From positions 1-64,000 of the IMG/VR virus record IMGVR_UViG_3300044653_000098: a stretch of 64,000 bases of DNA; one strand, written 5' to 3'. The notes beneath the pieces are model-generated. The model worked only from the letters and a program-made list of their open reading frames with translations. It had not been told where the DNA came from and did not search any database. The DNA is from a virus. Every line of letters begins with the position of its first letter. Position 1 is the stretch's first letter. Below, piece by piece: positions 1 to 64,000 of this stretch. A program made the position numbers and the translations under genes.

Positions 1-1
1 G

Positions 2-214
2 GTCACGCTCTTCGAGCGCACCAGCACCGGGCACCCGGAAGGCTGGAGCGACGGCGACGGGCAGATGGCTGTGCGGTTCGACGGCGCCGGGATGTTCGTG
101 GACCGCTACGACGGCCGGTGGGTGGTTCGCGGGCCGGACGAGTTCAACCTGGTCGACTGGAACATGATCGACATCAACGCCGAGATATTTCCCGCTGATC
201 CAGGCATCGGCTAG
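2..214 (+). CDS. 3' end of a gene running in from the left edge (probable head-to-tail adaptor, by position)
   Basis: Open frame from base 2 to TAG at 212-214 with high-GC codon usage; directly precedes the head-tail genes. Confidence 0.45.
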   Translation, partial: VTLFERTSTGHPEGWSDGDGQMAVRFDGAGMFVDRYDGRWVVRGPDEFNLVDWNMIDINAEIFPADPGIG

Positions 215-219
215 ATAGA

Positions 220-726
220 ATGAGCATCACGCCTCCCGAGCCGTACATCCCGTTCGCCCCCCTGCAGGGGTCCATGCGGGCTCTGTACCATTCGATGGTG
301 CAGGTCACGAGGCTGCAGGCCACCATCACCGCCGACGGCGCCGCGACCATGTCCTGGAGCCCGGTGGAGGTGGTGTTCGACATGTTCCTGAACACCGCCA
401 GCTACATGATGTGCCGCCTCGACCTGCAGTTCGTGCGCCGCGGTGTCGACCAGCCGCCAGCGCTCGTCGCCGGCAAGGCGCCGGACCGCGTCGGGGTGAT
501 CTACTACGACCCGGTCACCGACCCGCTGACCGGCGTGCCGCTGATCCTGGCCGGCGACCGGCTGGTGTGCGTCTCCGGCCCGGTGATGGGCACCTTCGAG
601 CTGCGGGTCGTGCCCGACGTCGCCCAGGATCTGATCGGTGCCCACCACGTCGAGACCCAGATCGTGGAGGTCAGCCAGGCGCTGCAGCCCGGCTCGATCC
701 AGCCGTTCCCCGGCAGTGGCCCGTGA
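220..726 (+). CDS. probable head-to-tail stopper / head closure protein
   Basis: 168 aa; pattern 'VQVTRLQ...CRLDL...AGDRLVCVSGP..GTFEL....D......HHVETQIVEV' resembles stopper proteins; synteny. Confidence 0.55.
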   Translation: MSITPPEPYIPFAPLQGSMRALYHSMVQVTRLQATITADGAATMSWSPVEVVFDMFLNTASYMMCRLDLQFVRRGVDQPPALVAGKAPDRVGVIYYDPVTDPLTGVPLILAGDRLVCVSGPVMGTFELRVVPDVAQDLIGAHHVETQIVEVSQALQPGSIQPFPGSGP

Positions 727-1100
727 GCTTCCGCCTGACGGTCGACGCCTCTCGCGCCCTTGCCGAGCTGGACCGCCTCGCCCGCGGGCCGGATCCCGGC
801 ACCTTCGAGGTTCCGCTGGCCGCCGCCACCGCGGCGGTCGCCTCGCGTGTGCACAAGCTCACCGGCAAGCTGGCCGGCAGCGGCCACCCCAGCAGCGAGC
901 TGAGCGAGGGCCGGTGGGAGGGCACGCTGGCCTACGCCCGCTACCCCGGCATCTTCGAGCTGGCCCGCGGCAACCGGCCGACCAAGAACCACCCCGAGGG
1001 CAAGCACTTCTTCTTCGACCCCGGTGGCGAGAACTACCTGCAGGGTGTCCGGCGCGCACTGGTGGCCTACGTCACCGACGGGGACGAGACCGACCTCTAA
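723..1100 (+). CDS. HK97 gp10-like neck/tail-completion protein
   Basis: GTG overlaps the previous stop (GTGA); 'VHKLTGKLAGS...YARYPGIFE..RG' resembles the gp10 V.TG.L..S...YA..E.G pattern. Confidence 0.55.
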   Translation: MSFRLTVDASRALAELDRLARGPDPGTFEVPLAAATAAVASRVHKLTGKLAGSGHPSSELSEGRWEGTLAYARYPGIFELARGNRPTKNHPEGKHFFFDPGGENYLQGVRRALVAYVTDGDETDL

Positions 1101-1108
1101 CCCGATTA
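1101..1108 (+). promoter_or_regulatory. putative late promoter -10 element (CCCGATTA), leaderless
   Basis: Identical 8-mer ends 7 nt before the start codon here and at 41104 and 44658; no SD in between. Confidence 0.6.
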
Positions 1109-1115
1109 ACTACGG

Positions 1116-2342
1116 GTGAGCGTCTATTACGCGGGTTTCGTAGCTCAGGGCGCCCCCACCTCTGGCACGTACTCCACAGGCGCCTTCACTACCGACGACC
1201 TGGGAAACGTCTGGGTGTGCACGAGCGGCGGGACGCCGGGTACGTGGTCGAATCAGGGTCCGGGAAACGTCGCCGCGCTGATAGCTGCCCTGGCCTTTGA
1301 GAACGTCGGCGGGGGTGCCTTCCCGACCGGGCTGGTCACGCTCACCGACGCGCCGACGATCGCGGTCAACGCCGCAGCCGGGTCGCTGTTCCGGGCCACG
1401 ATCAACGGGAACCGTACCCTCGGCACGCCATCCAGCCCGGTAGATGGCCAGCCGGTCACCTTTGAGATCATCCAGGGCACGGGAGGCGGCTTCACTCTCG
1501 GGTTCAGCGCCGCGTACGCCTTTCCCGCCTCGATTCCGCAGCCGTCCCTGTCGACCACGGCCGGGCAGCGTGACTTCCTGCAGTTCCGCTACGACGCGGG
1601 CGAGTCGCTGTGGCAGTGCACCGGGTGGGTGCCGGACCAGAACGCGGGCGTCGTGGCACTCCCGCAGGGCGGCACCGGGCAGACCACGCAGCAGAACGCG
1701 CTGAACGCCCTGGCCGGGGCGCAGACCTCCGGCGAGTTCCTGCGCGGCAACGGCACCAACGTGCAGATGGCGGCGATCCAGTCCAGCGACCTGCCCGCGC
1801 TGACCGCCGCGCCGACGTGGACTGACGCTGCCGGGCTGGCGCTGAACGCTGAGGGCGCCCAGGCATCGCCCACATCCCCGGTGTCCGTCACCAGTCAGAG
1901 CATCACCAGTGTGGCCGGGATGACCGTCCCTGCGGGTGATCCGGTGGCCGGCGCGATCTACCGGATTACCAGCTGGGGGTTCTTCACCCAGACTGGCAGC
2001 ACCAGCGCCATCACGATCGGGCTGACCTGGGGAGGCACAGGCGGCACGTCGCTGGTCGGCAGCATCACCATCACGGCGACCGCTTCCCTGACGGCGTTCT
2101 GGACGGCAGAGGTGCTGGTCACATTCACCAGCCCGAGCGCATGCAATGCGGTGCTGAAGTGGACGCACATCACCAGCGGCACGCCCGCGTTCACGGGATC
2201 CCCGCACGTCAGCGGCTCGACGTCGCCGGTCACGGTCACCGTCAGCTCCAGCCAGCTGCTGAGCATCAACGTGACCCTGGCAAACACGACCGACACCACC
2301 GCATTCGAGTGCCTCGGTGTCGTGGCCGAGCGGGTGTACTGA
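1116..2342 (+). CDS. virion fibre/decoration protein
   Basis: Thr/Gly/Ser-rich; shares the 'QGGTGQT...A.N.LAG..TSG..LRGNGTN....AIQ..DLP' shaft repeat with the fibre at 44673. Confidence 0.6.
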   Translation: MSVYYAGFVAQGAPTSGTYSTGAFTTDDLGNVWVCTSGGTPGTWSNQGPGNVAALIAALAFENVGGGAFPTGLVTLTDAPTIAVNAAAGSLFRATINGNRTLGTPSSPVDGQPVTFEIIQGTGGGFTLGFSAAYAFPASIPQPSLSTTAGQRDFLQFRYDAGESLWQCTGWVPDQNAGVVALPQGGTGQTTQQNALNALAGAQTSGEFLRGNGTNVQMAAIQSSDLPALTAAPTWTDAAGLALNAEGAQASPTSPVSVTSQSITSVAGMTVPAGDPVAGAIYRITSWGFFTQTGSTSAITIGLTWGGTGGTSLVGSITITATASLTAFWTAEVLVTFTSPSACNAVLKWTHITSGTPAFTGSPHVSGSTSPVTVTVSSSQLLSINVTLANTTDTTAFECLGVVAERVY

Positions 2343-2677
2343 TGGACGTCGTGGCCGCGCTGCTCGCTCAGGCACAGGCTCTCAGCGCTGACCAGGCGCA
2401 GGCTCTTGGCAAGGCGTGGGACGCCGCTGGCGATGAGGTGCTGCGCGGCGCCGAGAGCGCCTGCAAGGCCGCGGGCCGGGACTGGGACGGCCTCATGCGC
2501 CAGGCGAAGCACACCTTCCTGCGGGCCAACTGGCCGCGCACGGGGTACAACACGCAGCGCGCTATCGCTGACGTCGTCCTGGCTGTCTTCTCCCGCGATC
2601 TGGTCAGCGAGGATGGCTTCGCTTTGCTGACCGCCCCGTGGCGCTCGGTGGTGGGCGAGGTGCCCGGTGGCAGCTGA
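2342..2677 (+). CDS. hypothetical protein
   Basis: ATG overlaps the previous stop (TGATG); coupled to the next gene. Confidence 0.6.
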   Translation: MDVVAALLAQAQALSADQAQALGKAWDAAGDEVLRGAESACKAAGRDWDGLMRQAKHTFLRANWPRTGYNTQRAIADVVLAVFSRDLVSEDGFALLTAPWRSVVGEVPGGS

Positions 2678-4652
2678 AGTTCAGCCGGTCCTGTGCTGCT
2701 GCTTCGAGGCCGAGCCTCCCGGCACCTCGCTGGCCGCAGGTGGCGGGTTCTATGAGAGCCTCGGAACCTCCGATGGCGCACAGTTCGACGTGGTGTCCGC
2801 CGCGGGCGGCGCCATCACCTACGACAGCACCTACGCCTACACGGGCACCCAGTCCTGCAAGATCGTCACCACGTCGAATGCGTCCACGTACTTCTCGTGG
2901 AACGCCAGCGGGCTGCTGATCACCCCTGCTGTCCAGACCTGGTTCCGGATCTTCGTCTTCCAGACGGCGTGGCCGTCAGCGACGCGCCCGCTGTTCGGGT
3001 TCTACACCAGCGGCACCCGCAACGCTGACGTGATCCTGCACACCAACGGCACCCTCTCGGTCCGGGACACCAACGGCAGCACGATCGTCACCACCACGAA
3101 CACGGTGCCCAACGGCTCCTGGTACCGGCTGGAGGGGTACTGCACCTCCAATGCCTCCACCGGTCAGGTCGAGCTGAAGCTGTTTGATAGCCCGTCCAGT
3201 GCCACGCCGACCGAGACCCAGACCTCGGCCGCGACGCAGAACACCCTCGGCGGGGCCATCGGTGAGACCCGGTTCGGGATCGCCAATGCCGCGGGCTCCG
3301 GCCACACATTCTGGATAGATGACCCGGCGTGCTCCACCTCCGGCTACATCGGCCCGGTACCCGCGCAGGTGTTCCACATGGTTTGCGGCGCACCTACCGA
3401 TGCCAGTTTCAGTGTCATTGCCAAGCCGGTCGGCGGCACCAGCCTGCGGCTGAAGGTCGCCACCAACGAAGCCCTGACCAGCGGTGTGTTCTACGAGCCC
3501 GCGCAGACGCCGGACCAGTACGGTTACGTCTCCTACCAGGTAAGCGGCCTGTCCCCGTCGGCCACCTACTACTGCCAGCTGGCCGACACCCCGCCCGGCG
3601 GCACCGAAGTGCTGTCCGGGCCGGCGGGGCAGTGCATGACCCTGCCGGTGCCCGGCGCGATCACCTCCTGCACCGTGGCGTTCGCGTCGTGCATCGACAC
3701 GGGAGACACCGGGGGCAGCCCTACCGCGGCGATCAGCGACTGGATCAGCTGGGATGCGGACCTGAACGTCTTCCTGGGTGACTACGGGTATTTCGATACC
3801 ACTGACACCACCGTCAGCGGATGGCTCGGCTATATCGAGTACCAGTCGATGTACTACTCCCTGCTCGCCCTGACCAGCACTGCGTGGGGTTTCTACGTCC
3901 GCTCCGACCACGACTCCACCACGGCCGGCGGCGACTCGGACAACACCTGGACCGCGGCCAACCTGCTGGCGTGCCAGGAAGCGTTCCCGCAGGCTCCGCT
4001 GGCCGACCCGAACTCACCCGTGCACGGCCTGTACCAGAGCTTTGTCATGGGACGGGTCCGGTTCATCCTGCTGGACCAGCGCAACACTGACCGCTCCCCG
4101 GTGGCGAACACTGACAACAGCAGCAAGACGATGCTGGGCGCGAATCAGCTTGCGTGGCTGGAGCAGCAGCTGCTCCTGCCGGAGCCCCTGAAGATTATCT
4201 GCACGGACACGTCGTGGATCGGGAACACCTCGCAGTCTTCGTGCGGGCCGGGGTGGGGCTACTACTCCACCGAGCGCCAGAGCATTATCTCGTTCATCCA
4301 GGCGAACCAGTCCAGGGTCAAGAACGTGCTGCTGTGGCATGGCGATGCTCACGGTGTGGCAGCCTGCCCGGGATGGGGCAACGCGGACGGCGGTTTCAGC
4401 GTCTACTGCGCGGCGCCCCTTCGCCAGACCTCGGGCAGCGATGCGGTCGCTGCCCTGCAGGCTTTCCCCGCCTGGTACAACAACAACTCGGGGACCTGCC
4501 GCTTCTACGGCCGGGTCACTATCACCGACAGCGGGCAGACGATCTCTGTCAGTTTCCAGGGCTGGGACGCCGTCAGCCAGGTCACCCAGATCACCCAGAC
4601 CGATGTGTTCAACGTGGCCTGCGGATTCCGGCCGCTGGCTGGAATCCTGTGA
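2667..4652 (+). CDS. beta-sandwich (LamG-like) + FN3-like + PhoD-like alkaline phosphatase/phosphodiesterase domain protein
   Basis: PhoD-family motifs in order: 'VAFASC', 'FLGDYGYFD', 'SDHD', 'FILLDQR', 'KTMLGANQLAWL', 'WGYYSTERQ', 'LWHGDAH'. Confidence 0.75.
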   Translation: MAAEVQPVLCCCFEAEPPGTSLAAGGGFYESLGTSDGAQFDVVSAAGGAITYDSTYAYTGTQSCKIVTTSNASTYFSWNASGLLITPAVQTWFRIFVFQTAWPSATRPLFGFYTSGTRNADVILHTNGTLSVRDTNGSTIVTTTNTVPNGSWYRLEGYCTSNASTGQVELKLFDSPSSATPTETQTSAATQNTLGGAIGETRFGIANAAGSGHTFWIDDPACSTSGYIGPVPAQVFHMVCGAPTDASFSVIAKPVGGTSLRLKVATNEALTSGVFYEPAQTPDQYGYVSYQVSGLSPSATYYCQLADTPPGGTEVLSGPAGQCMTLPVPGAITSCTVAFASCIDTGDTGGSPTAAISDWISWDADLNVFLGDYGYFDTTDTTVSGWLGYIEYQSMYYSLLALTSTAWGFYVRSDHDSTTAGGDSDNTWTAANLLACQEAFPQAPLADPNSPVHGLYQSFVMGRVRFILLDQRNTDRSPVANTDNSSKTMLGANQLAWLEQQLLLPEPLKIICTDTSWIGNTSQSSCGPGWGYYSTERQSIISFIQANQSRVKNVLLWHGDAHGVAACPGWGNADGGFSVYCAAPLRQTSGSDAVAALQAFPAWYNNNSGTCRFYGRVTITDSGQTISVSFQGWDAVSQVTQITQTDVFNVACGFRPLAGIL

Positions 4653-4658
4653 GCTGCC

Positions 4659-5174
4659 ATGGATAACGTCGCCAGCGGCGCGGTGCAGTACCTCGCCGGG
4701 ATCACCGCGGTGACTAGCCTGCTCGGCTCGTTCGCCAGCAGCGACACGCCCAACGCCAGCCTGCCCTACATCTTCCAGGAGAACCAGCTCGTCGTGCTCC
4801 AGGGCACCTCTGCGGCCGGGCTGGTGTGCTCGGTGTCCGGGCAGTGGAACAATGCCATTCCCTACGGCACACAGCGGTTCAGCCGCCTGAGCGTGGAGTT
4901 CTACGTCGACCCGCAGCGCGACTCAGACCTGAACGTGACCGAGACTCCAGGACTGACGATCAAGCGGGGCGAGCAGCTGTTCGCCGTGGTGAACAGCTAC
5001 CTGCACCGCCGCAACCCCGATACCCAGGTCTGGGGTGATCTGGTCACGGCCAGCTGCGTGCTCCTGGCGGAGGGCGAGTTCGTCAAGATGCCGACCGGGG
5101 ACGGCGACTGGCTGCAGTACAAGCAGAGCCTTTACGGAGTCGGGTTCACCGGCTGGACCGACGTCGCAATCTAG
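4659..5174 (+). CDS. probable tail terminator protein
   Basis: 171 aa; 'YLAGITAVTSLLG...RLSVEFYVDP' resembles actinophage tail terminators; synteny. Confidence 0.55.
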   Translation: MDNVASGAVQYLAGITAVTSLLGSFASSDTPNASLPYIFQENQLVVLQGTSAAGLVCSVSGQWNNAIPYGTQRFSRLSVEFYVDPQRDSDLNVTETPGLTIKRGEQLFAVVNSYLHRRNPDTQVWGDLVTASCVLLAEGEFVKMPTGDGDWLQYKQSLYGVGFTGWTDVAI

Positions 5175-5183
5175 GAGAGCCCC

Positions 5184-5657
5184 ATGCCCCTGTTCACCCC
5201 CCGCCGCCGCAAGCTGGGTCCTGTCAAGGAAATGATGAACTCAACTGTCCTGTGGCAGCTGGGTGTGTCAGGCACCACGATCAGCGCCAACGGGAACTCC
5301 GGCGAGATCAACGTCGCCTCGTGGGAGAACTTCATCCTGATGGCCACGGTGGGCGTCCCGACCGGGTCGAGCCCGACTCTGCAGGTGCATGTGGACGGAT
5401 ACGATGCCAACGGCAACGTCTACTCCGACCTGTGCAGCGCCTCGCAGCCGGTGCTGGGCTTCAGCGGGGGCGGGGGGCAGAGCCTGCAGTCGACCCTGGG
5501 GCTCAGCGCCCAGTTCGTCGTCTCGTCTTCCGCGGGCACCCCGGGCGCTTTCAACCAGCTGTTCTGCGCCCCGGAGTACATCGCGGTGCGGTGGGTCATC
5601 GGCGGCACCGGCAGCCCAACGTTCCCCGGCACCTACATGAGCTTGTTCGGCCGCTGA
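5184..5657 (+). CDS. probable virion structural protein (beta-sandwich)
   Basis: SD AGGAG; Gly/Ser/Thr-rich, beta-strand pattern ending 'YIAVRWVIGGTGSPTF'. Confidence 0.45.
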   Translation: MPLFTPRRRKLGPVKEMMNSTVLWQLGVSGTTISANGNSGEINVASWENFILMATVGVPTGSSPTLQVHVDGYDANGNVYSDLCSASQPVLGFSGGGGQSLQSTLGLSAQFVVSSSAGTPGAFNQLFCAPEYIAVRWVIGGTGSPTFPGTYMSLFGR

Positions 5658-5723
5658 CCGATGGTGTGCACCTGCCGGGTTTCCTGAGCGTCTTTTCCTT
5701 ATCCACCAGAGAGGGCGGGGAGC

Positions 5724-6992
5724 ATGTCGGACTTCAAGGTGCTGGTCAAGTCCCCCTTCTCCCCGCTCACCGGCTACGGCCAGGACGGCTTCGGCCTGAT
5801 CCGGGCGCTGGATCACTGGGGCTGCGATGTCTACCCCCAGCCGACGTGGGTCGACGTCCCGCTCCCCAAGGATCTGCTGCACCTGTTCAACAAGCACCTG
5901 GAGCCCCCGTTCGACCTCACGATCAACCACTGGTCGCCTGGCGAGCTGGGGATCCGGCCGGAGGCGCGCGAGCTGACCCGGTGCGCTATCGCCTGGACCA
6001 TGTGGGAGTTCGAGAACTGCCCGCTGCCCGGCCCGGTGGCCATGACCGACAAGAGGACGGGCAAGCCCTGCACGACCACCCCTAAGAGCGGGCTGGTGCC
6101 GCTGTGCGCGAACCGCGGCTCGCTGCGCAAGCGGCTGGAGCTGTTCGACCTCGTGCTCGGCTACACCGAGACCACGCTGCATGCGCTCGGCCGCTACATC
6201 CCCAGGACCCGCGGCAAGGAGAAGGTGCCGGTGCCGACCGCGATCCTGCAGGGCGGGTTCGAGGCAGGGGAGTGGAAGTACCACCACGAGCGCGACTGGT
6301 TCGCAGATGAGTTCACCTACATCATGCACGGCGCGCTGAACCGGCGGAAGTGCGCCTGGACGGCGATCCAGGCGTTCAACGACCTCAAGCACGAGCATCC
6401 TGAGTTCGCCCCGGCCCGCCTGGCTCTTCATTCGATGACTCCGGGACTGTTCCCTGAGCTAAACGAAGTGTTCAAGGACAAGAATTTCCACGTCTACATC
6501 GAAGCCTGGGACCACGAGACGGTGCAGGCGTTCTACAACGCCGCGCACGTGCTGCTGGCCCCGAGCCGCGGGGAGGGCAAGAACCTGCCCGCCCTGGAGT
6601 TCTCCACGACCGGCGGCGTGGTGGCGGCGACGGCCTTCGGCGGCCACCTGAACTGGATGGGCGACGCTTACGCCTACCCGCTGAGCTACGCACTCACCCC
6701 GAGCTTCGGGGACCGGCCGGACGCAGCTTACGATGCCAAGGTGCCCGTGGAGGAGCTGAAGCGGGTCATGTGGCACACCTTCACCCACCGGGACGAGGCC
6801 AGGCAGAAGGGCGAGCTGGCGTCCAGGGTGATCCCGTCCATGTGCGACTGGTCCGTGGTGGTGGAGAACCTGTTCCGCACGATCCGTGACAACGTCCCGT
6901 TCAACGGCACGCTGATCTACGACATGGCCATGCGGTGCCGGGTCGACCCGCTGGAGCGCGTTTCACGTGGAACGCAGGACCCGCGGGCATGA
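5724..6992 (+). CDS. glycosyltransferase, GT-B fold (GT4-like)
   Basis: N-terminal 'TGYG'; 'RRK'; 'FYNAAHVLLAPSRGEGKNLPALEF' carries the E-x7-E motif. Confidence 0.85.
   Translation: MSDFKVLVKSPFSPLTGYGQDGFGLIRALDHWGCDVYPQPTWVDVPLPKDLLHLFNKHLEPPFDLTINHWSPGELGIRPEARELTRCAIAWTMWEFENCPLPGPVAMTDKRTGKPCTTTPKSGLVPLCANRGSLRKRLELFDLVLGYTETTLHALGRYIPRTRGKEKVPVPTAILQGGFEAGEWKYHHERDWFADEFTYIMHGALNRRKCAWTAIQAFNDLKHEHPEFAPARLALHSMTPGLFPELNEVFKDKNFHVYIEAWDHETVQAFYNAAHVLLAPSRGEGKNLPALEFSTTGGVVAATAFGGHLNWMGDAYAYPLSYALTPSFGDRPDAAYDAKVPVEELKRVMWHTFTHRDEARQKGELASRVIPSMCDWSVVVENLFRTIRDNVPFNGTLIYDMAMRCRVDPLERVSRGTQDPRA
6959..6974. promoter_or_regulatory. parS-consensus site CGTTTCACGTGGAACG
   Basis: Central 14-mer GTTTCACGTGGAAC equals GTTCCACGTGAAAC on the other strand, matching the bacterial parS core. 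Confidence 0.6.
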
Positions 6993-7246
6993 CCGTCATG
7001 GCGATTGACCAGAGTGTGGCCGTCCCGGAGGAAGTCGAGCTGCGCTGCCCGGAGACCGCGGGCAAGCTGCTGGCCAAGATCCGGCGCCAGGGCGAGCAGC
7101 CGAGTTATGTGCACCCGGACAACCTGATCGAGCTGAGCTGCGACTCGTGCAAGCTCTCCCGGCGCCGGGCCGGGCTGCCGGTGGTCCGGGTGCTGCACCG
7201 CTATGACATCCTCGGAACTCTCGTGGCGACTCTGGTAGTCGAGTAA
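6989..7246 (+). CDS. small zinc-ribbon protein (Mu Com-like pattern)
   Basis: 'ELRCP...GKLLAK...IELSCDSCK'; ATGA overlap with the previous gene. Confidence 0.5.
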   Translation: MTVMAIDQSVAVPEEVELRCPETAGKLLAKIRRQGEQPSYVHPDNLIELSCDSCKLSRRRAGLPVVRVLHRYDILGTLVATLVVE

Positions 7247-7321
7247 CCATTCGATGGCATAGCCTCCTGCCTGGGCGTACTAGATGGCCTGTGCATCTGT
7301 CGCCCAGCGGAAGGACTGTCT

Positions 7322-7741
7322 ATGGCATTGCAGGTTGTCGACGTAGATCCGGACCAGCTCGCGGAGGAATGGCTGTTTTTCGTGGACGCCTCGATCGTGG
7401 GCTGCCGCGGGCAGGGTCACGCCTTTCCTAAGATCAAGAGTGCGAAGCTGAATCCCCGGCAGAGCTGGCTGGAGCGTAACCAGCGCACCGGCCGGATGCA
7501 GCTGGTCCAGCTGTGCCGGGACGGCTGCGGCTCTGAGCGGTACGTCACCACCAACGACACCGGAACCGACATCGACCTTCCGGCCACCTTCCGGTACCGG
7601 CGCCGCAAGAAGAACTACAGCCCGCCCAGGGGAGCGCGCCGCGTCTCCCGGCGTGAGTGCTTCGCCGAGACGATGAGGCGTCGCAGGCTGGACATGCTTC
7701 CCGGCTCGGTGGTGCCGGAGGTCAAGCTCAGCACCGTCTGA
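7322..7741 (+). CDS. hypothetical basic protein with Cys/His residues
   Basis: SD GAAGGA; 139 aa. Confidence 0.6.
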   Translation: MALQVVDVDPDQLAEEWLFFVDASIVGCRGQGHAFPKIKSAKLNPRQSWLERNQRTGRMQLVQLCRDGCGSERYVTTNDTGTDIDLPATFRYRRRKKNYSPPRGARRVSRRECFAETMRRRRLDMLPGSVVPEVKLSTV

Positions 7742-7767
7742 ACACCTAGAAGAAAGCGAGTAATTAG

Positions 7768-8145
7768 ATGTCAGAGAAAGGCCCCGCCGAGCTGCGTATC
7801 CGGTTCCCGGACCAGGAGAAGCTGCTCAACTTCATCCGGCTGCTGCGCGAGGAGCACCCGACCCAGGTCCAGCCGTTCGGCGCCGACGTCAACGCGGTGG
7901 TTTACGACGCTGCGGAGGATGAATCGCCGGTCGACTGGGTCAACCAGGTGATCCTGGTGCCGGGGCACCGGCAGGAGCTGGAGAGTCAGTTCCTGCTGCC
8001 AAAGCCGGGCGAGGAGGAGCCTCCTGCGCCCCGCCCGCGCCTGCGCGGGGTGCCGGACCAGCCGTTCGCCACGCACGGCGGCCCTGGCGGCATGCGCCCC
8101 GACGACGGCCGCACGCGCGGGCTGAACGAGCCAGCGCCGTATTAA
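7768..8145 (+). CDS. hypothetical protein
   Basis: 125-aa ORF with phage-like codon usage. Confidence 0.6.
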   Translation: MSEKGPAELRIRFPDQEKLLNFIRLLREEHPTQVQPFGADVNAVVYDAAEDESPVDWVNQVILVPGHRQELESQFLLPKPGEEEPPAPRPRLRGVPDQPFATHGGPGGMRPDDGRTRGLNEPAPY

Positions 8146-8183
8146 CAAACGATGACATATCCTCACCCTGGAGGCGAGAGCTT

Positions 8184-8996
8184 ATGGTGATGACCAAGCA
8201 GGTGAGCGGCATCCGCCGCTCCCGCCACAAGACGGACGAGGTCGACGGCAAGCCGGTGACGGTCGAGTACCTGATCGAGGCCGAGCCGCCGCTGGTCCCG
8301 GAGAAGGTGGCTCTGGGCCACACTGTGCGCGTGGGCCAGGGCTCGGTCGACCGCTGGAAGGCCCGCCCGGTCAAGGGCAAGGCCGGGGAGCCGAGGGACA
8401 ACCACACCCTGGCCGTGCACGAGCTGATCGAGGCTTACCGCGTGGCTGGCGGGGAGATTGCCGCGGTGGACGCCCCGGCGGAGAAGCCGGCCAAGGCCCC
8501 CAAGCCCGCCAAGCCGGCCACAGAGACCAAGGCCAGGGGCCGCCGGGCTAAGCCCGCCAAGGACAAGCCGGAGGAACCGGCCCCCGAGGCGAAGCCTGAG
8601 CCTAAGTCCAAGAGCCGCCGCCGGGCCAAGCCCGTTACGGTGGCCACGGACCCTACCCCCGGCGAGCCGACGGAAGCGACGGCTTCTGGAGAGGCCGCCC
8701 CCTCAGCAGGCACCGCTGAGCCGCAGCTGCCGCAGACCGAGATGATCCCGGTCGGGGCCGAGCACGCTGCGGCGCTCGATGTGAACAGCCCTGGGGTGGC
8801 AGCGGATCCCCAGTTCGCTGACGAGGCTGCGCTGGAGGATGCCGTCCTGGCCGACCCGGAAGCGGCCGCTGCCGTGGGCGATCCCGAGGGCTGGGGTGAC
8901 GGTTATCCCGAAGGCAAGCACCGCGCTCCTGCGGCCGCCAACCCGTTCGAGCCCGACCCGGACAGCCCGTTCTCCAACACGGGATTCGTCCGCTGA
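8184..8996 (+). CDS. Pro/Ala/Lys-rich then acidic low-complexity protein
   Basis: SD GGAGG; KPAKAPKPAK repeats; followed by a terminator. Confidence 0.65.
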   Translation: MVMTKQVSGIRRSRHKTDEVDGKPVTVEYLIEAEPPLVPEKVALGHTVRVGQGSVDRWKARPVKGKAGEPRDNHTLAVHELIEAYRVAGGEIAAVDAPAEKPAKAPKPAKPATETKARGRRAKPAKDKPEEPAPEAKPEPKSKSRRRAKPVTVATDPTPGEPTEATASGEAAPSAGTAEPQLPQTEMIPVGAEHAAALDVNSPGVAADPQFADEAALEDAVLADPEAAAAVGDPEGWGDGYPEGKHRAPAAANPFEPDPDSPFSNTGFVR

Positions 8997-9015
8997 CCTG
9001 AGCCTCAACCCAGAC

Positions 9016-9050
9016 AAGCCCGGCTCCCGCTCTCCTGGGGCCGGGCTTTC
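9016..9050 (+). terminator. intrinsic terminator-like hairpin
   Basis: AAGCCCGGCTCC / GGGGCCGGGCTT inverted repeat followed by T's. Confidence 0.7.
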
Positions 9051-9060
9051 TGCTGCTTCG

Positions 9061-9092
9061 GGTTGACACGTGTCTACCAACTCCGTTACCGT
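9061..9092 (+). promoter_or_regulatory. 18-bp dyad / sigma70-type promoter, copy 1
   Basis: GGTTGACACGTGTCTACC; TTGACA-18-TACCGT. Confidence 0.8.
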
Positions 9093-9132
9093 GGAGACGT
9101 TCATCAAATAAAGGAATCAGGAGGAACGCCAT

Positions 9133-9303
9133 ATGGGCTGTAAGCAGACCGGGGACCATGTATCGGGTGTCCCGGTGGGTGTTCGGGAATCGCCGGAAGA
9201 GCCGCGCTTCGCGATCTGCCTGGGGTGCGGGGGGATCTTGATTGCTTACCCCGGAACCGGGCAGGCCGGAGTGCTGGCGGGAGCAGGAGCCAGCCATGCC
9301 TAA
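9133..9303 (+). CDS. small CxxC hypothetical protein (56 aa, not in ORF track)
   Basis: SD AGGAGG; first ORF after the promoter; stop overlaps the next start. Confidence 0.5.
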   Translation: MGCKQTGDHVSGVPVGVRESPEEPRFAICLGCGGILIAYPGTGQAGVLAGAGASHA

Positions 9304-10228
9304 GATCCTCTACGTCGACCGCAACTTCTCGGCCGAGTCCCTGGAGGTCATCGACCGTGCGGACGCGCTGTGCGCGGACTACGCCGCCCAGGGCTACAAC
9401 CTGACGCTGCGGCAGCTGTACTACCAGTTCGTCAGCCGCGCGTGGATCCCCAACAGCCAGCAGTCCTACAAGCGCCTCGGCTCGATCGTGAACGATGCGC
9501 GCTTGGCAGGGCTGATCGACTGGGACCACATCACCGACCGGACCCGGAACCTGGAGAGTCTGGCCGCCTGGGGCAGCCCGAGCGACATCATCGACGCGGT
9601 CGCCGCGCAGTACCGGACGCGCCGCTGGGCTGACCAGCCGAACTACGTTGAGGTCTGGGTGGAGAAGGAAGCCCTGGCCGACGTCGTGTCCCGGCCTGCC
9701 GACAGGTGGCAGGTGCCGTACTTCTCCTGCCGCGGGTACGTCTCGCAGTCCGAGATGTGGGGCGCCGCACAGCGCATCCTGAATGCGGAGAAGCGCGGCA
9801 AGCGCGCCATCATCATTCACCTTGGTGACCACGACCCGTCCGGGATCGACATGACCCGCGACATCCGCGACCGGCTGGAGATCTTCGGTACCGGAGTCCG
9901 GGTCCGGCGCATCGCGCTGACCATGGATCAGGTGCAGCAGTACGACCCGCCGCCGAACCCGGCCAAGCTCACTGATGCGCGGGCTGAGGGCTACATCGCC
10001 ACCTACGGTGACGAGTCCTGGGAGCTGGACGCGCTCGACCCCGCCACGCTGGACACCCTGATCGAGGATGAGATCCTGAGCTGGCTGGACCGGCGGCGCT
10101 GGGATGCGGCCACGGAGCAGATGGAAGAGGAGCGGCGCTCGCTGACCGCGGCCTCGGAGAACTGGCCGGACCTCGTCACCGAGATGCGCAGCCTGGGCTG
10201 GCTGGAAGACGGGGACGGCGGTGAGTGA
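9296..10228 (+). CDS. Toprim-domain protein (Topo VI-A/Spo11/JetD-like)
   Basis: 'LTLRQLYYQ' N-terminal helix; 'VWVEKEA', 'SCRGY', 'LGDHDPSG' (DxD), 'WELDAL'. Confidence 0.75.
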   Translation: MPKILYVDRNFSAESLEVIDRADALCADYAAQGYNLTLRQLYYQFVSRAWIPNSQQSYKRLGSIVNDARLAGLIDWDHITDRTRNLESLAAWGSPSDIIDAVAAQYRTRRWADQPNYVEVWVEKEALADVVSRPADRWQVPYFSCRGYVSQSEMWGAAQRILNAEKRGKRAIIIHLGDHDPSGIDMTRDIRDRLEIFGTGVRVRRIALTMDQVQQYDPPPNPAKLTDARAEGYIATYGDESWELDALDPATLDTLIEDEILSWLDRRRWDAATEQMEEERRSLTAASENWPDLVTEMRSLGWLEDGDGGE

Positions 10229-10442
10229 GCTTCCTGCGGTCGCTCAGCTGAGCGGTGGCGACTGGCGCGACCTCGCCACGGTGTTCGATGCCGGGGCAAA
10301 GACCATCGGTGCCTACAGCATGAACATCCCCGCCCAGCAAGAGGCGGAAAAGCTGCGGGCTATGCGCGACCGCTGCATAGAGATTGCGGACGAGCGCGAC
10401 GAGGCGTGGGAGAACGCCAGGGAGGAGGACCACGGTGGATGA
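10221..10442 (+). CDS. hypothetical protein
   Basis: Overlap-coupled ORF in operon. Confidence 0.55.
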   Translation: MSELPAVAQLSGGDWRDLATVFDAGAKTIGAYSMNIPAQQEAEKLRAMRDRCIEIADERDEAWENAREEDHGG

Positions 10443-10809
10443 CTTCGAGCGCCGGGCCGAGGCCATAAACACGCTGGCCAATTACGGGTACATCCCGGTC
10501 GGCCCGCAGTCCCGGAACCTGACGCTCGGCCAGCTGGAGGCCATGGCCTCGGTCGTCCGTAACCCGGCCCCTCAGCCGCCCCCGGTTGTCAGCTTTGCTA
10601 TCCGGGCCGGGGTGGCGGTCAGTGCGGTCAGCTGGGTGGTCACGGTCGTGGCCCTGGTGCTGGCTGTGGGATACAGCCACCGGACGGCCTCGTTCGCCTG
10701 GGAAGCCGTGCAGTGCGGGCGCATCCACCCGTACGGCTCCTCGGCCCAGTACCAGTGCTGGGAGAGGCAGATCAGGCAGGGTGCGCCACGATTCTGGGAG
10801 GTGCCGTGA
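10435..10809 (+). CDS. membrane protein
   Basis: SD GGAGGA before GTG; one long hydrophobic segment. Confidence 0.55.
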   Translation: MDDFERRAEAINTLANYGYIPVGPQSRNLTLGQLEAMASVVRNPAPQPPPVVSFAIRAGVAVSAVSWVVTVVALVLAVGYSHRTASFAWEAVQCGRIHPYGSSAQYQCWERQIRQGAPRFWEVP

Positions 10810-10967
10810 GCGCCGACGTCAGCGAAGAGCTGCAGTTCTGCAGCGACCCGGAGTGCAAGGGCCATGCCCCGGCTCAGCACCCGCAGGAGAAAGTGATCAC
10901 CTGGAGGTCGGTGCCGCCGGCCGACTTCCTGGAGAAGAACGCCGGGGTGACCTACCGTGATAACTGA
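10806..10967 (+). CDS. hypothetical protein
   Basis: SD GGAGG, GTGA overlap. Confidence 0.45.
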   Translation: MSADVSEELQFCSDPECKGHAPAQHPQEKVITWRSVPPADFLEKNAGVTYRDN

Positions 10968-11469
10968 GTTCCAGGGCCAGTACCGGTTCCTGTCCAACTT
11001 CTGGGAGCAGCCGGTCTTCTACCAGCACCCGGACATGCAGAGCGCGATCTGGTGGCCGTCGGCGGAGCACGCCTTCCAGGCGTCCAAGACGCGGGAGCCT
11101 GCTGAGGCTGCATTCGTCGGCCGGGCAAGTTCCCCTCGCCTGGCCAAGCGGCTCGGGCGTGCGGCTACCTGCCGTCCCGACTGGGAGCAGGTGAAAAAGC
11201 GCGTGATGTTCAGCGTGCTCGTCGCCAAGTTTGCCCGCGATCCTGGTGTGACGTCAGGATCCCTGGGTGCCCAGCTCGTGGCTACCGGTCACCAGATCCT
11301 GGTTGAGGGCAACCGGTGGGGCGACACCTACTGGGGCGCGGTTCCCGGCATTCATGCTCCTCATGCGGGCGTCGTCTCTAGTTCCTGGACCGCAGAGGAC
11401 GGGTCGCTGCTGTGGGGGCACAACTACCTAGGGCGCCTGCTCATGGCCGTCCGCGACATCCTGGAGTAA
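10957..11469 (+). CDS. NADAR (YbiA-like) family protein
   Basis: 'FLSNF', 'SAEHAFQASK', 'AKRLGR', 'RPDWE', 'LVEGNRWGDTYWG', 'GHNYLGRLLM'. Confidence 0.9.
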   Translation: MITEFQGQYRFLSNFWEQPVFYQHPDMQSAIWWPSAEHAFQASKTREPAEAAFVGRASSPRLAKRLGRAATCRPDWEQVKKRVMFSVLVAKFARDPGVTSGSLGAQLVATGHQILVEGNRWGDTYWGAVPGIHAPHAGVVSSSWTAEDGSLLWGHNYLGRLLMAVRDILE

Positions 11470-11479
11470 GGACGAAACG

Positions 11480-11779
11480 ATGCAGATAAACAAGCCCCAG
11501 CGTCCTGTACTGGTTGCTCTCGCGGCCTGCACGCGCCCCCGCGAAGAGTGGGCGACCACAGATCAGGTGATGGCGGTTCTGAGAGACGCTGATCCAGCCG
11601 CCACCACCCTGACCATGGCCGGGCTCAAGGCGAGGCTGAACTCCCTGTCCCGCAAGGGTGCCGCCGAGCGGAAGCCGGGGGCTCAGGACCCCGGTTACGT
11701 CTGGTTCCGCGTCACGCAGGCAGGCTCGGACTACCTCGCCCGCCAGCTGGTACCGAGGAGGTCAAACGATGGCCGATAG
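11480..11779 (+). CDS. winged-helix DNA-binding protein
   Basis: 'GLKARLNSLSRKGAAER...WFRVTQAG..YL' wHTH pattern. Confidence 0.55.
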   Translation: MQINKPQRPVLVALAACTRPREEWATTDQVMAVLRDADPAATTLTMAGLKARLNSLSRKGAAERKPGAQDPGYVWFRVTQAGSDYLARQLVPRRSNDGR

Positions 11780-12023
11780 TGGAAAGCCCTCTGCTGAGGC
11801 GTATAACGCTTCGTCTGTGGCGGGGGAGAATACACACGAAGGCGCACTGCCGCACCGCCTTCTGCCAGATGGGTCTGACACCCTGTCGCAGCTGGCGGAG
11901 GCTGACCTCCGGGAGTGGTGCCCGGACGCGGGAGCGTGTCACCACTCCTGCCGGGCCTCGGCTCGCCCGCCGGACATGGACTGGGCGCTGTTCGCCCCGG
12001 AGCAGGAGGTGCCTCATGGCTGA
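11769..12023 (+). CDS. hypothetical protein
   Basis: SD GAGGAGG; overlap-coupled. Confidence 0.5.
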   Translation: MADSGKPSAEAYNASSVAGENTHEGALPHRLLPDGSDTLSQLAEADLREWCPDAGACHHSCRASARPPDMDWALFAPEQEVPHG

Positions 12024-12300
12024 GGGCAAAGGCGCGCAGCTTCCGGAGCGCACCGCGGTGCCGCCGGGCTCCTACAGTCAGCTGGCGTTCCAGCTCCGCC
12101 AGGCGCGCTACTGGATGGAGCAGGCGGAGCTGACCGCGGCCCGCCCGGAGGGCGAGGTGGCGGCTGACTCCCGGCGCTCCTCTCCAGCTTTCACCGCGGT
12201 GATCCGCCGGCAGCTGGACGGCATGGCCTCGTCCGCCTCGCAGCTGCGGGACTCCCTGTGCCCCGGCGCTCATGTCCGGGAGGAGGCGCCCCGTGACTAG
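12016..12300 (+). CDS. hypothetical protein
   Basis: SD AGGAGGT. Confidence 0.55.
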   Translation: MAEGKGAQLPERTAVPPGSYSQLAFQLRQARYWMEQAELTAARPEGEVAADSRRSSPAFTAVIRRQLDGMASSASQLRDSLCPGAHVREEAPRD

Positions 12301-12640
12301 CGTCCCGGACCGCTGGGATGTGCTGAAAGAGGCCATCCGCTCCGACCTCGCCAGGCTGCACGGCGTGGCGGGGGACGCTGGCGTCCACCAGGGCCGCGCC
12401 CTGACCTCGGTGCTGGCCAAGATGGAGGCGCTGGAGCCGGGCGGCGCGTGGTATGCCGATCCCCGCCCGCAGCCGCCCACGTTCGGCTTCTCCTCCGGCG
12501 GTGACCAGGATCCGCTGGAGCTGGTGATCCGGGCGGACGGCAGCCGGCTGACCATCTGGGACCTGCTGCCGGGTACCGACCCGCCGGCGTACCGCGCCCG
12601 CGGCACGTACGAGTGGGTGGAGGTAAACGATGGGAACTAG
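12293..12640 (+). CDS. hypothetical protein
   Basis: SD GGAGG before GTG. Confidence 0.55.
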   Translation: MTSVPDRWDVLKEAIRSDLARLHGVAGDAGVHQGRALTSVLAKMEALEPGGAWYADPRPQPPTFGFSSGGDQDPLELVIRADGSRLTIWDLLPGTDPPAYRARGTYEWVEVNDGN

Positions 12641-12950
12641 GCAGGCATGGCTCCGGAACTGGTTCTGGTGGCTGGTCATGGCGGCGGTCGCGGTCTATCT
12701 GGCGGAGACGCTGGGCGTCAGCTACCGCGGCCAGCTGCAGGGCGCCTATCTGGGCTTCGCGCTCGGCGCCGTGGTGATCGCGCTGACGGCCACCTGGAGC
12801 CGCAGGCGCCGCGCGGCTGTGTGCAGGGGCCGGTGGGTGGTGAAGATCTATGACCCGGCGGGTACCTGCGTGGCTGTGCACGAGACGCGGCGCGCGGCCT
12901 CGGAGGCTCAGGCGCTGGCTGCGGCCCTGGAGGCGGACCGTGACGGCTGA
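12630..12950 (+). CDS. membrane protein (2 TM)
   Basis: SD GGAGGT; two hydrophobic segments. Confidence 0.6.
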   Translation: MGTRQAWLRNWFWWLVMAAVAVYLAETLGVSYRGQLQGAYLGFALGAVVIALTATWSRRRRAAVCRGRWVVKIYDPAGTCVAVHETRRAASEAQALAAALEADRDG

Positions 12951-13605
12951 GCGGCCTGACCGCGGCATGACGTTCGCGCAGTGGGTGGAGGCCGTTCACG
13001 GCCCGCCCGGCTGGGTCAGCACCGGCCGCTCTGGCGCCCGCCCGCAGGACATGACGTTCAGTGGGTGGGCGGCAGTTCTTCCTGGCGCGACGGTGCGTGA
13101 TCTGCAGGAGCTGCGGCGCGAGGCCCGCCAGGCGACTTCGCAGATGCGTGACGCGGAGGCGGCGTCCTCGTTCGGGGAGCGGCTGGAGCCGCCGCCTCTC
13201 GCCCTGCTGCTGCAGGAGATGCGCGAACGTGACGAGGGCTGGGCAGATGAGAGCTGCCAGATGCCGCCCCCGGCCCGGGACTGGCCGGACGGGATGAAGC
13301 ACCCCCTGCCCAGCGAGCAGAGTGCCGCGCAGGTTGATGCCATGGTTTCCTGCCTGCCGCGCTCGGAGCTGGAGATCCTTCCCCGCTACCTGGACTTCGG
13401 CATCGGCCGCGCGCTCATGGTGCTGAAGGCCGGGGCCACGGCCGACTACATGGCCCGGGACTGGATCGGCCGGATCTGGTGGGACGATGCGGATGGCCGC
13501 TACGGCGTGGTGGTGCGCTGCAGCGGCGTAGCCGTTGATGTGATGTACGCCCCGTCGCTCAGTGAATTGATAGATACCGTCTGCGGCACCTACGGCTGGG
13601 ATTAA
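12940..13605 (+). CDS. hypothetical protein
   Basis: SD GGAGG before GTG; internal 'MTF..W' duplication. Confidence 0.55.
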   Translation: MTAERPDRGMTFAQWVEAVHGPPGWVSTGRSGARPQDMTFSGWAAVLPGATVRDLQELRREARQATSQMRDAEAASSFGERLEPPPLALLLQEMRERDEGWADESCQMPPPARDWPDGMKHPLPSEQSAAQVDAMVSCLPRSELEILPRYLDFGIGRALMVLKAGATADYMARDWIGRIWWDDADGRYGVVVRCSGVAVDVMYAPSLSELIDTVCGTYGWD

Positions 13606-13608
13606 ACG

Positions 13609-13731
13609 ATGAGCATTGTGTCGGGCATAGAGCTGGGTCTTGGCATCGGCGCCGTGGTGCTGCTGCTGGCCATCCTCACGGTGCTGGTCCTGATCCTGGG
13701 AGAGCAGCGTGAGGGCGGGATTAAACGATGA
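13609..13731 (+). CDS. 40-aa single-TM protein flanked by 15-bp direct repeats (not in ORF track)
   Basis: MSIVSGIELGLGIGAVVLLLAILTVLVLILGEQREGGIKR; GGGATTAAACGATGA at 13598 and 13717. Confidence 0.6.
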   Translation: MSIVSGIELGLGIGAVVLLLAILTVLVLILGEQREGGIKR

Positions 13732-13988
13732 AGACCGTCCGGGTGCTGTGGGATTCTCCCACGCTCACCGAGCTGGCCCTGGCCACGGCCGGCGCCGCGG
13801 TGATGGGCGGGGTGTCCGGGTACGCGTTCGCCGCGGGATCGCCGGGCGTGGGGTGGGTGGCCGCGGTCTTCTCCGGCGTCGCCGCCTCGCCCTGGCTGGT
13901 GCGGGCGGTCTTCGAGCTGCGTTTCTGGCGGCGACGCCGGGGCGTAATAGCGGCAGCAGAGGAGATGACGGCCCATGGAAAGCACTGA
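13728..13988 (+). CDS. membrane protein
   Basis: Two hydrophobic segments; ATGA overlap. Confidence 0.55.
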   Translation: MKTVRVLWDSPTLTELALATAGAAVMGGVSGYAFAAGSPGVGWVAAVFSGVAASPWLVRAVFELRFWRRRRGVIAAAEEMTAHGKH

Positions 13989-14580
13989 GTTTCAGGACAT
14001 GTGGCGGCGTGCGGATGAGCGCACGCTGGCCGGCTTCGGGGATGTGCACGAGCTGGCGGTGGCGCTGAATAAGCGCAGTCAGCTGGTGGCCCACCGGGAG
14101 GGCCTGGCGTGGTGGCGGTGGATCCGCCGGCGCAAGCTGGACGACTCGGTTGCCGTGGAGACCGGCCGGGTGCTGTTCTGGGCGCCGCAGGCGGTGGCGG
14201 CCGCGCACGCGGCTGTGGCGACCGCTGACGCGGCCCGGAGGTGGGGGCGCACCGAGCTGCGCCACCCCCGCCAGCACGTCAGGGAGGCCGCTGCGGCGCT
14301 GCTGGAGGCCATCGGGCAGCCGGTGGCCGAGCCCGGCCCCGGTCAGCTCCTGAGCGATCTGGTGGCCGTCATGGGCGCCCCGGACGAGGTGAGCGCCTGG
14401 GACGATCTGGCCCGCAGGCTGAAGACCCGCCGGCCGGAGCGCTACCCGGTGCTGACCGGCACCCAGCTGCGCGCCCAGGCTCTGGTGAGCGGGGTGCGGG
14501 AGCTGGCGGTGCCCGGCCCGGTGCGCCAGCGCGGCACCAGCTGCGAGGCTGTGACGGCGGCGCAGGAGGCGGCCCGGTGA
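13975..14580 (+). CDS. hypothetical protein
   Basis: 201 aa, overlap-coupled. Confidence 0.55.
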   Translation: MESTEFQDMWRRADERTLAGFGDVHELAVALNKRSQLVAHREGLAWWRWIRRRKLDDSVAVETGRVLFWAPQAVAAAHAAVATADAARRWGRTELRHPRQHVREAAAALLEAIGQPVAEPGPGQLLSDLVAVMGAPDEVSAWDDLARRLKTRRPERYPVLTGTQLRAQALVSGVRELAVPGPVRQRGTSCEAVTAAQEAAR

Positions 14581-15098
14581 GCGCGGCACTGGAGCAGCTG
14601 CGCGAGAACCTGGAGCGCACCGACCTGATGCTGGCCGAGCTGCAGGGCATGCCGCGCTCCCACTTCCGGAGCCGGTTCAGGCTCCAGCGCAGGATCGACC
14701 AGGCGCAGGAGGAGGCGCAGGTGCTGTCCACCCGGGTGGCTGACGAGCAGCGCCGCCTGATAGATGAGCTGTCGGCCGTGCCCGCCCCGGCCCGCCTGGC
14801 CCGCTCCGCTCATGAGCTGGCCCGGCTGCAGATCTCCCGGCACGGGATGGACCGCTACCCCGACGTCCCGGCTCAGCTGCTCAAGCTCATGGCCGAGCTG
14901 GGTGAGCTGGCCGAGGAGATCGCCAATCACCACCGGCCCCTGGAGGGCGTGGCGGACCGGATCCGCCGCGAGTACGCCGACGTCGGCCTGTCCTACTACG
15001 AGCTTGGCAACAAGCTGCACCTGGATGCGATCGAGTGCATGACCGAGGTCGTGGACGGGGACGGGCGGCACTTCTCAGATGATTCCGGTCAGCCTTAG
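14577..15098 (+). CDS. coiled-coil + MazG-like nucleotide pyrophosphohydrolase domain
   Basis: 'LLKLMAELGELAEEI...IRREYADV' ExxE...ExxD motif. Confidence 0.7.
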   Translation: MSAALEQLRENLERTDLMLAELQGMPRSHFRSRFRLQRRIDQAQEEAQVLSTRVADEQRRLIDELSAVPAPARLARSAHELARLQISRHGMDRYPDVPAQLLKLMAELGELAEEIANHHRPLEGVADRIRREYADVGLSYYELGNKLHLDAIECMTEVVDGDGRHFSDDSGQP

Positions 15099-15121
15099 GG
15101 CGTAACAGCAAGCGGAGGCGG

Positions 15122-15628
15122 ATGCACATGGACGTGATCAAGAGGGTCGAGCTGATCTCGCTGGCCCGGTACTGGAAGCAGCTTTCGGATCGCACCGATC
15201 TCCCGGACGCGGTCCGGAACTCCTACCGCGACTGCGGGGAGGTGCTGGGGCAGGTGACCGGCGCCGGCCCGGCGGAGGGCGCGCGGCGCCGGATGACGGT
15301 GACCGTCTACGGCTTCGCGAACCTCGCGATGGAGGACGAGGCCCGCCGGATCGGCCAGGAGGTGTTCCCCGGGCTGGACGTGTCTGTCGTTGCCGTCTGC
15401 GTCCGCGAGCCGGCCACCCCCGAGCAGCGGGCCCGCGCCGCTGCGCTGACCGCCCCGGTCTTCGACGGTGACGAGCAGATCTCGCTGGGCCATGAGGGCA
15501 CGGTCTACATGGCCGAGGTGACCCTGGCGGCCGCCGAGCCCGACCCGGCACAGACCCCGGAGTTCGCCGGCCGCCAGCGTGAGCCGCTGGCCGCCACCGA
15601 GAACGCCAATGGCGGCAGCTCGGTATGA
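15122..15628 (+). CDS. hypothetical protein
   Basis: SD GGAGG; 168 aa. Confidence 0.55.
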   Translation: MHMDVIKRVELISLARYWKQLSDRTDLPDAVRNSYRDCGEVLGQVTGAGPAEGARRRMTVTVYGFANLAMEDEARRIGQEVFPGLDVSVVAVCVREPATPEQRARAAALTAPVFDGDEQISLGHEGTVYMAEVTLAAAEPDPAQTPEFAGRQREPLAATENANGGSSV

Positions 15629-16236
15629 GCGCGTACGAGGACACGGCCCGGCGGCTGGCCGAGGCGTTCGGCGTCGAGCCGGAGCAGGTGATCATCCTGC
15701 ACGACGAGGTGGACGAGATCCTGAGCGGCCCGGCCACCGACGGCGGCCCCGGCACGCTGCGCGACCAGCTGCACCGCGTCTCCGGGAAGACCATGGATGA
15801 GGTGAAGGGCAGGACCCGGCGCCTGCCTCGGGAGGAGCCGGAAGTTCACGGCTTCGGCCGCCGCGACTACTCCTGGCCGTCTGAGACCCCGCAGCGCCCG
15901 TCCTGCCAGGCGATCAGGCCGCACTGGGGCCGGCCTGTTCCCGAGCCGTGCGGCTGCGGGCTGGTGAAGCGCTACCGTCTTGGGTGCAAGAACGAGCACG
16001 TGGCCGAGGAGTGGCTGTGCACCTGCTGCGCAAACGCCTCGGCGCGGACTTGCTGTCACCCGGTGACCGGCCCGGGGACGGAAGTCCCGGGCACCTGCGG
16101 GGAGGCGCTCACCGCCGTGCCCGTGGAAGACCTTGGCCCTTCGGCCGGGGACGTCCCCCCTTCCGTGCAGCGCATGCGCGACCGCGCCGCTGGCCCTGGC
16201 GACGGCGAGAACTGGTTCCGGGGGCTGGGGGAGTGA
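15625..16236 (+). CDS. Cys-rich (putative zinc-binding) hypothetical protein
   Basis: Multiple Cys clusters in the C-terminal half. Confidence 0.55.
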   Translation: MSAYEDTARRLAEAFGVEPEQVIILHDEVDEILSGPATDGGPGTLRDQLHRVSGKTMDEVKGRTRRLPREEPEVHGFGRRDYSWPSETPQRPSCQAIRPHWGRPVPEPCGCGLVKRYRLGCKNEHVAEEWLCTCCANASARTCCHPVTGPGTEVPGTCGEALTAVPVEDLGPSAGDVPPSVQRMRDRAAGPGDGENWFRGLGE

Positions 16237-16520
16237 AGCTGCTGCTGCTGTCCGACAAGGCCGGGGACAACCGCAAGATCCTCACCATGACCACCATCAT
16301 CGGGCGCAGCCCGCACGCCGGGTTCCGGGTGAGTGACCAGTATGCTTCCCCTAACCACGCAATCATCGCTCCCTACGAGGACGGCTGGGCGGTCGCTGAT
16401 CTTGGCTCCTCGAACGGGACCAGGGTCAACGGCCTGACTGTCCATGGCGCCTGCCAGCTGGACAAAGGGGATCAGATAAGAGTTGGCCACACCATTCTCA
16501 TAGCGGTGCCCGTCAGCTGA
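16233..16520 (+). CDS. stand-alone FHA domain protein
   Basis: 'IIGRS...ASPNHA...DLGSSNGTRVNG...LDKGDQIRVG'. Confidence 0.85.
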   Translation: MKLLLLSDKAGDNRKILTMTTIIGRSPHAGFRVSDQYASPNHAIIAPYEDGWAVADLGSSNGTRVNGLTVHGACQLDKGDQIRVGHTILIAVPVS

Positions 16521-16751
16521 TCCGGCATGTAGGCTGCTGCCTGCCTTCCACTCTGGACCCCGGTGCCGGCGGCAGGATCCGCTGACCTACCGGGGAGCCG
16601 AGATGCCAGACATCCCCCCGACCGGAGATGGTGCTTGCCCACGTACGCGCCAGGCCCTGCTTCGCGCGGCGGCAGCCTTTCACCGGGAACGGGCCCTCGA
16701 CCTGCTCATCGCCTCGGCCCGGCTGGCGGATGCCGGGCCGATGGGCGGCTT

Positions 16752-17384
16752 GTGGAGCAGCTCACCTTCCCGAAGCCAGGAGACTTCGCGTGCGTCCCGG
16801 TCCGTGGCTTCGGCGGATTCTGCATCGGCATCGGCCAGCTCGCGGCCGGGTACTGGCGCCATCCCTCGTTCGGCCGCTACCGGCACACCTTCGTCTACCT
16901 CGGTGAGATCAGCGCCTCCACGGCTGAGGTGAACGCGCTGGAGGAGCACGGCTGGTGCGGCCCGGGCGTCTACTGCGAGGAAGCGATGCCCGGCGGCGCC
17001 CGGCTGCGGCGGCTTGGCGCGAACGCTAGCGCCGCGTGGGCCATGTACGGCACCAGTGCCCTGTGGAGCACCACGATTCTGCCGCTGAGCGACTGGCAGC
17101 GTTCCGAGGTGGTCAGGGCCGCCCTCGGCAAGCTCGGCACGCCGTACTCGTTCCTGGACTATCTCTCGCTGATTGCCTACCACCTGCACATCCGCACGCG
17201 GGGTTTGCTCCAGTTCATCCGGGATTCCGGACACCAGATCTGCAGCCAGGACACTGATTGGGTGTGGCAGCGCGCGGGGAAGCGTATATTTCACGATGAG
17301 AGGTGGGACGGTGACGTTATGCCGGCCGATCTTGCGTATGAGCTGGTGAGCTGGCGCAAGTGGCAGGCAGCCCGTGCCGCCTGA
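16752..17384 (+). CDS. permuted NlpC/P60 (YiiX/YebB-like) papain-fold amidase
   Basis: 'PGDF', 'RHTFVYLG', 'EAMPGG', 'LGTPYSF', 'ICSQ', 'PADL' with His before Cys. Confidence 0.75.
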   Translation: MEQLTFPKPGDFACVPVRGFGGFCIGIGQLAAGYWRHPSFGRYRHTFVYLGEISASTAEVNALEEHGWCGPGVYCEEAMPGGARLRRLGANASAAWAMYGTSALWSTTILPLSDWQRSEVVRAALGKLGTPYSFLDYLSLIAYHLHIRTRGLLQFIRDSGHQICSQDTDWVWQRAGKRIFHDERWDGDVMPADLAYELVSWRKWQAARAA

Positions 17385-17392
17385 GGGAGGGG

Positions 17393-17509
17393 ATGCCCGT
17401 GAAGATTAAGCGCATGCGTAAAGGACGGCACCGCCGGCGGGGGATTCTGGCGCGGGCCGCAGGAGTTATGGCCGTCGCCGTAATGGTGCGGCTGGCCGCG
17501 GTTCGCTGA
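17393..17509 (+). CDS. 38-aa signal-peptide-like ORF (not in ORF track)
   Basis: SD GGAGG; basic 'KGRHRRR' followed by a hydrophobic stretch. Confidence 0.4.
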   Translation: MPVKIKRMRKGRHRRRGILARAAGVMAVAVMVRLAAVR

Positions 17510-17616
17510 GCGAGCCCCGGCTTCTGTGCGCTCAGGCAGGCCGGTGCCGCTGCGGCTGCCATGCCTGCAGGTACGGGGGACACAACTGCCTGGAGCCGCT
17601 GGGCGGCAAGTGCCAT

Positions 17617-17805
17617 GTGCGCTGCCCGCCTATCTACCTGCTGACCTGCAAGGTGTGTGATCCCCGCGCGCCCATCCCGTTCCCCTCCCAGGAGGAGCGC
17701 GGGCACTGGGCGTCCGAGCACACCGCGGGTACCGGGCACGACCGCTGGGTGGTGGAGGACCCGCCCTTCGAGACGAAGGGTAATTCTGAGGTTTCGGAGC
17801 GGTAA
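17617..17805 (+). CDS. small CxxC/His zinc-finger-like protein
   Basis: 'CKVC...WASEHTAGTGH'. Confidence 0.5.
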   Translation: MRCPPIYLLTCKVCDPRAPIPFPSQEERGHWASEHTAGTGHDRWVVEDPPFETKGNSEVSER

Positions 17806-17928
17806 CGGCCCGGAAACGTGCACAATCCAGCTTGGCGGCCAGGAAGTAGCCGGCCCGCGCGGCCGCCCGGCAGCGGCCTGGCCCATGACCCTGGCGAGGT
17901 GCCCAGCGGGCACGTCTTCAGGAGGACC

Positions 17929-18699
17929 ATGAGCGGGCACCGCACCACCCGCAGCGCACCACGTCATGCTGCTCCGCAGCACAGCCACCCTGTCATCACC
18001 ACCGCCGTCGGCACCGTCGTGGTGCTCGGCGCGGGCACCGCGGCGCTCGCCGCCCCGGCGCCCTATACCGCCCCTCCGATGGGCGACACGCTGCCCGCCA
18101 CGCCGGCCGTGCAGGCCGCCCCGCAGAAGCCGGCCGTCCAGGCCGCGGGCCCGGCCTTCTACCGGATCCAGGAAGGCGACACGCTCTCCTCGATTGCCGC
18201 CGCCCACGGGCTCGGCTCGAACTGGGAGGGCCTGTGGGCCGCGAACCGCTCCGGGATCGATAACCCGGACCTCATCCAGCCCGGCTGGGTGATCAAGATC
18301 GAGACAGCTCCCGTCACCCCGGCTCTGCAGCTGGTGATCGACCGTGTCCTGAGCCCGCCCGCCCCCAAGCCTGCGCCCGTCGCCGTGGCCGCCTCCGGCA
18401 GCGCCGGGTCCGCACCGGCCCAGCCCGCGGGCGTCCAGTTCTCCGGTACGCTGACCGTGGCCGGCTTCGGCGGCTTCGAGGGCTGCGTGATAGACCACGA
18501 GTCCAGCGGGAACCCCGATGCCCAGAACCCGGACTCGACCGCGAGCGGGCTGTTCGGCTTCCTGGACACCACCTGGACCGCGGTCACCGGCCTGCCGGGC
18601 CCGGCCCGGGACTACTCCGTTGCGACGCAGGAGCAAGCCTTCAGCAAGGAATACGCGATGGACGGCACCGCCCCCTGGGCCCCGTATGACGGCTGTTAA
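17929..18699 (+). CDS. secreted LysM + Rpf/SceD-like lytic transglycosylase
   Basis: SD AGGAGG; signal peptide; LysM 'YRIQEGDTLSSIA...NPDLIQPG'; catalytic-type 'HESSGNP.A.N..STASGLFGFLDTTW...PW'. Confidence 0.85.
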   Translation: MSGHRTTRSAPRHAAPQHSHPVITTAVGTVVVLGAGTAALAAPAPYTAPPMGDTLPATPAVQAAPQKPAVQAAGPAFYRIQEGDTLSSIAAAHGLGSNWEGLWAANRSGIDNPDLIQPGWVIKIETAPVTPALQLVIDRVLSPPAPKPAPVAVAASGSAGSAPAQPAGVQFSGTLTVAGFGGFEGCVIDHESSGNPDAQNPDSTASGLFGFLDTTWTAVTGLPGPARDYSVATQEQAFSKEYAMDGTAPWAPYDGC

Positions 18700-18865
18700 C
18701 TGCCCGCCAGACTGCACGTGCCACCGCCACGACGACCACACGTGCCGGCCCGGCTGTAACTGCGGCCGCCACCTGATCGGCCCGCGCCAGGCGCAGCGCA
18801 AGTCGGCCGAGGCGGCTAAGCGCCAGCGCGATGCGCACGGGAGATTTGCCCGTGACGGCTGTTAA
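18686..18865 (+). CDS. Cys/His-rich basic mini-protein flanked by 13-bp direct repeats
   Basis: Two 'CxPxCxCxRH' repeats; TGACGGCTGTTAA at 18687 and 18853. Confidence 0.5.
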   Translation: MTAVNCPPDCTCHRHDDHTCRPGCNCGRHLIGPRQAQRKSAEAAKRQRDAHGRFARDGC

Positions 18866-19007
18866 TCACGGTATGGTCACCGTCCCGTGGGAGCGCTGGG
18901 CGATGTGGAATACTGCGAGCCGCCTGTAAACCGGTGGTATGCCTAGCGCGTCTCAAGGGTGCCGGTTTGGCCGGGGGTCCAAAAGACAAGAGCTGGAGGT
19001 TTGGTGC

Positions 19008-19898
19008 ATGCGTAGTAAGATCTTTGGTCCGCGGCGCGTGATCGTCGTGGCCGCGCTGGCTACGGCCGGCGCGCTGGTCGCCATGGGAGCGGGCGCCAAC
19101 ACCGTCCCCAATGCCAGGGCCACCAACGCGAACGTCAACCCGGTCGCCGGGTACCTTGCCGTCGGCAACGACGTAAACGTGAACTTCGACCACGTCGAGG
19201 CGTACCTGGGTGCGCAGGACAACATCGGTGACCTGCAGCAGACCAACGCCAACGGCTTCGGCATCGGCCTGTGCAACAGCAACGTGGGCGGCGCCACCGG
19301 CCCGGCGGTGCAGATGGGGATCGTGCATCTGGCCGACGGCAACTACCAGATCGAGTACGGCTACGGCACGATCGCCCCGGCGAATGGTGCTCAGACCAGC
19401 GGCGACAACTGCGAGGACGGCGCGCTGGGTAACTTCAATGCGCCAGCCTCGGCCACGGTCGCCCCGCTCGGCCCGGAGTTCGCCTTCGGGAACGTCGAGG
19501 AGACGGAGATCCAGTACCTGCACGGTCGCGCGGACTTCTCCTACCGCCAGATCACCTCGGACAACCCCGGTCCCTGGTATTCGACCGGCTGGGTCAACGT
19601 CGGCTTCAACTGCCAGTTCAACGAGGCCGAGATCGGCGTGGACGCTGACACCACCGGGCTGGTCGGGCCGCCTTCCCGCACGCTGGCCCCGTTCGCTCAC
19701 GCTTCGGTGACGTCGTTCACCTTCGCTCAGCACCACAGTGCTGACCAGGGCTGGTTCGATGCAGCACCGAACGGTGAGTGGACCGCTCTGCAGGTGAACA
19801 GTTACCCGAACGGCAACAGCGGCGACTCGGCTGACCTGGACGGCAACGGCCTGCACAACGGCAACGGCGGTATCGGTGAGGGTGCGCCGGTCGGATGA
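19008..19898 (+). CDS. secreted beta-rich protein (possibly G1/A4 peptidase-like fold)
   Basis: SD GGAGGT; clear signal peptide; Asn/Gly-rich mature part. Confidence 0.6.
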   Translation: MRSKIFGPRRVIVVAALATAGALVAMGAGANTVPNARATNANVNPVAGYLAVGNDVNVNFDHVEAYLGAQDNIGDLQQTNANGFGIGLCNSNVGGATGPAVQMGIVHLADGNYQIEYGYGTIAPANGAQTSGDNCEDGALGNFNAPASATVAPLGPEFAFGNVEETEIQYLHGRADFSYRQITSDNPGPWYSTGWVNVGFNCQFNEAEIGVDADTTGLVGPPSRTLAPFAHASVTSFTFAQHHSADQGWFDAAPNGEWTALQVNSYPNGNSGDSADLDGNGLHNGNGGIGEGAPVG

Positions 19899-20039
19899 CC
19901 CGCGATCAATGGCTGGCGTTCCTGCTCATCGTGGCCATGGCGGTTGCCGCCGGGGCTGAAGTGATGACGGCGGGCCTGCCGTAACGGCAACGGAGCCGAT
20001 GACAGGGCGGAGGGCAACCCCCTCCGCCCTTCGTCATGT

Positions 20040-20885
20040 ATGGAGGCTTCGGTGGCCAACCCGAACCATGTCCCGGGCAAGACGGGGCTGCTCCCGCGGG
20101 ACACCGGCAAGGCCATGCTGGTGGTGGAGCACTACGTCGCGGCCGGGGGCCTGACCGCGGTGCCGCCCGCTACCGACGTCGACCGCGCGACCAGGGTCAG
20201 CGACTGGCCCATGTACTGCAACGGCCCCGACCCCGCGAACGAGAGCGCCTGCCCCGGATCGCCTGATGGCTGCGGGGACTGCTTCTGGGCAGCGTGCGGG
20301 CACGAGATCACTGCGTTTACCGCTTACGCGGGCGCTGCCCCGGTCGTGGTCCCGCCCATCTCGGTGATCCGTGGCTACAGCTCGACGGGCTACAGCCCGC
20401 AGACCGGAGAGAACGACAACGGCACCGAGCCATCGCAGGGGCTGGCGTTCATGCGCTCGACCGGTCTGCTCGACTCGGCTGGCCGCGCGCACAAGTACGA
20501 GGCGTACGCCGCCTTCCGTGACCCCACCGACGAGGAGCTGCTGGCCCAGGTGCTGAACACCTTCGGCACCGTGCTGCTCGCCGTCGAGCTGGACCAGGCC
20601 CAGGAGGACCAGTTCGGCAACGGCCAGCCGTGGACCTACGTGGCTGGCAGCCAGGATCTCGGCGGGCACATGATCTGCCTGCAGCGCCGGGCGCCCGCAA
20701 GCCAGCTGGACATCTACAAGCCGGTGACCTGGGGCGCGCTGTGGGAAGCGAACCGCGCCTTCATCCACAACCAGGTCATCGACGCGTACGCCGTCGTGTC
20801 TGCGGACTGGATCGCCGCGAACGGCACGACCATTGAGGGTCTTGACCTTCAGCAGCTGCTCGCGGACATGCCAGAGGTGGGCTGA
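20040..20885 (+). CDS. papain-like cysteine peptidase, probable endolysin
   Basis: 'GDCFWAA', 'DNGT', 'GGHMI', 'VTWG'; precedes membrane-protein genes. Confidence 0.7.
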   Translation: MEASVANPNHVPGKTGLLPRDTGKAMLVVEHYVAAGGLTAVPPATDVDRATRVSDWPMYCNGPDPANESACPGSPDGCGDCFWAACGHEITAFTAYAGAAPVVVPPISVIRGYSSTGYSPQTGENDNGTEPSQGLAFMRSTGLLDSAGRAHKYEAYAAFRDPTDEELLAQVLNTFGTVLLAVELDQAQEDQFGNGQPWTYVAGSQDLGGHMICLQRRAPASQLDIYKPVTWGALWEANRAFIHNQVIDAYAVVSADWIAANGTTIEGLDLQQLLADMPEVG

Positions 20886-20890
20886 GTCCG

Positions 20891-21256
20891 GTGCACAGCG
20901 GCGGAGAGCGCCCGATCCGGCTGCTGCCGGAGCGCGGATCACCTGGCCGGGCCCTGGCCCTGACGATTATCTGCGTGCTGGGCGCGGTGCTTCTGGTGGC
21001 CGGGTACTTCACCTGGAGCACCAACACCACCAACGGCCAGCTGGTCTCGGTCAACCAGAAGCTGCGGGCGCAGCAGGCAGAGTCTCAGAAAGCGGGACTG
21101 CTGATCGAGAAGGCGATCTGCCTGGATATGGGTACGATGGCCGCCATCCCGCCGCCTGCGGGAGCGGGCCCCTCGAACCCGAGCCGGACCTACGAGCAGG
21201 CAGAGCACCGGGCGTGGAAAGGGCTGTACGACGGCCTCAGGTGCGGGAAGACGTGA
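20891..21256 (+). CDS. membrane protein (lysis cassette)
   Basis: N-terminal TM segment. Confidence 0.55.
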   Translation: MHSGGERPIRLLPERGSPGRALALTIICVLGAVLLVAGYFTWSTNTTNGQLVSVNQKLRAQQAESQKAGLLIEKAICLDMGTMAAIPPPAGAGPSNPSRTYEQAEHRAWKGLYDGLRCGKT

Positions 21257-21271
21257 CAGGGGAATGTTCAG

Positions 21272-21664
21272 ATGTCCGGGTCTAGCCTGGTCCCGCTCTA
21301 TTACCTTTCGGGTATAGGTGTGGCTGTAGGCGGAGGCGTGGCCGGCGTGCGCAGTTATCTCGGCAGGCAGCGCGAGAAGTGGGTGCAAGAGGGCGCCAAG
21401 GAGGCGGACCTCGCCAAGGTGCTGGAAGCTAACAGCAAGGTCGGGGCCAGCAACACGGCGGCTATCGACCGTATGTCTGATGAGCTGCGCCGGTTTGGTG
21501 AGGGCCTGAAGGAGTCCACGGCAGAGACCCAGCGCCGGCTGGATGCGGTCGACCGGCGGTTCGAGACGGCTGAGCAGCGGGCGCAGGCGATAGAGGATGC
21601 GCTGTGGGGACAGCGCGGTACTCTCCCGGACCGCGGTCTCCGTGGGCAGCCGAACCAGCCATAG
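21272..21664 (+). CDS. holin-like TM + coiled-coil protein
   Basis: N-terminal TM then coiled coil; lies in the lysis cassette. Confidence 0.55.
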   Translation: MSGSSLVPLYYLSGIGVAVGGGVAGVRSYLGRQREKWVQEGAKEADLAKVLEANSKVGASNTAAIDRMSDELRRFGEGLKESTAETQRRLDAVDRRFETAEQRAQAIEDALWGQRGTLPDRGLRGQPNQP

Positions 21665-21672
21665 GGGGAGAA

Positions 21673-21900
21673 GTGGGCAGGCATCCTGGGTTCATCGCCC
21701 TCGTCTCCGTGGTGACTGCCGTCCTGCTGACGGTCGGGCTTGTCTGGTGGATCGTGACCAGCACGAAAGAGTCGGTGTGCCGGCCGGTGCTCCGGCTGGT
21801 GGAGAAACCCGAGCCCACCGGGCTGACGCACTCCCAGCTCCAGTCGTTTGAGTACAACCACAAGACCTATGTGCAGCTGTACGCGAGCCTGGGCTGCTGA
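21673..21900 (+). CDS. membrane protein (lysis cassette)
   Basis: SD GGAG before GTG; TM segment; two Cys. Confidence 0.55.
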   Translation: MGRHPGFIALVSVVTAVLLTVGLVWWIVTSTKESVCRPVLRLVEKPEPTGLTHSQLQSFEYNHKTYVQLYASLGC

Positions 21901-21918
21901 CATACGCTCCTGATTAAG

Positions 21919-21958
21919 AGGGCCCGGCTGTTCTCCCCACCCTGCAGCCGGGCCCTTT
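21919..21958 (+). terminator. intrinsic terminator-like hairpin
   Basis: AGGGCCCGGCTG / CAGCCGGGCCCT followed by TT. Confidence 0.7.
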
Positions 21959-22001
21959 GCTGTGCGCAGCCGATATATAGACTCGTGTCAACTAACCTAA
22001 A

Positions 22002-22009
22002 GCCGATAA
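22002..22009 (+). promoter_or_regulatory. putative late promoter -10 (GCCGATAA)
   Basis: Exact sigma28-family -10 consensus in an intergenic gap; second variant GCCGATAT at 21969. Confidence 0.5.
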
Positions 22010-22015
22010 GTGCAG

Positions 22016-22200
22016 GTAGGATACCCAGTCGCTACTTCCGGCGCGACGATGCTTCTGCTCCCTAGAGGGACGATGTCTCTAGAGGTTCTAGAGGTCTAGC
22101 CGGGAGGCCGGGTATGAGTGCCACGGTGGCGCTGGTGTTCGCTGGTATTCCAGCGTGTGATGTTGCACTGAAGTGGTTTCAGGAGTGGAAGCATCGGCAT
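22016..22200 (+). ncRNA. candidate structured ncRNA (multibranch, unknown family)
   Basis: 15-bp closing stem 22047-22061/22182-22196 with two G.U pairs enclosing 6-7 short hairpins; no plausible ORF. Confidence 0.55.
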
Positions 22201-22296
22201 AGACGTATAAAGTGATGGAAGACGCGGGCCTGATCACCTGCGCCGGAGGGCCGGGCCTGCTCCGGCCCTCCACCTTCAAGCAGGCTGGAGGATGCG

Positions 22297-22850
22297 ATGA
22301 CAGCACCCTTGAATGTGCAAGGCGAGCGGTTCGGTCGGCTGGTAGTGGTCCGGGACGGCCCCAAGCGGAATGTCACGGAGAAGCGCCCTGAGGGCGTACG
22401 CACTGCGATCTGTGAATGCGACTGCGGGTCAGTAACTACCGTGCTTCTCAACAATCTGACCCGAGGCAAGGTCACGTCTTGTGGCTGTGCTCGGCGTGAG
22501 CGCACAGGTGAGTGGAACCGTGAGGCCAAGGTGGTGATGGGCTGAAGCACCATCCGCTCTACGCGACGTGGACCTCCATGATTCATCGCTGTGAGGACCC
22601 CAAGGTTGACAACTACAAGCATTACGGTGGCCGGGGGATCCGGGTGTGCGATCGGTGGCACGACGTCAGTGTGTTTATCTCGGACATCGAGCGCTGGCTT
22701 GGCCCGCGGCCGCCGGGTATGACCTTGGATCGCATTCTCAATGACCATGATTACCGGCTGGACAACGTCCGCTGGGCGACGTGGGTACAGCAGCGCGCGA
22801 ACCAGCGTCCCGGTGCTGGCTGGTGGGGTCCGCATACACGCGAGAGCTAG
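22297..22850 (+). pseudogene. HNH homing endonuclease split by a 1-nt frameshift near 22537
   Basis: 'GERFGRLVV...CECDCG...TSCGC' in one frame; 'HPLYATWTSMIHRC...YGGRGIRVCDRW...TLDRI.ND..Y...NVRWAT..QQ..N' in the -1 frame. Confidence 0.8.
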
Positions 22851-22857
22851 CCGATAA
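22850..22857 (+). promoter_or_regulatory. putative late promoter -10 (GCCGATAA) for the major tail gene
   Basis: Starts on the last base of the upstream stop codon, 43 nt before the ATG. Confidence 0.55.
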
Positions 22858-22900
22858 GCCCCTGTGACGGGAAGAGGACCCGACCACAGGGAGTAACCGC

Positions 22901-23581
22901 ATGGCTACGCAATATTTCGAGGGCTTCTCGTTGAGCCACGCGGCGATCTTGGACGGGCTAAACGGGGCGGAAGGGCAGACCATCTACGGTGTGCGCAACG
23001 GCACGCTGAGCACGGACAACGGGAACTTCGAGAACACTGGCGACAACGTCGTGCTGTCGGAGTGGTTCTGGATCAACTTCGCGAACCTGACCATTGAGTC
23101 CGGGTTCATCCCGTTCCCGACCATCGCGGACATCACCGGCCTGAGCACGGTGTCCAACGGCGTGACGGTCACCTCCGGCGTCGACTCCTCGGGCACCGCC
23201 CCGAACGACTACTACGCGATCCCGCTGTGGACGCTGAACTCGATGAACACCGTGACCAAGCCGGTGGGCCTGCGAGTGCCGTCCAAGGACAATGCGGGCA
23301 ACATTCGCACACTGGACTTTGTGCTCTATAGGGTGCAATTCCAGCCATTTAACTTCACGGGCCCGAGCTACAAGAATGGCCTGACCACGTCGATTGCCGG
23401 CCGCGCGCTGTTCTCGACCTTTAACGAGGTTGGGCTGGCCCTGCCGGTGTCCTACGGCGGTCCGGGTTTCGAGCCGGGCACCACCACCCAGGCGGGCATG
23501 AGCATCGGCCGCCTGATCTCCAGCCCGGGATCGCTGTCGGGCTCCTTCACCACCGAGCCGTTCCAGAACCCAGCGATCTAG
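22901..23581 (+). CDS. major tail protein
   Basis: 226 aa; upstream of the chaperones and tape measure; beta-rich. Confidence 0.7.
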   Translation: MATQYFEGFSLSHAAILDGLNGAEGQTIYGVRNGTLSTDNGNFENTGDNVVLSEWFWINFANLTIESGFIPFPTIADITGLSTVSNGVTVTSGVDSSGTAPNDYYAIPLWTLNSMNTVTKPVGLRVPSKDNAGNIRTLDFVLYRVQFQPFNFTGPSYKNGLTTSIAGRALFSTFNEVGLALPVSYGGPGFEPGTTTQAGMSIGRLISSPGSLSGSFTTEPFQNPAI

Positions 23582-23584
23582 CCC

Positions 23585-23950
23585 ATGGCGTACTGGACTC
23601 CGCCGTTCCGGGACAGCAAGCATGCGCCCATGGCCGGGACGGCGGGGTTCTGCTACGCAGACAACCAGCTGTGTGGCGGGGAGGACACTGCCGGGCAGGC
23701 GATCGTCTGCCTATGCTGCCAGGCAGCGGCTGCGACTTCCCCCGCAGTTCCGTCACCCGCTGGCTCCCCGGATGTCCCCATCGGGGAGCCAGCTCAGCCC
23801 TCCCCCGCCCAGCCTGTGCTCACCGACCAGCCGCAGACCGCGGGCGAGCAGAGCGTGCAGCAGGCCGGCCAGGAAGGCATGGCCGAGCCCGGCTCTGACG
23901 CCCTTGCTGACCCCGCGTGGCCGAACCGGCCGCCAGAGGTCCCGGTCTAG
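23585..23950 (+). CDS. hypothetical protein (Cys N-terminus, Pro-rich C-terminus)
   Basis: Fills the gap between the tail gene and the chaperone. Confidence 0.5.
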   Translation: MAYWTPPFRDSKHAPMAGTAGFCYADNQLCGGEDTAGQAIVCLCCQAAAATSPAVPSPAGSPDVPIGEPAQPSPAQPVLTDQPQTAGEQSVQQAGQEGMAEPGSDALADPAWPNRPPEVPV

Positions 23951-23997
23951 CCGATAGCCCCTCCCGTACGCCATCACGCGAGTCCCCGGGAGGGCCC

Positions 23998-24549
23998 ATG
24001 GCTGATTCTGATCTTGACCGGATCGACCCCGAGGGCGCCATCATCGCCCTGCAGGATGGATCTCCGGTCCGCGTCGTCCGGCTCCGCACCAGGCAGTTCT
24101 TCCGGTTCCTGCGCATCCTCACCCACGGGGGCGGTGAGGCACTGGTCCGGGCGATCGACTTCAACGCACCGGCCGAGGAGTTCGCGCAGCGCCTGGCCAT
24201 GGCCGTGCTGTTCTCGATCCCCGACGCCGAGAACGAGGCCATCCTGTTTGTCCAGTCGATGTGCCGGCCGCCGGACGTCGCGGCGCCTGAGGTGCAGCGG
24301 CTGAGCGACGACAAGGTCAAGGCCGACGACGCCAAGTACGGCGCGCTCGGCGTCAAGCTGGCCAACCCGGAGCTGGAAGACACGGTCACGATCATCGAGA
24401 CGGTGATCAAGCAGGAGGCCGAGGACATCCAGGCACTGGGAAAGCGCCTCGCCGGCCTGCTGAAACTGGCGGACAGGACCGGCCAGCTGAAGCCAGAGGC
24501 CCCGACCGAGCCGCCGACGCCAGCGGAGATGGCAGCAGCGGCCTCGTAG
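23998..24549 (+). CDS. tail assembly chaperone (G)
   Basis: SD GGAGG; slippery G GGA AAG at 24438-24444. Confidence 0.8.
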   Translation: MADSDLDRIDPEGAIIALQDGSPVRVVRLRTRQFFRFLRILTHGGGEALVRAIDFNAPAEEFAQRLAMAVLFSIPDAENEAILFVQSMCRPPDVAAPEVQRLSDDKVKADDAKYGALGVKLANPELEDTVTIIETVIKQEAEDIQALGKRLAGLLKLADRTGQLKPEAPTEPPTPAEMAAAAS

Positions 24550-25124
24550 GCGCGTACGCCGTTGTCTTCGACCGGATCAGCGCCGAGTACGGATGGCCCG
24601 ATGAGCGGATCCTCGACCTCACCCTTGGCCGCCTCCGGCAGGTCAGTGAGGCCATCGGACGCCGCCTCCAGCTGGAGGAGGAGGCCCGGCTCAAGACCCT
24701 GGAGTGGCAGACCAAGACGCTGTGCCAGTTCATCGCGGCCACGGTGCAGTTCGACCTGGAGAAGACCGGCGGCCGCAACCCGCTGGCTGATCTTGCCTCC
24801 GAGATCTCGATCCGCCCCCCTGGCCGGCCCGCGGAAGACGATGAACTGGACAGGATGCGCGGCGAGTCCACGGGCTACGTCACGCATGAGGAAGGGATGC
24901 GGCAGATGCGCAAGGCAGCTGGCGGCTCGGCTACGCCCTCCCGTGCGACCGACACGCTGACCGTGGACGCCGACGGCAACGTGACCGGCTCCACGCTGAC
25001 TTCTGAGCTGGCCCCGGAGGAGCAGGCAGCGGCTGACGCCAACGCTCCCGGCAGCTTCGAGGCGTTCATGCTGGCCTTCGGCGGAGGCGGGACACCCCCG
25101 CCGCGGGGGCCCATCCCCTCCTAG
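23998..25124 (+). CDS. tail assembly chaperone (GT), -1 frameshift product
   Basis: -1 frame from GGGAAAG is open to 25124 and reads 'YGWPDERILDLTLGRL'. Confidence 0.8.
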
Positions 25125-25162
25125 CGGAGGACATGCAGGTGCGGTAGAGCGGGAGGTGAGAC

Positions 25163-28100
25163 GTGGCTGACGACTACGATGTCATCTACCGCGCGCTCGC
25201 TGACTTCTCCCAGCTGACCACCGCGGCCGCCAAGGCCCGCGAAGACCTCAAGAGCATGCAGGAGGCTGCTCGCGAGGAGTCCGCTGAGGAGACCCGCGGG
25301 GCAGCCGAGTCCGCTGCTGCTCACGACCGGGACACCGCGGCGATCAAGCGCCAGCGGGACGCGCTGGTCGAGCTGGCCGCCACGTCCAAGGCCGCGAACA
25401 AAGAGACCACGTTCGGCGGCCGGGACTCGATGCAGGCGCACCTGTCCGACCTGGACGCGGAGCGCCAGAAGGAAGACCTGCTCAACCGCACCCGCTGGGG
25501 CGGGATGTCCAACCCGCAGAGCTGGGAGGCGTGGCAGCAGCAGGTCTGGCAGCACCAGATCATCCGGAACAAGGAAGCCCGGCAGGGCTACGCCACCCCG
25601 GACCAGTACCTGAGCTACCTGGACCAGGAGCGCTCGCGGATCCAGGCCCAGACCGACGCCATGAAGAGCCGGTCGGGTGCCATCGCGTCCGAGGCCCAGG
25701 CCCTGCAGGCCCACAACGACGCGCTGAGGGGCGCGCACGAGTCCGCGGGCACCCTCGGTACCACCGGGACGCAGAACATCCAGGGCTGGACCTCAGCGCT
25801 CGCCGGGGTGCCCACCGATCTCACCACCCGGGTACGGTTCTCCGACGAGGGGGCCCAGGCCGAGACCGCCCGGTACCGCCAGGAGCTGGCGGCCGTGCCG
25901 GGCCAGATCGTCACCCGGCTGCAGCTGGACACCCGCCAGTACCTCAGCGAGCTGGCGAAGATCAAGTCCGCTGCCGGGCCCGCCGGGTTCGTGCCGGGCG
26001 CGGCCGGGCCGATCCAGGCCGGGATCACCGGGTACCAGGCGCCGCGGAACGTCTTCACCCCGCTGGAGCAGTACGAGCTGCGCAAGGCGGTCTCGACCTA
26101 CCAGCCGGCGGGCACCTACTTCCCCGGCCACACCCCGCCCCCGCCGCCCGGCTTCCCGGCAGAGGTGCCCTACCAGCCGGTGTCCGGGCCGCAGGACGTC
26201 TTCACCGGCCATCCGGACCTGTCCTCCCGCTTCCCGGACACGGCGCGGCCGCTCGGGCCGGGAGCTGTCAGCTTCCCTCGTGAGGCCGTTACCCGCTACA
26301 GCACCTCCTGGGCAGGATCGGGACGCCCGGTCACGCTGCCGGGGTACGGGACGCCGGGCGGCGCCCCGATCCTGAGCACCCAGCCCCTCTCCAGCTTCGG
26401 GCCTGACGTCGGCATCCGCGGCAAGCAGACCGCGCTGGAAGACGTCGCCTCGATCAAGAGCGCGCTCAAGGATCTGTCCCAGCAGATCGCCAACCCCAAG
26501 GTGGAAGTCGACGCCGGGCGCACGGTTGACCAGCTGGCCACCGTCAACATGGCGATGCGCCGGCTGCAGCAGGACTACAAGGGCACCGGCCTGCAGCCGG
26601 CCGGCTACTCCGACCTGCAGCGGCAGTTCAAGGACGTCCAGTCCCAGGCTGAGCGCGCGTTCGACTCGATCTCCGCCAAGGGCAGCAGCTCGGCTAACTC
26701 TGTCGGCGCCCGGTGGTCCGCGCTCAAGGGCGCCGTCGGTGATGCGTTCCGGTCCATGGAGGCCGGGGCCGACGACGCTGCCCAGCATGCCGGCGGCGCG
26801 TTCGCCACCCTCGGGGACCGGCTGCAGGGCGCGCTGCGCGGGCTGTCCGGCGGCGGCGGGGTCGGCAACGTCTTCAAGTCCCTGGCGCTGGCGGCAGCGG
26901 CGGCCGGGTCCTCGATCGTGGGCTCCATTGCTCCGATGATCGCCACCTTCACCGTGGTGATCCAGCTGCTCCCGGCGCTGGTCGCCGGATTCGGCGCGCT
27001 GGCTACCGTGTTCGCTGCGATGCCGGAGACCATCGCGGCCATCGCCACCGCCATGGCCACGCTCAAGGAAGCGATCGACCCGGTCGTGGCCGCGCTCCAG
27101 GCGTACTCCGCGGTGCTGGAGGCGTCCGAGTCCGCGGCCGCCAACCCGCTGCAGACGGCCATGCAAATGGCTCAGATGCAGAACCAGCTGGCCAACGCCT
27201 ACTACGAGGTCGGGCAGGCCGCGTACGAGGCGATGGAGACTCAGCTCCAGGACGCGCACGCCGTCGCCGACGCCCAGTACAGCCTGAGCCAGGCGGTCGT
27301 CCAGTCCGCGAACGCTCAGGTCGTAGCCGCGCATGCGGTCTATGATGCGCAGTTCCAGGTCAGCCAGGCCAACTTCGAGCAGTCCATCCAGCAGGTCGAG
27401 TCGGCCATGAGCGTGGCCGACGCCCAGCACTCCCTGGCTGACGCGGTCTTCGCCACCCAGCAGGCCCAGTACCAGCTAGACATCGCGTGGCAGACGGCGA
27501 GTGAGGATCTGGCCAACCTGATGATCCAGGTTGACTACGCCTCGGTCAACCTGCGCGGCGCCCAGCTCGCCCTGGAGCAGGCGCAGCAGAACTATGCCAC
27601 GACCATGGCCAACTCCAACGCCACGGCGCTGGACCGGGCCCAGGCTGCCTACCAGATCCAGCAGGCCGAGGAAGCGCTGGCCGAGCAGGAGCAGCAGAAC
27701 AAGGACACCGAGACCCAGCTGGCCGACGTCCGCAAGTACGGCGCCGGCCAGGTCTTCGGGGTCACCCAGGCCCAGCACGCGCTCACCGACGCCGAGTTCC
27801 AGCAGCAGCAGGCTGCCAAGGAACTGGTCGTCACCGAGCGTGAGGCGGCTAACGCGCAGATCGAGGCGGCCCACGAGGTCATCGATGCGGTCTTCGAGCT
27901 GCAGCAGGCGTACTTCAACCAGAAGGAAACCGCGATCACGGGGGCCCACCAGGTCTCCGACGCTCAGTTCGAGCTGAGCCAGGCCCAGATCCAGCAGGGA
28001 GAGGGCTTCGTCACCTCCGCCCACGACCAGGGTCAGGCCGCCTTCGAGCTGCAGCAGGCCATCGACCAGATGGCTCTGGGCCTGCCGTCCATCGCGAGCG

Positions 28101-31100
28101 CTGAGGAGCAGCTCGCGACCGACATGTACAAGCTCGGCCCGGCCGCCAAGACCGCGGTGCTCGACCTGGAGCCGCTGGCCAAGTGGTTCGTCACCAACAA
28201 GTCGATCGGCCAGGCGTTCTTCAGCCAGATGCTGCCGTCGCTGTCCCACATCGGCTCTATCCTGCGGCCGCTCCAGAGCTACCTCGTGTCCATGGCCCTC
28301 GTGCTGGGCTCCGCGGCAAACAGCGCGCTGACCTGGTTCGAGAAGCTGACCAACAGCCCGGCCTGGAAGATCCTGACCTCCGGTGCGATCAGCGTCATCC
28401 ATTCCCTGGCTGACGCCATCGGGCACGTGGCCGATGGGTTTACCCAGCTGGCCATTGTGGCTACGCCGTTCACCGAGTGGCTGATGCGCGGGATCGACCA
28501 TCTCGCTGACCGCTTTGATAAGTGGGCCACCAACGCAGACAAGGCCGGATCGAATTTCCGGCGCTGGCTGAGAGATGTAAAGCCAGCCCTGGACGACATC
28601 GGCGGGGTGGTCAAGGCCATCGTGGGCGGGTTCGCCATCATGGCGGGCGGCCCCATGGGCAGCTCGGGTTCTCTTACGGCTCTGCACGAGTTCGAGAACC
28701 TGATGAAGGAACTCAGTACCACCATCCTGCCCGCGTTCTTCACGATGATCCACGCGCTGTCCAGCCCGCAGATGGTGGCCGCCATCACGCAGCTGTTCGG
28801 TGCCATGACCAAGCTGCTGCTGATCATCGTCAACACCCCAGGGTTCCAGCTCGGGTTCCAGCTGGCCATCCGCGGCTTCACCCTGCTGCTCGACGCCATC
28901 TCCAAGATCATGGAGGTCAAGGGCGTCGGGGACGTGCTCGGCGTCATAGCAGGCGGGATCATCGCGCTCGGGGCCGCGTTCTCGGTGCTGAAGTACACCG
29001 GCATCCTGGCCCTGATTAACAACCTCAAGCGGGTAAAGAGCGCAGCCCAGACCGCTTACGAGTGGCTCAAGAAAGTCACCGGGTTCGGCGGGGGAGCTGG
29101 CGAGAGCGGTGGCGGGGAGTCCACCCCCAGCCCCACCACCGGCACCGCGGGCCAGGCTTTCTGGGACAAGATCGTTGACGCGGCGCAGACGTTCAAGCGG
29201 ATCATCACGGGCGGCGCTGCCGAGGCCAGCGACGACCTGGAGGCGGGCGGCGCCAAGGCCGGCGACAGCATCGAGTCCGGAGCCGCCACGGCTAAGGCCG
29301 ACGAGGAGGTCGGCGGCGCGACGGGCAGCGGTGAAGGCGCTGCGGCCGGCGGCCTGGCGGGGATCCTCGGCAAGCTCGGGCTGTCCAGCGGGATCATCAA
29401 CCCGCTCGGCGCCGGGCTCATCGCCGGGGCGCTCGTCCGGGCGCTGGGGGACCGTCTCGCTCCCGAGGGCAGCACCGCGGGCAAGTACAGCTCGGCCATC
29501 CAGAGCAGCGGCTTCGGCGGCCCGGGTGCGACGGGCCCGGCTGGCTTCATCGGCTGGGCAGCGGCCAACAAAGAGTTCAGCACCTACAGCAATGATGTCT
29601 ACAACTGGTTCACCCAGACGCTGCCGAATGCGGACAAGATCGCGGGCAATGCGATTGCCGCAGGCTGGAACTGGGTCAACACCCAGTGGGTCAACCTCAT
29701 CCAGAACCCGGTTGATAATTTCTTCGACAACACGGTTCCCAATTTCTTCACCAACAGCGTCCCGCAGGCAGCGGGCCAGGGCTTCAATGCGGTCGGCAAG
29801 TTCTTCTGGGTAGACGTCATCAGCCCGATGCTGACGTTCTTCCAGAGCACGGTGCCCGGGTGGATCAACGGGCTGCTCCACCCGTGGGAGCAGCTGTGGG
29901 ACGCCAACTGGGGTGAGTTCGCCAGCAAGATTGTCGACAACGTTGGCAACTTCTTCACCCATACGATGCCGGACTGGCTCGTATCCACCGGCAAGAACTT
30001 CATCACCTACGTAGCTGACCCGATCGGCCACTGGTTCTCCACCACGCTGCCGAGCGGCATCGAGGGCGCCTTCAAGAACTCGATCAACTGGGTCATCTCC
30101 AATGTGATCAACAAGGCGATCGGGTTCATCAATGATGTAACCGGTGTCGTCGGCATCCCCAAGATCAAGCCGGTGCAGCGGCTGGCCGCGGGCGGCCATG
30201 TCGGCTCGGTCTCCGGCACCGGGGACGAGGACAGCGAGCATGCGATCCTCACGCCTGGTGAGTACGTCATCTCCAAGCCCGCGCGCATGGCCATCGACTC
30301 GCAGATGGGTCCTGGATTCCTCTACGGCCTGAACTCGATGAAGGGCTATGCCGAGGGTGGCTCAGTCGGCAACCCGGTGTCCAACATGCTCGGCATCGCG
30401 GGCAACTTCCTGTCCGGGCTGGGCAGTGTCGGCGGGGTCATCGAGAACCTGATCGGCGGCGGCCTGCGCAAGGTCGAGGGCCTGTTCGGCAAGGGCGCCG
30501 AGGCGGTCTTCAACGGGGTGTGGGACCACGCCATCGAGCCGCTGGTTGATAAGTTCCTGAGCGGTGACTCGGCGGTGGACCGGCTGGGCGAAGCCGCCAT
30601 GGCCAACATCAAGAAGGGTATCGACGCCTACCTGTCCAAGCTCGGCACCACCGGGCCGACGACGGGGATCTCCAAGCCGGTCACCGCGTTCACGGGCACC
30701 ATCCTGCAAGTCCTCAAGATGCTCAAGCAGCCAGCGGGTGACCTGAACACCGTGCTGGCCCAGATGACCACCGAGTCCGGCGGTAACGAGGACGCGGTCA
30801 ACCGCAGCGACATCAACTGGATCGAGGGTCACCCGTCGGTCGGTCTGATGCAGGTGATCGGGCCGACGTTCGACACCTACGCTGGCCCGTACCGGGACGT
30901 CGGGCCCTTCCTGTACGGTGTCTCTACCAACCCGCTGGCGAACATCTACGCGGGCCTGAACTACGCCACCCACCGGTACGGCGAGGACTGGACGTCCGTC
31001 CTGGGCCACGGCCACGGCTACTACACGGGCGGCGACGTCATCAGCGCCGTCAAGCAGGCCACGGCGAACCAGAAGTACCGCGAGGCGATGCTGCTGGGCG

Positions 31101-32464
31101 CGCAGCTCTCCTCGGGGATGAACCCGGAGTTCGCTCTCGGCGGCAAGCGTTACGGCGCCTGGTCCCAGCTCCTGGACAAGGACGTCACCGAGCGCCGCGC
31201 CAAGGACCCCTACTACATGGCCCGGCACCTGCTGCCAGCCTTCGAGCGCGGGGTCTCGCACTACGGCTGGGGCCGGGTGCCGCAGGACGCTGCATCCGCA
31301 GCAGCGATGGCGGAGAAGGTCGGCAGCTTCTACTCCAAGGACGGCGCGGGCGCGGTCAACCTGGCGTGGGGCGATGTGCTGCACGACCTGGGCATCAAGA
31401 CCCAGACGAGCCCGGGGTCGAGCGGCACTGGCACGCAGAAGCCCGGCGGCGAGAGTGGCCTGACGCTGTGGAATCAGTATGTCCCCAAGCTCAAGGCCGC
31501 TGTGCTGGCGGAGCGCAAGGCGTACGACACGCTGTACGGCGCCGGGCCGGGCACGCACTGGGCCGAGAAGTCTGTCGACGGGGTCAAGCGCGGCAGCGCT
31601 GACTGGTCTCGCTGGTATGCGATGGACCTGATCCTGCAGGACGAGAAGGGCAAGGTTCTGTCCGACTCTGCCTCCAGTGACTACTCCAAGATCGCGGCCC
31701 AGCTAGCCAACCCGACCGCTATCAGCGCGGCGTGGTGGACCGACATGCTGACCGGGACCAGCGATCTCGCGCAGTGGGAGTACGGGGACAAGGTTCCCCC
31801 GCGCTCTGCCTGGGCTGCTGAGCGTGCCGGGCACTGGCCGGGCGCCTTCAGCAGGACCCACCCGGCAGGGCGTCTGCCCAGGGGCTTCGTCCCCGGCCAG
31901 ATCCAGCCGTCCATCGCCATGTTCCAGAAGCACCAGCGCACCCCGTGGGAGAGGGAGCACGACGCGCTGCTGGACGTGAGCAAGATCACCGCTGAAACCG
32001 AGAAGGTCTGGAAAGAGCTGTACGGCCCGGGTGGCTCGCTCGTTACACACACGGTTACCGGGCCGCCTACGCCCGGACCCGGCACGCCCCCGCCTTCGGC
32101 CTACGTCCCCGCAGCCAACTACACCTCAGCGATCCTGGCGTACGCCGGCCAGGGAGGCCCGGCCATCCCGCAGTACGCAGCTGGCGGCTCGGTCGGCGGC
32201 CTCGCCTCGATGTTCGGCGGGTTCCAGGCCGGCGGCAGCGTGCCGGACTTCTCCGACTTCACCCCGGCGTTCCAGCAGCCAGGCATGCAGCAGGCCCCGC
32301 GCGCCCTGAGTGAGGCAGCGCAGGCGAGCGGCGCCGGCCAGAGCATCGGGATGCAGGTCAACGGCGGCATCAACGTGCACAACCCGCTGCCCGAGCGCGC
32401 TAGCGACTCGATAGCCCACCAGGTCAACCGCCTGTCGTTCCTGCACGGAAGGGGCGTTGCGTAA
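25163..32464 (+). CDS. tape measure protein with SLT lytic transglycosylase domain
   Basis: 2433 aa, Ala/Gln helical and Trp/Phe periodic repeats; 'TESGGN..AVN..D.N...G.PS.GLMQVI..TF...NI.AG.NY...RYG' at about 30760-31020. Confidence 0.92.
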   Translation: MADDYDVIYRALADFSQLTTAAAKAREDLKSMQEAAREESAEETRGAAESAAAHDRDTAAIKRQRDALVELAATSKAANKETTFGGRDSMQAHLSDLDAERQKEDLLNRTRWGGMSNPQSWEAWQQQVWQHQIIRNKEARQGYATPDQYLSYLDQERSRIQAQTDAMKSRSGAIASEAQALQAHNDALRGAHESAGTLGTTGTQNIQGWTSALAGVPTDLTTRVRFSDEGAQAETARYRQELAAVPGQIVTRLQLDTRQYLSELAKIKSAAGPAGFVPGAAGPIQAGITGYQAPRNVFTPLEQYELRKAVSTYQPAGTYFPGHTPPPPPGFPAEVPYQPVSGPQDVFTGHPDLSSRFPDTARPLGPGAVSFPREAVTRYSTSWAGSGRPVTLPGYGTPGGAPILSTQPLSSFGPDVGIRGKQTALEDVASIKSALKDLSQQIANPKVEVDAGRTVDQLATVNMAMRRLQQDYKGTGLQPAGYSDLQRQFKDVQSQAERAFDSISAKGSSSANSVGARWSALKGAVGDAFRSMEAGADDAAQHAGGAFATLGDRLQGALRGLSGGGGVGNVFKSLALAAAAAGSSIVGSIAPMIATFTVVIQLLPALVAGFGALATVFAAMPETIAAIATAMATLKEAIDPVVAALQAYSAVLEASESAAANPLQTAMQMAQMQNQLANAYYEVGQAAYEAMETQLQDAHAVADAQYSLSQAVVQSANAQVVAAHAVYDAQFQVSQANFEQSIQQVESAMSVADAQHSLADAVFATQQAQYQLDIAWQTASEDLANLMIQVDYASVNLRGAQLALEQAQQNYATTMANSNATALDRAQAAYQIQQAEEALAEQEQQNKDTETQLADVRKYGAGQVFGVTQAQHALTDAEFQQQQAAKELVVTEREAANAQIEAAHEVIDAVFELQQAYFNQKETAITGAHQVSDAQFELSQAQIQQGEGFVTSAHDQGQAAFELQQAIDQMALGLPSIASAEEQLATDMYKLGPAAKTAVLDLEPLAKWFVTNKSIGQAFFSQMLPSLSHIGSILRPLQSYLVSMALVLGSAANSALTWFEKLTNSPAWKILTSGAISVIHSLADAIGHVADGFTQLAIVATPFTEWLMRGIDHLADRFDKWATNADKAGSNFRRWLRDVKPALDDIGGVVKAIVGGFAIMAGGPMGSSGSLTALHEFENLMKELSTTILPAFFTMIHALSSPQMVAAITQLFGAMTKLLLIIVNTPGFQLGFQLAIRGFTLLLDAISKIMEVKGVGDVLGVIAGGIIALGAAFSVLKYTGILALINNLKRVKSAAQTAYEWLKKVTGFGGGAGESGGGESTPSPTTGTAGQAFWDKIVDAAQTFKRIITGGAAEASDDLEAGGAKAGDSIESGAATAKADEEVGGATGSGEGAAAGGLAGILGKLGLSSGIINPLGAGLIAGALVRALGDRLAPEGSTAGKYSSAIQSSGFGGPGATGPAGFIGWAAANKEFSTYSNDVYNWFTQTLPNADKIAGNAIAAGWNWVNTQWVNLIQNPVDNFFDNTVPNFFTNSVPQAAGQGFNAVGKFFWVDVISPMLTFFQSTVPGWINGLLHPWEQLWDANWGEFASKIVDNVGNFFTHTMPDWLVSTGKNFITYVADPIGHWFSTTLPSGIEGAFKNSINWVISNVINKAIGFINDVTGVVGIPKIKPVQRLAAGGHVGSVSGTGDEDSEHAILTPGEYVISKPARMAIDSQMGPGFLYGLNSMKGYAEGGSVGNPVSNMLGIAGNFLSGLGSVGGVIENLIGGGLRKVEGLFGKGAEAVFNGVWDHAIEPLVDKFLSGDSAVDRLGEAAMANIKKGIDAYLSKLGTTGPTTGISKPVTAFTGTILQVLKMLKQPAGDLNTVLAQMTTESGGNEDAVNRSDINWIEGHPSVGLMQVIGPTFDTYAGPYRDVGPFLYGVSTNPLANIYAGLNYATHRYGEDWTSVLGHGHGYYTGGDVISAVKQATANQKYREAMLLGAQLSSGMNPEFALGGKRYGAWSQLLDKDVTERRAKDPYYMARHLLPAFERGVSHYGWGRVPQDAASAAAMAEKVGSFYSKDGAGAVNLAWGDVLHDLGIKTQTSPGSSGTGTQKPGGESGLTLWNQYVPKLKAAVLAERKAYDTLYGAGPGTHWAEKSVDGVKRGSADWSRWYAMDLILQDEKGKVLSDSASSDYSKIAAQLANPTAISAAWWTDMLTGTSDLAQWEYGDKVPPRSAWAAERAGHWPGAFSRTHPAGRLPRGFVPGQIQPSIAMFQKHQRTPWEREHDALLDVSKITAETEKVWKELYGPGGSLVTHTVTGPPTPGPGTPPPSAYVPAANYTSAILAYAGQGGPAIPQYAAGGSVGGLASMFGGFQAGGSVPDFSDFTPAFQQPGMQQAPRALSEAAQASGAGQSIGMQVNGGINVHNPLPERASDSIAHQVNRLSFLHGRGVA

Positions 32465-33354
32465 TGGCGCTCACCGGCAACACCAACTTCCCGGCAGATG
32501 AATACTGGAGCTGGTCTCCGGTCTATGGGCAGTATGCCGGGGACGCTGTCAGCCTCCAGATGCAGCACTGGAACATCGCTGTGTTCGGCGGCAGCCGGTT
32601 CAGTCTGCCGACGCTGCGCGGCCAGGACATCGAGCAGCCCTACCGCTCGGGCCTGCAGTGGCGTCCCAAGTACCCGAACAGCCGCACGGTCACGCTCGGG
32701 ATGTGGACCGCGGGCATCAACCAGACCACCGGGGTGCCGGACACAGCTGACCAGAGACTGACCTTCAACAACAACCTCCAGCAGCTGCGTGCGATGTTCT
32801 TTCAGCGTGGCCCGTCCGGCAGCGCGCAGGGCCAGCTGACCCGGCGGTGGTGGCTGACGCAGGGCGGCCTCAAGCAGATCGTCACCGCTACGGCCATGGC
32901 CGAGGTCGCCGGGACGATGGAGCCGACCAACATGGGCCGCACCAGTGCGAGCTTCAGCGTCGACCTGCTGCTGTCAGATCCGTACTTCTACGGGGCCGAG
33001 CGGGAGATCGCCGTCACCACCAGCGGCGCCTCGATCTTCGGCTACGGCGAGGGTGTGGTCGGTGAGGGCTACCCGAGCGCGGTGAATGCCTTCACGATTC
33101 AGCTCACCACGGGCCCGGTCACGGTCACCAACAGCACCGCCGGGGTCTCGGTCACCTACGGGGCTGCCATCGCCAACTCCCCGGTCACCCTGGACATCCT
33201 CAACAACACAGCCATAGACGATGCGGGCAACAACGTGATCGCCAACGTCACCCACGCCGGAGCGCGGCCGTGGATGACGATCGTGCCTGGCTCGAACGTC
33301 ATCGCCGTGTCCGATGGGACCGCCACCTTCACCTTCTCCGACGCCTACGTATAG
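32464..33354 (+). CDS. distal tail protein (Dit-like)
   Basis: Directly after the tape measure; 'FSVDLLLSDPYFYG', 'PGSNVI'. Confidence 0.75.
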   Translation: MALTGNTNFPADEYWSWSPVYGQYAGDAVSLQMQHWNIAVFGGSRFSLPTLRGQDIEQPYRSGLQWRPKYPNSRTVTLGMWTAGINQTTGVPDTADQRLTFNNNLQQLRAMFFQRGPSGSAQGQLTRRWWLTQGGLKQIVTATAMAEVAGTMEPTNMGRTSASFSVDLLLSDPYFYGAEREIAVTTSGASIFGYGEGVVGEGYPSAVNAFTIQLTTGPVTVTNSTAGVSVTYGAAIANSPVTLDILNNTAIDDAGNNVIANVTHAGARPWMTIVPGSNVIAVSDGTATFTFSDAYV

Positions 33355-33387
33355 AGGTACTCAGATGCCCAAGAACGTGGCCAGCTG

Positions 33388-34299
33388 ATGGCCAGCCGCT
33401 ACTACTCCTCGGTCGCTGTGCCCGGCAATCTCGGGGCCTCGATCTCCAACAGCGCGACCAGCCTCTACATGTCCACCACCCCGTCGGGCTACCCGGGGCA
33501 GTTCCCGTTCACGCTGTGCCTGGACGGCGGCACCTCCGGCATGGAGCTGGTCTCGGTCACGGCCGGGTCCGGCACGGCAGGCACTCCGTGGACCTGCACC
33601 CGCGGCTTTGACGGCACCACCGCCTCGGCTCATACCGGGGGGACCGGCACGGTCTCGCACGACTTCAGCGCCTACGACCTGACCACCAGCCGCAGCCACG
33701 AGGCGAGCGGGTCCGGCTCGGGTGTGCACGGCCTGCCGGCCAGCGCCTGGTCCACCGCGGCGAACGCCGTGATCAACGAGACGGTGCTGAACAACTCGAC
33801 CACCGCGGTGCAGACCTGGAGCGGGATCCCCGGCACCTACAACCACCTGATGGTGATCGTGCTCGGCCGGCTGACGGAGACCTCCGAGCAGACCGACTAC
33901 ATCACCCTGCAGATCAACGGGGACACCGGGGCGAACTACTCCTCCTGCCAGATCGAGACCAACAACGTCGGCGGCACGCTCAACAGCCCGAACTCGGTTG
34001 CCTCTTACGGGCAGACGTCCTTCTCGATCGGAAGGATCACCGCGAGTGGCGGGGGTGGCGCCGCCAACGCCGGGGCCCTGGTCGCTTACATCCCCTGGTA
34101 CACCAGCACCTCCTTCAACAAGGTGGTGCAGTCCCAGAGCGGTGGTGGCAACGGCACCAGCGCGCTTGTGGACTGCCGGATGTTCTGGGGCTTCTACAAC
34201 CCCACGGTCCAGGCTGCCATCACGTCTCTGTCCATCTCCGCGCCGAGCGGGAGCGATTTCAAGACGGGCACCAGCTTCGCCCTGCTGGGGGTGAGCTAG
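33388..34299 (+). CDS. minor tail protein
   Basis: 'ELVSVTA...TRGFDGTTASAH' tail-protein motif. Confidence 0.7.
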   Translation: MASRYYSSVAVPGNLGASISNSATSLYMSTTPSGYPGQFPFTLCLDGGTSGMELVSVTAGSGTAGTPWTCTRGFDGTTASAHTGGTGTVSHDFSAYDLTTSRSHEASGSGSGVHGLPASAWSTAANAVINETVLNNSTTAVQTWSGIPGTYNHLMVIVLGRLTETSEQTDYITLQINGDTGANYSSCQIETNNVGGTLNSPNSVASYGQTSFSIGRITASGGGGAANAGALVAYIPWYTSTSFNKVVQSQSGGGNGTSALVDCRMFWGFYNPTVQAAITSLSISAPSGSDFKTGTSFALLGVS

Positions 34300-34536
34300 G
34301 TGTCGGTCGAGCACATCGTGGACTGCGGTGCGCAGCTCACCAACCACAGTGCGGTAGATGAAGACCTCTCCCCCGGGCGCCGGGCGGAGTTCGCCGTGCC
34401 CCCGGAGCTGACCTTCGGGCACATCAGGGAGCGCGACCGCCGCCAGCGCGAGGCGCTGGACCGGCTGCAGCTGGCGGCGGTCACCGACGAGCATCTCCGC
34501 GACATCCTCATTGTGCTGGGGGTGGAGGACCAGTGA
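34300..34536 (+). CDS. small tail-associated protein
   Basis: Coupled ORF; 'IVDC' start typical of small tail-fibre-associated genes. Confidence 0.5.
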   Translation: MSVEHIVDCGAQLTNHSAVDEDLSPGRRAEFAVPPELTFGHIRERDRRQREALDRLQLAAVTDEHLRDILIVLGVEDQ

Positions 34537-34712
34537 GCGAGCCCACCGTGATCACCGCCGAGACGGAAGAGATCACTTTGTCGGAGGGAGTGGAGATCGT
34601 CCAGCTGGTCCGCCCCGGCCGCCCGTATCCGGCTGCCCCGTTCCCCGGCCCCGGCGGCAGGGTCTCGGCCGCTGTCCCGGACCGCGGGCAGGGCTCGCGC
34701 CCGCGGCGGTAG
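34533..34712 (+). CDS. hypothetical protein (59 aa, not in ORF track)
   Basis: SD GGAGG, GTGA overlap, ends 3 nt before the next ATG. Confidence 0.45.
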   Translation: MSEPTVITAETEEITLSEGVEIVQLVRPGRPYPAAPFPGPGGRVSAAVPDRGQGSRPRR

Positions 34713-34715
34713 CTC

Positions 34716-37700
34716 ATGGCCACAGGAATAGGCACCACCACCCCGAGCATCCCCGAGCTGATCCCGGCTCCGGTCCAGACCTCCCAGCCGGGCCCGGGCG
34801 AGCCTGGCGGTCCCGGCGGCCCGGGGGGTTCCGCAGCCCCCGGCCTGGGCTCCGGTTACGAGATAGCTATTCGTGCGGCCCCGGACTACAGCACGCTCAT
34901 GGCGGTGCTGCCGAGATACGAGTCGCTTCAGTTCACCAAGATGCTGAACGACAAGGGCTCTGGCTCTGCGGTGTCCAACCTGGACGACGAGTGGTTCGAG
35001 ACCGCCACGCTCGCGCTCCCCGCCCCGACCGCCCCGGTGGTCATCGCCCAGGGCAGCTCCGACGCGACGGCGGACGTGTTCACCGCTGACGTCCAGACCT
35101 CCGCGGTGCAGGGCAGCGCGGTCACGGTCGTGTCCAGCGCGAGCGGGACAAACACCCCCATCACCTGCCAGGACACCGAAGGCAACATCTATCTCAACAC
35201 CCTGGCCCGGCTGCTGTCGTCCAACCCCTACTTCGAGCAGGCCGGCGCCGGGTCGGCGGCCAGCTGGAGCGGCTTCAACTGCACGCTCACCTCCCAGGCG
35301 CTGACCGGCTTGCCGGTGCCTTACGGAGCCCTGCTGACGGTGACCACGGCAGGGTGCGCGTGCGAAGGCAGCCCGGCCAAGTTCACGATCACGCCGGGCG
35401 CTTCCTACCTCGTCACCGCGCTGGTCTGGCTGCCCGCCGCGGGCACCGTCGTCCTCGGGGCCGACTGGGATACCAGCCTCGGGGTCTACGTCTCGACCAG
35501 CACTAACAACATCTCCGTGGAGGCGGAGACCTGGACAGCGATCGGGACGGTGATCACCGCCCCGGGCAGCGGCGTGGGCAAGGCGTACCCGCGGCTCGGC
35601 TACTCCACCAGCGTGGCGGCCGGGGGCACCATGCAGCTCACCGCGCTGGCGATGCAGCCCGCGGCCAGCATGCAGGTCTTCCAGGCTCTGAACATCACCG
35701 TGCTCACCCTGAATGATGCCATCAGCGTCACCTACGCGGCTGACGTCGCTCAGCAGACCAACCTCATTGCGGTGAACATGGCCGGGATCCAGCCGCAGAG
35801 CGCGGTCGACGTCGCTGTGGGTGCCTCCGGCACCTCTGCGCACGCCACTGCCACGGGCACCCCGTCCGAGTTCGGCGAGCTGGGCCTGTTCTTCGTCAAC
35901 AACGCTGCGGCCGGAGGCTCTCCTTCGGTGCCCGCGAACTGGAGCAGGCTGACGCAGCTGGCCGGGACTGGCCGGGGCGAGGCCCAGCGGCTGATGATCG
36001 GGCTCTACAACTACCCGCCCAGCGCCTTCTGGACAGCAGCAATTGATGCAGCGCCCACGACCGCCATCATCATTGCCAATGTGGACAGCGGCCCGGGCGC
36101 TGGCCAGGAGTCGAACTTCCTGGCTGTCTACCAGGAGGCAGCGGCCGCGGGCATCACCCTGGCCGGCTATGTGTCCACGAACTACGGCGCGGTCAGCCAG
36201 ACGGCCCTGCAGAACCAGATCCAGCAGTGGAATGATTATTACGGAATCACCAGCATATTCTTTGATACAGTCAACCCGGCTGCGGATTACGTCGACTACT
36301 ACCAGGAAGCTGTGCAGTATGTGCACGCGCAGCCGGGCGGCGCTGAGGCGATAGTTATTCTCAACCCGGGGTCTCCGCCAACGCAGGCGCTGTTCGGGGT
36401 GATTGGCGAGAACGACATCATTCAGGTCTGCGAAGATAGCTATGCCAACTTCGCCGGGGATGGAGCGCTCGCTCCCGCGTGGCTATTTGATGAAAGTTCC
36501 GCGAACATAGCGATCACCGTCAACCAGTGCCCGAACAGCACGGATATGACCACTGCGCTGGGGATCGCTGCCAGCGACTTCAATGCGGGGTACGTGTGGA
36601 TCACCGCTGATGCAATCTACAACGCCGAGCCCAGCTACTTCGCCGCGGAGGTCTCCGCGCTCGCGGGCACCGGCACGACCGAGCAGTACACCACGGTCTA
36701 CTACTCCGAGCTGACCAGCGATGCTGCGCAGTCTCCCTCGGCCACCATCACCAGTGCTGCCTGGCAGGCGCAGCTGCTCACCCTGGAGGGCACCGGCACC
36801 GCGCCGGCCTCCACGCTGTGGGACAACGAGCACCTGTGGCAGGTCTTGCTCGACGGCATTGTCGTCTTCGAGTTCTTTGCCGAAACGATAACCGAGCAGC
36901 AGGTCGACCAGAGCGAGCAGAGAAACGTCACCACCACCGGCCCCGGAACGATAACCGCATTGTCGTGGGCGGCTGCGATGCCTCCCGGATTTCCCAACAT
37001 CATTTTCAAGTGCGATGCAATCCAGGACGGCTTCGCAGAAATTGATGAGAATGGGAACCTGGAGGTCGACACCAGCCTGTGGAACATCATCAGCCCGACC
37101 GACATGGTCACGCTGAACCCGTCCGGCACGCTGCAGCTCACCGCCTCGCAAGATACAACCTATTGCGGTGCCACTCCCTACGACCTGACCGAGTCGCTGA
37201 TCTCTGCGCAGATAGCACCGCTCGGCCAGGGCACGGAGAACAGCACCGACATCACCGTGGCGCTCGACGGCTCCCAGGTCACGCAGTTCTATATCCAGAG
37301 CAACGCCAGCGCAGGCGACTATATTTTGATGGGAGTCACCGCGGCGGGCATCTACTGCCAGCTCGGGGACACCGAGTCCGGCACCCAGACCAAGGAACTC
37401 GGCGCCTACAACTCCCAGACCCAGCTGTACTGGCAGATGAGTGCCGACTACCTGGATGCTGACTCCGGCGCGGTGCAGGTCACCTTCTGGACCTCCGCAG
37501 ATGGGCAGACGTACACCCCGGTGTGGGTGGTGAACCCGAGCTGGGTGCCCGACAACGTCACGGTGTTCTTCGCCTGTTCTTACGATCAGAACAACAGCCA
37601 GGTGATGAGCATCACCAATGTGAACGGCAACGTCGTCACGCCGAGCAGCAGCGGCAACATCTACTTCGGTGAGCCGATCATGGCTGTCTGGGATGCGATC

Positions 37701-40361
37701 TTCACCGCGGCGCAGGGCCGGGGCACCATCCCGTTCGTCACCACCGCGCTGGACGGGGCGACCGACAGCTTCGGCAACCCCTGGACCGACAGCGAGAGTG
37801 TGCAGATCGAGAACGGCACCGACCTGTACTCGCTGCTGCAGTCCCACACCGCGATTGTCGACGCCGACTACCTCATGCAGCCCGGCTTTGTGCTGCAGGT
37901 GGGCCTGCCGGTGGAGGGCTCGATCACCCTCGGTGTCGACCGCAGCGAGCAGGTGGTATTCCGCGAGGGGCAGTGGATTCAGCAGAAGCAGTACACCCGC
38001 GACCGCAGCCAGATCGCCAACCTCGATGGCGGGGTCAACAGCGACGGCACCACGGTCAGCGCCTCGGACGAGGACTCCATCCTGGAGTGGGGGCAGCGCG
38101 AGGGGTGGGTGCAGACCGCGGTCCAGGTCAACCCGCAGTCCATGGAGATCGCTGTCCAGGCGAGCGTGCAGCAGACCGCGGATGAGGTGGAGAGCTACAC
38201 CATCCAGGTCGACCCGGCCCAGCCCGGCTGCAGTGCGTGGAAGGACTACAACGTCGGGGACTGGATCGGCCTGGAAGCTCCGGGGCCCGAGCCCGGCGGC
38301 CCGGACTTCAGCGCGAACTTTGTCTCGGCCGTCCGCGTCACCGCGATTGCCATCTCGGTCGACGCCACCGGCCTGGTTACCTGCCAGCTCACCCTCATGA
38401 CCTACCTGCAGTGGCTCCAGGAGCAGCTGCAGTACCTGGTGAACAAGATGGGCGGGCAGTTCATCAACTCGCTCGGCACCACCCCGGTCACCAGCTCGGC
38501 CAACGGCGTGCCGACGCAGCTGCCGACGATCTTCGCCCCGAATATCAACGGGCTCAACGGCGCCAATGTGCTCGGCACCACGGGCATCCCGAACGGGGCG
38601 CAGCTGGTCTACAACGCCATCACCGGGCAGTGGCAGGCCGCGTCCAGCCAGGACCCGGTCACCGGGTCCACGCTCAGCCCGACCGGCGCGAACCTGTCGA
38701 CGCTGCAGTACAGCACGCCGCAGGCGAGTCAGGGCAACCTGATCGCCTCGATCAGCAACGCCGGCGGCACCGACCCGACCGGCAACGCGTATCTGCCTGG
38801 CGTGGTGAGCTACGGCTCGACGGAGAGCCAGACCATCCAGCTCTACATGGGGCAGGTGGCGATCGGGCAGGCGCCGGGAACCCAGATCGTGCTCAACCCC
38901 GATGCTAACCAGGTCTTCAACATCACCACGGCGATTGCCGGGACGTTGCAGGCCATCGCTGAGTTCACCACCAACGACACGAACGAGGTGCTGCCGGGCG
39001 TCGCGGGCTCGCTGGTGCTCAACCCGGGCGCGTCCCAGAAGATGGCTACTGCGCTGACCAGCCCGCTGAACGGCAACTCCGCGGCCGCCGTGGTGCTGGA
39101 GACCGAGAACGATGCTGGCACCGACACCCCGGTGATCACCTTCGGTCAGGTCACCACCCCGGACGACTCGACGTTCGTTTTCACCCCGACCGCCACGCTC
39201 ACCCCGTGGGCGTTCCTGCTCTACGGCGGCGAGGGCGGCACGGTCGTGGAGACGATTGACGGGGCTGCCTCCGGCAACTGGCCGGTCCCCGGCACAGTGT
39301 CGCAGGTCAAGGCCGAGGTCTGGGGCCCTGCCGCTGGCGGTGGCGGGTCGAACCACAGCTTCTGGACCGTCCAGGCCGGAGGCGGCTCGGGCGGTGGTGC
39401 TTACTCGTGCGAGCCGGCCCTGGCCGTCACCCCGTTGGGCACCTGCCCGTATGTGCTGCCCGCAGGCGGGGCCGGGGGCGTCGGGTCGACTGGCTCGCCG
39501 GGCCAGCCCGCGGCCGCCACGTTCCAGGGCTTCGCAGTTACGGTCACTGCGGATGCCGGGCTGGTCGGTGCGGGCAGCGCCTCGCCGGGCAATGGGCAGG
39601 GTGGTCTCGGAGGTGCCGCCTCCGGCAACACGATCAGCTACCCCGGCGGAAACGGGGCCGACGGCGGATACAACGATGGCGGCGGTGGTGGCGGCGCTGC
39701 TGGTACAGGTGGCCCGGGCGGTGGCGGAGCGGTCAATGGCGGCGGGTCTCCGGGTACTGGCGGAGGCAAGGGCGGGAACGGCGGTGTCAGCGGCGGCCCG
39801 GGAAACGGGGGCAGCGGCAGTGCGCCTGGTGGTGGTGCCGGAGGCGCGGCCGGGACGTCCGCGAGCGGTACGACGACCGGAGGCAACGGCGCGGCCGCCC
39901 GGGCCCGGATCACCTACACCACCGGGGCCCCGGACATCATGGCCAGCTTCGCGGTCGCTGCGGGCACCGACCAGTTCGGCAACACCTACCCAGCCGGGAC
40001 AGTGCTGGCCGGGGCCGACACGGGCTGGACCTACGTCGGAACTGGCGGGGCCCCGGCGTTCGGCTCGGGCTGGAGCAATACCGGAAGCAGCAACGCCCCG
40101 ATGGCGTACAAGAACATCGGGCAGAACACGGTGCTGGTCATCGGGGTGGTTAACAACGGAACTGCTAGCAACACCACCCAGATTTTTACCCTGCCTACTG
40201 CCTACCGCCCCCTGACTCAGCAAGCGTTCCCGACAATCGAGATAACCAACGTCTACGGTAACTCTGTGGTCGTCCAGACCAACGGTGAGGTGAAGATGTA
40301 TAGTGCTGCGGGTGCTGGCACCTACTTCATAGGATTCACCTACAGCCTGGATATCACCTAG
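34716..40361 (+). CDS. large minor tail/baseplate-hub protein with CBM-like, spherulin-4 (GH135-like) and glycine-rich domains
   Basis: 1881 aa; GH135-like motifs at about 35990-36660; Gly-rich segment at about 39300-39900; C-terminal 'IFTLPTAYRP'. Confidence 0.75.
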   Translation: MATGIGTTTPSIPELIPAPVQTSQPGPGEPGGPGGPGGSAAPGLGSGYEIAIRAAPDYSTLMAVLPRYESLQFTKMLNDKGSGSAVSNLDDEWFETATLALPAPTAPVVIAQGSSDATADVFTADVQTSAVQGSAVTVVSSASGTNTPITCQDTEGNIYLNTLARLLSSNPYFEQAGAGSAASWSGFNCTLTSQALTGLPVPYGALLTVTTAGCACEGSPAKFTITPGASYLVTALVWLPAAGTVVLGADWDTSLGVYVSTSTNNISVEAETWTAIGTVITAPGSGVGKAYPRLGYSTSVAAGGTMQLTALAMQPAASMQVFQALNITVLTLNDAISVTYAADVAQQTNLIAVNMAGIQPQSAVDVAVGASGTSAHATATGTPSEFGELGLFFVNNAAAGGSPSVPANWSRLTQLAGTGRGEAQRLMIGLYNYPPSAFWTAAIDAAPTTAIIIANVDSGPGAGQESNFLAVYQEAAAAGITLAGYVSTNYGAVSQTALQNQIQQWNDYYGITSIFFDTVNPAADYVDYYQEAVQYVHAQPGGAEAIVILNPGSPPTQALFGVIGENDIIQVCEDSYANFAGDGALAPAWLFDESSANIAITVNQCPNSTDMTTALGIAASDFNAGYVWITADAIYNAEPSYFAAEVSALAGTGTTEQYTTVYYSELTSDAAQSPSATITSAAWQAQLLTLEGTGTAPASTLWDNEHLWQVLLDGIVVFEFFAETITEQQVDQSEQRNVTTTGPGTITALSWAAAMPPGFPNIIFKCDAIQDGFAEIDENGNLEVDTSLWNIISPTDMVTLNPSGTLQLTASQDTTYCGATPYDLTESLISAQIAPLGQGTENSTDITVALDGSQVTQFYIQSNASAGDYILMGVTAAGIYCQLGDTESGTQTKELGAYNSQTQLYWQMSADYLDADSGAVQVTFWTSADGQTYTPVWVVNPSWVPDNVTVFFACSYDQNNSQVMSITNVNGNVVTPSSSGNIYFGEPIMAVWDAIFTAAQGRGTIPFVTTALDGATDSFGNPWTDSESVQIENGTDLYSLLQSHTAIVDADYLMQPGFVLQVGLPVEGSITLGVDRSEQVVFREGQWIQQKQYTRDRSQIANLDGGVNSDGTTVSASDEDSILEWGQREGWVQTAVQVNPQSMEIAVQASVQQTADEVESYTIQVDPAQPGCSAWKDYNVGDWIGLEAPGPEPGGPDFSANFVSAVRVTAIAISVDATGLVTCQLTLMTYLQWLQEQLQYLVNKMGGQFINSLGTTPVTSSANGVPTQLPTIFAPNINGLNGANVLGTTGIPNGAQLVYNAITGQWQAASSQDPVTGSTLSPTGANLSTLQYSTPQASQGNLIASISNAGGTDPTGNAYLPGVVSYGSTESQTIQLYMGQVAIGQAPGTQIVLNPDANQVFNITTAIAGTLQAIAEFTTNDTNEVLPGVAGSLVLNPGASQKMATALTSPLNGNSAAAVVLETENDAGTDTPVITFGQVTTPDDSTFVFTPTATLTPWAFLLYGGEGGTVVETIDGAASGNWPVPGTVSQVKAEVWGPAAGGGGSNHSFWTVQAGGGSGGGAYSCEPALAVTPLGTCPYVLPAGGAGGVGSTGSPGQPAAATFQGFAVTVTADAGLVGAGSASPGNGQGGLGGAASGNTISYPGGNGADGGYNDGGGGGGAAGTGGPGGGGAVNGGGSPGTGGGKGGNGGVSGGPGNGGSGSAPGGGAGGAAGTSASGTTTGGNGAAARARITYTTGAPDIMASFAVAAGTDQFGNTYPAGTVLAGADTGWTYVGTGGAPAFGSGWSNTGSSNAPMAYKNIGQNTVLVIGVVNNGTASNTTQIFTLPTAYRPLTQQAFPTIEITNVYGNSVVVQTNGEVKMYSAAGAGTYFIGFTYSLDIT

Positions 40362-40375
40362 CAGAGAGTGAAGCG

Positions 40376-40666
40376 ATGCCTCTTACAAGTGATTCAAACC
40401 TGCAGATCAGCATCCAGAATGTCCAGTATCAGTTCTTCACGCCAGATGGTCCTAGTGGTTTGGTTATTACTCTGCCGTTTCCTGAGGAGGCTACCGACAC
40501 CACCTACTGGGACAGCTTGGCTTACACGATCGCTGACGCACTCAATGGGGTAGAGAGCTGGGGCGGCTTGCAAGACTTCATAGTCAAGAACTTCGGCGGG
40601 AGTGATGTCGATAACGCACTGGGCGGGAATGGCTTCAGTGATCCGAATCTTCCCTACCCGGAGTGA
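40376..40666 (+). CDS. hypothetical acidic protein
   Basis: 96 aa; visibly lower GC than neighbours. Confidence 0.55.
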   Translation: MPLTSDSNLQISIQNVQYQFFTPDGPSGLVITLPFPEEATDTTYWDSLAYTIADALNGVESWGGLQDFIVKNFGGSDVDNALGGNGFSDPNLPYPE

Positions 40667-40680
40667 CGGGTATATAGATC

Positions 40681-41112
40681 ATGCCGGTAACCGACAGCGG
40701 ATCGGCCGTGTTCGGCCAGATGCTTGCCCGCGGCTCGCGGATCGGCCTTGGCGTGGGGGCCGGGGAGAACCCGGAGGACCGCGGCGCGGCCGCGCTGGGC
40801 GGGGACGGCAGCCCGCACTCCGCGTGGTACCGGCCCGCCGACACCGGCTTCCCGCAGCTTCAGGCTGATGGAACCATGATGCTGCGCGTCAGCTTCGACC
40901 CGGACGAGGCCAACTTCCTGTGGCGGGAGTACTGCATCTTCGTCACCACCGGGAAGATGACTCCGCACCACACCCTGGCCGAGGTGGCCAGCGGTGCGGT
41001 CATGCTCAGCCGCCGGTCGCCTGCGGCGCCGCTGCACGGCGAGGCCAAGACCCGGGAGAGCTGGCGGACGTGGGTGCTGCAGGTGCCCGTAAGGTTCACC
41101 GCACCCGATTAA
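40681..41112 (+). CDS. minor tail protein
   Basis: 'F...EANF.W.E' and 'KT....W.L' motif of small tail proteins. Confidence 0.6.
   Translation: MPVTDSGSAVFGQMLARGSRIGLGVGAGENPEDRGAAALGGDGSPHSAWYRPADTGFPQLQADGTMMLRVSFDPDEANFLWREYCIFVTTGKMTPHHTLAEVASGAVMLSRRSPAAPLHGEAKTRESWRTWVLQVPVRFTAPD
41104..41111 (+). promoter_or_regulatory. putative late promoter -10 (CCCGATTA), leaderless
   Basis: Ends 7 nt before GTG 41119; no SD. Confidence 0.6.
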
Positions 41113-41118
41113 TCCCGT

Positions 41119-44100
41119 GTGGCCCTGTCCAGTGTTGAGCTGACGCTTGATGTCTACGGTGGCTCTGGTCAGTCCATCACGCAGGGCACGGCGTTCTTCT
41201 CCCCCACGTCCTCCCTGACCGACACCACAGATCATGAGTTCATCTGGCAGACCCCCATCCCGGTGGCGCTGGAGCCTCCGGAAGGTGCAGCTGAGGACTG
41301 GCTGCCGACGGTCAGCCTGTACTCGACGGATTCGACCAACCTGAGCCCGGCTGGCTGGGCATGGACCGTCACCTTTGATGCTCCAGGAGCCCCGGAGCCG
41401 TTCAGTTTCTTCCTGCCGTACTCGGCCGGCGGCAGCCAGTACCTGTCCGAGCAGGCTCCGTATTACACCTCCCCGGTCCTCTACGGGTACATCCCGCTGC
41501 CGCCGGGCACACCGTCCGCCGGGCAGGTTCCCACCGCCACGGGCGTGGGGTCGGAGACCGTCTGGGGAGCGACCGGCTCGACGGGGCTGCCGCTTCCTGC
41601 GGGCACGGCTCAGGCCGGGTACGTGCCTGTAGCCACCGGGGCTGGCTCGGCCTCGGAGTGGTTCCCCGGCGCAGGACTCGCGCCGCTCGGCGGCAGCGGC
41701 GACGACACAGCTAACATCCAGGGGCTGCTCAACCTTGGCGGCATGGCCGCCCTGCAGGCCCTGAGCTTCAACTTCTCGGCCCCGCTGACCGTGCCGACCG
41801 GCGGCGGGATTACCTGCCCGATCGTGGCCCAGTCGTTCGGTGACCCGGGAGCCAACTACGGGATCGGCGGCCTCGCGCTGCAGGGCTGCATCCTCAAGGC
41901 GTCCTCCTCTTTCGCCGATGCCAACTCCTCGACCGGCTGCATCGTCATGACCTCCCCGAACGGAGTACAGGGCGGAGGCCAGCGGCTGGAGGGCATCAGC
42001 CTGGACCTGTCGAACACGCCCAACGGCAACAACCTCCACGGTGTGCTGGTCCAGAACAACACGGCCTGTGTGACTCTCCGGGACGTCACGGTCTACGGCG
42101 GCAACGCCCAGCTCGGGGGCGACTGCCTGCATGCCGTGGCTTCGCTGTACCAGCCCCCGGACCTGCTGAATATGGCATTCTGCCACTTCGTCGGCGGGAC
42201 CGGCGGCGTGACCATGAGCGGGGTTGCTGACACCTACGTCACGGCGTGCGAGTCGACGGGCAACAAGAACTACGCCTGGAACATCATCAACGGGAACAAC
42301 ACGAGATTCCTCGGCTGCAAGGGCGAGACCTCGAATGCCGGGCCCGGCTGGCTGTTCACCGCTGACTCAGGCTTCACTGGCGTGGTTCACCTCGCGCTGT
42401 GCACGAGCCAGAGCAACTACGGGGATGGGTTCAAGTTCACGGGGCTGGGAACCGGCACTTACCAGCTGATCGCCTGCTCCGATGATGGCTCCGGGGTCAA
42501 CGGAGGCTCTGGCGGTGGCAGCTACTCGGGGCTGAACGTCACCAGCTTCTCCGGCACGGTCGAGGCTACCGGCTGGAACACGCGGGTCAGCTCGGCTACG
42601 ACCAGCCCTGAGTATGGCGTGTCCATGACCAGCAGCAACACGCTGATCCTGACCAACGCCAACCTGGCTGGTGCGACCTCCCTGATCCATAACGGTGGCG
42701 GGAACATCAGCCTGCAGACTCCGTACAGCGGCCCGGGCCTGGCGCCGAGCGGGGACATCACCGGGGCTACGGACACAGCGGCTCTCCAGGCTGTGCTCAC
42801 CGCGGCCCCGGAAGGCAGCACTGTTTACCTGCAGGGTGGCATCTTCTACACGAATGCGCCGATCATTCACCCGCCGTGGGTGACCGTCATCGGCAACGGT
42901 GTGGTGCTCAACAACAGCTACCTGTCCGACAACCCCACAACGATCAAGCCGGTGGCTGCCTGGGCGCAGGGCAGCGCCGCAGTCGCCGCGGTCTGGCTGT
43001 CTGTGGACCAGACCACGGGCGGCTACGCGGCGGCGAGCGCGGGCCAGCAGCTCATCGGGGTCAACATCGATGGCTCGGCCGCCCCCTCCTCTGTGGACGG
43101 CTTCGACGTTTACGGCAACGTCGGCGGCGTCCAGATGGCGTATTGCTCAGCACAGTCGGTGACCGGCGGTGGCTTCAACTTCCTCTCCAGGTCCGGGAAC
43201 ATCCCGGACGGCCTGCGCCTCATTGGTCTTATGTCGGCCCGGGCCACCGGCAACAACTTCTTTTTCCAGGCCGCGGATGTGGTCGGCCACGACCTGCATG
43301 CGATCGGCAGCAATGCCGGTGACGGGTTCCGGATCATCACCTGTGCTAACAGCCACTTCTCGGACTGCCGCAGCGGCAACAACGCCGGGCACGGATGGAA
43401 CTTCGGCAACGGCACCGGCAGTGCGGCGCCGACCGGGTACATCTCGCTGCAGAACTGCAACAGCCAGCTGAACACCGAGGATGGCTGGTACGTCGACTGG
43501 ACGTCGGCTAACGGCGGCCACGTGCTCAACATGTCCGGCTGCACGTCGATCGGGGACGGAAACAACGGCGGCGCGGGCGGCGGCTCGTTCGGCGCGCTGA
43601 CGATCGTGCAGTCGACCGCGCCGATCCTGATGGACAACTTCGTCGTCATCAGCAACACCGGCACCGGGAACTGCCCGCAGTACGCGGTGAAAGCCACCAA
43701 CTGCGCCTACCTGCTGATCCGCTCCGGGATGCTCCAGGCATACAGCACCGTCTTCTACAACGGCGGGTCCAACGGCACCATTCTCATCGACCCCGGTGTG
43801 CTGACTGGCACCGGCTCGCCAACGGCACCGTCGTGGAACCCTCTCCCGGCAACGCTCAGCCCGGAGGCCCTGCCCTCCGACCACGGGTTCCTGGCGTGGA
43901 ACCTCGATCCGATGAAGGCGTCCGGCACCGGTCTCATGGTGTCCGAGACGCAGTACGTGCTCGGGGTTTTCATCCGGTCGCCCATGCTGGTGACGCACGT
44001 AACCATGGAGTCCACCGCGGGGGCGGCCGCGACCGGGTTCGTGGGTGCCGGCCTAGGTCTCTGCAGCTCTGCTGGCACGCTTCTCTCCGGCAGCGGCACG

Positions 44101-44379
44101 TCGGCATCTGTCTGGCAGACCACTGGCACGATGGAGTTCACTCTCACTACGCCGCAGCTCATCACCCCCGGTTTCTACTGGGTGATCTTCTTTGTGGAGA
44201 GCACTGGCACGATGCCTACGCTCAAGCAGAGTGGCGCTGGGAACGCAGCCAACCTGGGACTGAGCGCGTCCTCTTATCGCAGCTGCGTCAACGGGACTGC
44301 GGTCACCACTCTGGCTAGCATCACGCCGTCGGCAAACAGCCAGCTCAACCAGTTCCCGTTCCTGATAGCACTGTCGTGA
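41119..44379 (+). CDS. tail fibre/spike with two tandem pectate-lyase-like beta-helix domains
   Basis: 'GDDTANIQGLL' and 'ATDTAALQAVL' domain openers; repeated 'N..DG(F/W)' beta-helix rungs. Confidence 0.75.
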   Translation: MALSSVELTLDVYGGSGQSITQGTAFFSPTSSLTDTTDHEFIWQTPIPVALEPPEGAAEDWLPTVSLYSTDSTNLSPAGWAWTVTFDAPGAPEPFSFFLPYSAGGSQYLSEQAPYYTSPVLYGYIPLPPGTPSAGQVPTATGVGSETVWGATGSTGLPLPAGTAQAGYVPVATGAGSASEWFPGAGLAPLGGSGDDTANIQGLLNLGGMAALQALSFNFSAPLTVPTGGGITCPIVAQSFGDPGANYGIGGLALQGCILKASSSFADANSSTGCIVMTSPNGVQGGGQRLEGISLDLSNTPNGNNLHGVLVQNNTACVTLRDVTVYGGNAQLGGDCLHAVASLYQPPDLLNMAFCHFVGGTGGVTMSGVADTYVTACESTGNKNYAWNIINGNNTRFLGCKGETSNAGPGWLFTADSGFTGVVHLALCTSQSNYGDGFKFTGLGTGTYQLIACSDDGSGVNGGSGGGSYSGLNVTSFSGTVEATGWNTRVSSATTSPEYGVSMTSSNTLILTNANLAGATSLIHNGGGNISLQTPYSGPGLAPSGDITGATDTAALQAVLTAAPEGSTVYLQGGIFYTNAPIIHPPWVTVIGNGVVLNNSYLSDNPTTIKPVAAWAQGSAAVAAVWLSVDQTTGGYAAASAGQQLIGVNIDGSAAPSSVDGFDVYGNVGGVQMAYCSAQSVTGGGFNFLSRSGNIPDGLRLIGLMSARATGNNFFFQAADVVGHDLHAIGSNAGDGFRIITCANSHFSDCRSGNNAGHGWNFGNGTGSAAPTGYISLQNCNSQLNTEDGWYVDWTSANGGHVLNMSGCTSIGDGNNGGAGGGSFGALTIVQSTAPILMDNFVVISNTGTGNCPQYAVKATNCAYLLIRSGMLQAYSTVFYNGGSNGTILIDPGVLTGTGSPTAPSWNPLPATLSPEALPSDHGFLAWNLDPMKASGTGLMVSETQYVLGVFIRSPMLVTHVTMESTAGAAATGFVGAGLGLCSSAGTLLSGSGTSASVWQTTGTMEFTLTTPQLITPGFYWVIFFVESTGTMPTLKQSGAGNAANLGLSASSYRSCVNGTAVTTLASITPSANSQLNQFPFLIALS

Positions 44380-44634
44380 TCAGCTGGGAAGCTCCCGCAC
44401 AGGCGGCGGCCGCATCGGCCCGTGGAACTGCACGCCCTCCCCGCGGAACTCCCCCGGAGGGTCGTGGTCCAGGAATGCCCCGGGAGGAAACTTCAGCGCA
44501 TGTGCGCACCCGTGTTCAGCGCAGCGTGCCTGCACCACAAAGTCCCCGTCGTCGGCCTGTCCCCATTCCCAGCCGACCAGCTGGGCATCTTCGACGTCAA
44601 AGATGGGCAGGCACTCACCCTGGCCGCTGCTCAT
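44380..44634 (-). CDS. hypothetical protein, antisense within the tail module
   Basis: Fills the gap between the two fibre genes; better codon usage than the + strand alternatives. Confidence 0.5.
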   Translation of the reverse strand: MSSGQGECLPIFDVEDAQLVGWEWGQADDGDFVVQARCAEHGCAHALKFPPGAFLDHDPPGEFRGEGVQFHGPMRPPPVRELPS

Positions 44635-44657
44635 ACAGCCAGGGTAGGGGTCGCTGA

Positions 44658-44665
44658 CCCGATTA
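44658..44665 (+). promoter_or_regulatory. putative late promoter -10 (CCCGATTA), leaderless
   Basis: Ends 7 nt before ATG 44673; no SD. Confidence 0.6.
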
Positions 44666-44672
44666 ACCGTGC

Positions 44673-46238
44673 ATGGCGCTCAACCAGGTTGTCCTGACGC
44701 TTGACGTTTACAACGGCGCGGGCAGCCTCGTTCAGGAGGGCTCTGCCTTCCTCACGCCGTCGAGTCCGCTGACCGACCCCACCGACCATCTCTACATCTG
44801 GCAGACGCCGATCTCTGTCTCCCTGGTGCCCCCGGAGGGCGCCGCGGAGGACTGGATGCCGACGGTCACGCTCTACAGCTGCGATAGCTCCAATCTCAGC
44901 CCGGGCGGATGGGCGTGGCAGATCAGTTTCCAGGCGCCCGGTGCGCCTCCTGGGTTCAATTTCTTCCTGAACTACTCCAACGGCGCTGACCAGTATCTGG
45001 ACGATCAGACCCCTGTCTACAGTGTGACTACGATGCAGGGGTACCTGCAGTACCCGACGGGCACGCCGTCCAACGGCAACGTCCCTACCTACGAGAGCGG
45101 CGCGATCCAGTGGGGCTCGGGCGGTGGTGGCGGGGGCATGTCGAACCCGATGACCACGCTCGGGGACATCATCGCCGGCGGGGCTTCCGGCTCTCCTGCC
45201 CGTGTGGCCGGGCCGACCGCGTCTGAGGGCGTGCTGACCAGCACACCGTCCGGCGGCGTGGCCCAGGACCCGGTCTGGACCACCCTGCAGGCCCTGCAGA
45301 ACGCGCAGGCCGGCGGCGTCACCTCCGGTGACTACCTGCGGGGCAACGGCACGAACATCCTTCTGGCCGCGCTGCAGGCTGCCGATCTGACCGGAACGGT
45401 CAGCGCTGCCCAGGGCGGCACCGGGCAGACCAGCTTGCAGGCAGCGATCAACTCCCTGGCCGGCGGTGTCACCAGCGGGGATTACCTGCGCGGGAACGGG
45501 ACTAATATCCTGCTCTCCGCGATCCAGGCAGCTGACCTGCCCACCGGCACCACCTCGGCCAAAGGCGCGCTGCAGCTCGATGGCACAGCCATCGACATCC
45601 AGCCTTTTGGCTTGGTGCCCGCGGCCGGCGGGAACGGCCTGTCCGCCGACTCCGGTCATGTCCACCCGCTGCCCGACGTCTTCTACGGCAACATGGGCTC
45701 GGTCCTGGCCTGGAACTACCCGCCGTCCCAGATCAGCACCTCCAGCGCGACCGGGGGCACACCGGGCACCAACGCGACGGTCTACTTCCTGCAGATACCG
45801 GTGGCCTATGCGAAGACCATCACTGACCTGAACTTCGGCATCGTCACCGCGGCGACAGGCACGATTACGCACGCCTATGCCGGGCTGGTGAACTCCTCCG
45901 GGCTCGTCGTGGCGGAGTCGGCGGACCGTGCCTCCGACGCCGCGCTCACCACGTCCTCGTCGCTGTGGAGCCCGCCGCTGTCCTCGACCTATGCGGCGGC
46001 GGCCGGAACCTATTATGCGTTCCTGTGGATCCTGATGGCCGGCGGTGGCTCCCCGCCCGCCATCGCCCGGTGCGCGGCCAACGGCGGCGTCACGACCCTG
46101 CTGAACCTGGGCACAGTCTCGGGTTCCTACCGGTTCAGCCAGCTCGCCAGCCAGACCGCGATCCAGACCGTCGGCAACAGCTACACGCTGACGTCGAATG
46201 CTATCTCCAGCTTCTCTGCCTGGTGCGCGCTGACGTGA
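44673..46238 (+). CDS. second tail fibre
   Basis: N-terminal ~130 aa paralogous to 41119; duplicated 'GGVTSGDYLRGNGTNILL.A.QAADL'. Confidence 0.75.
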   Translation: MALNQVVLTLDVYNGAGSLVQEGSAFLTPSSPLTDPTDHLYIWQTPISVSLVPPEGAAEDWMPTVTLYSCDSSNLSPGGWAWQISFQAPGAPPGFNFFLNYSNGADQYLDDQTPVYSVTTMQGYLQYPTGTPSNGNVPTYESGAIQWGSGGGGGGMSNPMTTLGDIIAGGASGSPARVAGPTASEGVLTSTPSGGVAQDPVWTTLQALQNAQAGGVTSGDYLRGNGTNILLAALQAADLTGTVSAAQGGTGQTSLQAAINSLAGGVTSGDYLRGNGTNILLSAIQAADLPTGTTSAKGALQLDGTAIDIQPFGLVPAAGGNGLSADSGHVHPLPDVFYGNMGSVLAWNYPPSQISTSSATGGTPGTNATVYFLQIPVAYAKTITDLNFGIVTAATGTITHAYAGLVNSSGLVVAESADRASDAALTTSSSLWSPPLSSTYAAAAGTYYAFLWILMAGGGSPPAIARCAANGGVTTLLNLGTVSGSYRFSQLASQTAIQTVGNSYTLTSNAISSFSAWCALT

Positions 46239-46303
46239 GGTGCTGAACCTGCTGTAGCATTTTCATTGCGGGTTGCTATCCCAGGTTCACCCGTATAGAA
46301 GGT

Positions 46304-46813
46304 ATGCGCACTGACGACACAGATCCCGTGATGAAGCAGGCCCTCGATGCGGCCAAGACCCAGCTGAGGCAGCAGGTCCGCATCCGCGCTGCTGCGGAAA
46401 CCCGTATCGGGCAGCTTCAGGCTACGGTCGCCTCGCTGACCGCCGCGGTGCACGGCCAGAGGCCGCCGGGAACCGGGGAAGTGATCAAGGGGTTCCTGGA
46501 CCGCCTGCAGCCGGGAGAGGATATCGACGTTGCCGAGCTGGTCAGGTACGGGCGGTCCGTGAACTGGGTCTCGACCTCCCCGGAGGAGCGCACGGCGCTG
46601 ATCGGCCGGCTGTCCCGGTGGGCTCTGGAGGGCCGCGTTGCCCGGGCTGATAGCCACCGGGCCGGCCGGTACCGGAAGCTGACCGAGGAGGAGCAGGCTG
46701 CCTACGAGGCCGCGGAGGAGGAGCGCCTGCGGAACATGCCCGTGGTCACCCGCACCCGCGGCTCCCAGGGACGGCCGGGAGGCCGGTATCCCAGTAGACA
46801 CGTGTCAACCTGA
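46304..46813 (+). CDS. hypothetical protein (coiled coil + possible wHTH)
   Basis: 169 aa; its last codons overlap dyad copy 2. Confidence 0.55.
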   Translation: MRTDDTDPVMKQALDAAKTQLRQQVRIRAAAETRIGQLQATVASLTAAVHGQRPPGTGEVIKGFLDRLQPGEDIDVAELVRYGRSVNWVSTSPEERTALIGRLSRWALEGRVARADSHRAGRYRKLTEEEQAAYEAAEEERLRNMPVVTRTRGSQGRPGGRYPSRHVST

Positions 46814-46824
46814 TCCGCTAGAGT
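46793..46824 (+). promoter_or_regulatory. dyad copy 2; rightward promoter using the TAGACA arm
   Basis: AGTAGACACGTGTCAACC; TAGACA-18-TAGAGT; ATG 7 nt later (leaderless). Confidence 0.7.
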
Positions 46825-46831
46825 TCTCCCC

Positions 46832-47107
46832 ATGATGAATCTTCCGGTAGACGAGTTCTGCGATGGTTGCGGCCAGCCGGCTGGCCTGTGCGGTGGCGAG
46901 TGCAGCCCTGACCTCATCGAGTACACCCCCATAATCCGGTATGCCGACGAGGTTCTGCATCTGGTCAATACCGAAGGCCGGCCGGTGCTGCTCGATCGCC
47001 ATCCGTCCCCGCACGTGCGCGTGCCGGTCGGGCTCTTCGAGATCACCCGCCACGGGCCCAGGGTCCGCCGGACCCCGGTGCAGCCGCGGGAATGGTGGGA
47101 GGACTAG
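46832..47107 (+). CDS. CxxC hypothetical protein
   Basis: First ORF after the promoter. Confidence 0.55.
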   Translation: MMNLPVDEFCDGCGQPAGLCGGECSPDLIEYTPIIRYADEVLHLVNTEGRPVLLDRHPSPHVRVPVGLFEITRHGPRVRRTPVQPREWWED

Positions 47108-47438
47108 CACGCTACCCTGATCAGCTCCAGGTGGTCAGTCGGCGTTTCCTGTAATCCTCCCCACGCGCTCAGCCGTCCACCTTTCATCAGCATGCGCGCG
47201 TGGAGGTGGGGAGTGGTTGCCCGGTCCGTCCGCAAGATCGTCAAGACCCAGCGTGAGCTGAGGGAGGAATGCCTCGGCGCCGGGCACTGGGTCATCGAAG
47301 GTTACGACGTGCACCGGGCGACCGGCTCTGGCTCGGTGAAGCGGTGGCTCATAAACGATCCCCGCGGTAACAGGGTCGGCCAGCCGGCCACACTTGGACA
47401 GGCACGGCAAATGATCAGAGATCTGCTAGGGGAGTTAC

Positions 47439-47744
47439 GTGGTGTGGGCAGCGCTGACCATCTACAGCCTCATCGGCGGCACGATGGTGTTCTTTGTGTG
47501 GGCAGGGCTCACCGGCCAGCTGCCGTACCTGTTCGGCGCCAGCCCTGAACGCAGAGAGCAGCGCCGCCGCTACCGGCAGGTGATGCGCTGCCGCACCGTC
47601 CGGGCCCAGTCGGCCATGCTCCAGGAGGCGTGCCCGGAAGAGCACGGCAACGGCCATGTGGTGCTGTGGGCCGATCACAAGCCCTCCGCGGTCCGGCTCG
47701 ACCTGCTGTGGGGCCTGTTCACCTTCACCCGCGATCCAAGTTGA
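47439..47744 (+). CDS. membrane protein
   Basis: SD GGAG; N-terminal TM. Confidence 0.5.
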   Translation: MVWAALTIYSLIGGTMVFFVWAGLTGQLPYLFGASPERREQRRRYRQVMRCRTVRAQSAMLQEACPEEHGNGHVVLWADHKPSAVRLDLLWGLFTFTRDPS

Positions 47745-47770
47745 CACGTGTCTACCAGCTTCGGTAGTCT
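47739..47770 (+). promoter_or_regulatory. dyad/promoter copy 3
   Basis: AGTTGACACGTGTCTACC; TTGACA-18-TAGTCT. Confidence 0.8.
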
Positions 47771-47813
47771 GGTGCCCTGTTAAGAATCTGCTGGACGGTC
47801 TTTGGAGGGCGCC

Positions 47814-48092
47814 ATGCCACGTTGGCCAGACGATCCAACTGCGACACGTCCTCCCGGCATGTACCGCGATCCTGGGGAGCGGCGCGTGAGCGTTGCGCAG
47901 GCCAGGATCGCGCTGGCCCTGGAGAACCTTCAGGCCGAGCATGGCCTGACGACTATCGAGATGCTCCAGGCGATCACCTCCTGGCAGCAGACCGCCATCA
48001 AGTTCATGCTGCGGGCCGAGCGCGGGGCTCCGGGTGAGCCCGCGGAGGATCGTCTTATCGATCCTGAAGACGCCGTGAGCCCAGGGCTGTGA
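47814..48092 (+). CDS. hypothetical protein
   Basis: SD GGAGG. Confidence 0.6.
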   Translation: MPRWPDDPTATRPPGMYRDPGERRVSVAQARIALALENLQAEHGLTTIEMLQAITSWQQTAIKFMLRAERGAPGEPAEDRLIDPEDAVSPGL

Positions 48093-48274
48093 ACGGCCAC
48101 TGCCGGCAGCCGGAGTGCACGGCCACCTACGGCGCGCATAAGTGGGGCAAGATCCGGGCTCACAGTGAGGGCTGGTTCTTTCCCGATGACGCCGAGCCCG
48201 GTGGCTGGTGCCCGGATCACCTGCCCGAGTGGGTGCCGGACTGGCGCGCTCGCAAGTCGGCGGCCCGCGGATGA
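48089..48274 (+). CDS. small Cys/Trp-rich protein
   Basis: GTGA overlap; 'C...C...GW......WCPDH'. Confidence 0.55.
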   Translation: MNGHCRQPECTATYGAHKWGKIRAHSEGWFFPDDAEPGGWCPDHLPEWVPDWRARKSAARG

Positions 48275-48534
48275 ACCGGGTCCAGCTTGATCAGCAGGCT
48301 GAGCTTCTGGCCGAGGAGCTGTGGCGTGAGCTTGCCGGGCAGACGATGAAGAAATGGATGCTGCTCACGGGTGAGATGGTCGCTACCCCGGAGTGGGAGG
48401 CGTTCCGGGCCAAGGTCTTCGTCAGAGTAGAGAGCAGGATGAACAACTGGCTGCCCGCCGTCGAGGAGCTGCCCAATGGCCAGGCGCTGTCTGAGCCGGT
48501 CCCAGAGCGCCGCAGGCGCCGGGGGCGGATGTGA
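48271..48534 (+). CDS. hypothetical protein
   Basis: ATGA overlap. Confidence 0.55.
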   Translation: MNRVQLDQQAELLAEELWRELAGQTMKKWMLLTGEMVATPEWEAFRAKVFVRVESRMNNWLPAVEELPNGQALSEPVPERRRRRGRM

Positions 48535-48713
48535 CTAAGAGAGGCGCGTTCCCTGCGGGTAAGCACCAGGCTGCGCTCCGGCAGTCGGGGCGGTTCGTTG
48601 AGCACCCGGAAGACTGTGACTGCCGTCGGTGCAGGCGTCTGCGCAAGGCGTTCCTCCGGCGCTCTACGCCCCCCACAGACCCTCTGGGGCGCCCGATCGG
48701 CGGCCCTAGGTGA
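48531..48713 (+). CDS. small basic Cys-containing protein
   Basis: GTGA overlaps at both ends; 'HPEDCDCRRC'. Confidence 0.5.
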   Translation: MTKRGAFPAGKHQAALRQSGRFVEHPEDCDCRRCRRLRKAFLRRSTPPTDPLGRPIGGPR

Positions 48714-49030
48714 GCGTCTACCTCATCCACTTCGCCCGCCCGTTTGGCCCTGAGGGCGCCCCAGCGGGCAGCACGGCCCAGCACTACATCGGCAGCTCGC
48801 CCGAGTACCGGCTGAAGGCTCGCCTCCGCGAGGAGCTGACCGGCTGCGCGGCCGCCGCACGGCTCATGCAGCATGTGGTCGCCGCGGGTATCGCCTGTGA
48901 GGTCGTGCGGACATGGCCGGGCGGCCGCAAGCGGGAGCGCCAGCTCAAGACTCAGGGCAGCGCCCGCCGGCTGTGCCCGGCGTGCGGGGTCAGGCCCGGC
49001 AAGGGCTGGACAGTCAGGAGCGTGAAATGA
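48710..49030 (+). CDS. GIY-YIG-like endonuclease
   Basis: 'VYLIHF...HYIGS...ARL....G...ERQLK......CPAC'. Confidence 0.7.
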   Translation: MSVYLIHFARPFGPEGAPAGSTAQHYIGSSPEYRLKARLREELTGCAAAARLMQHVVAAGIACEVVRTWPGGRKRERQLKTQGSARRLCPACGVRPGKGWTVRSVK

Positions 49031-49167
49031 TCACTGTTCTCGTGGCGTGCGCGCTCGGGCTGGTCCTTGCCGGAGGCATCTTCTGGTTTGCGTGGTGGAC
49101 GACTAAGCCGCTCCGGGGCTACATGGTTACCCGCGGCTGGCCGGCCAACCGGGTGCGCCGCCCGTGA
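49027..49167 (+). CDS. small membrane protein
   Basis: SD AGGAG; N-terminal TM. Confidence 0.5.
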   Translation: MITVLVACALGLVLAGGIFWFAWWTTKPLRGYMVTRGWPANRVRRP

Positions 49168-49424
49168 GGTTCCTCGACACCAGCTGGCACGAGCGGGCCA
49201 AGTGCAAGGATGCTGACCCCAACCTGTTCTTCACCAAGGCGGGCCAGCACGCGGACGAGGCCAAGGCTCTGTGCGATGGCTGCCCGGTCAGGGAGCAGTG
49301 CCTGGAGGAAGCTCTGGGGATGTCTGCCACGTGTGACTTCGGGATCAGGGGCGGGCTGTCGCAGAAAGAGCGTCAGGCGATAAGAAAGGCCCGGCGCACG
49401 GCCGAGACCAGACTCTCAGCTTAA
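49164..49424 (+). CDS. whiB: WhiB-family transcription factor
   Basis: 'W...AKC...DP.LFF...AKALCDGCPVREQCL..AL.....FGIRGGLS..ER' with four Cys and a G(I/V)xGG turn (Arg in place of the usual Trp). Confidence 0.9.
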   Translation: MRFLDTSWHERAKCKDADPNLFFTKAGQHADEAKALCDGCPVREQCLEEALGMSATCDFGIRGGLSQKERQAIRKARRTAETRLSA

Positions 49425-49608
49425 CACTCAGGCAAGCGCAGGTCAGGGGCATAAATCTGTGGCCCGCCCGGCATAGCGCCCAAGCGGGCCACGAGTTTAG
49501 CGTGTGTGCTGTAGTCGATGGTGGCTGGGATCTGGTGCAGTTCCCACGTCGGTGCAGCCGAGGAGGTGAGTCAGGCGGGCAGTTTGGCCGCTGCCCGCCT
49601 GGCAAGCC

Positions 49609-50034
49609 CTACCAGATCTCCGGACCGGCCGGTGTCGCGGTCACCGTGATGAGCGCCATGTACTTCCCCTCCGAGACGTTCACGGTTCGCTTAATCGTGT
49701 AGTCGGTCGGGTAGCTCAGCTCGACCCCGGTGCCAAAGATCTCGAACGCCTGCTTGTGGGCGTAAGCCTGGATCGCCTCGTTGTCGTCCCCGTAGGCCCG
49801 GATCTCGGCGGAAGGGGCTAGGCGCTCGCGTGCCCGCACGTCCACCCGGGCGATGAAGCCCTGGCTGCGGTCCTCTCTGGAGACCGGGTTGGCTGAGTAG
49901 CCGGCGATCTCCAGCACCGTGCCGTGGCCGAAGAACTCCAGCGCCTCGTCCAGCGCGGCGTTCTCGATCTCGTGCGCTCCGGGTCCGCGGATGATGGTTT
50001 GGTAGATGCGCTCGTCCTTGGTGTCGTCGTTCAT
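49609..50034 (-). CDS. hypothetical protein (internal duplication)
   Basis: SD AGGAGGT; two 'A.E.FG.G..L' repeats. Confidence 0.6.
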   Translation of the reverse strand: MNDDTKDERIYQTIIRGPGAHEIENAALDEALEFFGHGTVLEIAGYSANPVSREDRSQGFIARVDVRARERLAPSAEIRAYGDDNEAIQAYAHKQAFEIFGTGVELSYPTDYTIKRTVNVSEGKYMALITVTATPAGPEIW

Positions 50035-50046
50035 GGGCGGTACCTC

Positions 50047-50661
50047 CTAGGTGGGCCGGAGCGGGTTCAGCTCGTCTTCCAGTCGGCCGACGAGCTTGTG
50101 CAGCTCGTCCAGCGTGAAACTCATCCGGTCGTCGTGGCGGTAGTCCCTCAGCACTTCGATGCCCAGCACTTCCAGGCGGGCTGAGAGGTCGTCGCGCTGG
50201 AGCTGGAGCCGGTTGCGTGCCGCGGTGGCTTCCTCCCGCTGGCGCCGGTCGTTGTCTTCCTGCCGGGCCATCTGCTGCATCACCTCGTCGTAGAGCCCGG
50301 TGACCGAGGCCATGCGGGTCAGCAGGGTGAGGTAGATCCCGGCGTCAGCGTGCTGCTGTGCCAGCCCCGTGGTGACCGCGGTCGGCTTGATCCTCATCAT
50401 CGTGGCGATCTGGTCCGGCAGGGCGTTCTGGCGCCCGATCAGCACCGGGTAGCCGACCGCGGGGGAGTAGGTGGGCCGCCCGGCTGCCGGCTTGGTGTAG
50501 CCTGCGTCGCCGGCCACCAGATATGCGGGATCGGAGGGCAGGTCGCCGCGCCATCTCTGGCGGTAGAGCGTGCTGGACAGAAACACCAGCGGCTGTGGGT
50601 GATTCCACGACCGGTTCTGGTATGCGTAGACGATGCCTAGTTTGATGTCCTGTTTCCTCAT
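50047..50661 (-). CDS. hypothetical protein
   Basis: SD GGAGG; C-terminal coiled coil. Confidence 0.6.
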   Translation of the reverse strand: MRKQDIKLGIVYAYQNRSWNHPQPLVFLSSTLYRQRWRGDLPSDPAYLVAGDAGYTKPAAGRPTYSPAVGYPVLIGRQNALPDQIATMMRIKPTAVTTGLAQQHADAGIYLTLLTRMASVTGLYDEVMQQMARQEDNDRRQREEATAARNRLQLQRDDLSARLEVLGIEVLRDYRHDDRMSFTLDELHKLVGRLEDELNPLRPT

Positions 50662-51108
50662 CTATGCCTCCTCCTGGAGCTTGGCCAGCCCGGCGTCGGT
50701 GAGCCCGTACTGGAGCCGGTGCATTGTGGGTGTTCCGAAAGACCGCACCGTGCTGTCGAGCAGGCCGAGGCGCACCAGCCTCTGGGCCAAGCCCGCCATT
50801 CTGGCCGGGGTGCCCTCCAGCGCTTCCGCGAGCATGACGTGTGTGGTGGCACCCTCGTGCACGGCGTTGAGCACCCACCACAGGTTGTCGGCCATCCGCC
50901 TGCCCCATCTCACGTGCAGCAGCGCTGCGCAGATGTCGCGCTGGTCTGTGCGAGCCTGCTCCAGCACCTGCTGCAGTGTGTCGATGTTCCGGATCTTGAT
51001 CATCCCGATCTCGCCGGCCGCGAGGATCCACACACCGCCCTGGTCGTCCACACCGATTTGTGCTTCCGACTCGGGTACGTCGTAGAGGATCTTCATGCCC
51101 TGGTCCAT
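50662..51108 (-). CDS. protein with C-terminal MarR-like winged helix
   Basis: 'LAEALE.TP..MAG..QRLVRLGLL...YGLTDAG...L'. Confidence 0.6.
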   Translation of the reverse strand: MDQGMKILYDVPESEAQIGVDDQGGVWILAAGEIGMIKIRNIDTLQQVLEQARTDQRDICAALLHVRWGRRMADNLWWVLNAVHEGATTHVMLAEALEGTPARMAGLAQRLVRLGLLDSTVRSFGTPTMHRLQYGLTDAGLAKLQEEA

Positions 51109-51113
51109 AGTGA

Positions 51114-51461
51114 TCAGCTCCTGCTTCGTTCGATCGCGTCCGCGGCAAGTTCCATGATCCAGTCGGGGGCCGGGATGCCATAGAGAGACTTAGTGCTTGG
51201 GCTGTAGCTGAGGGACATCCACTGCTCGATCGGCCTGCCGGTGCCCCAGCGGCCCTTCACGGCTACGCGGGTGATGTCTGGCTTTTCTCCCACCTTGTAG
51301 CGCACGGCAACCCGCACCTGAGTGACCACGATCTCCGAGGTCTTCCGCTTGGCCCCTTCCGGGTAGCGGTGGACAAGGATCGTCGGCCAGCCCATGCGGC
51401 GTGGTCGTGCCCACACGTACTGGTCATCGTGGTAGCGGGTGAGGTCCGGCTCATTACCCAT
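51114..51461 (-). CDS. hypothetical protein
   Basis: ATG preceded by a degenerate leader 'GCCAAAGAACGGAGCC'. Confidence 0.55.
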   Translation of the reverse strand: MGNEPDLTRYHDDQYVWARPRRMGWPTILVHRYPEGAKRKTSEIVVTQVRVAVRYKVGEKPDITRVAVKGRWGTGRPIEQWMSLSYSPSTKSLYGIPAPDWIMELAADAIERSRS

Positions 51462-51493
51462 ATCCTGGCTCCGTTCTTTGGCCAACTGCTCAT

Positions 51494-51539
51494 ACATTAG
51501 CACGTCTGGTTGACACGTGTCTACCGACTCTGCTAGGTT
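51494..51539. promoter_or_regulatory. dyad copy 4 (51508-51525); bidirectional promoter
   Basis: Rightward TTGACA-18-TAGGTT; leftward TAGACA-18-TAATGT; flanked by divergent genes. Confidence 0.75.
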
Positions 51540-51574
51540 TCTCTCATGACCACAGCCCAGTAAACGGAGGCCAG

Positions 51575-52516
51575 ATGGAAACCTACACGTTCGCCGACCC
51601 TGAGCTGTCCCCTCTGCCCATGAAGTGGGTCTGGGACGGTTACATCCCGCGGTACTGCATGACGGAGGGGTACGGCGAGGGCGGGACGATGAAGGGCCTC
51701 GGCATTCAGAGCATCATCGCCCTGATCACCCTCGGTGCGGACATGCCGGACGGCAGCCTCAACGGGTTCGGTGGTCCGCGCACCGTGATCAGCATCACGG
51801 GCGAGGATCTGCTGCGGCAGGGCATGGCCTGGCGCTACCGCGCGGCCGGCGCCGACACCCGCAATATCGTGGATCTCAGCAAGGACGAGAACGGCCGGCC
51901 CTTCAAGCTGAACGACGCGGGGCTCGCGCGCATCCGCGAGGAGATCGCCAAGATCAACTCTCACGAGGGCAAGTACCGGCATATGCCGGACTACGGCTTC
52001 CTGTACCTCGACCCCATGATGAGCATCGCGCCCCGCAGCGTCACCCAGAACACCACGTTCCGTGCGGTGCTGCTCGAACCTCTCGACGCGCTGTGCGCCG
52101 AGGAGGAGCTTGGCAAGGACGGCACGGGCTGCTTCCTCATGAACCACTCGACCAAGGACAAGAAGGTCGTGGCCGGCTCGGCCGCCGCAGTGCAGGGCCC
52201 GCGCATGGTTCTCGGGTTCCGCCAGAGCGACCGCAACCCGCTGTGGCGTGAGCTGTACCGGTACAAGACCAATATCACCGAGAACACCCCGGCTCCCGTG
52301 CCGTACATGGGGGAGGGCAAGGACACCAGTATCCGCGTGCGGTGGATGACGGACTCCTGGGAGCAGCGCCGCAGCGGGTCCGGTGTCCTGAGCCGGTACG
52401 GCTCGCGCGCCTCGGAGGCCATGGCTCCCGCGCCAGTCCCGGCCCCGTACGCGGCGCCCGTTCCGCAGCCGGCCAGCGTTGGCGAGATGTGGAAGAATCT
52501 CCAGTCCAGCATGTGA
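51575..52516 (+). CDS. AAA_25/RepA-like (RecA-fold) ATPase/helicase domain protein
   Basis: 'KWVWDGYIP', Walker A-like 'GEGGTMKG', 'ITGED', Walker B 'LYLDP', 'NHSTK', 'AGSAA...PR'. Confidence 0.7.
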   Translation: METYTFADPELSPLPMKWVWDGYIPRYCMTEGYGEGGTMKGLGIQSIIALITLGADMPDGSLNGFGGPRTVISITGEDLLRQGMAWRYRAAGADTRNIVDLSKDENGRPFKLNDAGLARIREEIAKINSHEGKYRHMPDYGFLYLDPMMSIAPRSVTQNTTFRAVLLEPLDALCAEEELGKDGTGCFLMNHSTKDKKVVAGSAAAVQGPRMVLGFRQSDRNPLWRELYRYKTNITENTPAPVPYMGEGKDTSIRVRWMTDSWEQRRSGSGVLSRYGSRASEAMAPAPVPAPYAAPVPQPASVGEMWKNLQSSM

Positions 52517-52536
52517 TGTAGCCGCGGAGGCAGTCA

Positions 52537-52811
52537 TGGAACGCATGGAGCTTGCCGACGCACGGTCCGGGCCCGCCCTGCAGGAGGCTGTGCGTCTTGC
52601 GCGCGACAAGCAGCGCACGACCGAGATCATCGAGGATGGCATGGTGATTGCGGTCATCAGTCCCGCGCAGAGCGCGGAGCCGGGCCACGCTGCCCGCGGC
52701 CAGGCACCGGATGAGATCGAGCAGGGCATTGCCTCAGCCTCCCGGCTGAGCGCTGAGCTTGGCCTGGAGCTGACCCGTGTCCGCGATCTCGTTGCACAGC
52801 AGAGAGGGTAG
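52537..52811 (+). CDS. hypothetical protein (N-terminus resembles Phd/YefM antitoxin DNA-binding strand pattern)
   Basis: SD GGAGG; 'MELADAR...L...V.......TEII..G...AVI.P'. Confidence 0.45.
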
Positions 52812-52818
52812 CTCACCT

Positions 52819-52876
52819 GGTTGACACGTGTCTACCGCACCATTAATATAGATCTATCAGCCCAGCAAACGGAGGC
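52819..52876 (+). promoter_or_regulatory. dyad/promoter copy 5 + conserved leader
   Basis: TTGACA-17-TAATAT; AGCCCAGCAAACGGAGGC at 52859. Confidence 0.8.
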
Positions 52877-52880
52877 GATT

Positions 52881-53229
52881 ATGTGGAGACAGCGTAAGCC
52901 TGAGACCCAGCGCCAGCCGCATCCCGACCCGTCTATTGAGGTCGAGCTGCAGCGGATCATCTCGCTTCAGCGCGCGGCAGCCCGCAAAGAGACTGAGCTG
53001 GATCAGCTCCAGGAGCTTACCGGCAGGCTGCGGAAGGCTATGCAGGCCGAGGCTAGTGCTGTTACCAGCAACGGAGAGCGCCGCAAGCAGATCGACCGGG
53101 CATGTCGGCCGGACCGGTGAGCTGGAGGCGGAGGTCGTTCGGCTCCATGACGAGATAGCCAACCGCCTCACTCCTATGCGCGAGGAAGACCGCGCGTACC
53201 TGTACGACTCCACCAAACAGAGAGGATGA
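52881..53229 (+). pseudogene. coiled-coil protein apparently split by a 1-nt insertion near 53109
   Basis: Frame 1 stops at 53120; the helical 'RTGELEAEVVRLHDEIANRL' continues in the +1 frame to 53229. Confidence 0.45.
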
Positions 53230-53235
53230 TGCGCC

Positions 53236-53784
53236 ATGAAAGGTATCTGGACCAGAAACCACTTCGACGTGGTTGCCGCGGTGCTGCAGCGTGCTGTCGA
53301 CACGGCTGACCACATCGAGGGGCCGCAGGGGAGCAGTGCGCACCGCGCGCTGGAGTTCGTGTGCGAGGCATTCGTCGCGGTATTCAATGCGGACAGCGAG
53401 CGCTTCCAGCCCGACCGGTTCCGCCAGGCGGCCGGCCTTGACCCCAAGGGCACCACGGTGCAGCTCGATGAGCGGGAGATGTTCTTCTACGAGCACGCTA
53501 ACTGGGCCGGGAAGTTCGAGGGGGAGTCCGCGGCGCACGCCCGCGGCCGCACCGCGATCTTGCTGGCCGACGCGGAGCGGTGCCTGGAGAAGACACCGGA
53601 CACCCGGATCGAGTGGGAGCCTGACCCGGCAGGCAGGGTTGGCACGGATTTCTGGGGTGCCTACCTGTACCAGGGCGGCAGGTTCCTCGGCTCGGATGAG
53701 GTGGAGCTGACCGGCGACCCGGAGAAGGACGCTGTTCGCAAGAGAGTCACCACTGCGATCCTCGCGCTGGAGTACCTTGCCTGA
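53236..53784 (+). CDS. hypothetical protein
   Basis: SD GAGG; 'F..D..RF..DRF..A' motif, similar to the motif in the 62676 gene. Confidence 0.65.
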   Translation: MKGIWTRNHFDVVAAVLQRAVDTADHIEGPQGSSAHRALEFVCEAFVAVFNADSERFQPDRFRQAAGLDPKGTTVQLDEREMFFYEHANWAGKFEGESAAHARGRTAILLADAERCLEKTPDTRIEWEPDPAGRVGTDFWGAYLYQGGRFLGSDEVELTGDPEKDAVRKRVTTAILALEYLA

Positions 53785-53807
53785 CAGGAGGTGAGTGGAC
53801 TCCACCT

Positions 53808-53847
53808 CGGAGCACCAGTTCTGCACTGCAGGCTGGTGCTCCGCTTT
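53808..53847 (+). terminator. terminator-like hairpin
   Basis: CGGAGCACCAG / CTGGTGCTCCG followed by CTTT. Confidence 0.65.
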
Positions 53848-53877
53848 GTGTGAGGGTACTCCGTAAGGCCGTAGATA

Positions 53878-53939
53878 GGTTGACACGTGTCTACCGTACC
53901 ACTACCATAGGGGTAGATGAAAGCCCACCGAACGGAGGC
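53878..53939 (+). promoter_or_regulatory. dyad/promoter copy 6 + conserved leader
   Basis: TTGACA-17-TACCAT; AGCCCACCGAACGGAGGC at 53922. Confidence 0.8.
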
Positions 53940-53943
53940 CACC

Positions 53944-54240
53944 ATGACAGCCATACGGGTCACTGTGGAGGCGATGAAGCATCCCGAGGTGCGGGAAACA
54001 CTGGAGGTCGATACTGATCTGCCGCTCCCGCTCACTGCGGACGGGGTAGCGCAGCTCTGGAACTCCCTGAACGGCCAGAGCAAGGTCACGGCCGCCGCGG
54101 GGTCGTTCTGGATTCGCCACGTGCGCGACGAGCACGGCGGTTGTGTGGAGTGCGGCAAGCTCGTCTCCGGCCGGTTCGGCCATGGCCCGTCGTGCTCGGT
54201 GCCGACCGGCGGCGAGCCTACCCCGGTGCTGTTCTCGTGA
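53944..54240 (+). CDS. hypothetical protein with CxxC
   Basis: ATG directly after the leader motif. Confidence 0.65.
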   Translation: MTAIRVTVEAMKHPEVRETLEVDTDLPLPLTADGVAQLWNSLNGQSKVTAAAGSFWIRHVRDEHGGCVECGKLVSGRFGHGPSCSVPTGGEPTPVLFS

Positions 54241-54404
54241 GGCCGCACCGCTGCTCGCGCCGGCTGTGCTTCCGCATCGCCCACGTCTGGGTGGGTGTCC
54301 CCGGCTACTGGCCAGCCCCGTCGACCGTCGGCCGGTGGAGCTGCCGCCGGCATGCCAAGTACATCCAGAGCGCGATGAACGTGGCGCTCCGGTTCCCCGC
54401 CTAG
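54237..54404 (+). CDS. small Cys-containing protein
   Basis: GTGA overlap. Confidence 0.45.
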   Translation: MRPHRCSRRLCFRIAHVWVGVPGYWPAPSTVGRWSCRRHAKYIQSAMNVALRFPA

Positions 54405-54457
54405 GTGGGCTGGCCACGGTACTCCGATTATCCGTATGAGCAGAGAGGAGGCAGTTC

Positions 54458-54673
54458 ATGATCATTCGTACGGCTGGTGAGCCCGACCTAGGCCGGGCCG
54501 AGATCCTGCACGAGCTTGCGTGGGCTGCCTACGATGCCTCTATCGAGGAAGTAGCAGACGGCGCCTCCCTCGCTGAGGTAGAGACTGCAGCCCGGCGTGT
54601 CGACACGTCCGCGGTCAACCTCGCGGACACCTGCCAGGCGGCCGGCCTCACGCCGGTTGCACAGCCCGCCTAG
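54458..54673 (+). CDS. hypothetical protein
   Basis: SD GAGGAGG. Confidence 0.55.
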   Translation: MIIRTAGEPDLGRAEILHELAWAAYDASIEEVADGASLAEVETAARRVDTSAVNLADTCQAAGLTPVAQPA

Positions 54674-54750
54674 CGGGTACCTTGATTGAGCCCGGTAAAA
54701 ACTAACTCAAGCCTGCTTGAGCATGTCTCTGCAAAGCCGGGCACAGCGCG

Positions 54751-54779
54751 CGGGCCCGGGATTAGCTACCCCGGGCCCG
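54751..54779. terminator. hairpin between convergent genes
   Basis: CGGGCCCGGG / CCCGGGCCCG. Confidence 0.6.
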
Positions 54780-54791
54780 TTCGTTTCTCTC

Positions 54792-55100
54792 TCAGACCTC
54801 TGGCCGGCTCGGCCACGGAAACGCGCGCTGCAGCTCGGTCAGGTCGTATGGCGGCTCGTCCGGCGTCACGAGCGTGAAGTCCTGCACATCCACGATCGGG
54901 TACCCGGCAGTCTCAGCCTGTGCGGCCGCCTCGTCGCTGTCGCGCGCCTGGTAGCTCGGCCCGGTCCATCCGCTAGGGGCCATCACTGTGTACGTCTCCA
55001 GGCAGCTCTGCGGGCCGGGCTGAGCGGCCTCCTCGCCGGGCCCGTCTGGCTGGCCCGCGGCCTGCATGCGGAGGAGGTCTTTGGTCTGCTGTGCGTCCAT
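54792..55100 (-). CDS. hypothetical protein
   Basis: Coupled ORF in a leftward operon. Confidence 0.55.
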   Translation of the reverse strand: MDAQQTKDLLRMQAAGQPDGPGEEAAQPGPQSCLETYTVMAPSGWTGPSYQARDSDEAAAQAETAGYPIVDVQDFTLVTPDEPPYDLTELQRAFPWPSRPEV

Positions 55101-55103
55101 CGC

Positions 55104-55637
55104 TCAGCTCTCCTCATCCAGCACGATCCAGGTCTTGCCTTCCAGCGCACTGGGCTCCACGCGGGCCGGGTACTCCGATCCGTCGCGTGCCCGGACCAGC
55201 AGCGGAAGCTCCCTCGTCAGCGCGGGATTGGTTGCCGGGATGATGATTTCTCCGGCCGCTTCGATCAGGTCTGCGGGTGTGGCAGGCAGAGACACCACGG
55301 TGCTCTCAGCGAAGAGCAAGATCCGGAACGCGCTGTCGGCGATCTCCAGGACTTCCGCGCTCCCCTCCTCGTCCGGATCGCTGTCGAGAACCGGCTGTGA
55401 GTAGGCCGGCGGGATGATCCGGGAGGCTGACCACGAGTCTTCTGCGGCAACCTCTCCGTCCTCGTCGCGCACGGTGATCTCGCCTCCGCTGATTACCCTC
55501 CACATGTCTTCACGCGGCAGCTCGTAGCTGGAGCTGGCCACGATCCGCGCGGCTTCCTCCGCGTTCTCGGCTACGATGGTCACGTTTGAAACGATGGTCC
55601 GGGCAATCTCCACATCAAACTCTGTCATGGTCATCAC
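55104..55637 (-). CDS. acidic hypothetical protein
   Basis: 'V.AENAEEA' motif; preceded by a degenerate leader. Confidence 0.6.
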   Translation of the reverse strand: MMTMTEFDVEIARTIVSNVTIVAENAEEAARIVASSSYELPREDMWRVISGGEITVRDEDGEVAAEDSWSASRIIPPAYSQPVLDSDPDEEGSAEVLEIADSAFRILLFAESTVVSLPATPADLIEAAGEIIIPATNPALTRELPLLVRARDGSEYPARVEPSALEGKTWIVLDEES

Positions 55638-55687
55638 TTCCGTTCTGGTTTGGTCTTGGGGGTCTCCGGGTCGGCCGAGAGGTGCGC

Positions 55688-56179
55688 TCAGCGCACCCAG
55701 TAGTCGACTCCGCCGAAGCTGACCGTGGAGTAGTCGATCTTGAGTTCGTCGGCCGCCGCTTCCCAGTCGATGCAGTTGACCGGCCAGTTGGCGTCCTTGT
55801 CGATCGCGCCTATGTCGTCGGCAAGCTGTTCCGCGTACTCCTCGAAGTAGCTGTCGCGGATGAGCGTGGCCCCGTGCTTCCAGTCGCCCGCGTTGCTCTC
55901 TCCGTCGCTGGCAAGCTCGCGGAGCTGCTCCAGTTCTTCCGTCTGGTCCTCGTCCAGCCCGACCCCGTACTCCTCTGCCTGCTCGCGCAGGCTGGCCAGC
56001 TCGGCCGCCTCGTCGTCGGACACCCCTGGGTCTGTCTCCAGTGCGCGCAGTTCCGCGAGTCGGCGCTCTTGCGCTTCCAGCTCGGACAGCTCTTCGATCC
56101 GCGCGATCACGTCGCGGCTGTCAATCAGGTCCTCGTCATTGGTGATCGGTTCGGTAGCTGTGATCTCTGCCATGTCCAT
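55688..56179 (-). CDS. very acidic ArdA-like antirestriction / DNA-mimic protein
   Basis: 'FEEYAEQLADDIG...IDWEAAADELKIDY' resembles the ArdA C-terminal domain; strongly D/E-rich. Confidence 0.6.
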   Translation of the reverse strand: MDMAEITATEPITNDEDLIDSRDVIARIEELSELEAQERRLAELRALETDPGVSDDEAAELASLREQAEEYGVGLDEDQTEELEQLRELASDGESNAGDWKHGATLIRDSYFEEYAEQLADDIGAIDKDANWPVNCIDWEAAADELKIDYSTVSFGGVDYWVR

Positions 56180-56180
56180 C

Positions 56181-56237
56181 GCCTCCGTTTACTGGGCTGT
56201 GCTCACAGCTTAGCTGACAGGTAGACACGTGTCAACC
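56181..56237 (-). promoter_or_regulatory. dyad/promoter copy 7 + conserved leader
   Basis: TTGACA-17-TAAGCT; AGCCCAGTAAACGGAGGC. Confidence 0.8.
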
Positions 56238-56272
56238 AGTTAGGGAACTCCGGGAGAGGGCATAATAGAGCC

Positions 56273-56437
56273 GTGACCATTCTGGTGCTCAGCCTCCTGG
56301 CCCTGGCCTACCTGTGCCGCCGGCCGCTCGGCGCGTGGATGCTGAGCAAGCTCACGCGCCTGGCGGTCAAGCTCCGCCCGTTCGGCATCGCCTATGTGCT
56401 GATGCTCGCGTTTTTCTTTGGCGTCCTGCACGTCTGA
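56273..56437 (+). CDS. 54-aa hydrophobic membrane protein (not in ORF track)
   Basis: MTILVLSLLALAYLCRRPLGAWMLSKLTRLAVKLRPFGIAYVLMLAFFFGVLHV; CATAAT ends 6 nt upstream; ends at a hairpin. Confidence 0.55.
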   Translation: MTILVLSLLALAYLCRRPLGAWMLSKLTRLAVKLRPFGIAYVLMLAFFFGVLHV

Positions 56438-56469
56438 GGGCCCGCCCAGACGCATCTAGGCGGGCCCTT
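56437..56469. terminator. hairpin between convergent genes
   Basis: AGGGCCCGCC / GGCGGGCCCT. Confidence 0.6.
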
Positions 56470-56483
56470 CGTGCGTTCGTGCG

Positions 56484-57158
56484 CTACTCCTCGTCGTCCT
56501 CGTAGAGCTTGACCTGTGCGCGCTGCTCTCCGTCGAAGAACTCGCGCTCTCCGTAGCTGCTGAGGATCAGGCCGAGAGTGCCGTAGTCGGCCACCACGGT
56601 TCCCTCGGTCCACAGCACCGGCTCCTGAGAGGGGTCCGAGGTGAACGTCACGGTGTCGTCCTCGGAGAACTGGACACCCTCCAGCGGCTTCATCTTGAGC
56701 GCGTCGGGCCCGTCCTCCTGGAACGCGTAGACCTCCTCCCCAATGTTGTCCGAGGTGCCGCGCTCGTCCTGGTACCACGCGTTGGGGTAGTACCCGGATT
56801 CCACCATGAGCTTGGCCAGCTCGTAGGTGGCAATCTCGCGCGTGGGGTAGCCCGGCTCCTGCCAGTTGGCCGGCCGGTGCGTGCTCTCCATGACCACGCG
56901 GTAGGCGCCGCGGTCCTCGGTTACGTAGCCATCGAACTCGTCGGGCAGGTCTTGCCAGCCGTCGACCAGTTCTTTGGCCTCTTCTGCGGCGTCCTGGAGC
57001 GCGCCGAGTAGTGCGTCCGCGTCGCTGGAGAACCGGCCGCAGTTGATCTCCACGTCTCCGTCCTCGTCTTCCACGTCGATCGTGAGGATGATGCCGCCGT
57101 CCTCGTCGTCCTGCCGGACGATCTTGAAAGAGGGGTTTCCGTGCAGTGTGAGCTTCAT
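56484..57158 (-). CDS. very acidic hypothetical protein
   Basis: D/E-rich 224 aa; sole gene of its cassette. Confidence 0.7.
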   Translation of the reverse strand: MKLTLHGNPSFKIVRQDDEDGGIILTIDVEDEDGDVEINCGRFSSDADALLGALQDAAEEAKELVDGWQDLPDEFDGYVTEDRGAYRVVMESTHRPANWQEPGYPTREIATYELAKLMVESGYYPNAWYQDERGTSDNIGEEVYAFQEDGPDALKMKPLEGVQFSEDDTVTFTSDPSQEPVLWTEGTVVADYGTLGLILSSYGEREFFDGEQRAQVKLYEDDEE

Positions 57159-57162
57159 GTGC

Positions 57163-57219
57163 GCCTCCGTTTACTGGGCTATGGCAGCAGCTTAGCTGAT
57201 AGGTAGACACGTGTCAACC
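57163..57219 (-). promoter_or_regulatory. dyad/promoter copy 8 + conserved leader
   Basis: TTGACA-17-TAAGCT; near-identical to copy 7 over about 57 nt. Confidence 0.8.
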
Positions 57220-57220
57220 A

Positions 57221-57251
57221 AAAGGCCCCCGGAAGTTAGATCCGGGGGCCT
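57221..57251 (-). terminator. intrinsic terminator
   Basis: AGGCCCCCGGA / TCCGGGGGCCT with a T run on the - strand. Confidence 0.7.
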
Positions 57252-57267
57252 CCGTAAGGCCGGAGCG

Positions 57268-57663
57268 CTAGGAGACCAGCGCGAGGAATGGCGCTGTGGA
57301 CTTCGGCCGGCGGTATGGCGCGTACTGCCGTACCTGCCTGATGAAGTCAGCGCACCCCTTGTACTGGCCGATGATCGCATCCGGGTCGATCTTGAAGAGG
57401 TGCGCGATCATCCAGCCGTAGTCATCCCACGACGCGGCGCGCGCCTCGTCATCCAGCGGATAGCTGCCGATCGTGCGGTGTGCGGTCGGCCTCGTGCCGT
57501 TGTGGCTGTAGGCATAGAACTGCACGCCATGGCTGTAGCCGGCCAGCCGCGGGCGGAAGTCCTGAACATCGTCGGGCCAGATGTCGGCCCCGTTCAGCAG
57601 ACGCGCCAGGCGGAAAGCCTCGCGCACGTCGTCTGAGGTGATTTTGGTGCTGTAGACCTTCAT
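57268..57663 (-). CDS. hypothetical protein
   Basis: 'AASWDDYGW.IA.LF..DP.A..G.Y' phage early-protein-like pattern. Confidence 0.7.
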   Translation of the reverse strand: MKVYSTKITSDDVREAFRLARLLNGADIWPDDVQDFRPRLAGYSHGVQFYAYSHNGTRPTAHRTIGSYPLDDEARAASWDDYGWMIAHLFKIDPDAIIGQYKGCADFIRQVRQYAPYRRPKSTAPFLALVS

Positions 57664-57670
57664 GGGCTCG

Positions 57671-57734
57671 GCCTCCGTTTAGTGGGCTTGGCTTCCATCA
57701 CCTATCTAAGCACATTGGTAGACACGTGTCAACC
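57671..57734 (-). promoter_or_regulatory. dyad/promoter copy 9 + conserved leader
   Basis: TTGACA-18-TAGATA (weak -10); AGCCCACTAAACGGAGGC. Confidence 0.75.
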
Positions 57735-57814
57735 ACCTAGGGAACTCCGTAAGGCCGGAGGCAGCAAAGACCGCCCGCACCGGCAGGCACGAGCGGTCTC
57801 TAGCCTCGATGCAG

Positions 57815-58111
57815 TTATTCCGCGCGCTCGTGCACAGCCTTGGTCATGTCCGGCTCCGCGTAGGTGCCTTCGGGCAGCCCGCCCGACCGGCGCCCGGTCT
57901 TGTAGGACGCCACGTCATCCGCGTGCACGTAGAAGACCAGCGTGCCGTGCTCCGGGAAGCTAGAGCGCACGTACAGCGCCGGAGCGTCCAGCTCAGCCCC
58001 GTGTGCGTCCGTGTCCATGGCCAGAACTTCCGGCCAGCCTGTCTCCTCCGGCTGAGTCAGCTCCAGCCCATCCGCGGGACCTTCGAGCAATTCCGCAAAC
58101 ATGTCATCCAT
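57815..58111 (-). CDS. acidic hypothetical protein
   Basis: SD GGAG; followed by a hairpin at about 57768-57800. Confidence 0.55.
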   Translation of the reverse strand: MDDMFAELLEGPADGLELTQPEETGWPEVLAMDTDAHGAELDAPALYVRSSFPEHGTLVFYVHADDVASYKTGRRSGGLPEGTYAEPDMTKAVHERAE

Positions 58112-58137
58112 GTGATCAGCTCCATTCTCCGATGCAT

Positions 58138-58326
58138 CTATTTTGGCAACAGGCCAAGCTCGCGCATGTCCTCCATCACCACCCCGAACGGGCTGGAGCC
58201 GTCCGGGATCGCTGCCACGCGCCTGGCGAGATCAGTCAGGTACAGCCGCACCGCAAGCGCGTAGGTCTCAGGCGTGCCATGGAATTGCCAGGGCACGCGC
58301 ACGGCCGGCTCATCCGTCGTTGCCAT
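58138..58326 (-). CDS. hypothetical protein
   Basis: SD GAGGAGG. Confidence 0.55.
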   Translation of the reverse strand: MATTDEPAVRVPWQFHGTPETYALAVRLYLTDLARRVAAIPDGSSPFGVVMEDMRELGLLPK

Positions 58327-58669
58327 GCGCCTCCTCGTTCGTCCAGCGCGGCACGTGGGGCCCGTTGCCGGCCGGATAGCAGTGATCATCCCCGGACGTG
58401 TCGAATACGTGTCCGTCGCTCGCTAGGTGCACGTAGTCACCACAGCCGCGACAGGTCACACCAGGGAGGTGCGGGGATACCTGAATCAGGAACTGTGAGC
58501 CGGCCGCGTCGGTGTAGATGAAGGACGCGCCCGTGTTCCATTCCTCCGGCTCAGAGCATCCGCTCAGGATGAGATCTCCGCTCGACAGCTCTTGCGCTAT
58601 GTAGATCGCACGCTCCGGCTTGGCCTGTGCGTAGAACTCATCCCGCAAAGGATCATGCTGTGTCGTCAT
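58310..58669 (-). CDS. hypothetical protein with CxxC
   Basis: Coupled ORF. Confidence 0.55.
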   Translation of the reverse strand: MTTQHDPLRDEFYAQAKPERAIYIAQELSSGDLILSGCSEPEEWNTGASFIYTDAAGSQFLIQVSPHLPGVTCRGCGDYVHLASDGHVFDTSGDDHCYPAGNGPHVPRWTNEEAHGNDG

Positions 58670-58688
58670 CTTGCTTCCGATGCACTTC

Positions 58689-59054
58689 TCAGAAAAGCTT
58701 GGCGGGCCGGTGCAGGTTGCGGCACAGCCCGCAGCGGAACACTCCGGTTGCATAGGGCATGCCGTTGTCATGGCTGGAGTACTGCGGCTCTTGGTGCCCG
58801 GGCGTGGCGTGGCACCGCGGGCAGTAGACACCCCCGTCCGTGTCGCCTACGGGGTTGCCGGTGCCGTCACAGATCACGCCGTGCTCGTTCAGCCGGTAGG
58901 TCAGCACGAGCGCGCCGTCGGCCCCCTCTTGCAAGATCACGCCTGGCCGCTGCCACACGTGCACGAGCATGCGCAGCGCTGCACGCGGGGAGGGCAGGCC
59001 GGCCGCGGTGCGCAGCGTGGGGGAATCGTTGCGCGCTACCGCGTAGCAGATCAT
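58689..59054 (-). CDS. hypothetical protein with two CxxC
   Basis: ATGA overlap. Confidence 0.55.
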   Translation of the reverse strand: MICYAVARNDSPTLRTAAGLPSPRAALRMLVHVWQRPGVILQEGADGALVLTYRLNEHGVICDGTGNPVGDTDGGVYCPRCHATPGHQEPQYSSHDNGMPYATGVFRCGLCRNLHRPAKLF

Positions 59055-59458
59055 GCGGACACCGCGCGGAAGATCTCAGCGCGCTGAGCGTCCGTCCAGT
59101 CCCCTACCACGTAGACGCTTACCTCTTCCTTTTCCGTGGTGTAGTTGTCCGGCAGGCTGCAGCTCAGCCACGCATGCGCGCTCAGCTCCGCGGGCACGGG
59201 GCTTACGCTTGGCTCGTAGGCTCCGGTGCGCTGGATACGCTCCACAGCCCACGCCACGCGCGCCGCGCTCTCGCGCTTGGACGCTCCGAGGTAGCGGCGC
59301 ACGCTGTACCACGGAAGTGGCTCCGGCCCGTCAAACTCAGGATCGTAAGCTTCCGTGTCGGTGCCATGGTCCCGGATCTCGCGGGAATCGCCTTCCATCC
59401 ATTCCCCCTCTTCTGAGTAGGGGTCAATGGTGCGCCGGTAGATCTGAATTTCGTACAT
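59051..59458 (-). CDS. hypothetical protein
   Basis: ATG directly after the leader motif. Confidence 0.65.
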   Translation of the reverse strand: MYEIQIYRRTIDPYSEEGEWMEGDSREIRDHGTDTEAYDPEFDGPEPLPWYSVRRYLGASKRESAARVAWAVERIQRTGAYEPSVSPVPAELSAHAWLSCSLPDNYTTEKEEVSVYVVGDWTDAQRAEIFRAVSA

Positions 59459-59462
59459 GCTG

Positions 59463-59522
59463 GCCTCCGTTTGTGGGCTTGCTGTGTCCTCATTGTCTCA
59501 TGCCGGTAGACACGTGTCAACC
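59463..59522 (-). promoter_or_regulatory. dyad/promoter copy 10 + conserved leader
   Basis: TTGACA-17-GACAAT; AGCCCACAAACGGAGGC. Confidence 0.75.
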
Positions 59523-59527
59523 ACAGC

Positions 59528-59563
59528 ACGGAGCCCCGCACCTCTGCAGGCACGGGGCTCCGT
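59528..59563 (-). terminator. terminator-like hairpin
   Basis: ACGGAGCCCCG / CGGGGCTCCGT. Confidence 0.6.
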
Positions 59564-59580
59564 ACGGGCTTAGGCGGCCC

Positions 59581-60810
59581 CTAGTCGCGGCCGGCTGTGC
59601 CCGCGGGGAGGTCATCCCACGCGGTGTGCTGAATCCTCCGGCCATCCTCGCTGATCTCATACAGCACGGTGCAGCTCCGGGCCTTGACCTTGTTGCCGAC
59701 CGGAACCATGCTCGCGTAGTCGACCGCACAGGCAAGGAAGCGCACGCCCCGCACATACTCGCGCGTGTCCTCTGCGGTAGCGCAGAAGTGCAGACCGTGT
59801 CCGCAGTGCGGCTCCGGGGTGTAGTCCTCCGCTGTGACCGTGGAGCCAATCTCATACCGGATATCGCCATGGCCGACGGGCGAGCTCAGGTCAGCTAGCA
59901 CAGCCTTGACCAGTGTCACGGTCTTGCCGTCATCGCTGAGCGTCAGGCCACGCTCAGCGAGCCAGCGTGGTCTGGCGTTGCGCGCGTCACGCTTGGCTCT
60001 CCGCTGCGCAGCCTTGAGCCGGCGGACAGCCTCCGCACGCTCGCGCGCTTCGGTCTCCAGCCGTGCTGCCTTCTCTTCTGGGGTCTCGTACAGCCGCTTG
60101 GCGTTCGGATCGATCACCATGCCGGAACTGTCCACGCGGATACCGTCATAGAAGATCGCCGGCCGTTGCTGTGAGCCGTAGTCGGCAACCTTCGAGCCGT
60201 GGCAGTTGTGGCACGTGGCCTGATGCTGGCCGGTCACACCCATGCCGCGGTGCCTGTGCCATTGGCCAACCACGCGTACGGTTTCTGGCTGATCACGGAG
60301 AGGCCAGCCATTGCGCTGTAGTGCGGTTGGCACAGGCTCATTCCAGCGCACTGCAAAGTCATATGACCATTCAGAGCATGGGTAGGTCCGGCCCTCTATT
60401 CCCCGGTAGTGGTTGGTAACCGAGTAGTCGGCCGGGTGGTAGTAGCTGACCGTGCCCCAATCGTTTACGGTGACCAGTCCCGTGCCCTTGCACGTGCGGC
60501 ACTTCTGGAGCTTGGCCGGCATGTGGGGGTCTGAGCTGTGCCACACAGCCCAGACGCCACGGTGTGAGTACACCCGCGCGGGCCCGTAGCCATTGATCCT
60601 GTCTTTGGTGGTGACGGTCTCCCACCCGCCAGTGTTCAGGGTGTACGTGCCGTCTGCATGGATGGCCACCACGTCTGTGTTGTGGAGCCGGACAGCGTAG
60701 TTGCTACCTCTCTCCACTAGATAAGTGTTGTTCTGCAGCTTGCGCCGTGGTCCGTATCCGCGGTCCTGAGCACGCGCCATCATGGTCTGTGCGTCTTGGT
60801 AGCTGAGCAT
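59581..60810 (-). CDS. multidomain early protein (DnaJ-type CxxCxGxG insert; C-terminal 'YEIG...CGHGLHFC' domain)
   Basis: 'CRTCKGTG' and 'CHNCHGS' pair; sole gene of its cassette. Confidence 0.7.
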   Translation of the reverse strand: MLSYQDAQTMMARAQDRGYGPRRKLQNNTYLVERGSNYAVRLHNTDVVAIHADGTYTLNTGGWETVTTKDRINGYGPARVYSHRGVWAVWHSSDPHMPAKLQKCRTCKGTGLVTVNDWGTVSYYHPADYSVTNHYRGIEGRTYPCSEWSYDFAVRWNEPVPTALQRNGWPLRDQPETVRVVGQWHRHRGMGVTGQHQATCHNCHGSKVADYGSQQRPAIFYDGIRVDSSGMVIDPNAKRLYETPEEKAARLETEARERAEAVRRLKAAQRRAKRDARNARPRWLAERGLTLSDDGKTVTLVKAVLADLSSPVGHGDIRYEIGSTVTAEDYTPEPHCGHGLHFCATAEDTREYVRGVRFLACAVDYASMVPVGNKVKARSCTVLYEISEDGRRIQHTAWDDLPAGTAGRD

Positions 60811-60817
60811 TGGTGCC

Positions 60818-60881
60818 GCCTCCGTTTGTGGGCTTGACCTTGTGACCTCACCTTAGCATGGCTGGTAGACACGTGTCAACT
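60818..60881 (-). promoter_or_regulatory. dyad/promoter copy 11 + conserved leader
   Basis: TTGACA-18-TAAGGT; AGCCCACAAACGGAGGC. Confidence 0.8.
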
Positions 60882-60882
60882 A

Positions 60883-60920
60883 GAAACCTCCCGTACCCTG
60901 TGGCGGATACGGGAGGTTTC
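60883..60920 (-). terminator. terminator-like hairpin
   Basis: GAAACCTCCCGTA / TACGGGAGGTTTC. Confidence 0.7.
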
Positions 60921-60937
60921 CGGGGGTGAGCTGAGAG

Positions 60938-61474
60938 CTAGTCCGGCTCACCAAGCGGGCCGGTCATGCTCAGTATGTTTGTGGTGATCTCCTGCCGCAC
61001 GCTGGCCGGTATCGCTGCGGCCGACACTAGCGCGCTGACAACCTCGCGCCATTCCGCGCGGGTGAGGTCAGCACCGAGGATGTCATCATCCGCGATTCCG
61101 AACGTGTCAGACTCCCACACGTACAGCCGGCAGTTGTCGGCTACGTAGTACGGGAAGTGTTCCGCAACCAGCCGCTCTATCGTCGCGTCCCACGCTGCAG
61201 CATCGCCGCGGTAGAGCGGCGCACTGGCACGCTTGTTATCGAACGTGGCAGCGAGGTTATACATGGTGTCCGCCTCCGCGCGGATCTTCCATGCGTCCTC
61301 ATACTGGCCGGCGTCCGCGTAGCTGACCGCGGTGTCTCCTGCCTGATCGGCCGACTCGCTCAGCATGCGGCGCACCTCGTCGGCAACGTCGCGCCACGTG
61401 GTGGCCACGCTGAAATTGTCGTCGCTAGCTTCGGGCCCGTATCCGGGCAGTCCGTAGGCAAGGATCATGCGCAT
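60938..61474 (-). CDS. acidic hypothetical protein
   Basis: SD GGAGGT. Confidence 0.65.
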   Translation of the reverse strand: MRMILAYGLPGYGPEASDDNFSVATTWRDVADEVRRMLSESADQAGDTAVSYADAGQYEDAWKIRAEADTMYNLAATFDNKRASAPLYRGDAAAWDATIERLVAEHFPYYVADNCRLYVWESDTFGIADDDILGADLTRAEWREVVSALVSAAAIPASVRQEITTNILSMTGPLGEPD

Positions 61475-61479
61475 GGCGG

Positions 61480-61662
61480 TTACCTCCCCTGCCTGATCAG
61501 GTATCCGAAGCCGGCCGCGTCGCGCTGGTCAGCGCGGAATGCGGCACGCTGCAGACTGGCACGCCGGCGGGCACGCTGCATGCGGCCGGCCTTGACGGCC
61601 AGGCGTTCAGCCAGCGGCGCACGCGGAGCCGCGTGGCGTGGGGTGGGGTTGGTGTCGTTCAT
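61480..61662 (-). CDS. small Arg-rich protein
   Basis: ATG after the leader motif. Confidence 0.6.
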   Translation of the reverse strand: MNDTNPTPRHAAPRAPLAERLAVKAGRMQRARRRASLQRAAFRADQRDAAGFGYLIRQGR

Positions 61663-61669
61663 TGTTCTA

Positions 61670-61773
61670 GCCTCCGTTTGGTGGGCTTGCTTACAGGTCA
61701 ATCCTCGCACGGACGGTAGACACGTGTCAACCTCTCGTGCTAGTCTGATCTCATCAGCCCACCAAACGGAGGC
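61670..61773. promoter_or_regulatory. dyad copy 12 (61715-61732); bidirectional promoter with the leader motif on both sides
   Basis: Rightward TAGACA-18-TAGTCT; leftward TTGACA-18-GAGGAT; AGCCCACCAAACGGAGGC at 61756 (+) and 61670-61687 (-). Confidence 0.8.
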
Positions 61774-61780
61774 ACCCAAA

Positions 61781-61993
61781 ATGTTCAATCTCTACGTATG
61801 GGAAGGCGTCCTAGCAGGCTGGTCAAGCGGCATGGCTGTGGCGATCGGCCGCACGCAGGATGAGGCCATAGCCACGCTTGACCGCCTCACGCCTAAAGAT
61901 GTGCGTGAGCTGCAGAAGGAAACCCCGGAGGTTATCCCGTTGCGTGCCCGTGGCATGACGCCTAGAGGCTGGTACCTCTACGGGGGAGACTAA
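61781..61993 (+). CDS. hypothetical protein (70 aa)
   Basis: ATG after the leader; 'LYVWEGVL..WSSG.A.A....DEA...YGG'. Confidence 0.7.
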   Translation: MFNLYVWEGVLAGWSSGMAVAIGRTQDEAIATLDRLTPKDVRELQKETPEVIPLRARGMTPRGWYLYGGD

Positions 61994-62024
61994 GGGAACC
62001 CCGTAAGGCCGTTCACACGCGCCG

Positions 62025-62639
62025 ATGTGTGCGAGCGTGCCTGTTGTCGACTCGGCGGATATCTCCGATCTTCCGCCGGCGTTGCGGCCGCGTAAGGCCA
62101 GCGTGCCCGACGCGCTCTCTGATCTGCCCGTCGGGTTCAACGTGCTGCATGAGCCACGGCCGGCCGCTCAGCGCGCGGAGGCTGCACCGCTAGTTGTCCA
62201 GTGCTATCACTGTGCGCGCATCCGCCACAGCAAGTGTGCGCGCATTGCCGGAACGGGCCCGTGCCTGTGCTACCAATGCCACAGATTTAAGATCATTGCC
62301 GACGCTGAGTCAGCGCTCACCTCGCGTGACGCGCGGCGTTTGGCCGAATCGCTGCAGCTAACTCTGATCTTGCTAGCGCAGCGCATAGGCCGTGAGCCTA
62401 AAGACAATCCCGACCCCTATCCTCCTCGCGCTTGCGCGTGCGGCTGTGGCCGGCTCGTCTACAGCTCATCCCGCGGAGGCGCACGGAAGAAATACGCTCG
62501 CAAGTCATGCCTCAAGGCGGCCGACGCGCGACGTTCCCGGGCCCGCAAGCGAGAAGGGAAAACGGGCACGTTCGTGCTTATCTCCGCGTTCGATGCAGAT
62601 GGTTTCCCCCTGCCTGGCATGGTGGCTCCGCCGGCCTAG
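62025..62639 (+). CDS. Cys-rich basic putative DNA-binding protein
   Basis: 'CACGCG...KKY...SC...A..RR' zinc-finger-like pattern; start uncertain. Confidence 0.5.
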   Translation: MCASVPVVDSADISDLPPALRPRKASVPDALSDLPVGFNVLHEPRPAAQRAEAAPLVVQCYHCARIRHSKCARIAGTGPCLCYQCHRFKIIADAESALTSRDARRLAESLQLTLILLAQRIGREPKDNPDPYPPRACACGCGRLVYSSSRGGARKKYARKSCLKAADARRSRARKREGKTGTFVLISAFDADGFPLPGMVAPPA

Positions 62640-62675
62640 GCGGGCCCTAGGCCCGGACGGTATGCCACGATGCAC

Positions 62676-62984
62676 TTATTTTGTGAGGTGCGCGTAGGGG
62701 TCTTGACCTTCTGGGTAGATCACCCATGGCTCGTCTGGGCCAGCCTCCCCGTAGCACGTGCCTAGCGGGTGGGGGGTCTCGTTATCCGCTATGGCCAGGA
62801 AAGCATCACGGTCGAATCCGGGTAGCAAGTTCTCAAGATCATAAGAGACTTGCTCCATGAAAGCTCCGGCTATCCGCGCGCAATCGTCGGTTGGCTCCAT
62901 GCCCATATCGATCATCTGCCGGTACATTTCGCTCATGCGCCGTGCGAGCGTTCCGGTAAGGCTGTCTGTGCTCATGGTCATCAC
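62676..62984 (-). CDS. hypothetical protein
   Basis: SD GAGGAG; 'PGFDRDAFL'. Confidence 0.6.
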   Translation of the reverse strand: MMTMSTDSLTGTLARRMSEMYRQMIDMGMEPTDDCARIAGAFMEQVSYDLENLLPGFDRDAFLAIADNETPHPLGTCYGEAGPDEPWVIYPEGQDPYAHLTK

Positions 62985-63046
62985 TCCTCACCAATCCACG
63001 GCTATCCAGCAGATAGCCTCTCCGGACGGTGTGGGCACGGTGTCAG

Positions 63047-63994
63047 TCATGAGAGCGCGCCAATCTGGTAACCGAGGCGGGCAGTGAATGCGCGCATGCC
63101 GTCAAGATCCCCGGTGCAGCGGGGATCGGCTGTGGCAATCGAGAGCGTGAGCGCTCCCCATACCATCCACAGCTCAGCGAGCGACAGCACCCATGGCTGC
63201 GGGTTGCTGAGCTTGCCGTGGAGCGAGCGGAGCCGCGCGGAGTTAGCTTCCGTCGCGCCGGCGTTCTCAAGCTCGCTCAGCGCGTTCTCTGCGGCATCCT
63301 GAGCCATGGCACGCTCAGCGCTCGTGAGCAGTCCGGCCGGCCGCGGGTAGGTCTCTATCGGCCGTTGCTCTCCGTTGACGAACTGAAAATGATCTCCCGC
63401 GTACTCAGCCGACCACACGCGCTCGCGGTCCGCTTCCCGTGCCCACAGCTCAGACGCCATGAGCGCGGCTGAGTCAAAGTCAATCCCTGCGTACTGCTGC
63501 AGCGCTTGCGCTATCTGACACCAGCACGCGCACGTTCCCGCGTGCACAGGATTACCGCAGCTCTGGCACCAATCCGGAGCGCCGCGCGAGCGGAGCCATG
63601 CATCTACCGCGTCCGTAACCGCATTGGCCATGTCCGTTTCAGCGTCGCTGAACATCACCTCGCTCAGCTCATCCCCGCGCGGCTGGTAGCCGTCTAGCGC
63701 TGTGATCACGTATTCGTTGGCGTCCACATGATCATGCAGCTCAGCAAACGAGCGCGCGGTGTCCGGGATGACGCCGGCCGCTATGTCCTCCGTGATCATG
63801 CGCTGCACCTCTGTGGCGTAGCGCTGAATATCGGCCGGCTGTGGCACTATCGCTAGCGCATCCTTGTGCTCTGCCGACCGTAGGCAGTTCCCGCACGTGA
63901 CGTCAGACCATGCTGCGGTGTAGACGCAACGGTGCGCCGGCATGTGGCACGGTGACCAGGATGCGCCCGGTTGCCTGTAATGGGTCTTGCTCAT
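63047..63994 (-). CDS. mosaic hypothetical protein
   Basis: 315 aa; CxxC motifs and 'SFAELHDHVDANEY'. Confidence 0.6.
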   Translation of the reverse strand: MSKTHYRQPGASWSPCHMPAHRCVYTAAWSDVTCGNCLRSAEHKDALAIVPQPADIQRYATEVQRMITEDIAAGVIPDTARSFAELHDHVDANEYVITALDGYQPRGDELSEVMFSDAETDMANAVTDAVDAWLRSRGAPDWCQSCGNPVHAGTCACWCQIAQALQQYAGIDFDSAALMASELWAREADRERVWSAEYAGDHFQFVNGEQRPIETYPRPAGLLTSAERAMAQDAAENALSELENAGATEANSARLRSLHGKLSNPQPWVLSLAELWMVWGALTLSIATADPRCTGDLDGMRAFTARLGYQIGALS

Positions 63995-64000
63995 CTCGCT

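Follow-up and report, generated by a model that had tools for sequence, protein, structure and literature searches.

The folded element described here, a 150-nt ring of short hairpins closed by a long stem, is most likely the untranslated leader of a mobile gene rather than a new RNA family, since it is found in one phage only and lies directly before a broken homing-endonuclease gene. With moderate confidence, it is assigned as the structured 5' leader of a late transcript of that HNH endonuclease, which is the next gene after the fold and was overlooked in the original prediction. That prediction had proposed an independently transcribed phage non-coding RNA acting as a protein sponge or decoy, an antitoxin mimic or an assembly RNA. 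The endonuclease leader is the simpler explanation. No T-tailed terminator separates the fold from the HNH gene, no homologue of the fold was detected, and none of the roles proposed for the free RNA gained backing from the present analysis.

The window analysed comprises the first 64 kb (64,000 nucleotides) of a complete 141.7-kb virus record derived from soil metagenomes. The genome has a GC content of 67%, and in its genes it corresponds to a large actinophage-like siphovirus. The folded element is encountered inside a 396-nt gap (21901-22296) that is preceded by a lysis-type block, consisting of a 281-aa ORF (20040-20885) with phrog_19005, a function-unknown family, as its sole match, two small ORFs, and a membrane-protein-like 98-aa ORF that ends at 21900. 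A holin-family gene (phrog_9752; genome 74608-74949, L203 609-950) with its own GCCGATAA box is located 52 kb from this endolysin-like gene and the small membrane-like ORFs (window 20040-21900). On the other side of the endonuclease lies the gene of the major tail protein, which shares 45% identity with gp33 of Microbacterium phage Magritte and is followed by the tail-chaperone gene and that of a tape-measure protein of 2433 aa. Three related loci (L037, L038, and L039) carry two tandem major tail protein genes (e.g., 4001-4588 and 4624-5211 in L038).

Contigs identical to the element region were recovered from other soil runs and assemblies, which shows that the sequence of the element is not an assembly artefact; the copies of the element in other samples were identical ones only. 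The pieces recovered from three other soil DNA runs were all identical, and neither a variant nor a junction skipping the cassette was present among them. The sole RNA run in which the phage was detected covers parts of the major tail gene only (22983-23086 and 23368-23612). A 245-nt contig of soil metatranscriptome X24 is identical to positions 23368-23612 of this gene, for which DNA carry-over is possible. The features discussed below are collected in Table 1.

Table 1. Features between the lysis-type block and the major tail protein gene (window positions).
Feature	Position	Strand	Remark
Terminator-like hairpin	21919-21956	+	12-bp perfect stem, 14-nt loop, then TTTGCTGTG
First sigma-28-like -10 box	21969-21976	+	variant GCCGATAT
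Sigma-28-type -10 box GCCGATAA, probable late promoter	22002-22009	+	exact match
Small 5' hairpin GTCGC/GCGAC	22028-22046	+	loop CUUCCGGC
150-nt core of the fold	22047-22196	+	14-15-bp closing stem around multi-hairpin ring
CTAGAGG repeat block	22062-22099	+	four CTAG; only CTAG cluster in the 141.7-kb genome
33-codon ORF	22114-22215	+	preceded at 6 nt by GGGAGG; unlikely to be coding
GC-rich 10-bp hairpin without T-tail	22245-22271	+	between fold and endonuclease start
HNH homing endonuclease, N-terminal zinc-finger part	22297-22545	+	82 aa, ended by frameshift
HNH homing endonuclease, C-terminal catalytic part	22524-22850	+	other frame; ATG-bounded ORF 22578-22850
Next GCCGATAA box	22850-22857	+	overlaps endonuclease stop codon; 51 nt before major tail start
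Major tail protein gene	22901-23581	+	

The architecture of the element was largely as originally described, and on rechecking against the sequence every coordinate given for it was correct. The 15-nt arms of the closing stem (22047-22061 and 22182-22196) form 13 Watson-Crick and two G.U pairs, and 13 of the 14 pairs of the stem in the minimum free energy (MFE) structure have a pair probability of about 1.0. The inner hairpins at 22100-11, 22117-33, 22140-55, 22156-67, and 22168-82 were recovered in the MFE fold and most of them also in the centroid fold, those at 22100-11, 22117-33, 22140-55, and 22168-82 being common to both. The sequences of the proposed CTAG hairpins (22062-22099) are in place, but these hairpins face competing pairings and reach pair probabilities of only 0.2-0.25, because the CTAGAGG motif is repeated and leaves this part of the structure ambiguous. 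The complementarity underlying a suggested 6-nt pseudoknot (ATACCC with GGGTAT) exists, but at a level expected by chance. The small hairpin preceding the stem (22028-32 paired with 22042-46) is present, and its loop is an alternative pairing partner of the ribosome-binding site of the endonuclease. The fold was further said to follow a terminator, and a terminator-like hairpin (21919-30 paired with 21945-56) does lie upstream of it, on the 3' side of the gene encoding the membrane protein of the lysis module. The consensus promoter and terminator scanner, which is built for sigma-70 boxes and for hairpin loops between 3 and 8 nt, yielded nothing useful here and missed this hairpin because its loop exceeds 8 nt.

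The fold begins about 7 nt downstream of the sequence GCCGATAA, which is the full -10 consensus of sigma-28 (FliA/SigD/WhiG) promoters. The GCCGA core of WhiG/FliA -10 elements has been described (PMC13595943). There are five copies of GCCGATAA in the genome, all on the + strand (22002 and 22850 in the window; genome positions 74546, 136856, and 138458), and variant boxes occur at window positions 21969 and 23950. The scaffold-like gene, the major tail gene, and the holin gene each have a copy 42-62 nt upstream of their starts, and the major head (capsid) gene has one at a distance of about 200 nt; the tail-chaperone gene is preceded at 48 nt by a variant, GCCGATAG. Moreover, about 60 loci of related phages have CCGATTA or CCGATA conserved at approximately 40-75 nt before their major tail gene. 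Outside the window, the phage encodes a putative sigma factor of its own (227-aa ORF; genome 80063-80746, L236 1324-2007) that matches TIGR02479 (FliA_WhiG) over its full length with an E-value of 4.5e-21, a score below the curated cut-off (75.6 versus 189.6 bits). Its best match among solved structures is FliA of E. coli (6pmi, E 2.7e-11). By sequence, this protein appears to be a divergent FliA/WhiG-like factor. Inspection by eye of the positions 15-16 nt upstream of the boxes at 22002, 21969, and 22850 revealed no sigma-28 -35 element (TAAA or xT(C/A)Ax). The match to the consensus, the phage sigma factor and the placement of the boxes at virion and holin genes make the box at 22002 a probable late promoter, as had been suspected, and render a late transcript start predicted near 22016-22018 plausible.

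The gene that follows the fold on the same strand encodes an HNH homing endonuclease, the only one of its type in the genome. Its start codon lies 100 nt downstream of the fold, which itself begins 7-40 nt 3' of GCCGATAA. The two endonuclease ORFs match consecutive parts of phrog_374 (positions 191-256 and 279-354) and align, in two different frames, to residues 4-81 and 81-171 of the intact 197-aa HNH protein of the nearest relative (L003), which places a frameshift near 22525-22545. The identical endonuclease sequence, frameshift included, recurs in independent contigs of other soil samples, which implies that the gene either is a real pseudogene or is in need of frameshifting for its expression. 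Between the fold and the HNH start codon no T-tailed terminator was found, either by reading of the sequence or by the consensus scanner. The GC-rich hairpin in this interval is followed by ACCTTCAAGC, whereas the other terminators of the genome have T-runs. The GGAGG of the endonuclease (22287-91) is 90% paired in the prediction, with positions 22035-42 pairing with 22284-91 at a probability of about 0.6; this predicted burial of the ribosome-binding site is not significant, as 12 of 100 shuffled leaders gave equally low values.

Comparison with related phages indicates that the cassette is specific to this lineage. In the nearest relative, the flanks are 88% and 94% identical, but the segment that separates the 98-aa ORF from the promoter of the major tail gene differs and consists of a 59-aa ORF and the intact HNH gene (L003 3321-3911), which is only 63% and 49% identical; no trace of the fold was found there. 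The 59-aa ORF (L003 3110-3289), which takes the place of the folded element, has a GGAG box and a hydrophobic C-terminus and bears no similarity to the element. HNH genes of this type occur sporadically among the 64 related loci and are absent from most of them. They are situated just before the major tail promoter in six loci (L003, L004, L014, L028, L054, and L057) and just before the endolysin-like gene in others (L012, L025, L026, L028, L040-L046, L062, and L065). Several of the HNH genes at these two hot spots carry short promoter-like leaders of their own. The leaders of the HNH genes in relatives measure 30-80 nt, apart from a single one that reaches about 100 nt or longer, and they do not resemble the fold. 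A fold of this kind is thus not needed for this type of endonuclease.

The composition of the gap also sets the segment apart from its surroundings. It contains 51-60% GC, compared with 67% for the genome, and lacks codon-position periodicity, in agreement with its original description as non-coding. The GC content at third codon positions (GC3) of the endonuclease is 0.67-0.75 versus 0.76-0.90 in the neighbouring genes. Furthermore, CTAG is strongly depleted in the genome (125 copies versus 435 expected from base composition), and both TCTAGA sites of the genome and three of its four CTAGAGG copies fall within the 38 bp at 22062-22099. As a GC-poor, CTAG-rich segment of a CTAG-depleted genome that is joined to a divergent endonuclease, the promoter-leader-endonuclease unit has, in its sequence, the look of a recent import. 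The presence of the 10-bp AGCCGATAAG at both ends of this 848-bp unit was considered as a target-site duplication and rejected, because the same 10-mer is the promoter box at all five sites.

Taken together, the proposed sequence of events would start with a late transcript that initiates at the sigma-28-type promoter at 22002 and presumably runs into the free-standing HNH endonuclease gene, such that the interval 22016-22296 would be a highly folded 5' untranslated region of approximately 280 nt. Promoter, leader and endonuclease would then constitute a lineage-specific, recently imported cassette that was placed downstream of the lysis genes and ahead of the major tail promoter. The stability of the fold relative to shuffled and genomic sequence and its + strand bias, both detailed below, favour this reading. 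The fold would act in cis, in the manner of the hairpins of T4-type homing endonucleases, either by holding down translation of the endonuclease or by protecting the 5' end of the mRNA; a role as 5' stabiliser is as possible as translational repression. The frameshift in the endonuclease indicates that the cassette is decaying, and since the gene is broken, a regulatory role of the fold may be a relic.

The decay of the cassette also invites the reading, which we consider doubtful, that the fold is a functionless by-product, i.e., DNA that was imported or scrambled and belongs to a mobile cassette in decay. The segment may be transcribed, but its palindromes would have arisen by local duplication or inversion and the fold would not be under selection. 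Its status as a singleton without conservation, the frameshift in the endonuclease, the foreign composition with the unique CTAG cluster, and the short tandem repeats in the element (9-10 nt only, in 2-2.6 copies) all fit such an origin, and the folding statistics speak on both sides. The expectation that the element folds better than shuffled sequence held strongly for the 150-nt core and modestly for the 185-nt span first proposed. Against dinucleotide shuffles, the core reached a z-score of -5.40 on the + strand and an equally strong -5.82 on the - strand, with 0 of 200 shuffles as stable in either case, while the 185-nt span reached -2.09 on + and -3.79 on -. Such symmetry between the strands is expected for DNA-level inverted repeats. 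Moreover, 15-bp stems are not rare in this genome (13 such loci versus 2.7 expected from shuffles), and a stem of this length would thus arise by chance about 2.7 times per genome.

Other measures separate the strands and argue against a mere by-product. The folding energy of the core is -69.4 kcal/mol on the + strand versus -53.6 on the - strand, and the MFE structure includes seven G.U pairs on + and none on -, which bears out the earlier suggestion that wobble pairs favour the + strand and places all seven of them on the strand that would be transcribed. In a genome scan of GC-corrected MFE in 150-nt windows, the + strand core ranked 6th of 2831 (z -3.4), a rank that is flattered by a window grid starting on the stem, whereas the - strand core ranked only about 340th (z -1.1). 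In addition, the eight to nine separate helices within 150 nt exceed what one duplication or inversion would create. Long folds are not a general property of the late leaders of this phage, as is apparent from the major head gene, whose 200-nt leader lies behind the same promoter box and is unstructured (z -0.19). Elsewhere in the genome, perfect stems of at least 15 bp together with very stable local folds occur at genome 64653-64762 and window 61670-61773, as well as at genome 127883-127971, 130349-130597, and 71321-71419, and at window 52246-52408. The most stable fold of the genome on both strands is that at genome 64647-64796 (z -4.3 and -5.3).

A free-standing transcript, as originally envisaged, is less likely still. 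It would be an independent, trans-acting late small RNA of approximately 180-260 nt, for example a protein decoy or an anti-defence RNA, that starts near 22016 and has its 3' end at the closing stem or at the hairpin at 22245-71. The significance of the fold and its specificity to the + strand, the promoter-type box just 5' of it, and the lack of a coding signal in the segment would all suit such an RNA. Actinobacterial terminators can lack T-tails, and the stable 10-bp GC hairpin that follows the fold might therefore terminate transcription in an actinobacterial host, in which case the fold would be a separate RNA. However, that hairpin is without the T-tail of the other terminators in the genome, the tandem repeats typical of ToxI-like RNAs are absent, and a useful trans-acting RNA would be expected in at least the close kin of the phage, whereas neither the nearest relative nor any of the searched collections contained a homologue.

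These searches covered several scales. Neither 50,697 phage records queried by megablast and blastn, nor the 64 related phage loci and 19 loci with related HNH genes queried by blastn and nhmmer, nor five whole related genomes yielded a homologue of the fold. In IMG/VR, an exact 15-mer and an exact 17-mer gave chance matches only, those of the 17-mer being in low-GC coding repeats, and among 185,579 prokaryote genomes the exact two-arm pattern had no match and a 22-mer had two chance matches. A single-sequence covariance model was run on 501 kb comprising the phage's own genome and its relatives, and its best foreign match had an E-value of 0.18. When metagenomes were scanned with the 130-aa protein encoded upstream, one 67% relative was obtained, of which the contig ends before the site. 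In the search for the same cassette elsewhere, the best HNH relative found was only about 48% identical, and exact-protein look-ups retrieved the same strain only. No tRNA, tmRNA, SRP or ribozyme signature had been recognised in the fold at first, in agreement with the present searches: the Rfam covariance models had no match in the whole window at gathering thresholds, an Rfam search of 21400-23000 with E-values up to 10 gave three chance matches to eukaryotic or archaeal families, none of them on the fold, and ARAGORN detected neither a tRNA nor a tmRNA. The absence of an Rfam match likewise counts against the small RNA. The more specific proposal that the fold is a free-standing late RNA, made from the sigma-28-type promoter, whose ring of exposed hairpins and CUAGAGG motifs bind a host or phage protein as an anti-defence decoy, and that it was acquired too recently to be present in the sampled relatives, is improbable.

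Part of the element could instead act as DNA, the CTAGAGG / TCTAGAGGT repeats (22062-22099) just 3' of the promoter forming an operator array through which the endonuclease represses itself, as is the case for I-TevI, or to which another regulator binds. The concentration of three of the four genomic CTAGAGG copies and both TCTAGA sites in 38 bp of a genome that avoids CTAG is suggestive in this respect, and it is precisely the repeat part that is the least well defined stretch of the RNA fold; autorepression of homing endonucleases at operators near late promoters is also known (PMC2988022). The repeats, however, explain only a quarter of the element and account neither for the closing stem nor for the other hairpins, they are absent from relatives, and neither a binding protein nor a matching homing site was identified, which makes this reading very improbable.

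Least probable of all is that the hairpins are incidental to a small protein gene, namely the 33-codon ORF at 22114-22215 with its hydrophobic N-terminus and basic C-terminus: its GGGAGG box 6 nt 5' of the ATG would be in line with translation, as would the 59-aa ORF, unrelated but likewise hydrophobic at one end, that the nearest relative has in this position, but its GC3 is 0.53 versus 0.76-0.90 in the neighbouring genes, it shows no codon-position periodicity, and it spans no more than the 3' half of the fold. The original statement that the element has no ORF thus needs amendment in that an ORF exists, and stands in that a coding signature is absent. The single match of the 33-aa product among 1.8 billion representatives (E 3e-7) was to a five-fold helical-repeat protein that matches 'DLALEWFEEMKK' and was dismissed as due to chance.

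The fold is of small general importance, being a single-genome orphan that comes from an uncultured phage and precedes a broken gene. Its context is of more use, since it points to a phage-encoded FliA/WhiG-like sigma factor together with GCCGATAA boxes that precede all major late genes, and to homing endonucleases that repeatedly land beside such boxes.

Several known systems share features with the element. Like a miniature inverted-repeat transposable element (MITE), it is a 150-bp unit bounded by 15-bp imperfect inverted repeats; unlike MITEs, it is single-copy in the genome, its two-arm pattern is absent from the prokaryote genomes searched, and there is no target-site duplication at 22046/22197 (flanks GCGCGA and GCATAG). 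ToxI consists of tandem direct repeats of about 34-36 nt beside a toxin gene, whereas the repeats of the element measure 9-10 nt and no toxin gene is adjacent. The prohead (packaging) RNA of phi29, to which the earlier assembly-RNA idea corresponds, is also encoded by a phage and folds about 170 nt into several helices, but the element had no match in Rfam, which should include a prohead RNA model, is not near packaging genes, and is not conserved among relatives. Phi29-like phages are small and have a low GC content, and their prohead RNA is transcribed early. The HEARO or omega RNA of IscB is likewise a large structured non-coding RNA beside an ORF with an HNH domain; here, however, Rfam gave no match, and the protein is not a 400-500-aa RuvC-HNH nuclease such as IscB but a zinc-finger and HNH protein of about 190 aa of the phage type phrog_374. 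With sigma-28 promoters the upstream region shares an exact -10 match, the presence of a phage sigma gene and the location of boxes before virion and lysis genes, and it differs from them in that a -35 element is lacking and the phage sigma factor scores below the family cut-off.

Finally, the closest parallel to a structured endonuclease leader is provided by the T4-type homing endonucleases, of which the translation is controlled by RNA structures upstream of the genes, as described for I-TevI, I-TevII, I-TevIII, and segB of T4 and mobE of Aeh1 (PMC2988022). In these known cases a single hairpin buries the ribosome-binding site, and a late promoter inside or after the hairpin allows late transcripts to escape (PMC2988022). 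The present element resembles them as a structured RNA that immediately precedes, in the same orientation, the ORF of a phage homing endonuclease and is linked to a late promoter. In both, the endonuclease gene is a parasite that has settled between late genes essential to the phage. It differs in that a 150-nt multi-hairpin domain is located 100 nt 5' of the start codon, both boxes (21969 and 22002) lie upstream of the whole fold, which does not fit a late-promoter bypass, and burial of the ribosome-binding site is not significant. The likeness to T4-type translational control is thus one of functional analogy only. If the fold does act in cis, silencing of selfish endonucleases by RNA structure would extend from T4-type phages to high-GC soil phages, and it would do so with a different architecture, in which a multi-hairpin domain is read from a sigma-28-type late promoter.

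Follow-up and report, generated by a model that had tools for sequence, protein, structure and literature searches.

Promoter-operator fusions are textbook devices of transcriptional control. In the two closest described systems, Tn10 TetR/tetO and the EilR/eilO pair known as 'Jungle Express', a palindrome lies over the -35 hexamer and spacer of a strong host-polymerase promoter and is bound by a ligand-sensing dimer; EilR is a TetR protein of solved structure, and its site has been engineered into phage early (immediate-early) promoters, giving a functional switch (PMC6127294). Many copies of a short site are also spread over the genomes of phages L5 and Bxb1 (stoperators) and P1 (C1 operators), some of them overlapping an early promoter. 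Stoperators are asymmetric 13-bp sequences, for the most part within transcribed regions, and their binder is the immunity repressor encoded by the phage itself. Host LexA acts directly on phage promoters in CTXphi, coliphage 186 (tum) and Bacillus phage GIL01, which are temperate or carrier-state phages with one or few SOS-tied sites. In T4-type phages, PeSL cassettes consist of a terminator-like hairpin followed by an early promoter and bracket small orphan genes in a highly variable region. Cluster O mycobacteriophages carry more than 30 copies per genome of a 17-bp dyad repeat with invariant inverted arms, for which neither function nor binder is known; these repeats are separate from predicted SigA promoters, and many are intragenic (PMC4351075).

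Here we describe a dyad repeat in the 141.7-kb genome of an uncultured soil phage of actinobacteria, a tRNA-rich actinophage of virulent (lytic) type; the window refers to the whole 64-kb stretch of this genome that was analysed. The repeat resembles tetO and eilO in its position over the -35 hexamer and spacer, and it has a 10-bp core in common with the EilR palindrome (PMC6127294), but it is natural, recurs 15-17 times in one virulent-type phage and has its proposed regulator gene in bacterial chromosomes rather than in the phage, with binding being predicted. Unlike stoperators, the copies are dyads and lie at promoters only, and no phage repressor, integrase, resolvase or Cro/CI-type HTH was found in the phage, so an L5-type assignment was rejected. 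If the reading proposed below holds, the phage would resemble those controlled by LexA, in that phage promoters carry copies of a chromosomal site and are controlled there by the host repressor; in contrast to them, it has no recognised integrase, its sites are in every recognisable promoter and the proposed regulator is of the TetR type. Unlike the cluster O repeats, the dyad includes the -35 hexamer (PMC4351075). Isolated phages show no similarity at the DNA level; tblastn against isolated phages gave no match for the AAA ATPase of the cassette region and only remote matches (~22-33% identity) for the DNA polymerase and a 661-aa phosphatase-like protein. Full-text searches of the literature returned no description of the motif.

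The dyad repeat and its promoters

The 16-base near-palindrome occurs in 12 exact copies in the window (starts at 9062, 46794, 47740, 51509, 52820, 53879, 56221, 57203, 57718, 59506, 60865 and 61716), against a chance expectation of 0.01 (mean of shuffles), and a preliminary description of the sequence had placed all 12 correctly. A search of the whole genome raised the number to 15 exact 16-mers, with three beyond the window at 64045, 64698 and 134994, together with two variants, at 87319 and 119460, that differ by one mismatch. Dyads are present in both orientations and every copy is at a gene boundary, as first described; of the R and Y flanks claimed at the same time, the preceding R is present at all sites and the following Y at 17 of the 18 sites within two mismatches. 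A by-eye comparison with the 14-16-bp, CACGTG-centred parS consensus of ParB showed agreement only at the central 7/14 positions, and parS was rejected.

One arm of the dyad is the -35 hexamer TTGACA, exact in 17/17 copies; the other, TAGACA, matches it at 5/6 positions. The expected forward -10 (TANNNT at 17-18 bp from TTGACA) is present in 11 copies, in agreement with the preliminary description, and a near-match is found in four directions (GANNAT at 59506, 61716 and 64698; TAGATA at 57718). The copies at 46794 and 64045 have no forward -10, and only the weaker arm is in use there. In five further directions TANNNT lies 18 bp from the TAGACA arm, giving five copies with a predicted promoter from this arm, three of which are two-way. 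All canonical -35/-10 pairs of the whole genome (11/11) are inside a dyad, and they have the form of housekeeping-sigma (sigma-70 / HrdB type) promoters, with a TTGACA-like -35 and TANNNT 16-18 bp downstream. The sites and units in the window are as follows.

9061..9078, + strand, dyad promoter: TTGACA arm rightwards, 18 bp, -10 TACCGT; strong hairpin just upstream (about 9017-9050); predicted to drive small genes from 9296 onwards
46793..46810, + strand, dyad: TAGACA arm used, rightwards, 18 bp, -10 TAGAGT; near-leaderless ATG at 46832; TTGACA arm leftward, without a -10
47739..47756, + strand, dyad promoter: 18 bp, -10 TAGTCT; rightward operon 47814-49424
49164..49424, + strand, WhiB-like gene: Pfam Whib, 73 bits; last gene of the operon of the 47740 dyad
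51508..51525, two-way dyad: to the right TTGACA, 18 bp, TAGGTT, then the leader and genes 51575-52811 (AAA_25 ATPase first); to the left TAGACA, 18 bp, TAATGT, then genes from 51461 to 49609, among them that of a 148-aa protein (50662-51108)
52819..52836, + strand, dyad promoter: 17 bp, TAATAT; leader 52861-52875; genes 52881-53784
53878..53895, + strand, dyad promoter: 17 bp, TACCAT; genes 53944-54673
56220..56237, - strand, dyad promoter: 17 bp, TAAGCT; leader 56182-56196; three leftward genes, 56173 down to 54792
57202..57219, - strand, dyad promoter: 17 bp, TAAGCT; leader 57164-57178; one gene, 57158-56484; terminator-like hairpin at ~57224-57250 (z = -6.0)
57717..57734, - strand, dyad promoter: 18 bp, TAGATA; leader 57672-57686; one gene, 57663-57268; upstream hairpin (z = -2.5)
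59505..59522, - strand, dyad promoter: 17 bp, GACAAT; five leftward genes, 59458 down to 57815; hairpin at ~59529-59562 (z = -6.0)
60864..60881, - strand, dyad promoter: 18 bp, TAAGGT; one gene, 60810-59581 (DUF7666); hairpin at ~60883-60920 (z = -6.2)
61715..61732, two-way dyad: to the left TTGACA, 18 bp, GAGGAT, then leader 61671-61685 and genes 61662-60938; to the right TAGACA, 18 bp, TAGTCT, then leader 61758-61772 and ATG at 61781

The WhiB-like gene marks an actinobacterial host. The units consist of a dyad/promoter, a conserved leader ahead of the start codon and one to five genes, and to this extent the layout first proposed stands; strong hairpins (z of -2.5 or lower) lie directly upstream in 6/20 unit directions. 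Hairpin energies were used here because an E. coli-style terminator scan is unfit for this GC content. Copies 7 and 8 (56221 and 57203), previously called near-identical, turned out to be ~86% alike over 57 nt. Searched for in viral contigs, the leader motif gave, outside one close relative (G001), nothing but chance matches, and comparison of ~30 cassette proteins with Pfam and PHROGs returned almost no matches. The region of repeats is supported as an array of terminator-insulated cassettes of orphan genes.

Conservation of the dyad and variation of the cassettes

Comparison with G001, which is 80-96% identical at the nucleotide level, showed that 17/17 orthologous sites are unchanged, with 0 changes in 17 x 16 positions, while the flanks of the same dyads are only 65-88% identical (12-35% diverged). 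The same 16-mer is present in relatives at ~72% nucleotide identity, with different leaders, and more distant relatives have other palindromes built on the same TTGAC-N4-GTC plan. Judged from these comparisons, the dyad is under purifying selection. Such conservation exceeds what RNA polymerase needs, implying a dimeric DNA-binding protein; this had been suggested from the window alone, and the invariance of 17 sites within diverged flanks supports it.

The preliminary description also suggested that the units serve cassette gain and loss. The most variable part of the genome relative to G001 is indeed the cassette region, several breaks fall exactly at a dyad or leader end (46793, 47757, 52875, 59460 and 61754), and the dyad at 46793 is flipped in the relative, with the boundary of homology exactly at the dyad. 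The first gene of the 52819..52836 unit is missing from the relative, the break being the end of the leader, and G001 contains a symmetric variant with TAGACA on both sides. These observations would suit repeats that act mainly as a recombination scaffold, in the manner of T4-type promoter-stem-loop units, with cassettes being gained, lost and inverted. However, breakpoints of gene content within 15 bp of a unit amount to 7/29, against 23% of all gene ends (P = 0.53), and the gene order is fully collinear with G001, no cassette having moved or been inverted between the two phages. The breaks thus occur at the rate of any gene end, the shuffling role is not supported, and we regard a recombination scaffold as quite improbable. 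The likeness to PeSL cassettes extends to the hairpin, the early-type promoter and the small orphan genes in a highly variable region; the sequences are unrelated, and in the absence of a breakpoint excess or moved cassettes this assignment was rejected.

An identical site at a bacterial TetR-family locus

The exact phage 16-mer is also a paired inverted site in bacteria, located between the gene of a TetR-family regulator (Pfam TetR_N) and a divergent membrane-protein gene (DUF4345). In 185,579 species genomes there are 70 exact matches, of which 34 lie within ~100 bp of homologues of this one regulator (47-85% identity), usually as an inverted pair; the TetR/DUF4345 locus with the 16-mer is found in 34 bacterial species, mostly Kitasatospora and Streptomyces, along with related genera. 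The paired host sites are spaced by 8-31 bp, whereas the phage copies are single. In 22/61 genomes of one genus the 16-mer is present at one locus only, mostly in 1-2 copies, compared to 0 for the control. Host and phage sites also have in common the T/A asymmetry and the R(-1)/Y(+17) flanks. Downstream of the TTGACA arm at 18 host loci there is a gap of 19 bp, then TAGCNT and beyond it the second site, indicating that the host promoter shares the build with the -35 inside the operator.

The bacterial sites have the form of TetR-family operators, which are dyads of 15-20 bp that mostly come in pairs between a regulator gene and its divergent neighbour, and we infer from position and conservation only that the 16-mer pair is the operator of the host locus. 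The regulator has only distant best relatives among solved structures. In the phage, no cognate regulator lies next to the site, and neither a six-frame search for TetR_N nor tblastn with the regulator found a match there, so the regulator would have to be supplied by the host. Given that the phage dyad is the operator-like site of a conserved host TetR locus, the host TetR-family protein is the best candidate binder. A chance match is unlikely but possible, considering how few positions are free once the TTGACA arm and dyad symmetry are fixed. The palindrome of a more distant relative (G005) gave 7 one-mismatch matches in 301 Streptomycetaceae genomes, versus 7 in the control, and a site among them that is conserved in three genomes has no adjoining regulator gene.

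The identity with the host locus could also mean that the phage captured the host DUF4345 promoter and copied it as a plain strong promoter, kept uniform by copy-correction and with the operator half idle. The host promoter has the same build, and the similarity of some units beyond the dyad (51509/134994 and 56221/57203) points to duplication. Yet gene conversion would homogenise the flanks as well, and the -10, spacer and leader diverge between phages while the 16 bases never do. The dyad is intact whichever arm is in use, even where this is only the weaker one (46794 and 64045), and most of the information in actinobacterial promoters is in the -10 rather than the -35. A plain promoter is therefore improbable.

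Other host factors might read the second half-site, either WhiA acting with the phage WhiB or PafBC through the GTC near -26. The dyad contains two inverted GACAC pentamers, which are the WhiA motif and are recognised by this protein in the same manner as the -35 by sigma region 4 (PMC10243135); the phage encodes a WhiB-like protein, and wherever the promoter spacer is 18 bp, the GTC is 12 nt upstream of the -10, matching the PafBC consensus (PMC8635444). WhiA sites, however, are upstream of the -35 rather than on it (PMC10243135), and PafBC (sigma-adaptation) promoters have no -35 and have GG after GTC (PMC8635444), whereas the phage promoters have a perfect -35 and lack the GG. Neither factor requires a 16-18-bp dyad or accounts for the match to the TetR locus, which makes this explanation highly improbable.

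We consider the evidence about evenly balanced for the reading in which the dyad joins a promoter for host RNA polymerase to a TetR operator of host type, with the host repressor as its predicted binder. The repeat would be a standard phage promoter for the host housekeeping RNA polymerase, with the -35 hexamer inside an 18-bp operator that covers roughly -37 to -20. RNA polymerase would read the TTGACA or TAGACA arm together with TANNNT 17-18 bp on, and the transcript would consist of a short conserved leader that holds a GGAGG ribosome site, followed by one to five orphan genes, with a hairpin in tandem units terminating it directly ahead of the promoter that follows. The host repressor, as a dimer that senses a ligand, would bind the phage promoters and repress them by blocking RNA polymerase until released or outnumbered, so that the start of the phage programme would depend on a host signal; the cassette genes are presumed to be early. 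Probably, then, the phage has tied its early genes to a host regulator. The larger proposal is more tentative: that all host-polymerase promoters of the phage are under a chromosomal, ligand-sensing TetR repressor of a Kitasatospora/Streptomyces host, that infection stays silent for as long as the repressor is neither lifted by a metabolite or stress signal of the host nor outnumbered by phage DNA, and that related lineages do likewise with other host-type palindromes. Against the host-repressor reading, it presupposes a phage host that owns this regulator, there is no obvious gain for a phage in being repressed by its host, and the binder could be a phage protein that has escaped recognition.

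Phage-encoded candidates and the meaning of a possible host link

Two proteins encoded downstream of dyad promoters had been named as winged-helix candidate binders.

11480..11779, + strand, 99-aa orphan protein: weak MarR-like fold; absent from a relative that keeps the dyad
50662..51108, - strand, 148-aa orphan protein: predicted secondary structure ends helix-helix-hairpin in a low-confidence model

The model of the first gave weak MarR-type structure matches only (E about 4e-3), and because the relative with the identical dyad has no homologue, this protein cannot be the shared binder and was rejected. The second could belong to a phage-owned regulon, in which it or another orphan early protein would bind the dyad as a dimer and shut off or time the early promoters. 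Its gene sits in the operon driven by the 51509 dyad, its only three known homologues belong to the close clade in which this dyad is found, and its C-terminal secondary structure is in winged-helix order, although in a model of low confidence. Distant relatives have lineage-specific palindromes, as expected from co-evolution of operator and regulator. On the other hand, neither Pfam nor PHROGs gives a match for the protein and a pLDDT of 42 makes its model unusable, which leaves its earlier nomination unsupported; in a 57%-identical homologue, none of the six residues that open the presumed recognition helix is the same, whereas the dyad is invariant wherever seen. Neither TetR_N nor HTH_3 domains are encoded by the phage, and a phage-owned pair does not account for the fact that the phage and host sites agree exactly, in asymmetry and flanks too. 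A dimeric regulator of the phage's own is unlikely.

Should the host link fail, the remainder would be a clean but ordinary phage promoter-operator regulon. What is new is the exact 16-mer identity, with asymmetry and R/Y flanks, between a phage promoter and a host TetR locus; it would not be textbook biology for a lytic-type phage to place every recognisable promoter under one master switch that is a small-molecule sensor of its host. If the host-repressor reading is true, the operator match would narrow the likely host of this uncultured phage group, and the reading would provide a compact, naturally optimised promoter-operator part for Streptomyces genetics, a first function and operator for a TetR/DUF4345 locus that is common in antibiotic-producing actinomycetes, and a concrete, testable case of a phage sensing host physiology via the host's own regulator.

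A promoter dyad reused across the phage genome

The phage record comprises 141,724 bp at 66.8% G+C with about 30 tRNA genes, and the window is its first 64 kb. All 12 exact copies of the 16-mer GTTGACACGTGTCTAC that the preliminary description had placed in the window were found at their positions, against a mean of 0.01 copies in the shuffled window. The whole genome holds 15 exact copies, 13 of them within 46.8–64.7 kb. Two more, at 87319 and 119460, each differ by a single central base, and the one at 119460 lies upstream of the tRNA array. A copy with two mismatches lies on the minus strand at window 21977–21992, in a gap amid structural genes.

All dyad copies are located at gene boundaries, as judged by rough gene calling from third-position G+C. 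In 11 copies the TTGACA arm is followed by a TANNNT hexamer 17–18 bp on, and four more carry a near-match to the −10 element behind this arm (GANNAT at 59506, 61716 and 64698; TAGATA at 57718). The second arm, TAGACA on the opposite strand, is followed at five places by a good TANNNT 18 bp on, then by a leader and a gene.

Dyads used from the TAGACA arm
51509, used both ways (TTGACA and TAGACA arms)
61716, used both ways (TTGACA and TAGACA arms)
64698, used both ways (TTGACA and TAGACA arms)
46794, used from the TAGACA side only
64045, used from the TAGACA side only

Searching both strands of the whole genome for TTGACN and TANNNT separated by 16–18 nt yielded 11 occurrences, all of them dyad copies; therefore, the dyads are the phage's only recognisable housekeeping-type promoters. 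Each unit contains one to five genes, with a strong hairpin immediately upstream in 6 of 20 unit directions. Judging from an ATG just about 6–7 nt past the −10 at two dyad promoters (window 46832 and genome position 135031), the mRNAs made there are probably leaderless. Units 51509 and 134994 have about 20 nt in common outside the dyad. Most units carry a leader of the form AGCCCAnnAAACGGAGGC, 5–8 nt upstream of the ATG, and its conservation, extending over about 18 nt, reaches well past the GGAGG ribosome site. The leader may provide a second layer of control, at translation.

Conserved leaders in the window
51556–51570, leader
52861–52875, leader
56182–56196, leader
57164–57178, leader
57672–57686, leader
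61671–61685, leader
61758–61772, leader

The genes downstream of dyad promoters are, almost without exception, orphans. Two phage genes bear on the host and, probably, on later transcription.

Probable phage regulatory genes
Window 49164–49424, plus strand, WhiB-like gene (Pfam Whib, 73 bits), last gene of the 47740-dyad operon, absent from the rough gene calls
Genome 80099–80746 (L043:16099–16746), 215-aa sigma-like protein that matches sigma-70 regions 2, 3 and 4 weakly and in collinear order

The WhiB-like protein encoded by the phage points to an actinobacterial host. The 215-aa protein, retained in the distant relatives G005–G007 at 48–54% identity, is probably a phage sigma factor serving later genes. 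A search of the phage for an integrase or resolvase found none. In a 99% identical relative, on a 139-kb contig, the terminase is interrupted by an intein that includes an HNH endonuclease; the terminase of this phage has no intein.

Conservation of the dyad among relatives

The close relative G001 (132.5 kb) is collinear with the phage at 80–96% nucleotide identity and has orthologues for all 17 dyad sites; none of the 272 dyad positions is changed, and the flanks are 65–88% identical (ungapped). In one orthologous pair, 46794 in the phage and 83228 in G001, the asymmetry is reversed and homology stops at the dyad. The same 16-mer occurs in the same promoter setting on short metagenome contigs of relatives at only about 72% nucleotide identity, with different leaders. 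Because all 16 bases are conserved whichever arm is used, beyond the needs of sigma region 4, a second reader of the dyad is implied, and it is very likely that the dyad combines a promoter with the target sequence of a dimeric DNA-binding protein. G001 also has a fully symmetric variant at 103084, with TAGACA in both arms, the phage counterpart of which (about 66727) has decayed with two further changes.

Terminase relatives number in the hundreds in metagenomes, on contigs of 120–155 kb. The dyad was absent from three complete relatives with terminase identities of 52–58%, where repeats were sought by de novo word counts. The top repeat of G005 is CTTGACTCAAGTCAAG (19 copies plus variants), each with a hairpin before it and, after it, TANNNT and a conserved leader of another sequence. 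In G006, TTGAC-N4-GTCAG occurs in about 19 copies, and G007 gave no clear repeat. The plan common to the lineages is two inverted TTGAC-like pentamers with 4 bp between them, the detail being lineage-specific. The leader in G005 and G006 has the conserved core GGGCAGGCA without a canonical ribosome site.

The repeats had also been proposed to mediate cassette shuffling. The cassette region has 29 breakpoints of indels or replacements relative to G001, and 7 of them fall within 15 bp of a unit. This is above random positions (P = 0.002) but matches the proportion of gene ends that are close to units (23%, P = 0.53). As no moved cassette was found between the two phages either, this comparison does not establish a shuffling role.

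A host-type TetR locus and the candidate readers

Scanning 185,579 species, one genome each, for the exact 16-mer returned 70 matches. Of these, 34 are no more than about 100 bp away from a gene homologous (47–85% identity) to a single TetR-family regulator; the genera concerned are Kitasatospora, Streptomyces, Streptacidiphilus, Lentzea, Micromonospora, Nocardia and Goodfellowiella. Between the regulator gene, which matches Pfam TetR_N, and a divergently oriented gene for a DUF4345 membrane protein there are usually two inverted sites, and in five genomes with the locus the site, allowing two mismatches, is essentially confined to it. In one such genus, 22 of 61 genomes have the site, each at one locus and most with 1–2 copies (control, 0), a density of about 0.2 per Mb, where the phage has about 120. 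The T/A asymmetry, the preceding purine and the following pyrimidine are common to host and phage sites. Variation among the host sites is concentrated in the central four bases, where the phage variants differ as well. At 18 host loci, TAGCNT comes 19 bp after the TTGACA arm of the regulator-proximal site and is itself followed by the second site; thus, the −35 element of the host DUF4345 promoter is likewise embedded in the operator. The pair of regulator and DUF4345 genes, with clear paired operator-like sites, is conserved in several actinomycete genera (e.g. L249:2659–3817), and no description of the locus was found in the literature searched. The palindrome bound by EilR, a TetR protein of solved structure, has a 10-bp core in common with the dyad, and the EilR site put into phage early promoters produced a tight switch (PMC6127294).

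Neither a TetR_N domain nor a homologue of the host regulator was found in the phage. Two phage proteins had been suggested as binders. The 99-aa protein at 11480, with a weak MarR-like fold, is rejected as a shared binder because it is missing from G001, which retains the dyad. The 148-aa protein at 50662, encoded within the dyad-rich region, remains a rival as the dimeric reader, and has just three homologues, all within the close clade.

Promoter anatomy, selection on the dyad and sequence identity with the host site are direct observations. Our best reading of them, to which we give about even chances, is a housekeeping-polymerase promoter fused with an operator for a host-type TetR repressor. 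On the fused promoter-operator reading, one element would be reused for every cassette, the host TetR protein would bind the phage dyad and thereby repress the phage promoters, and the cassette genes would be early.
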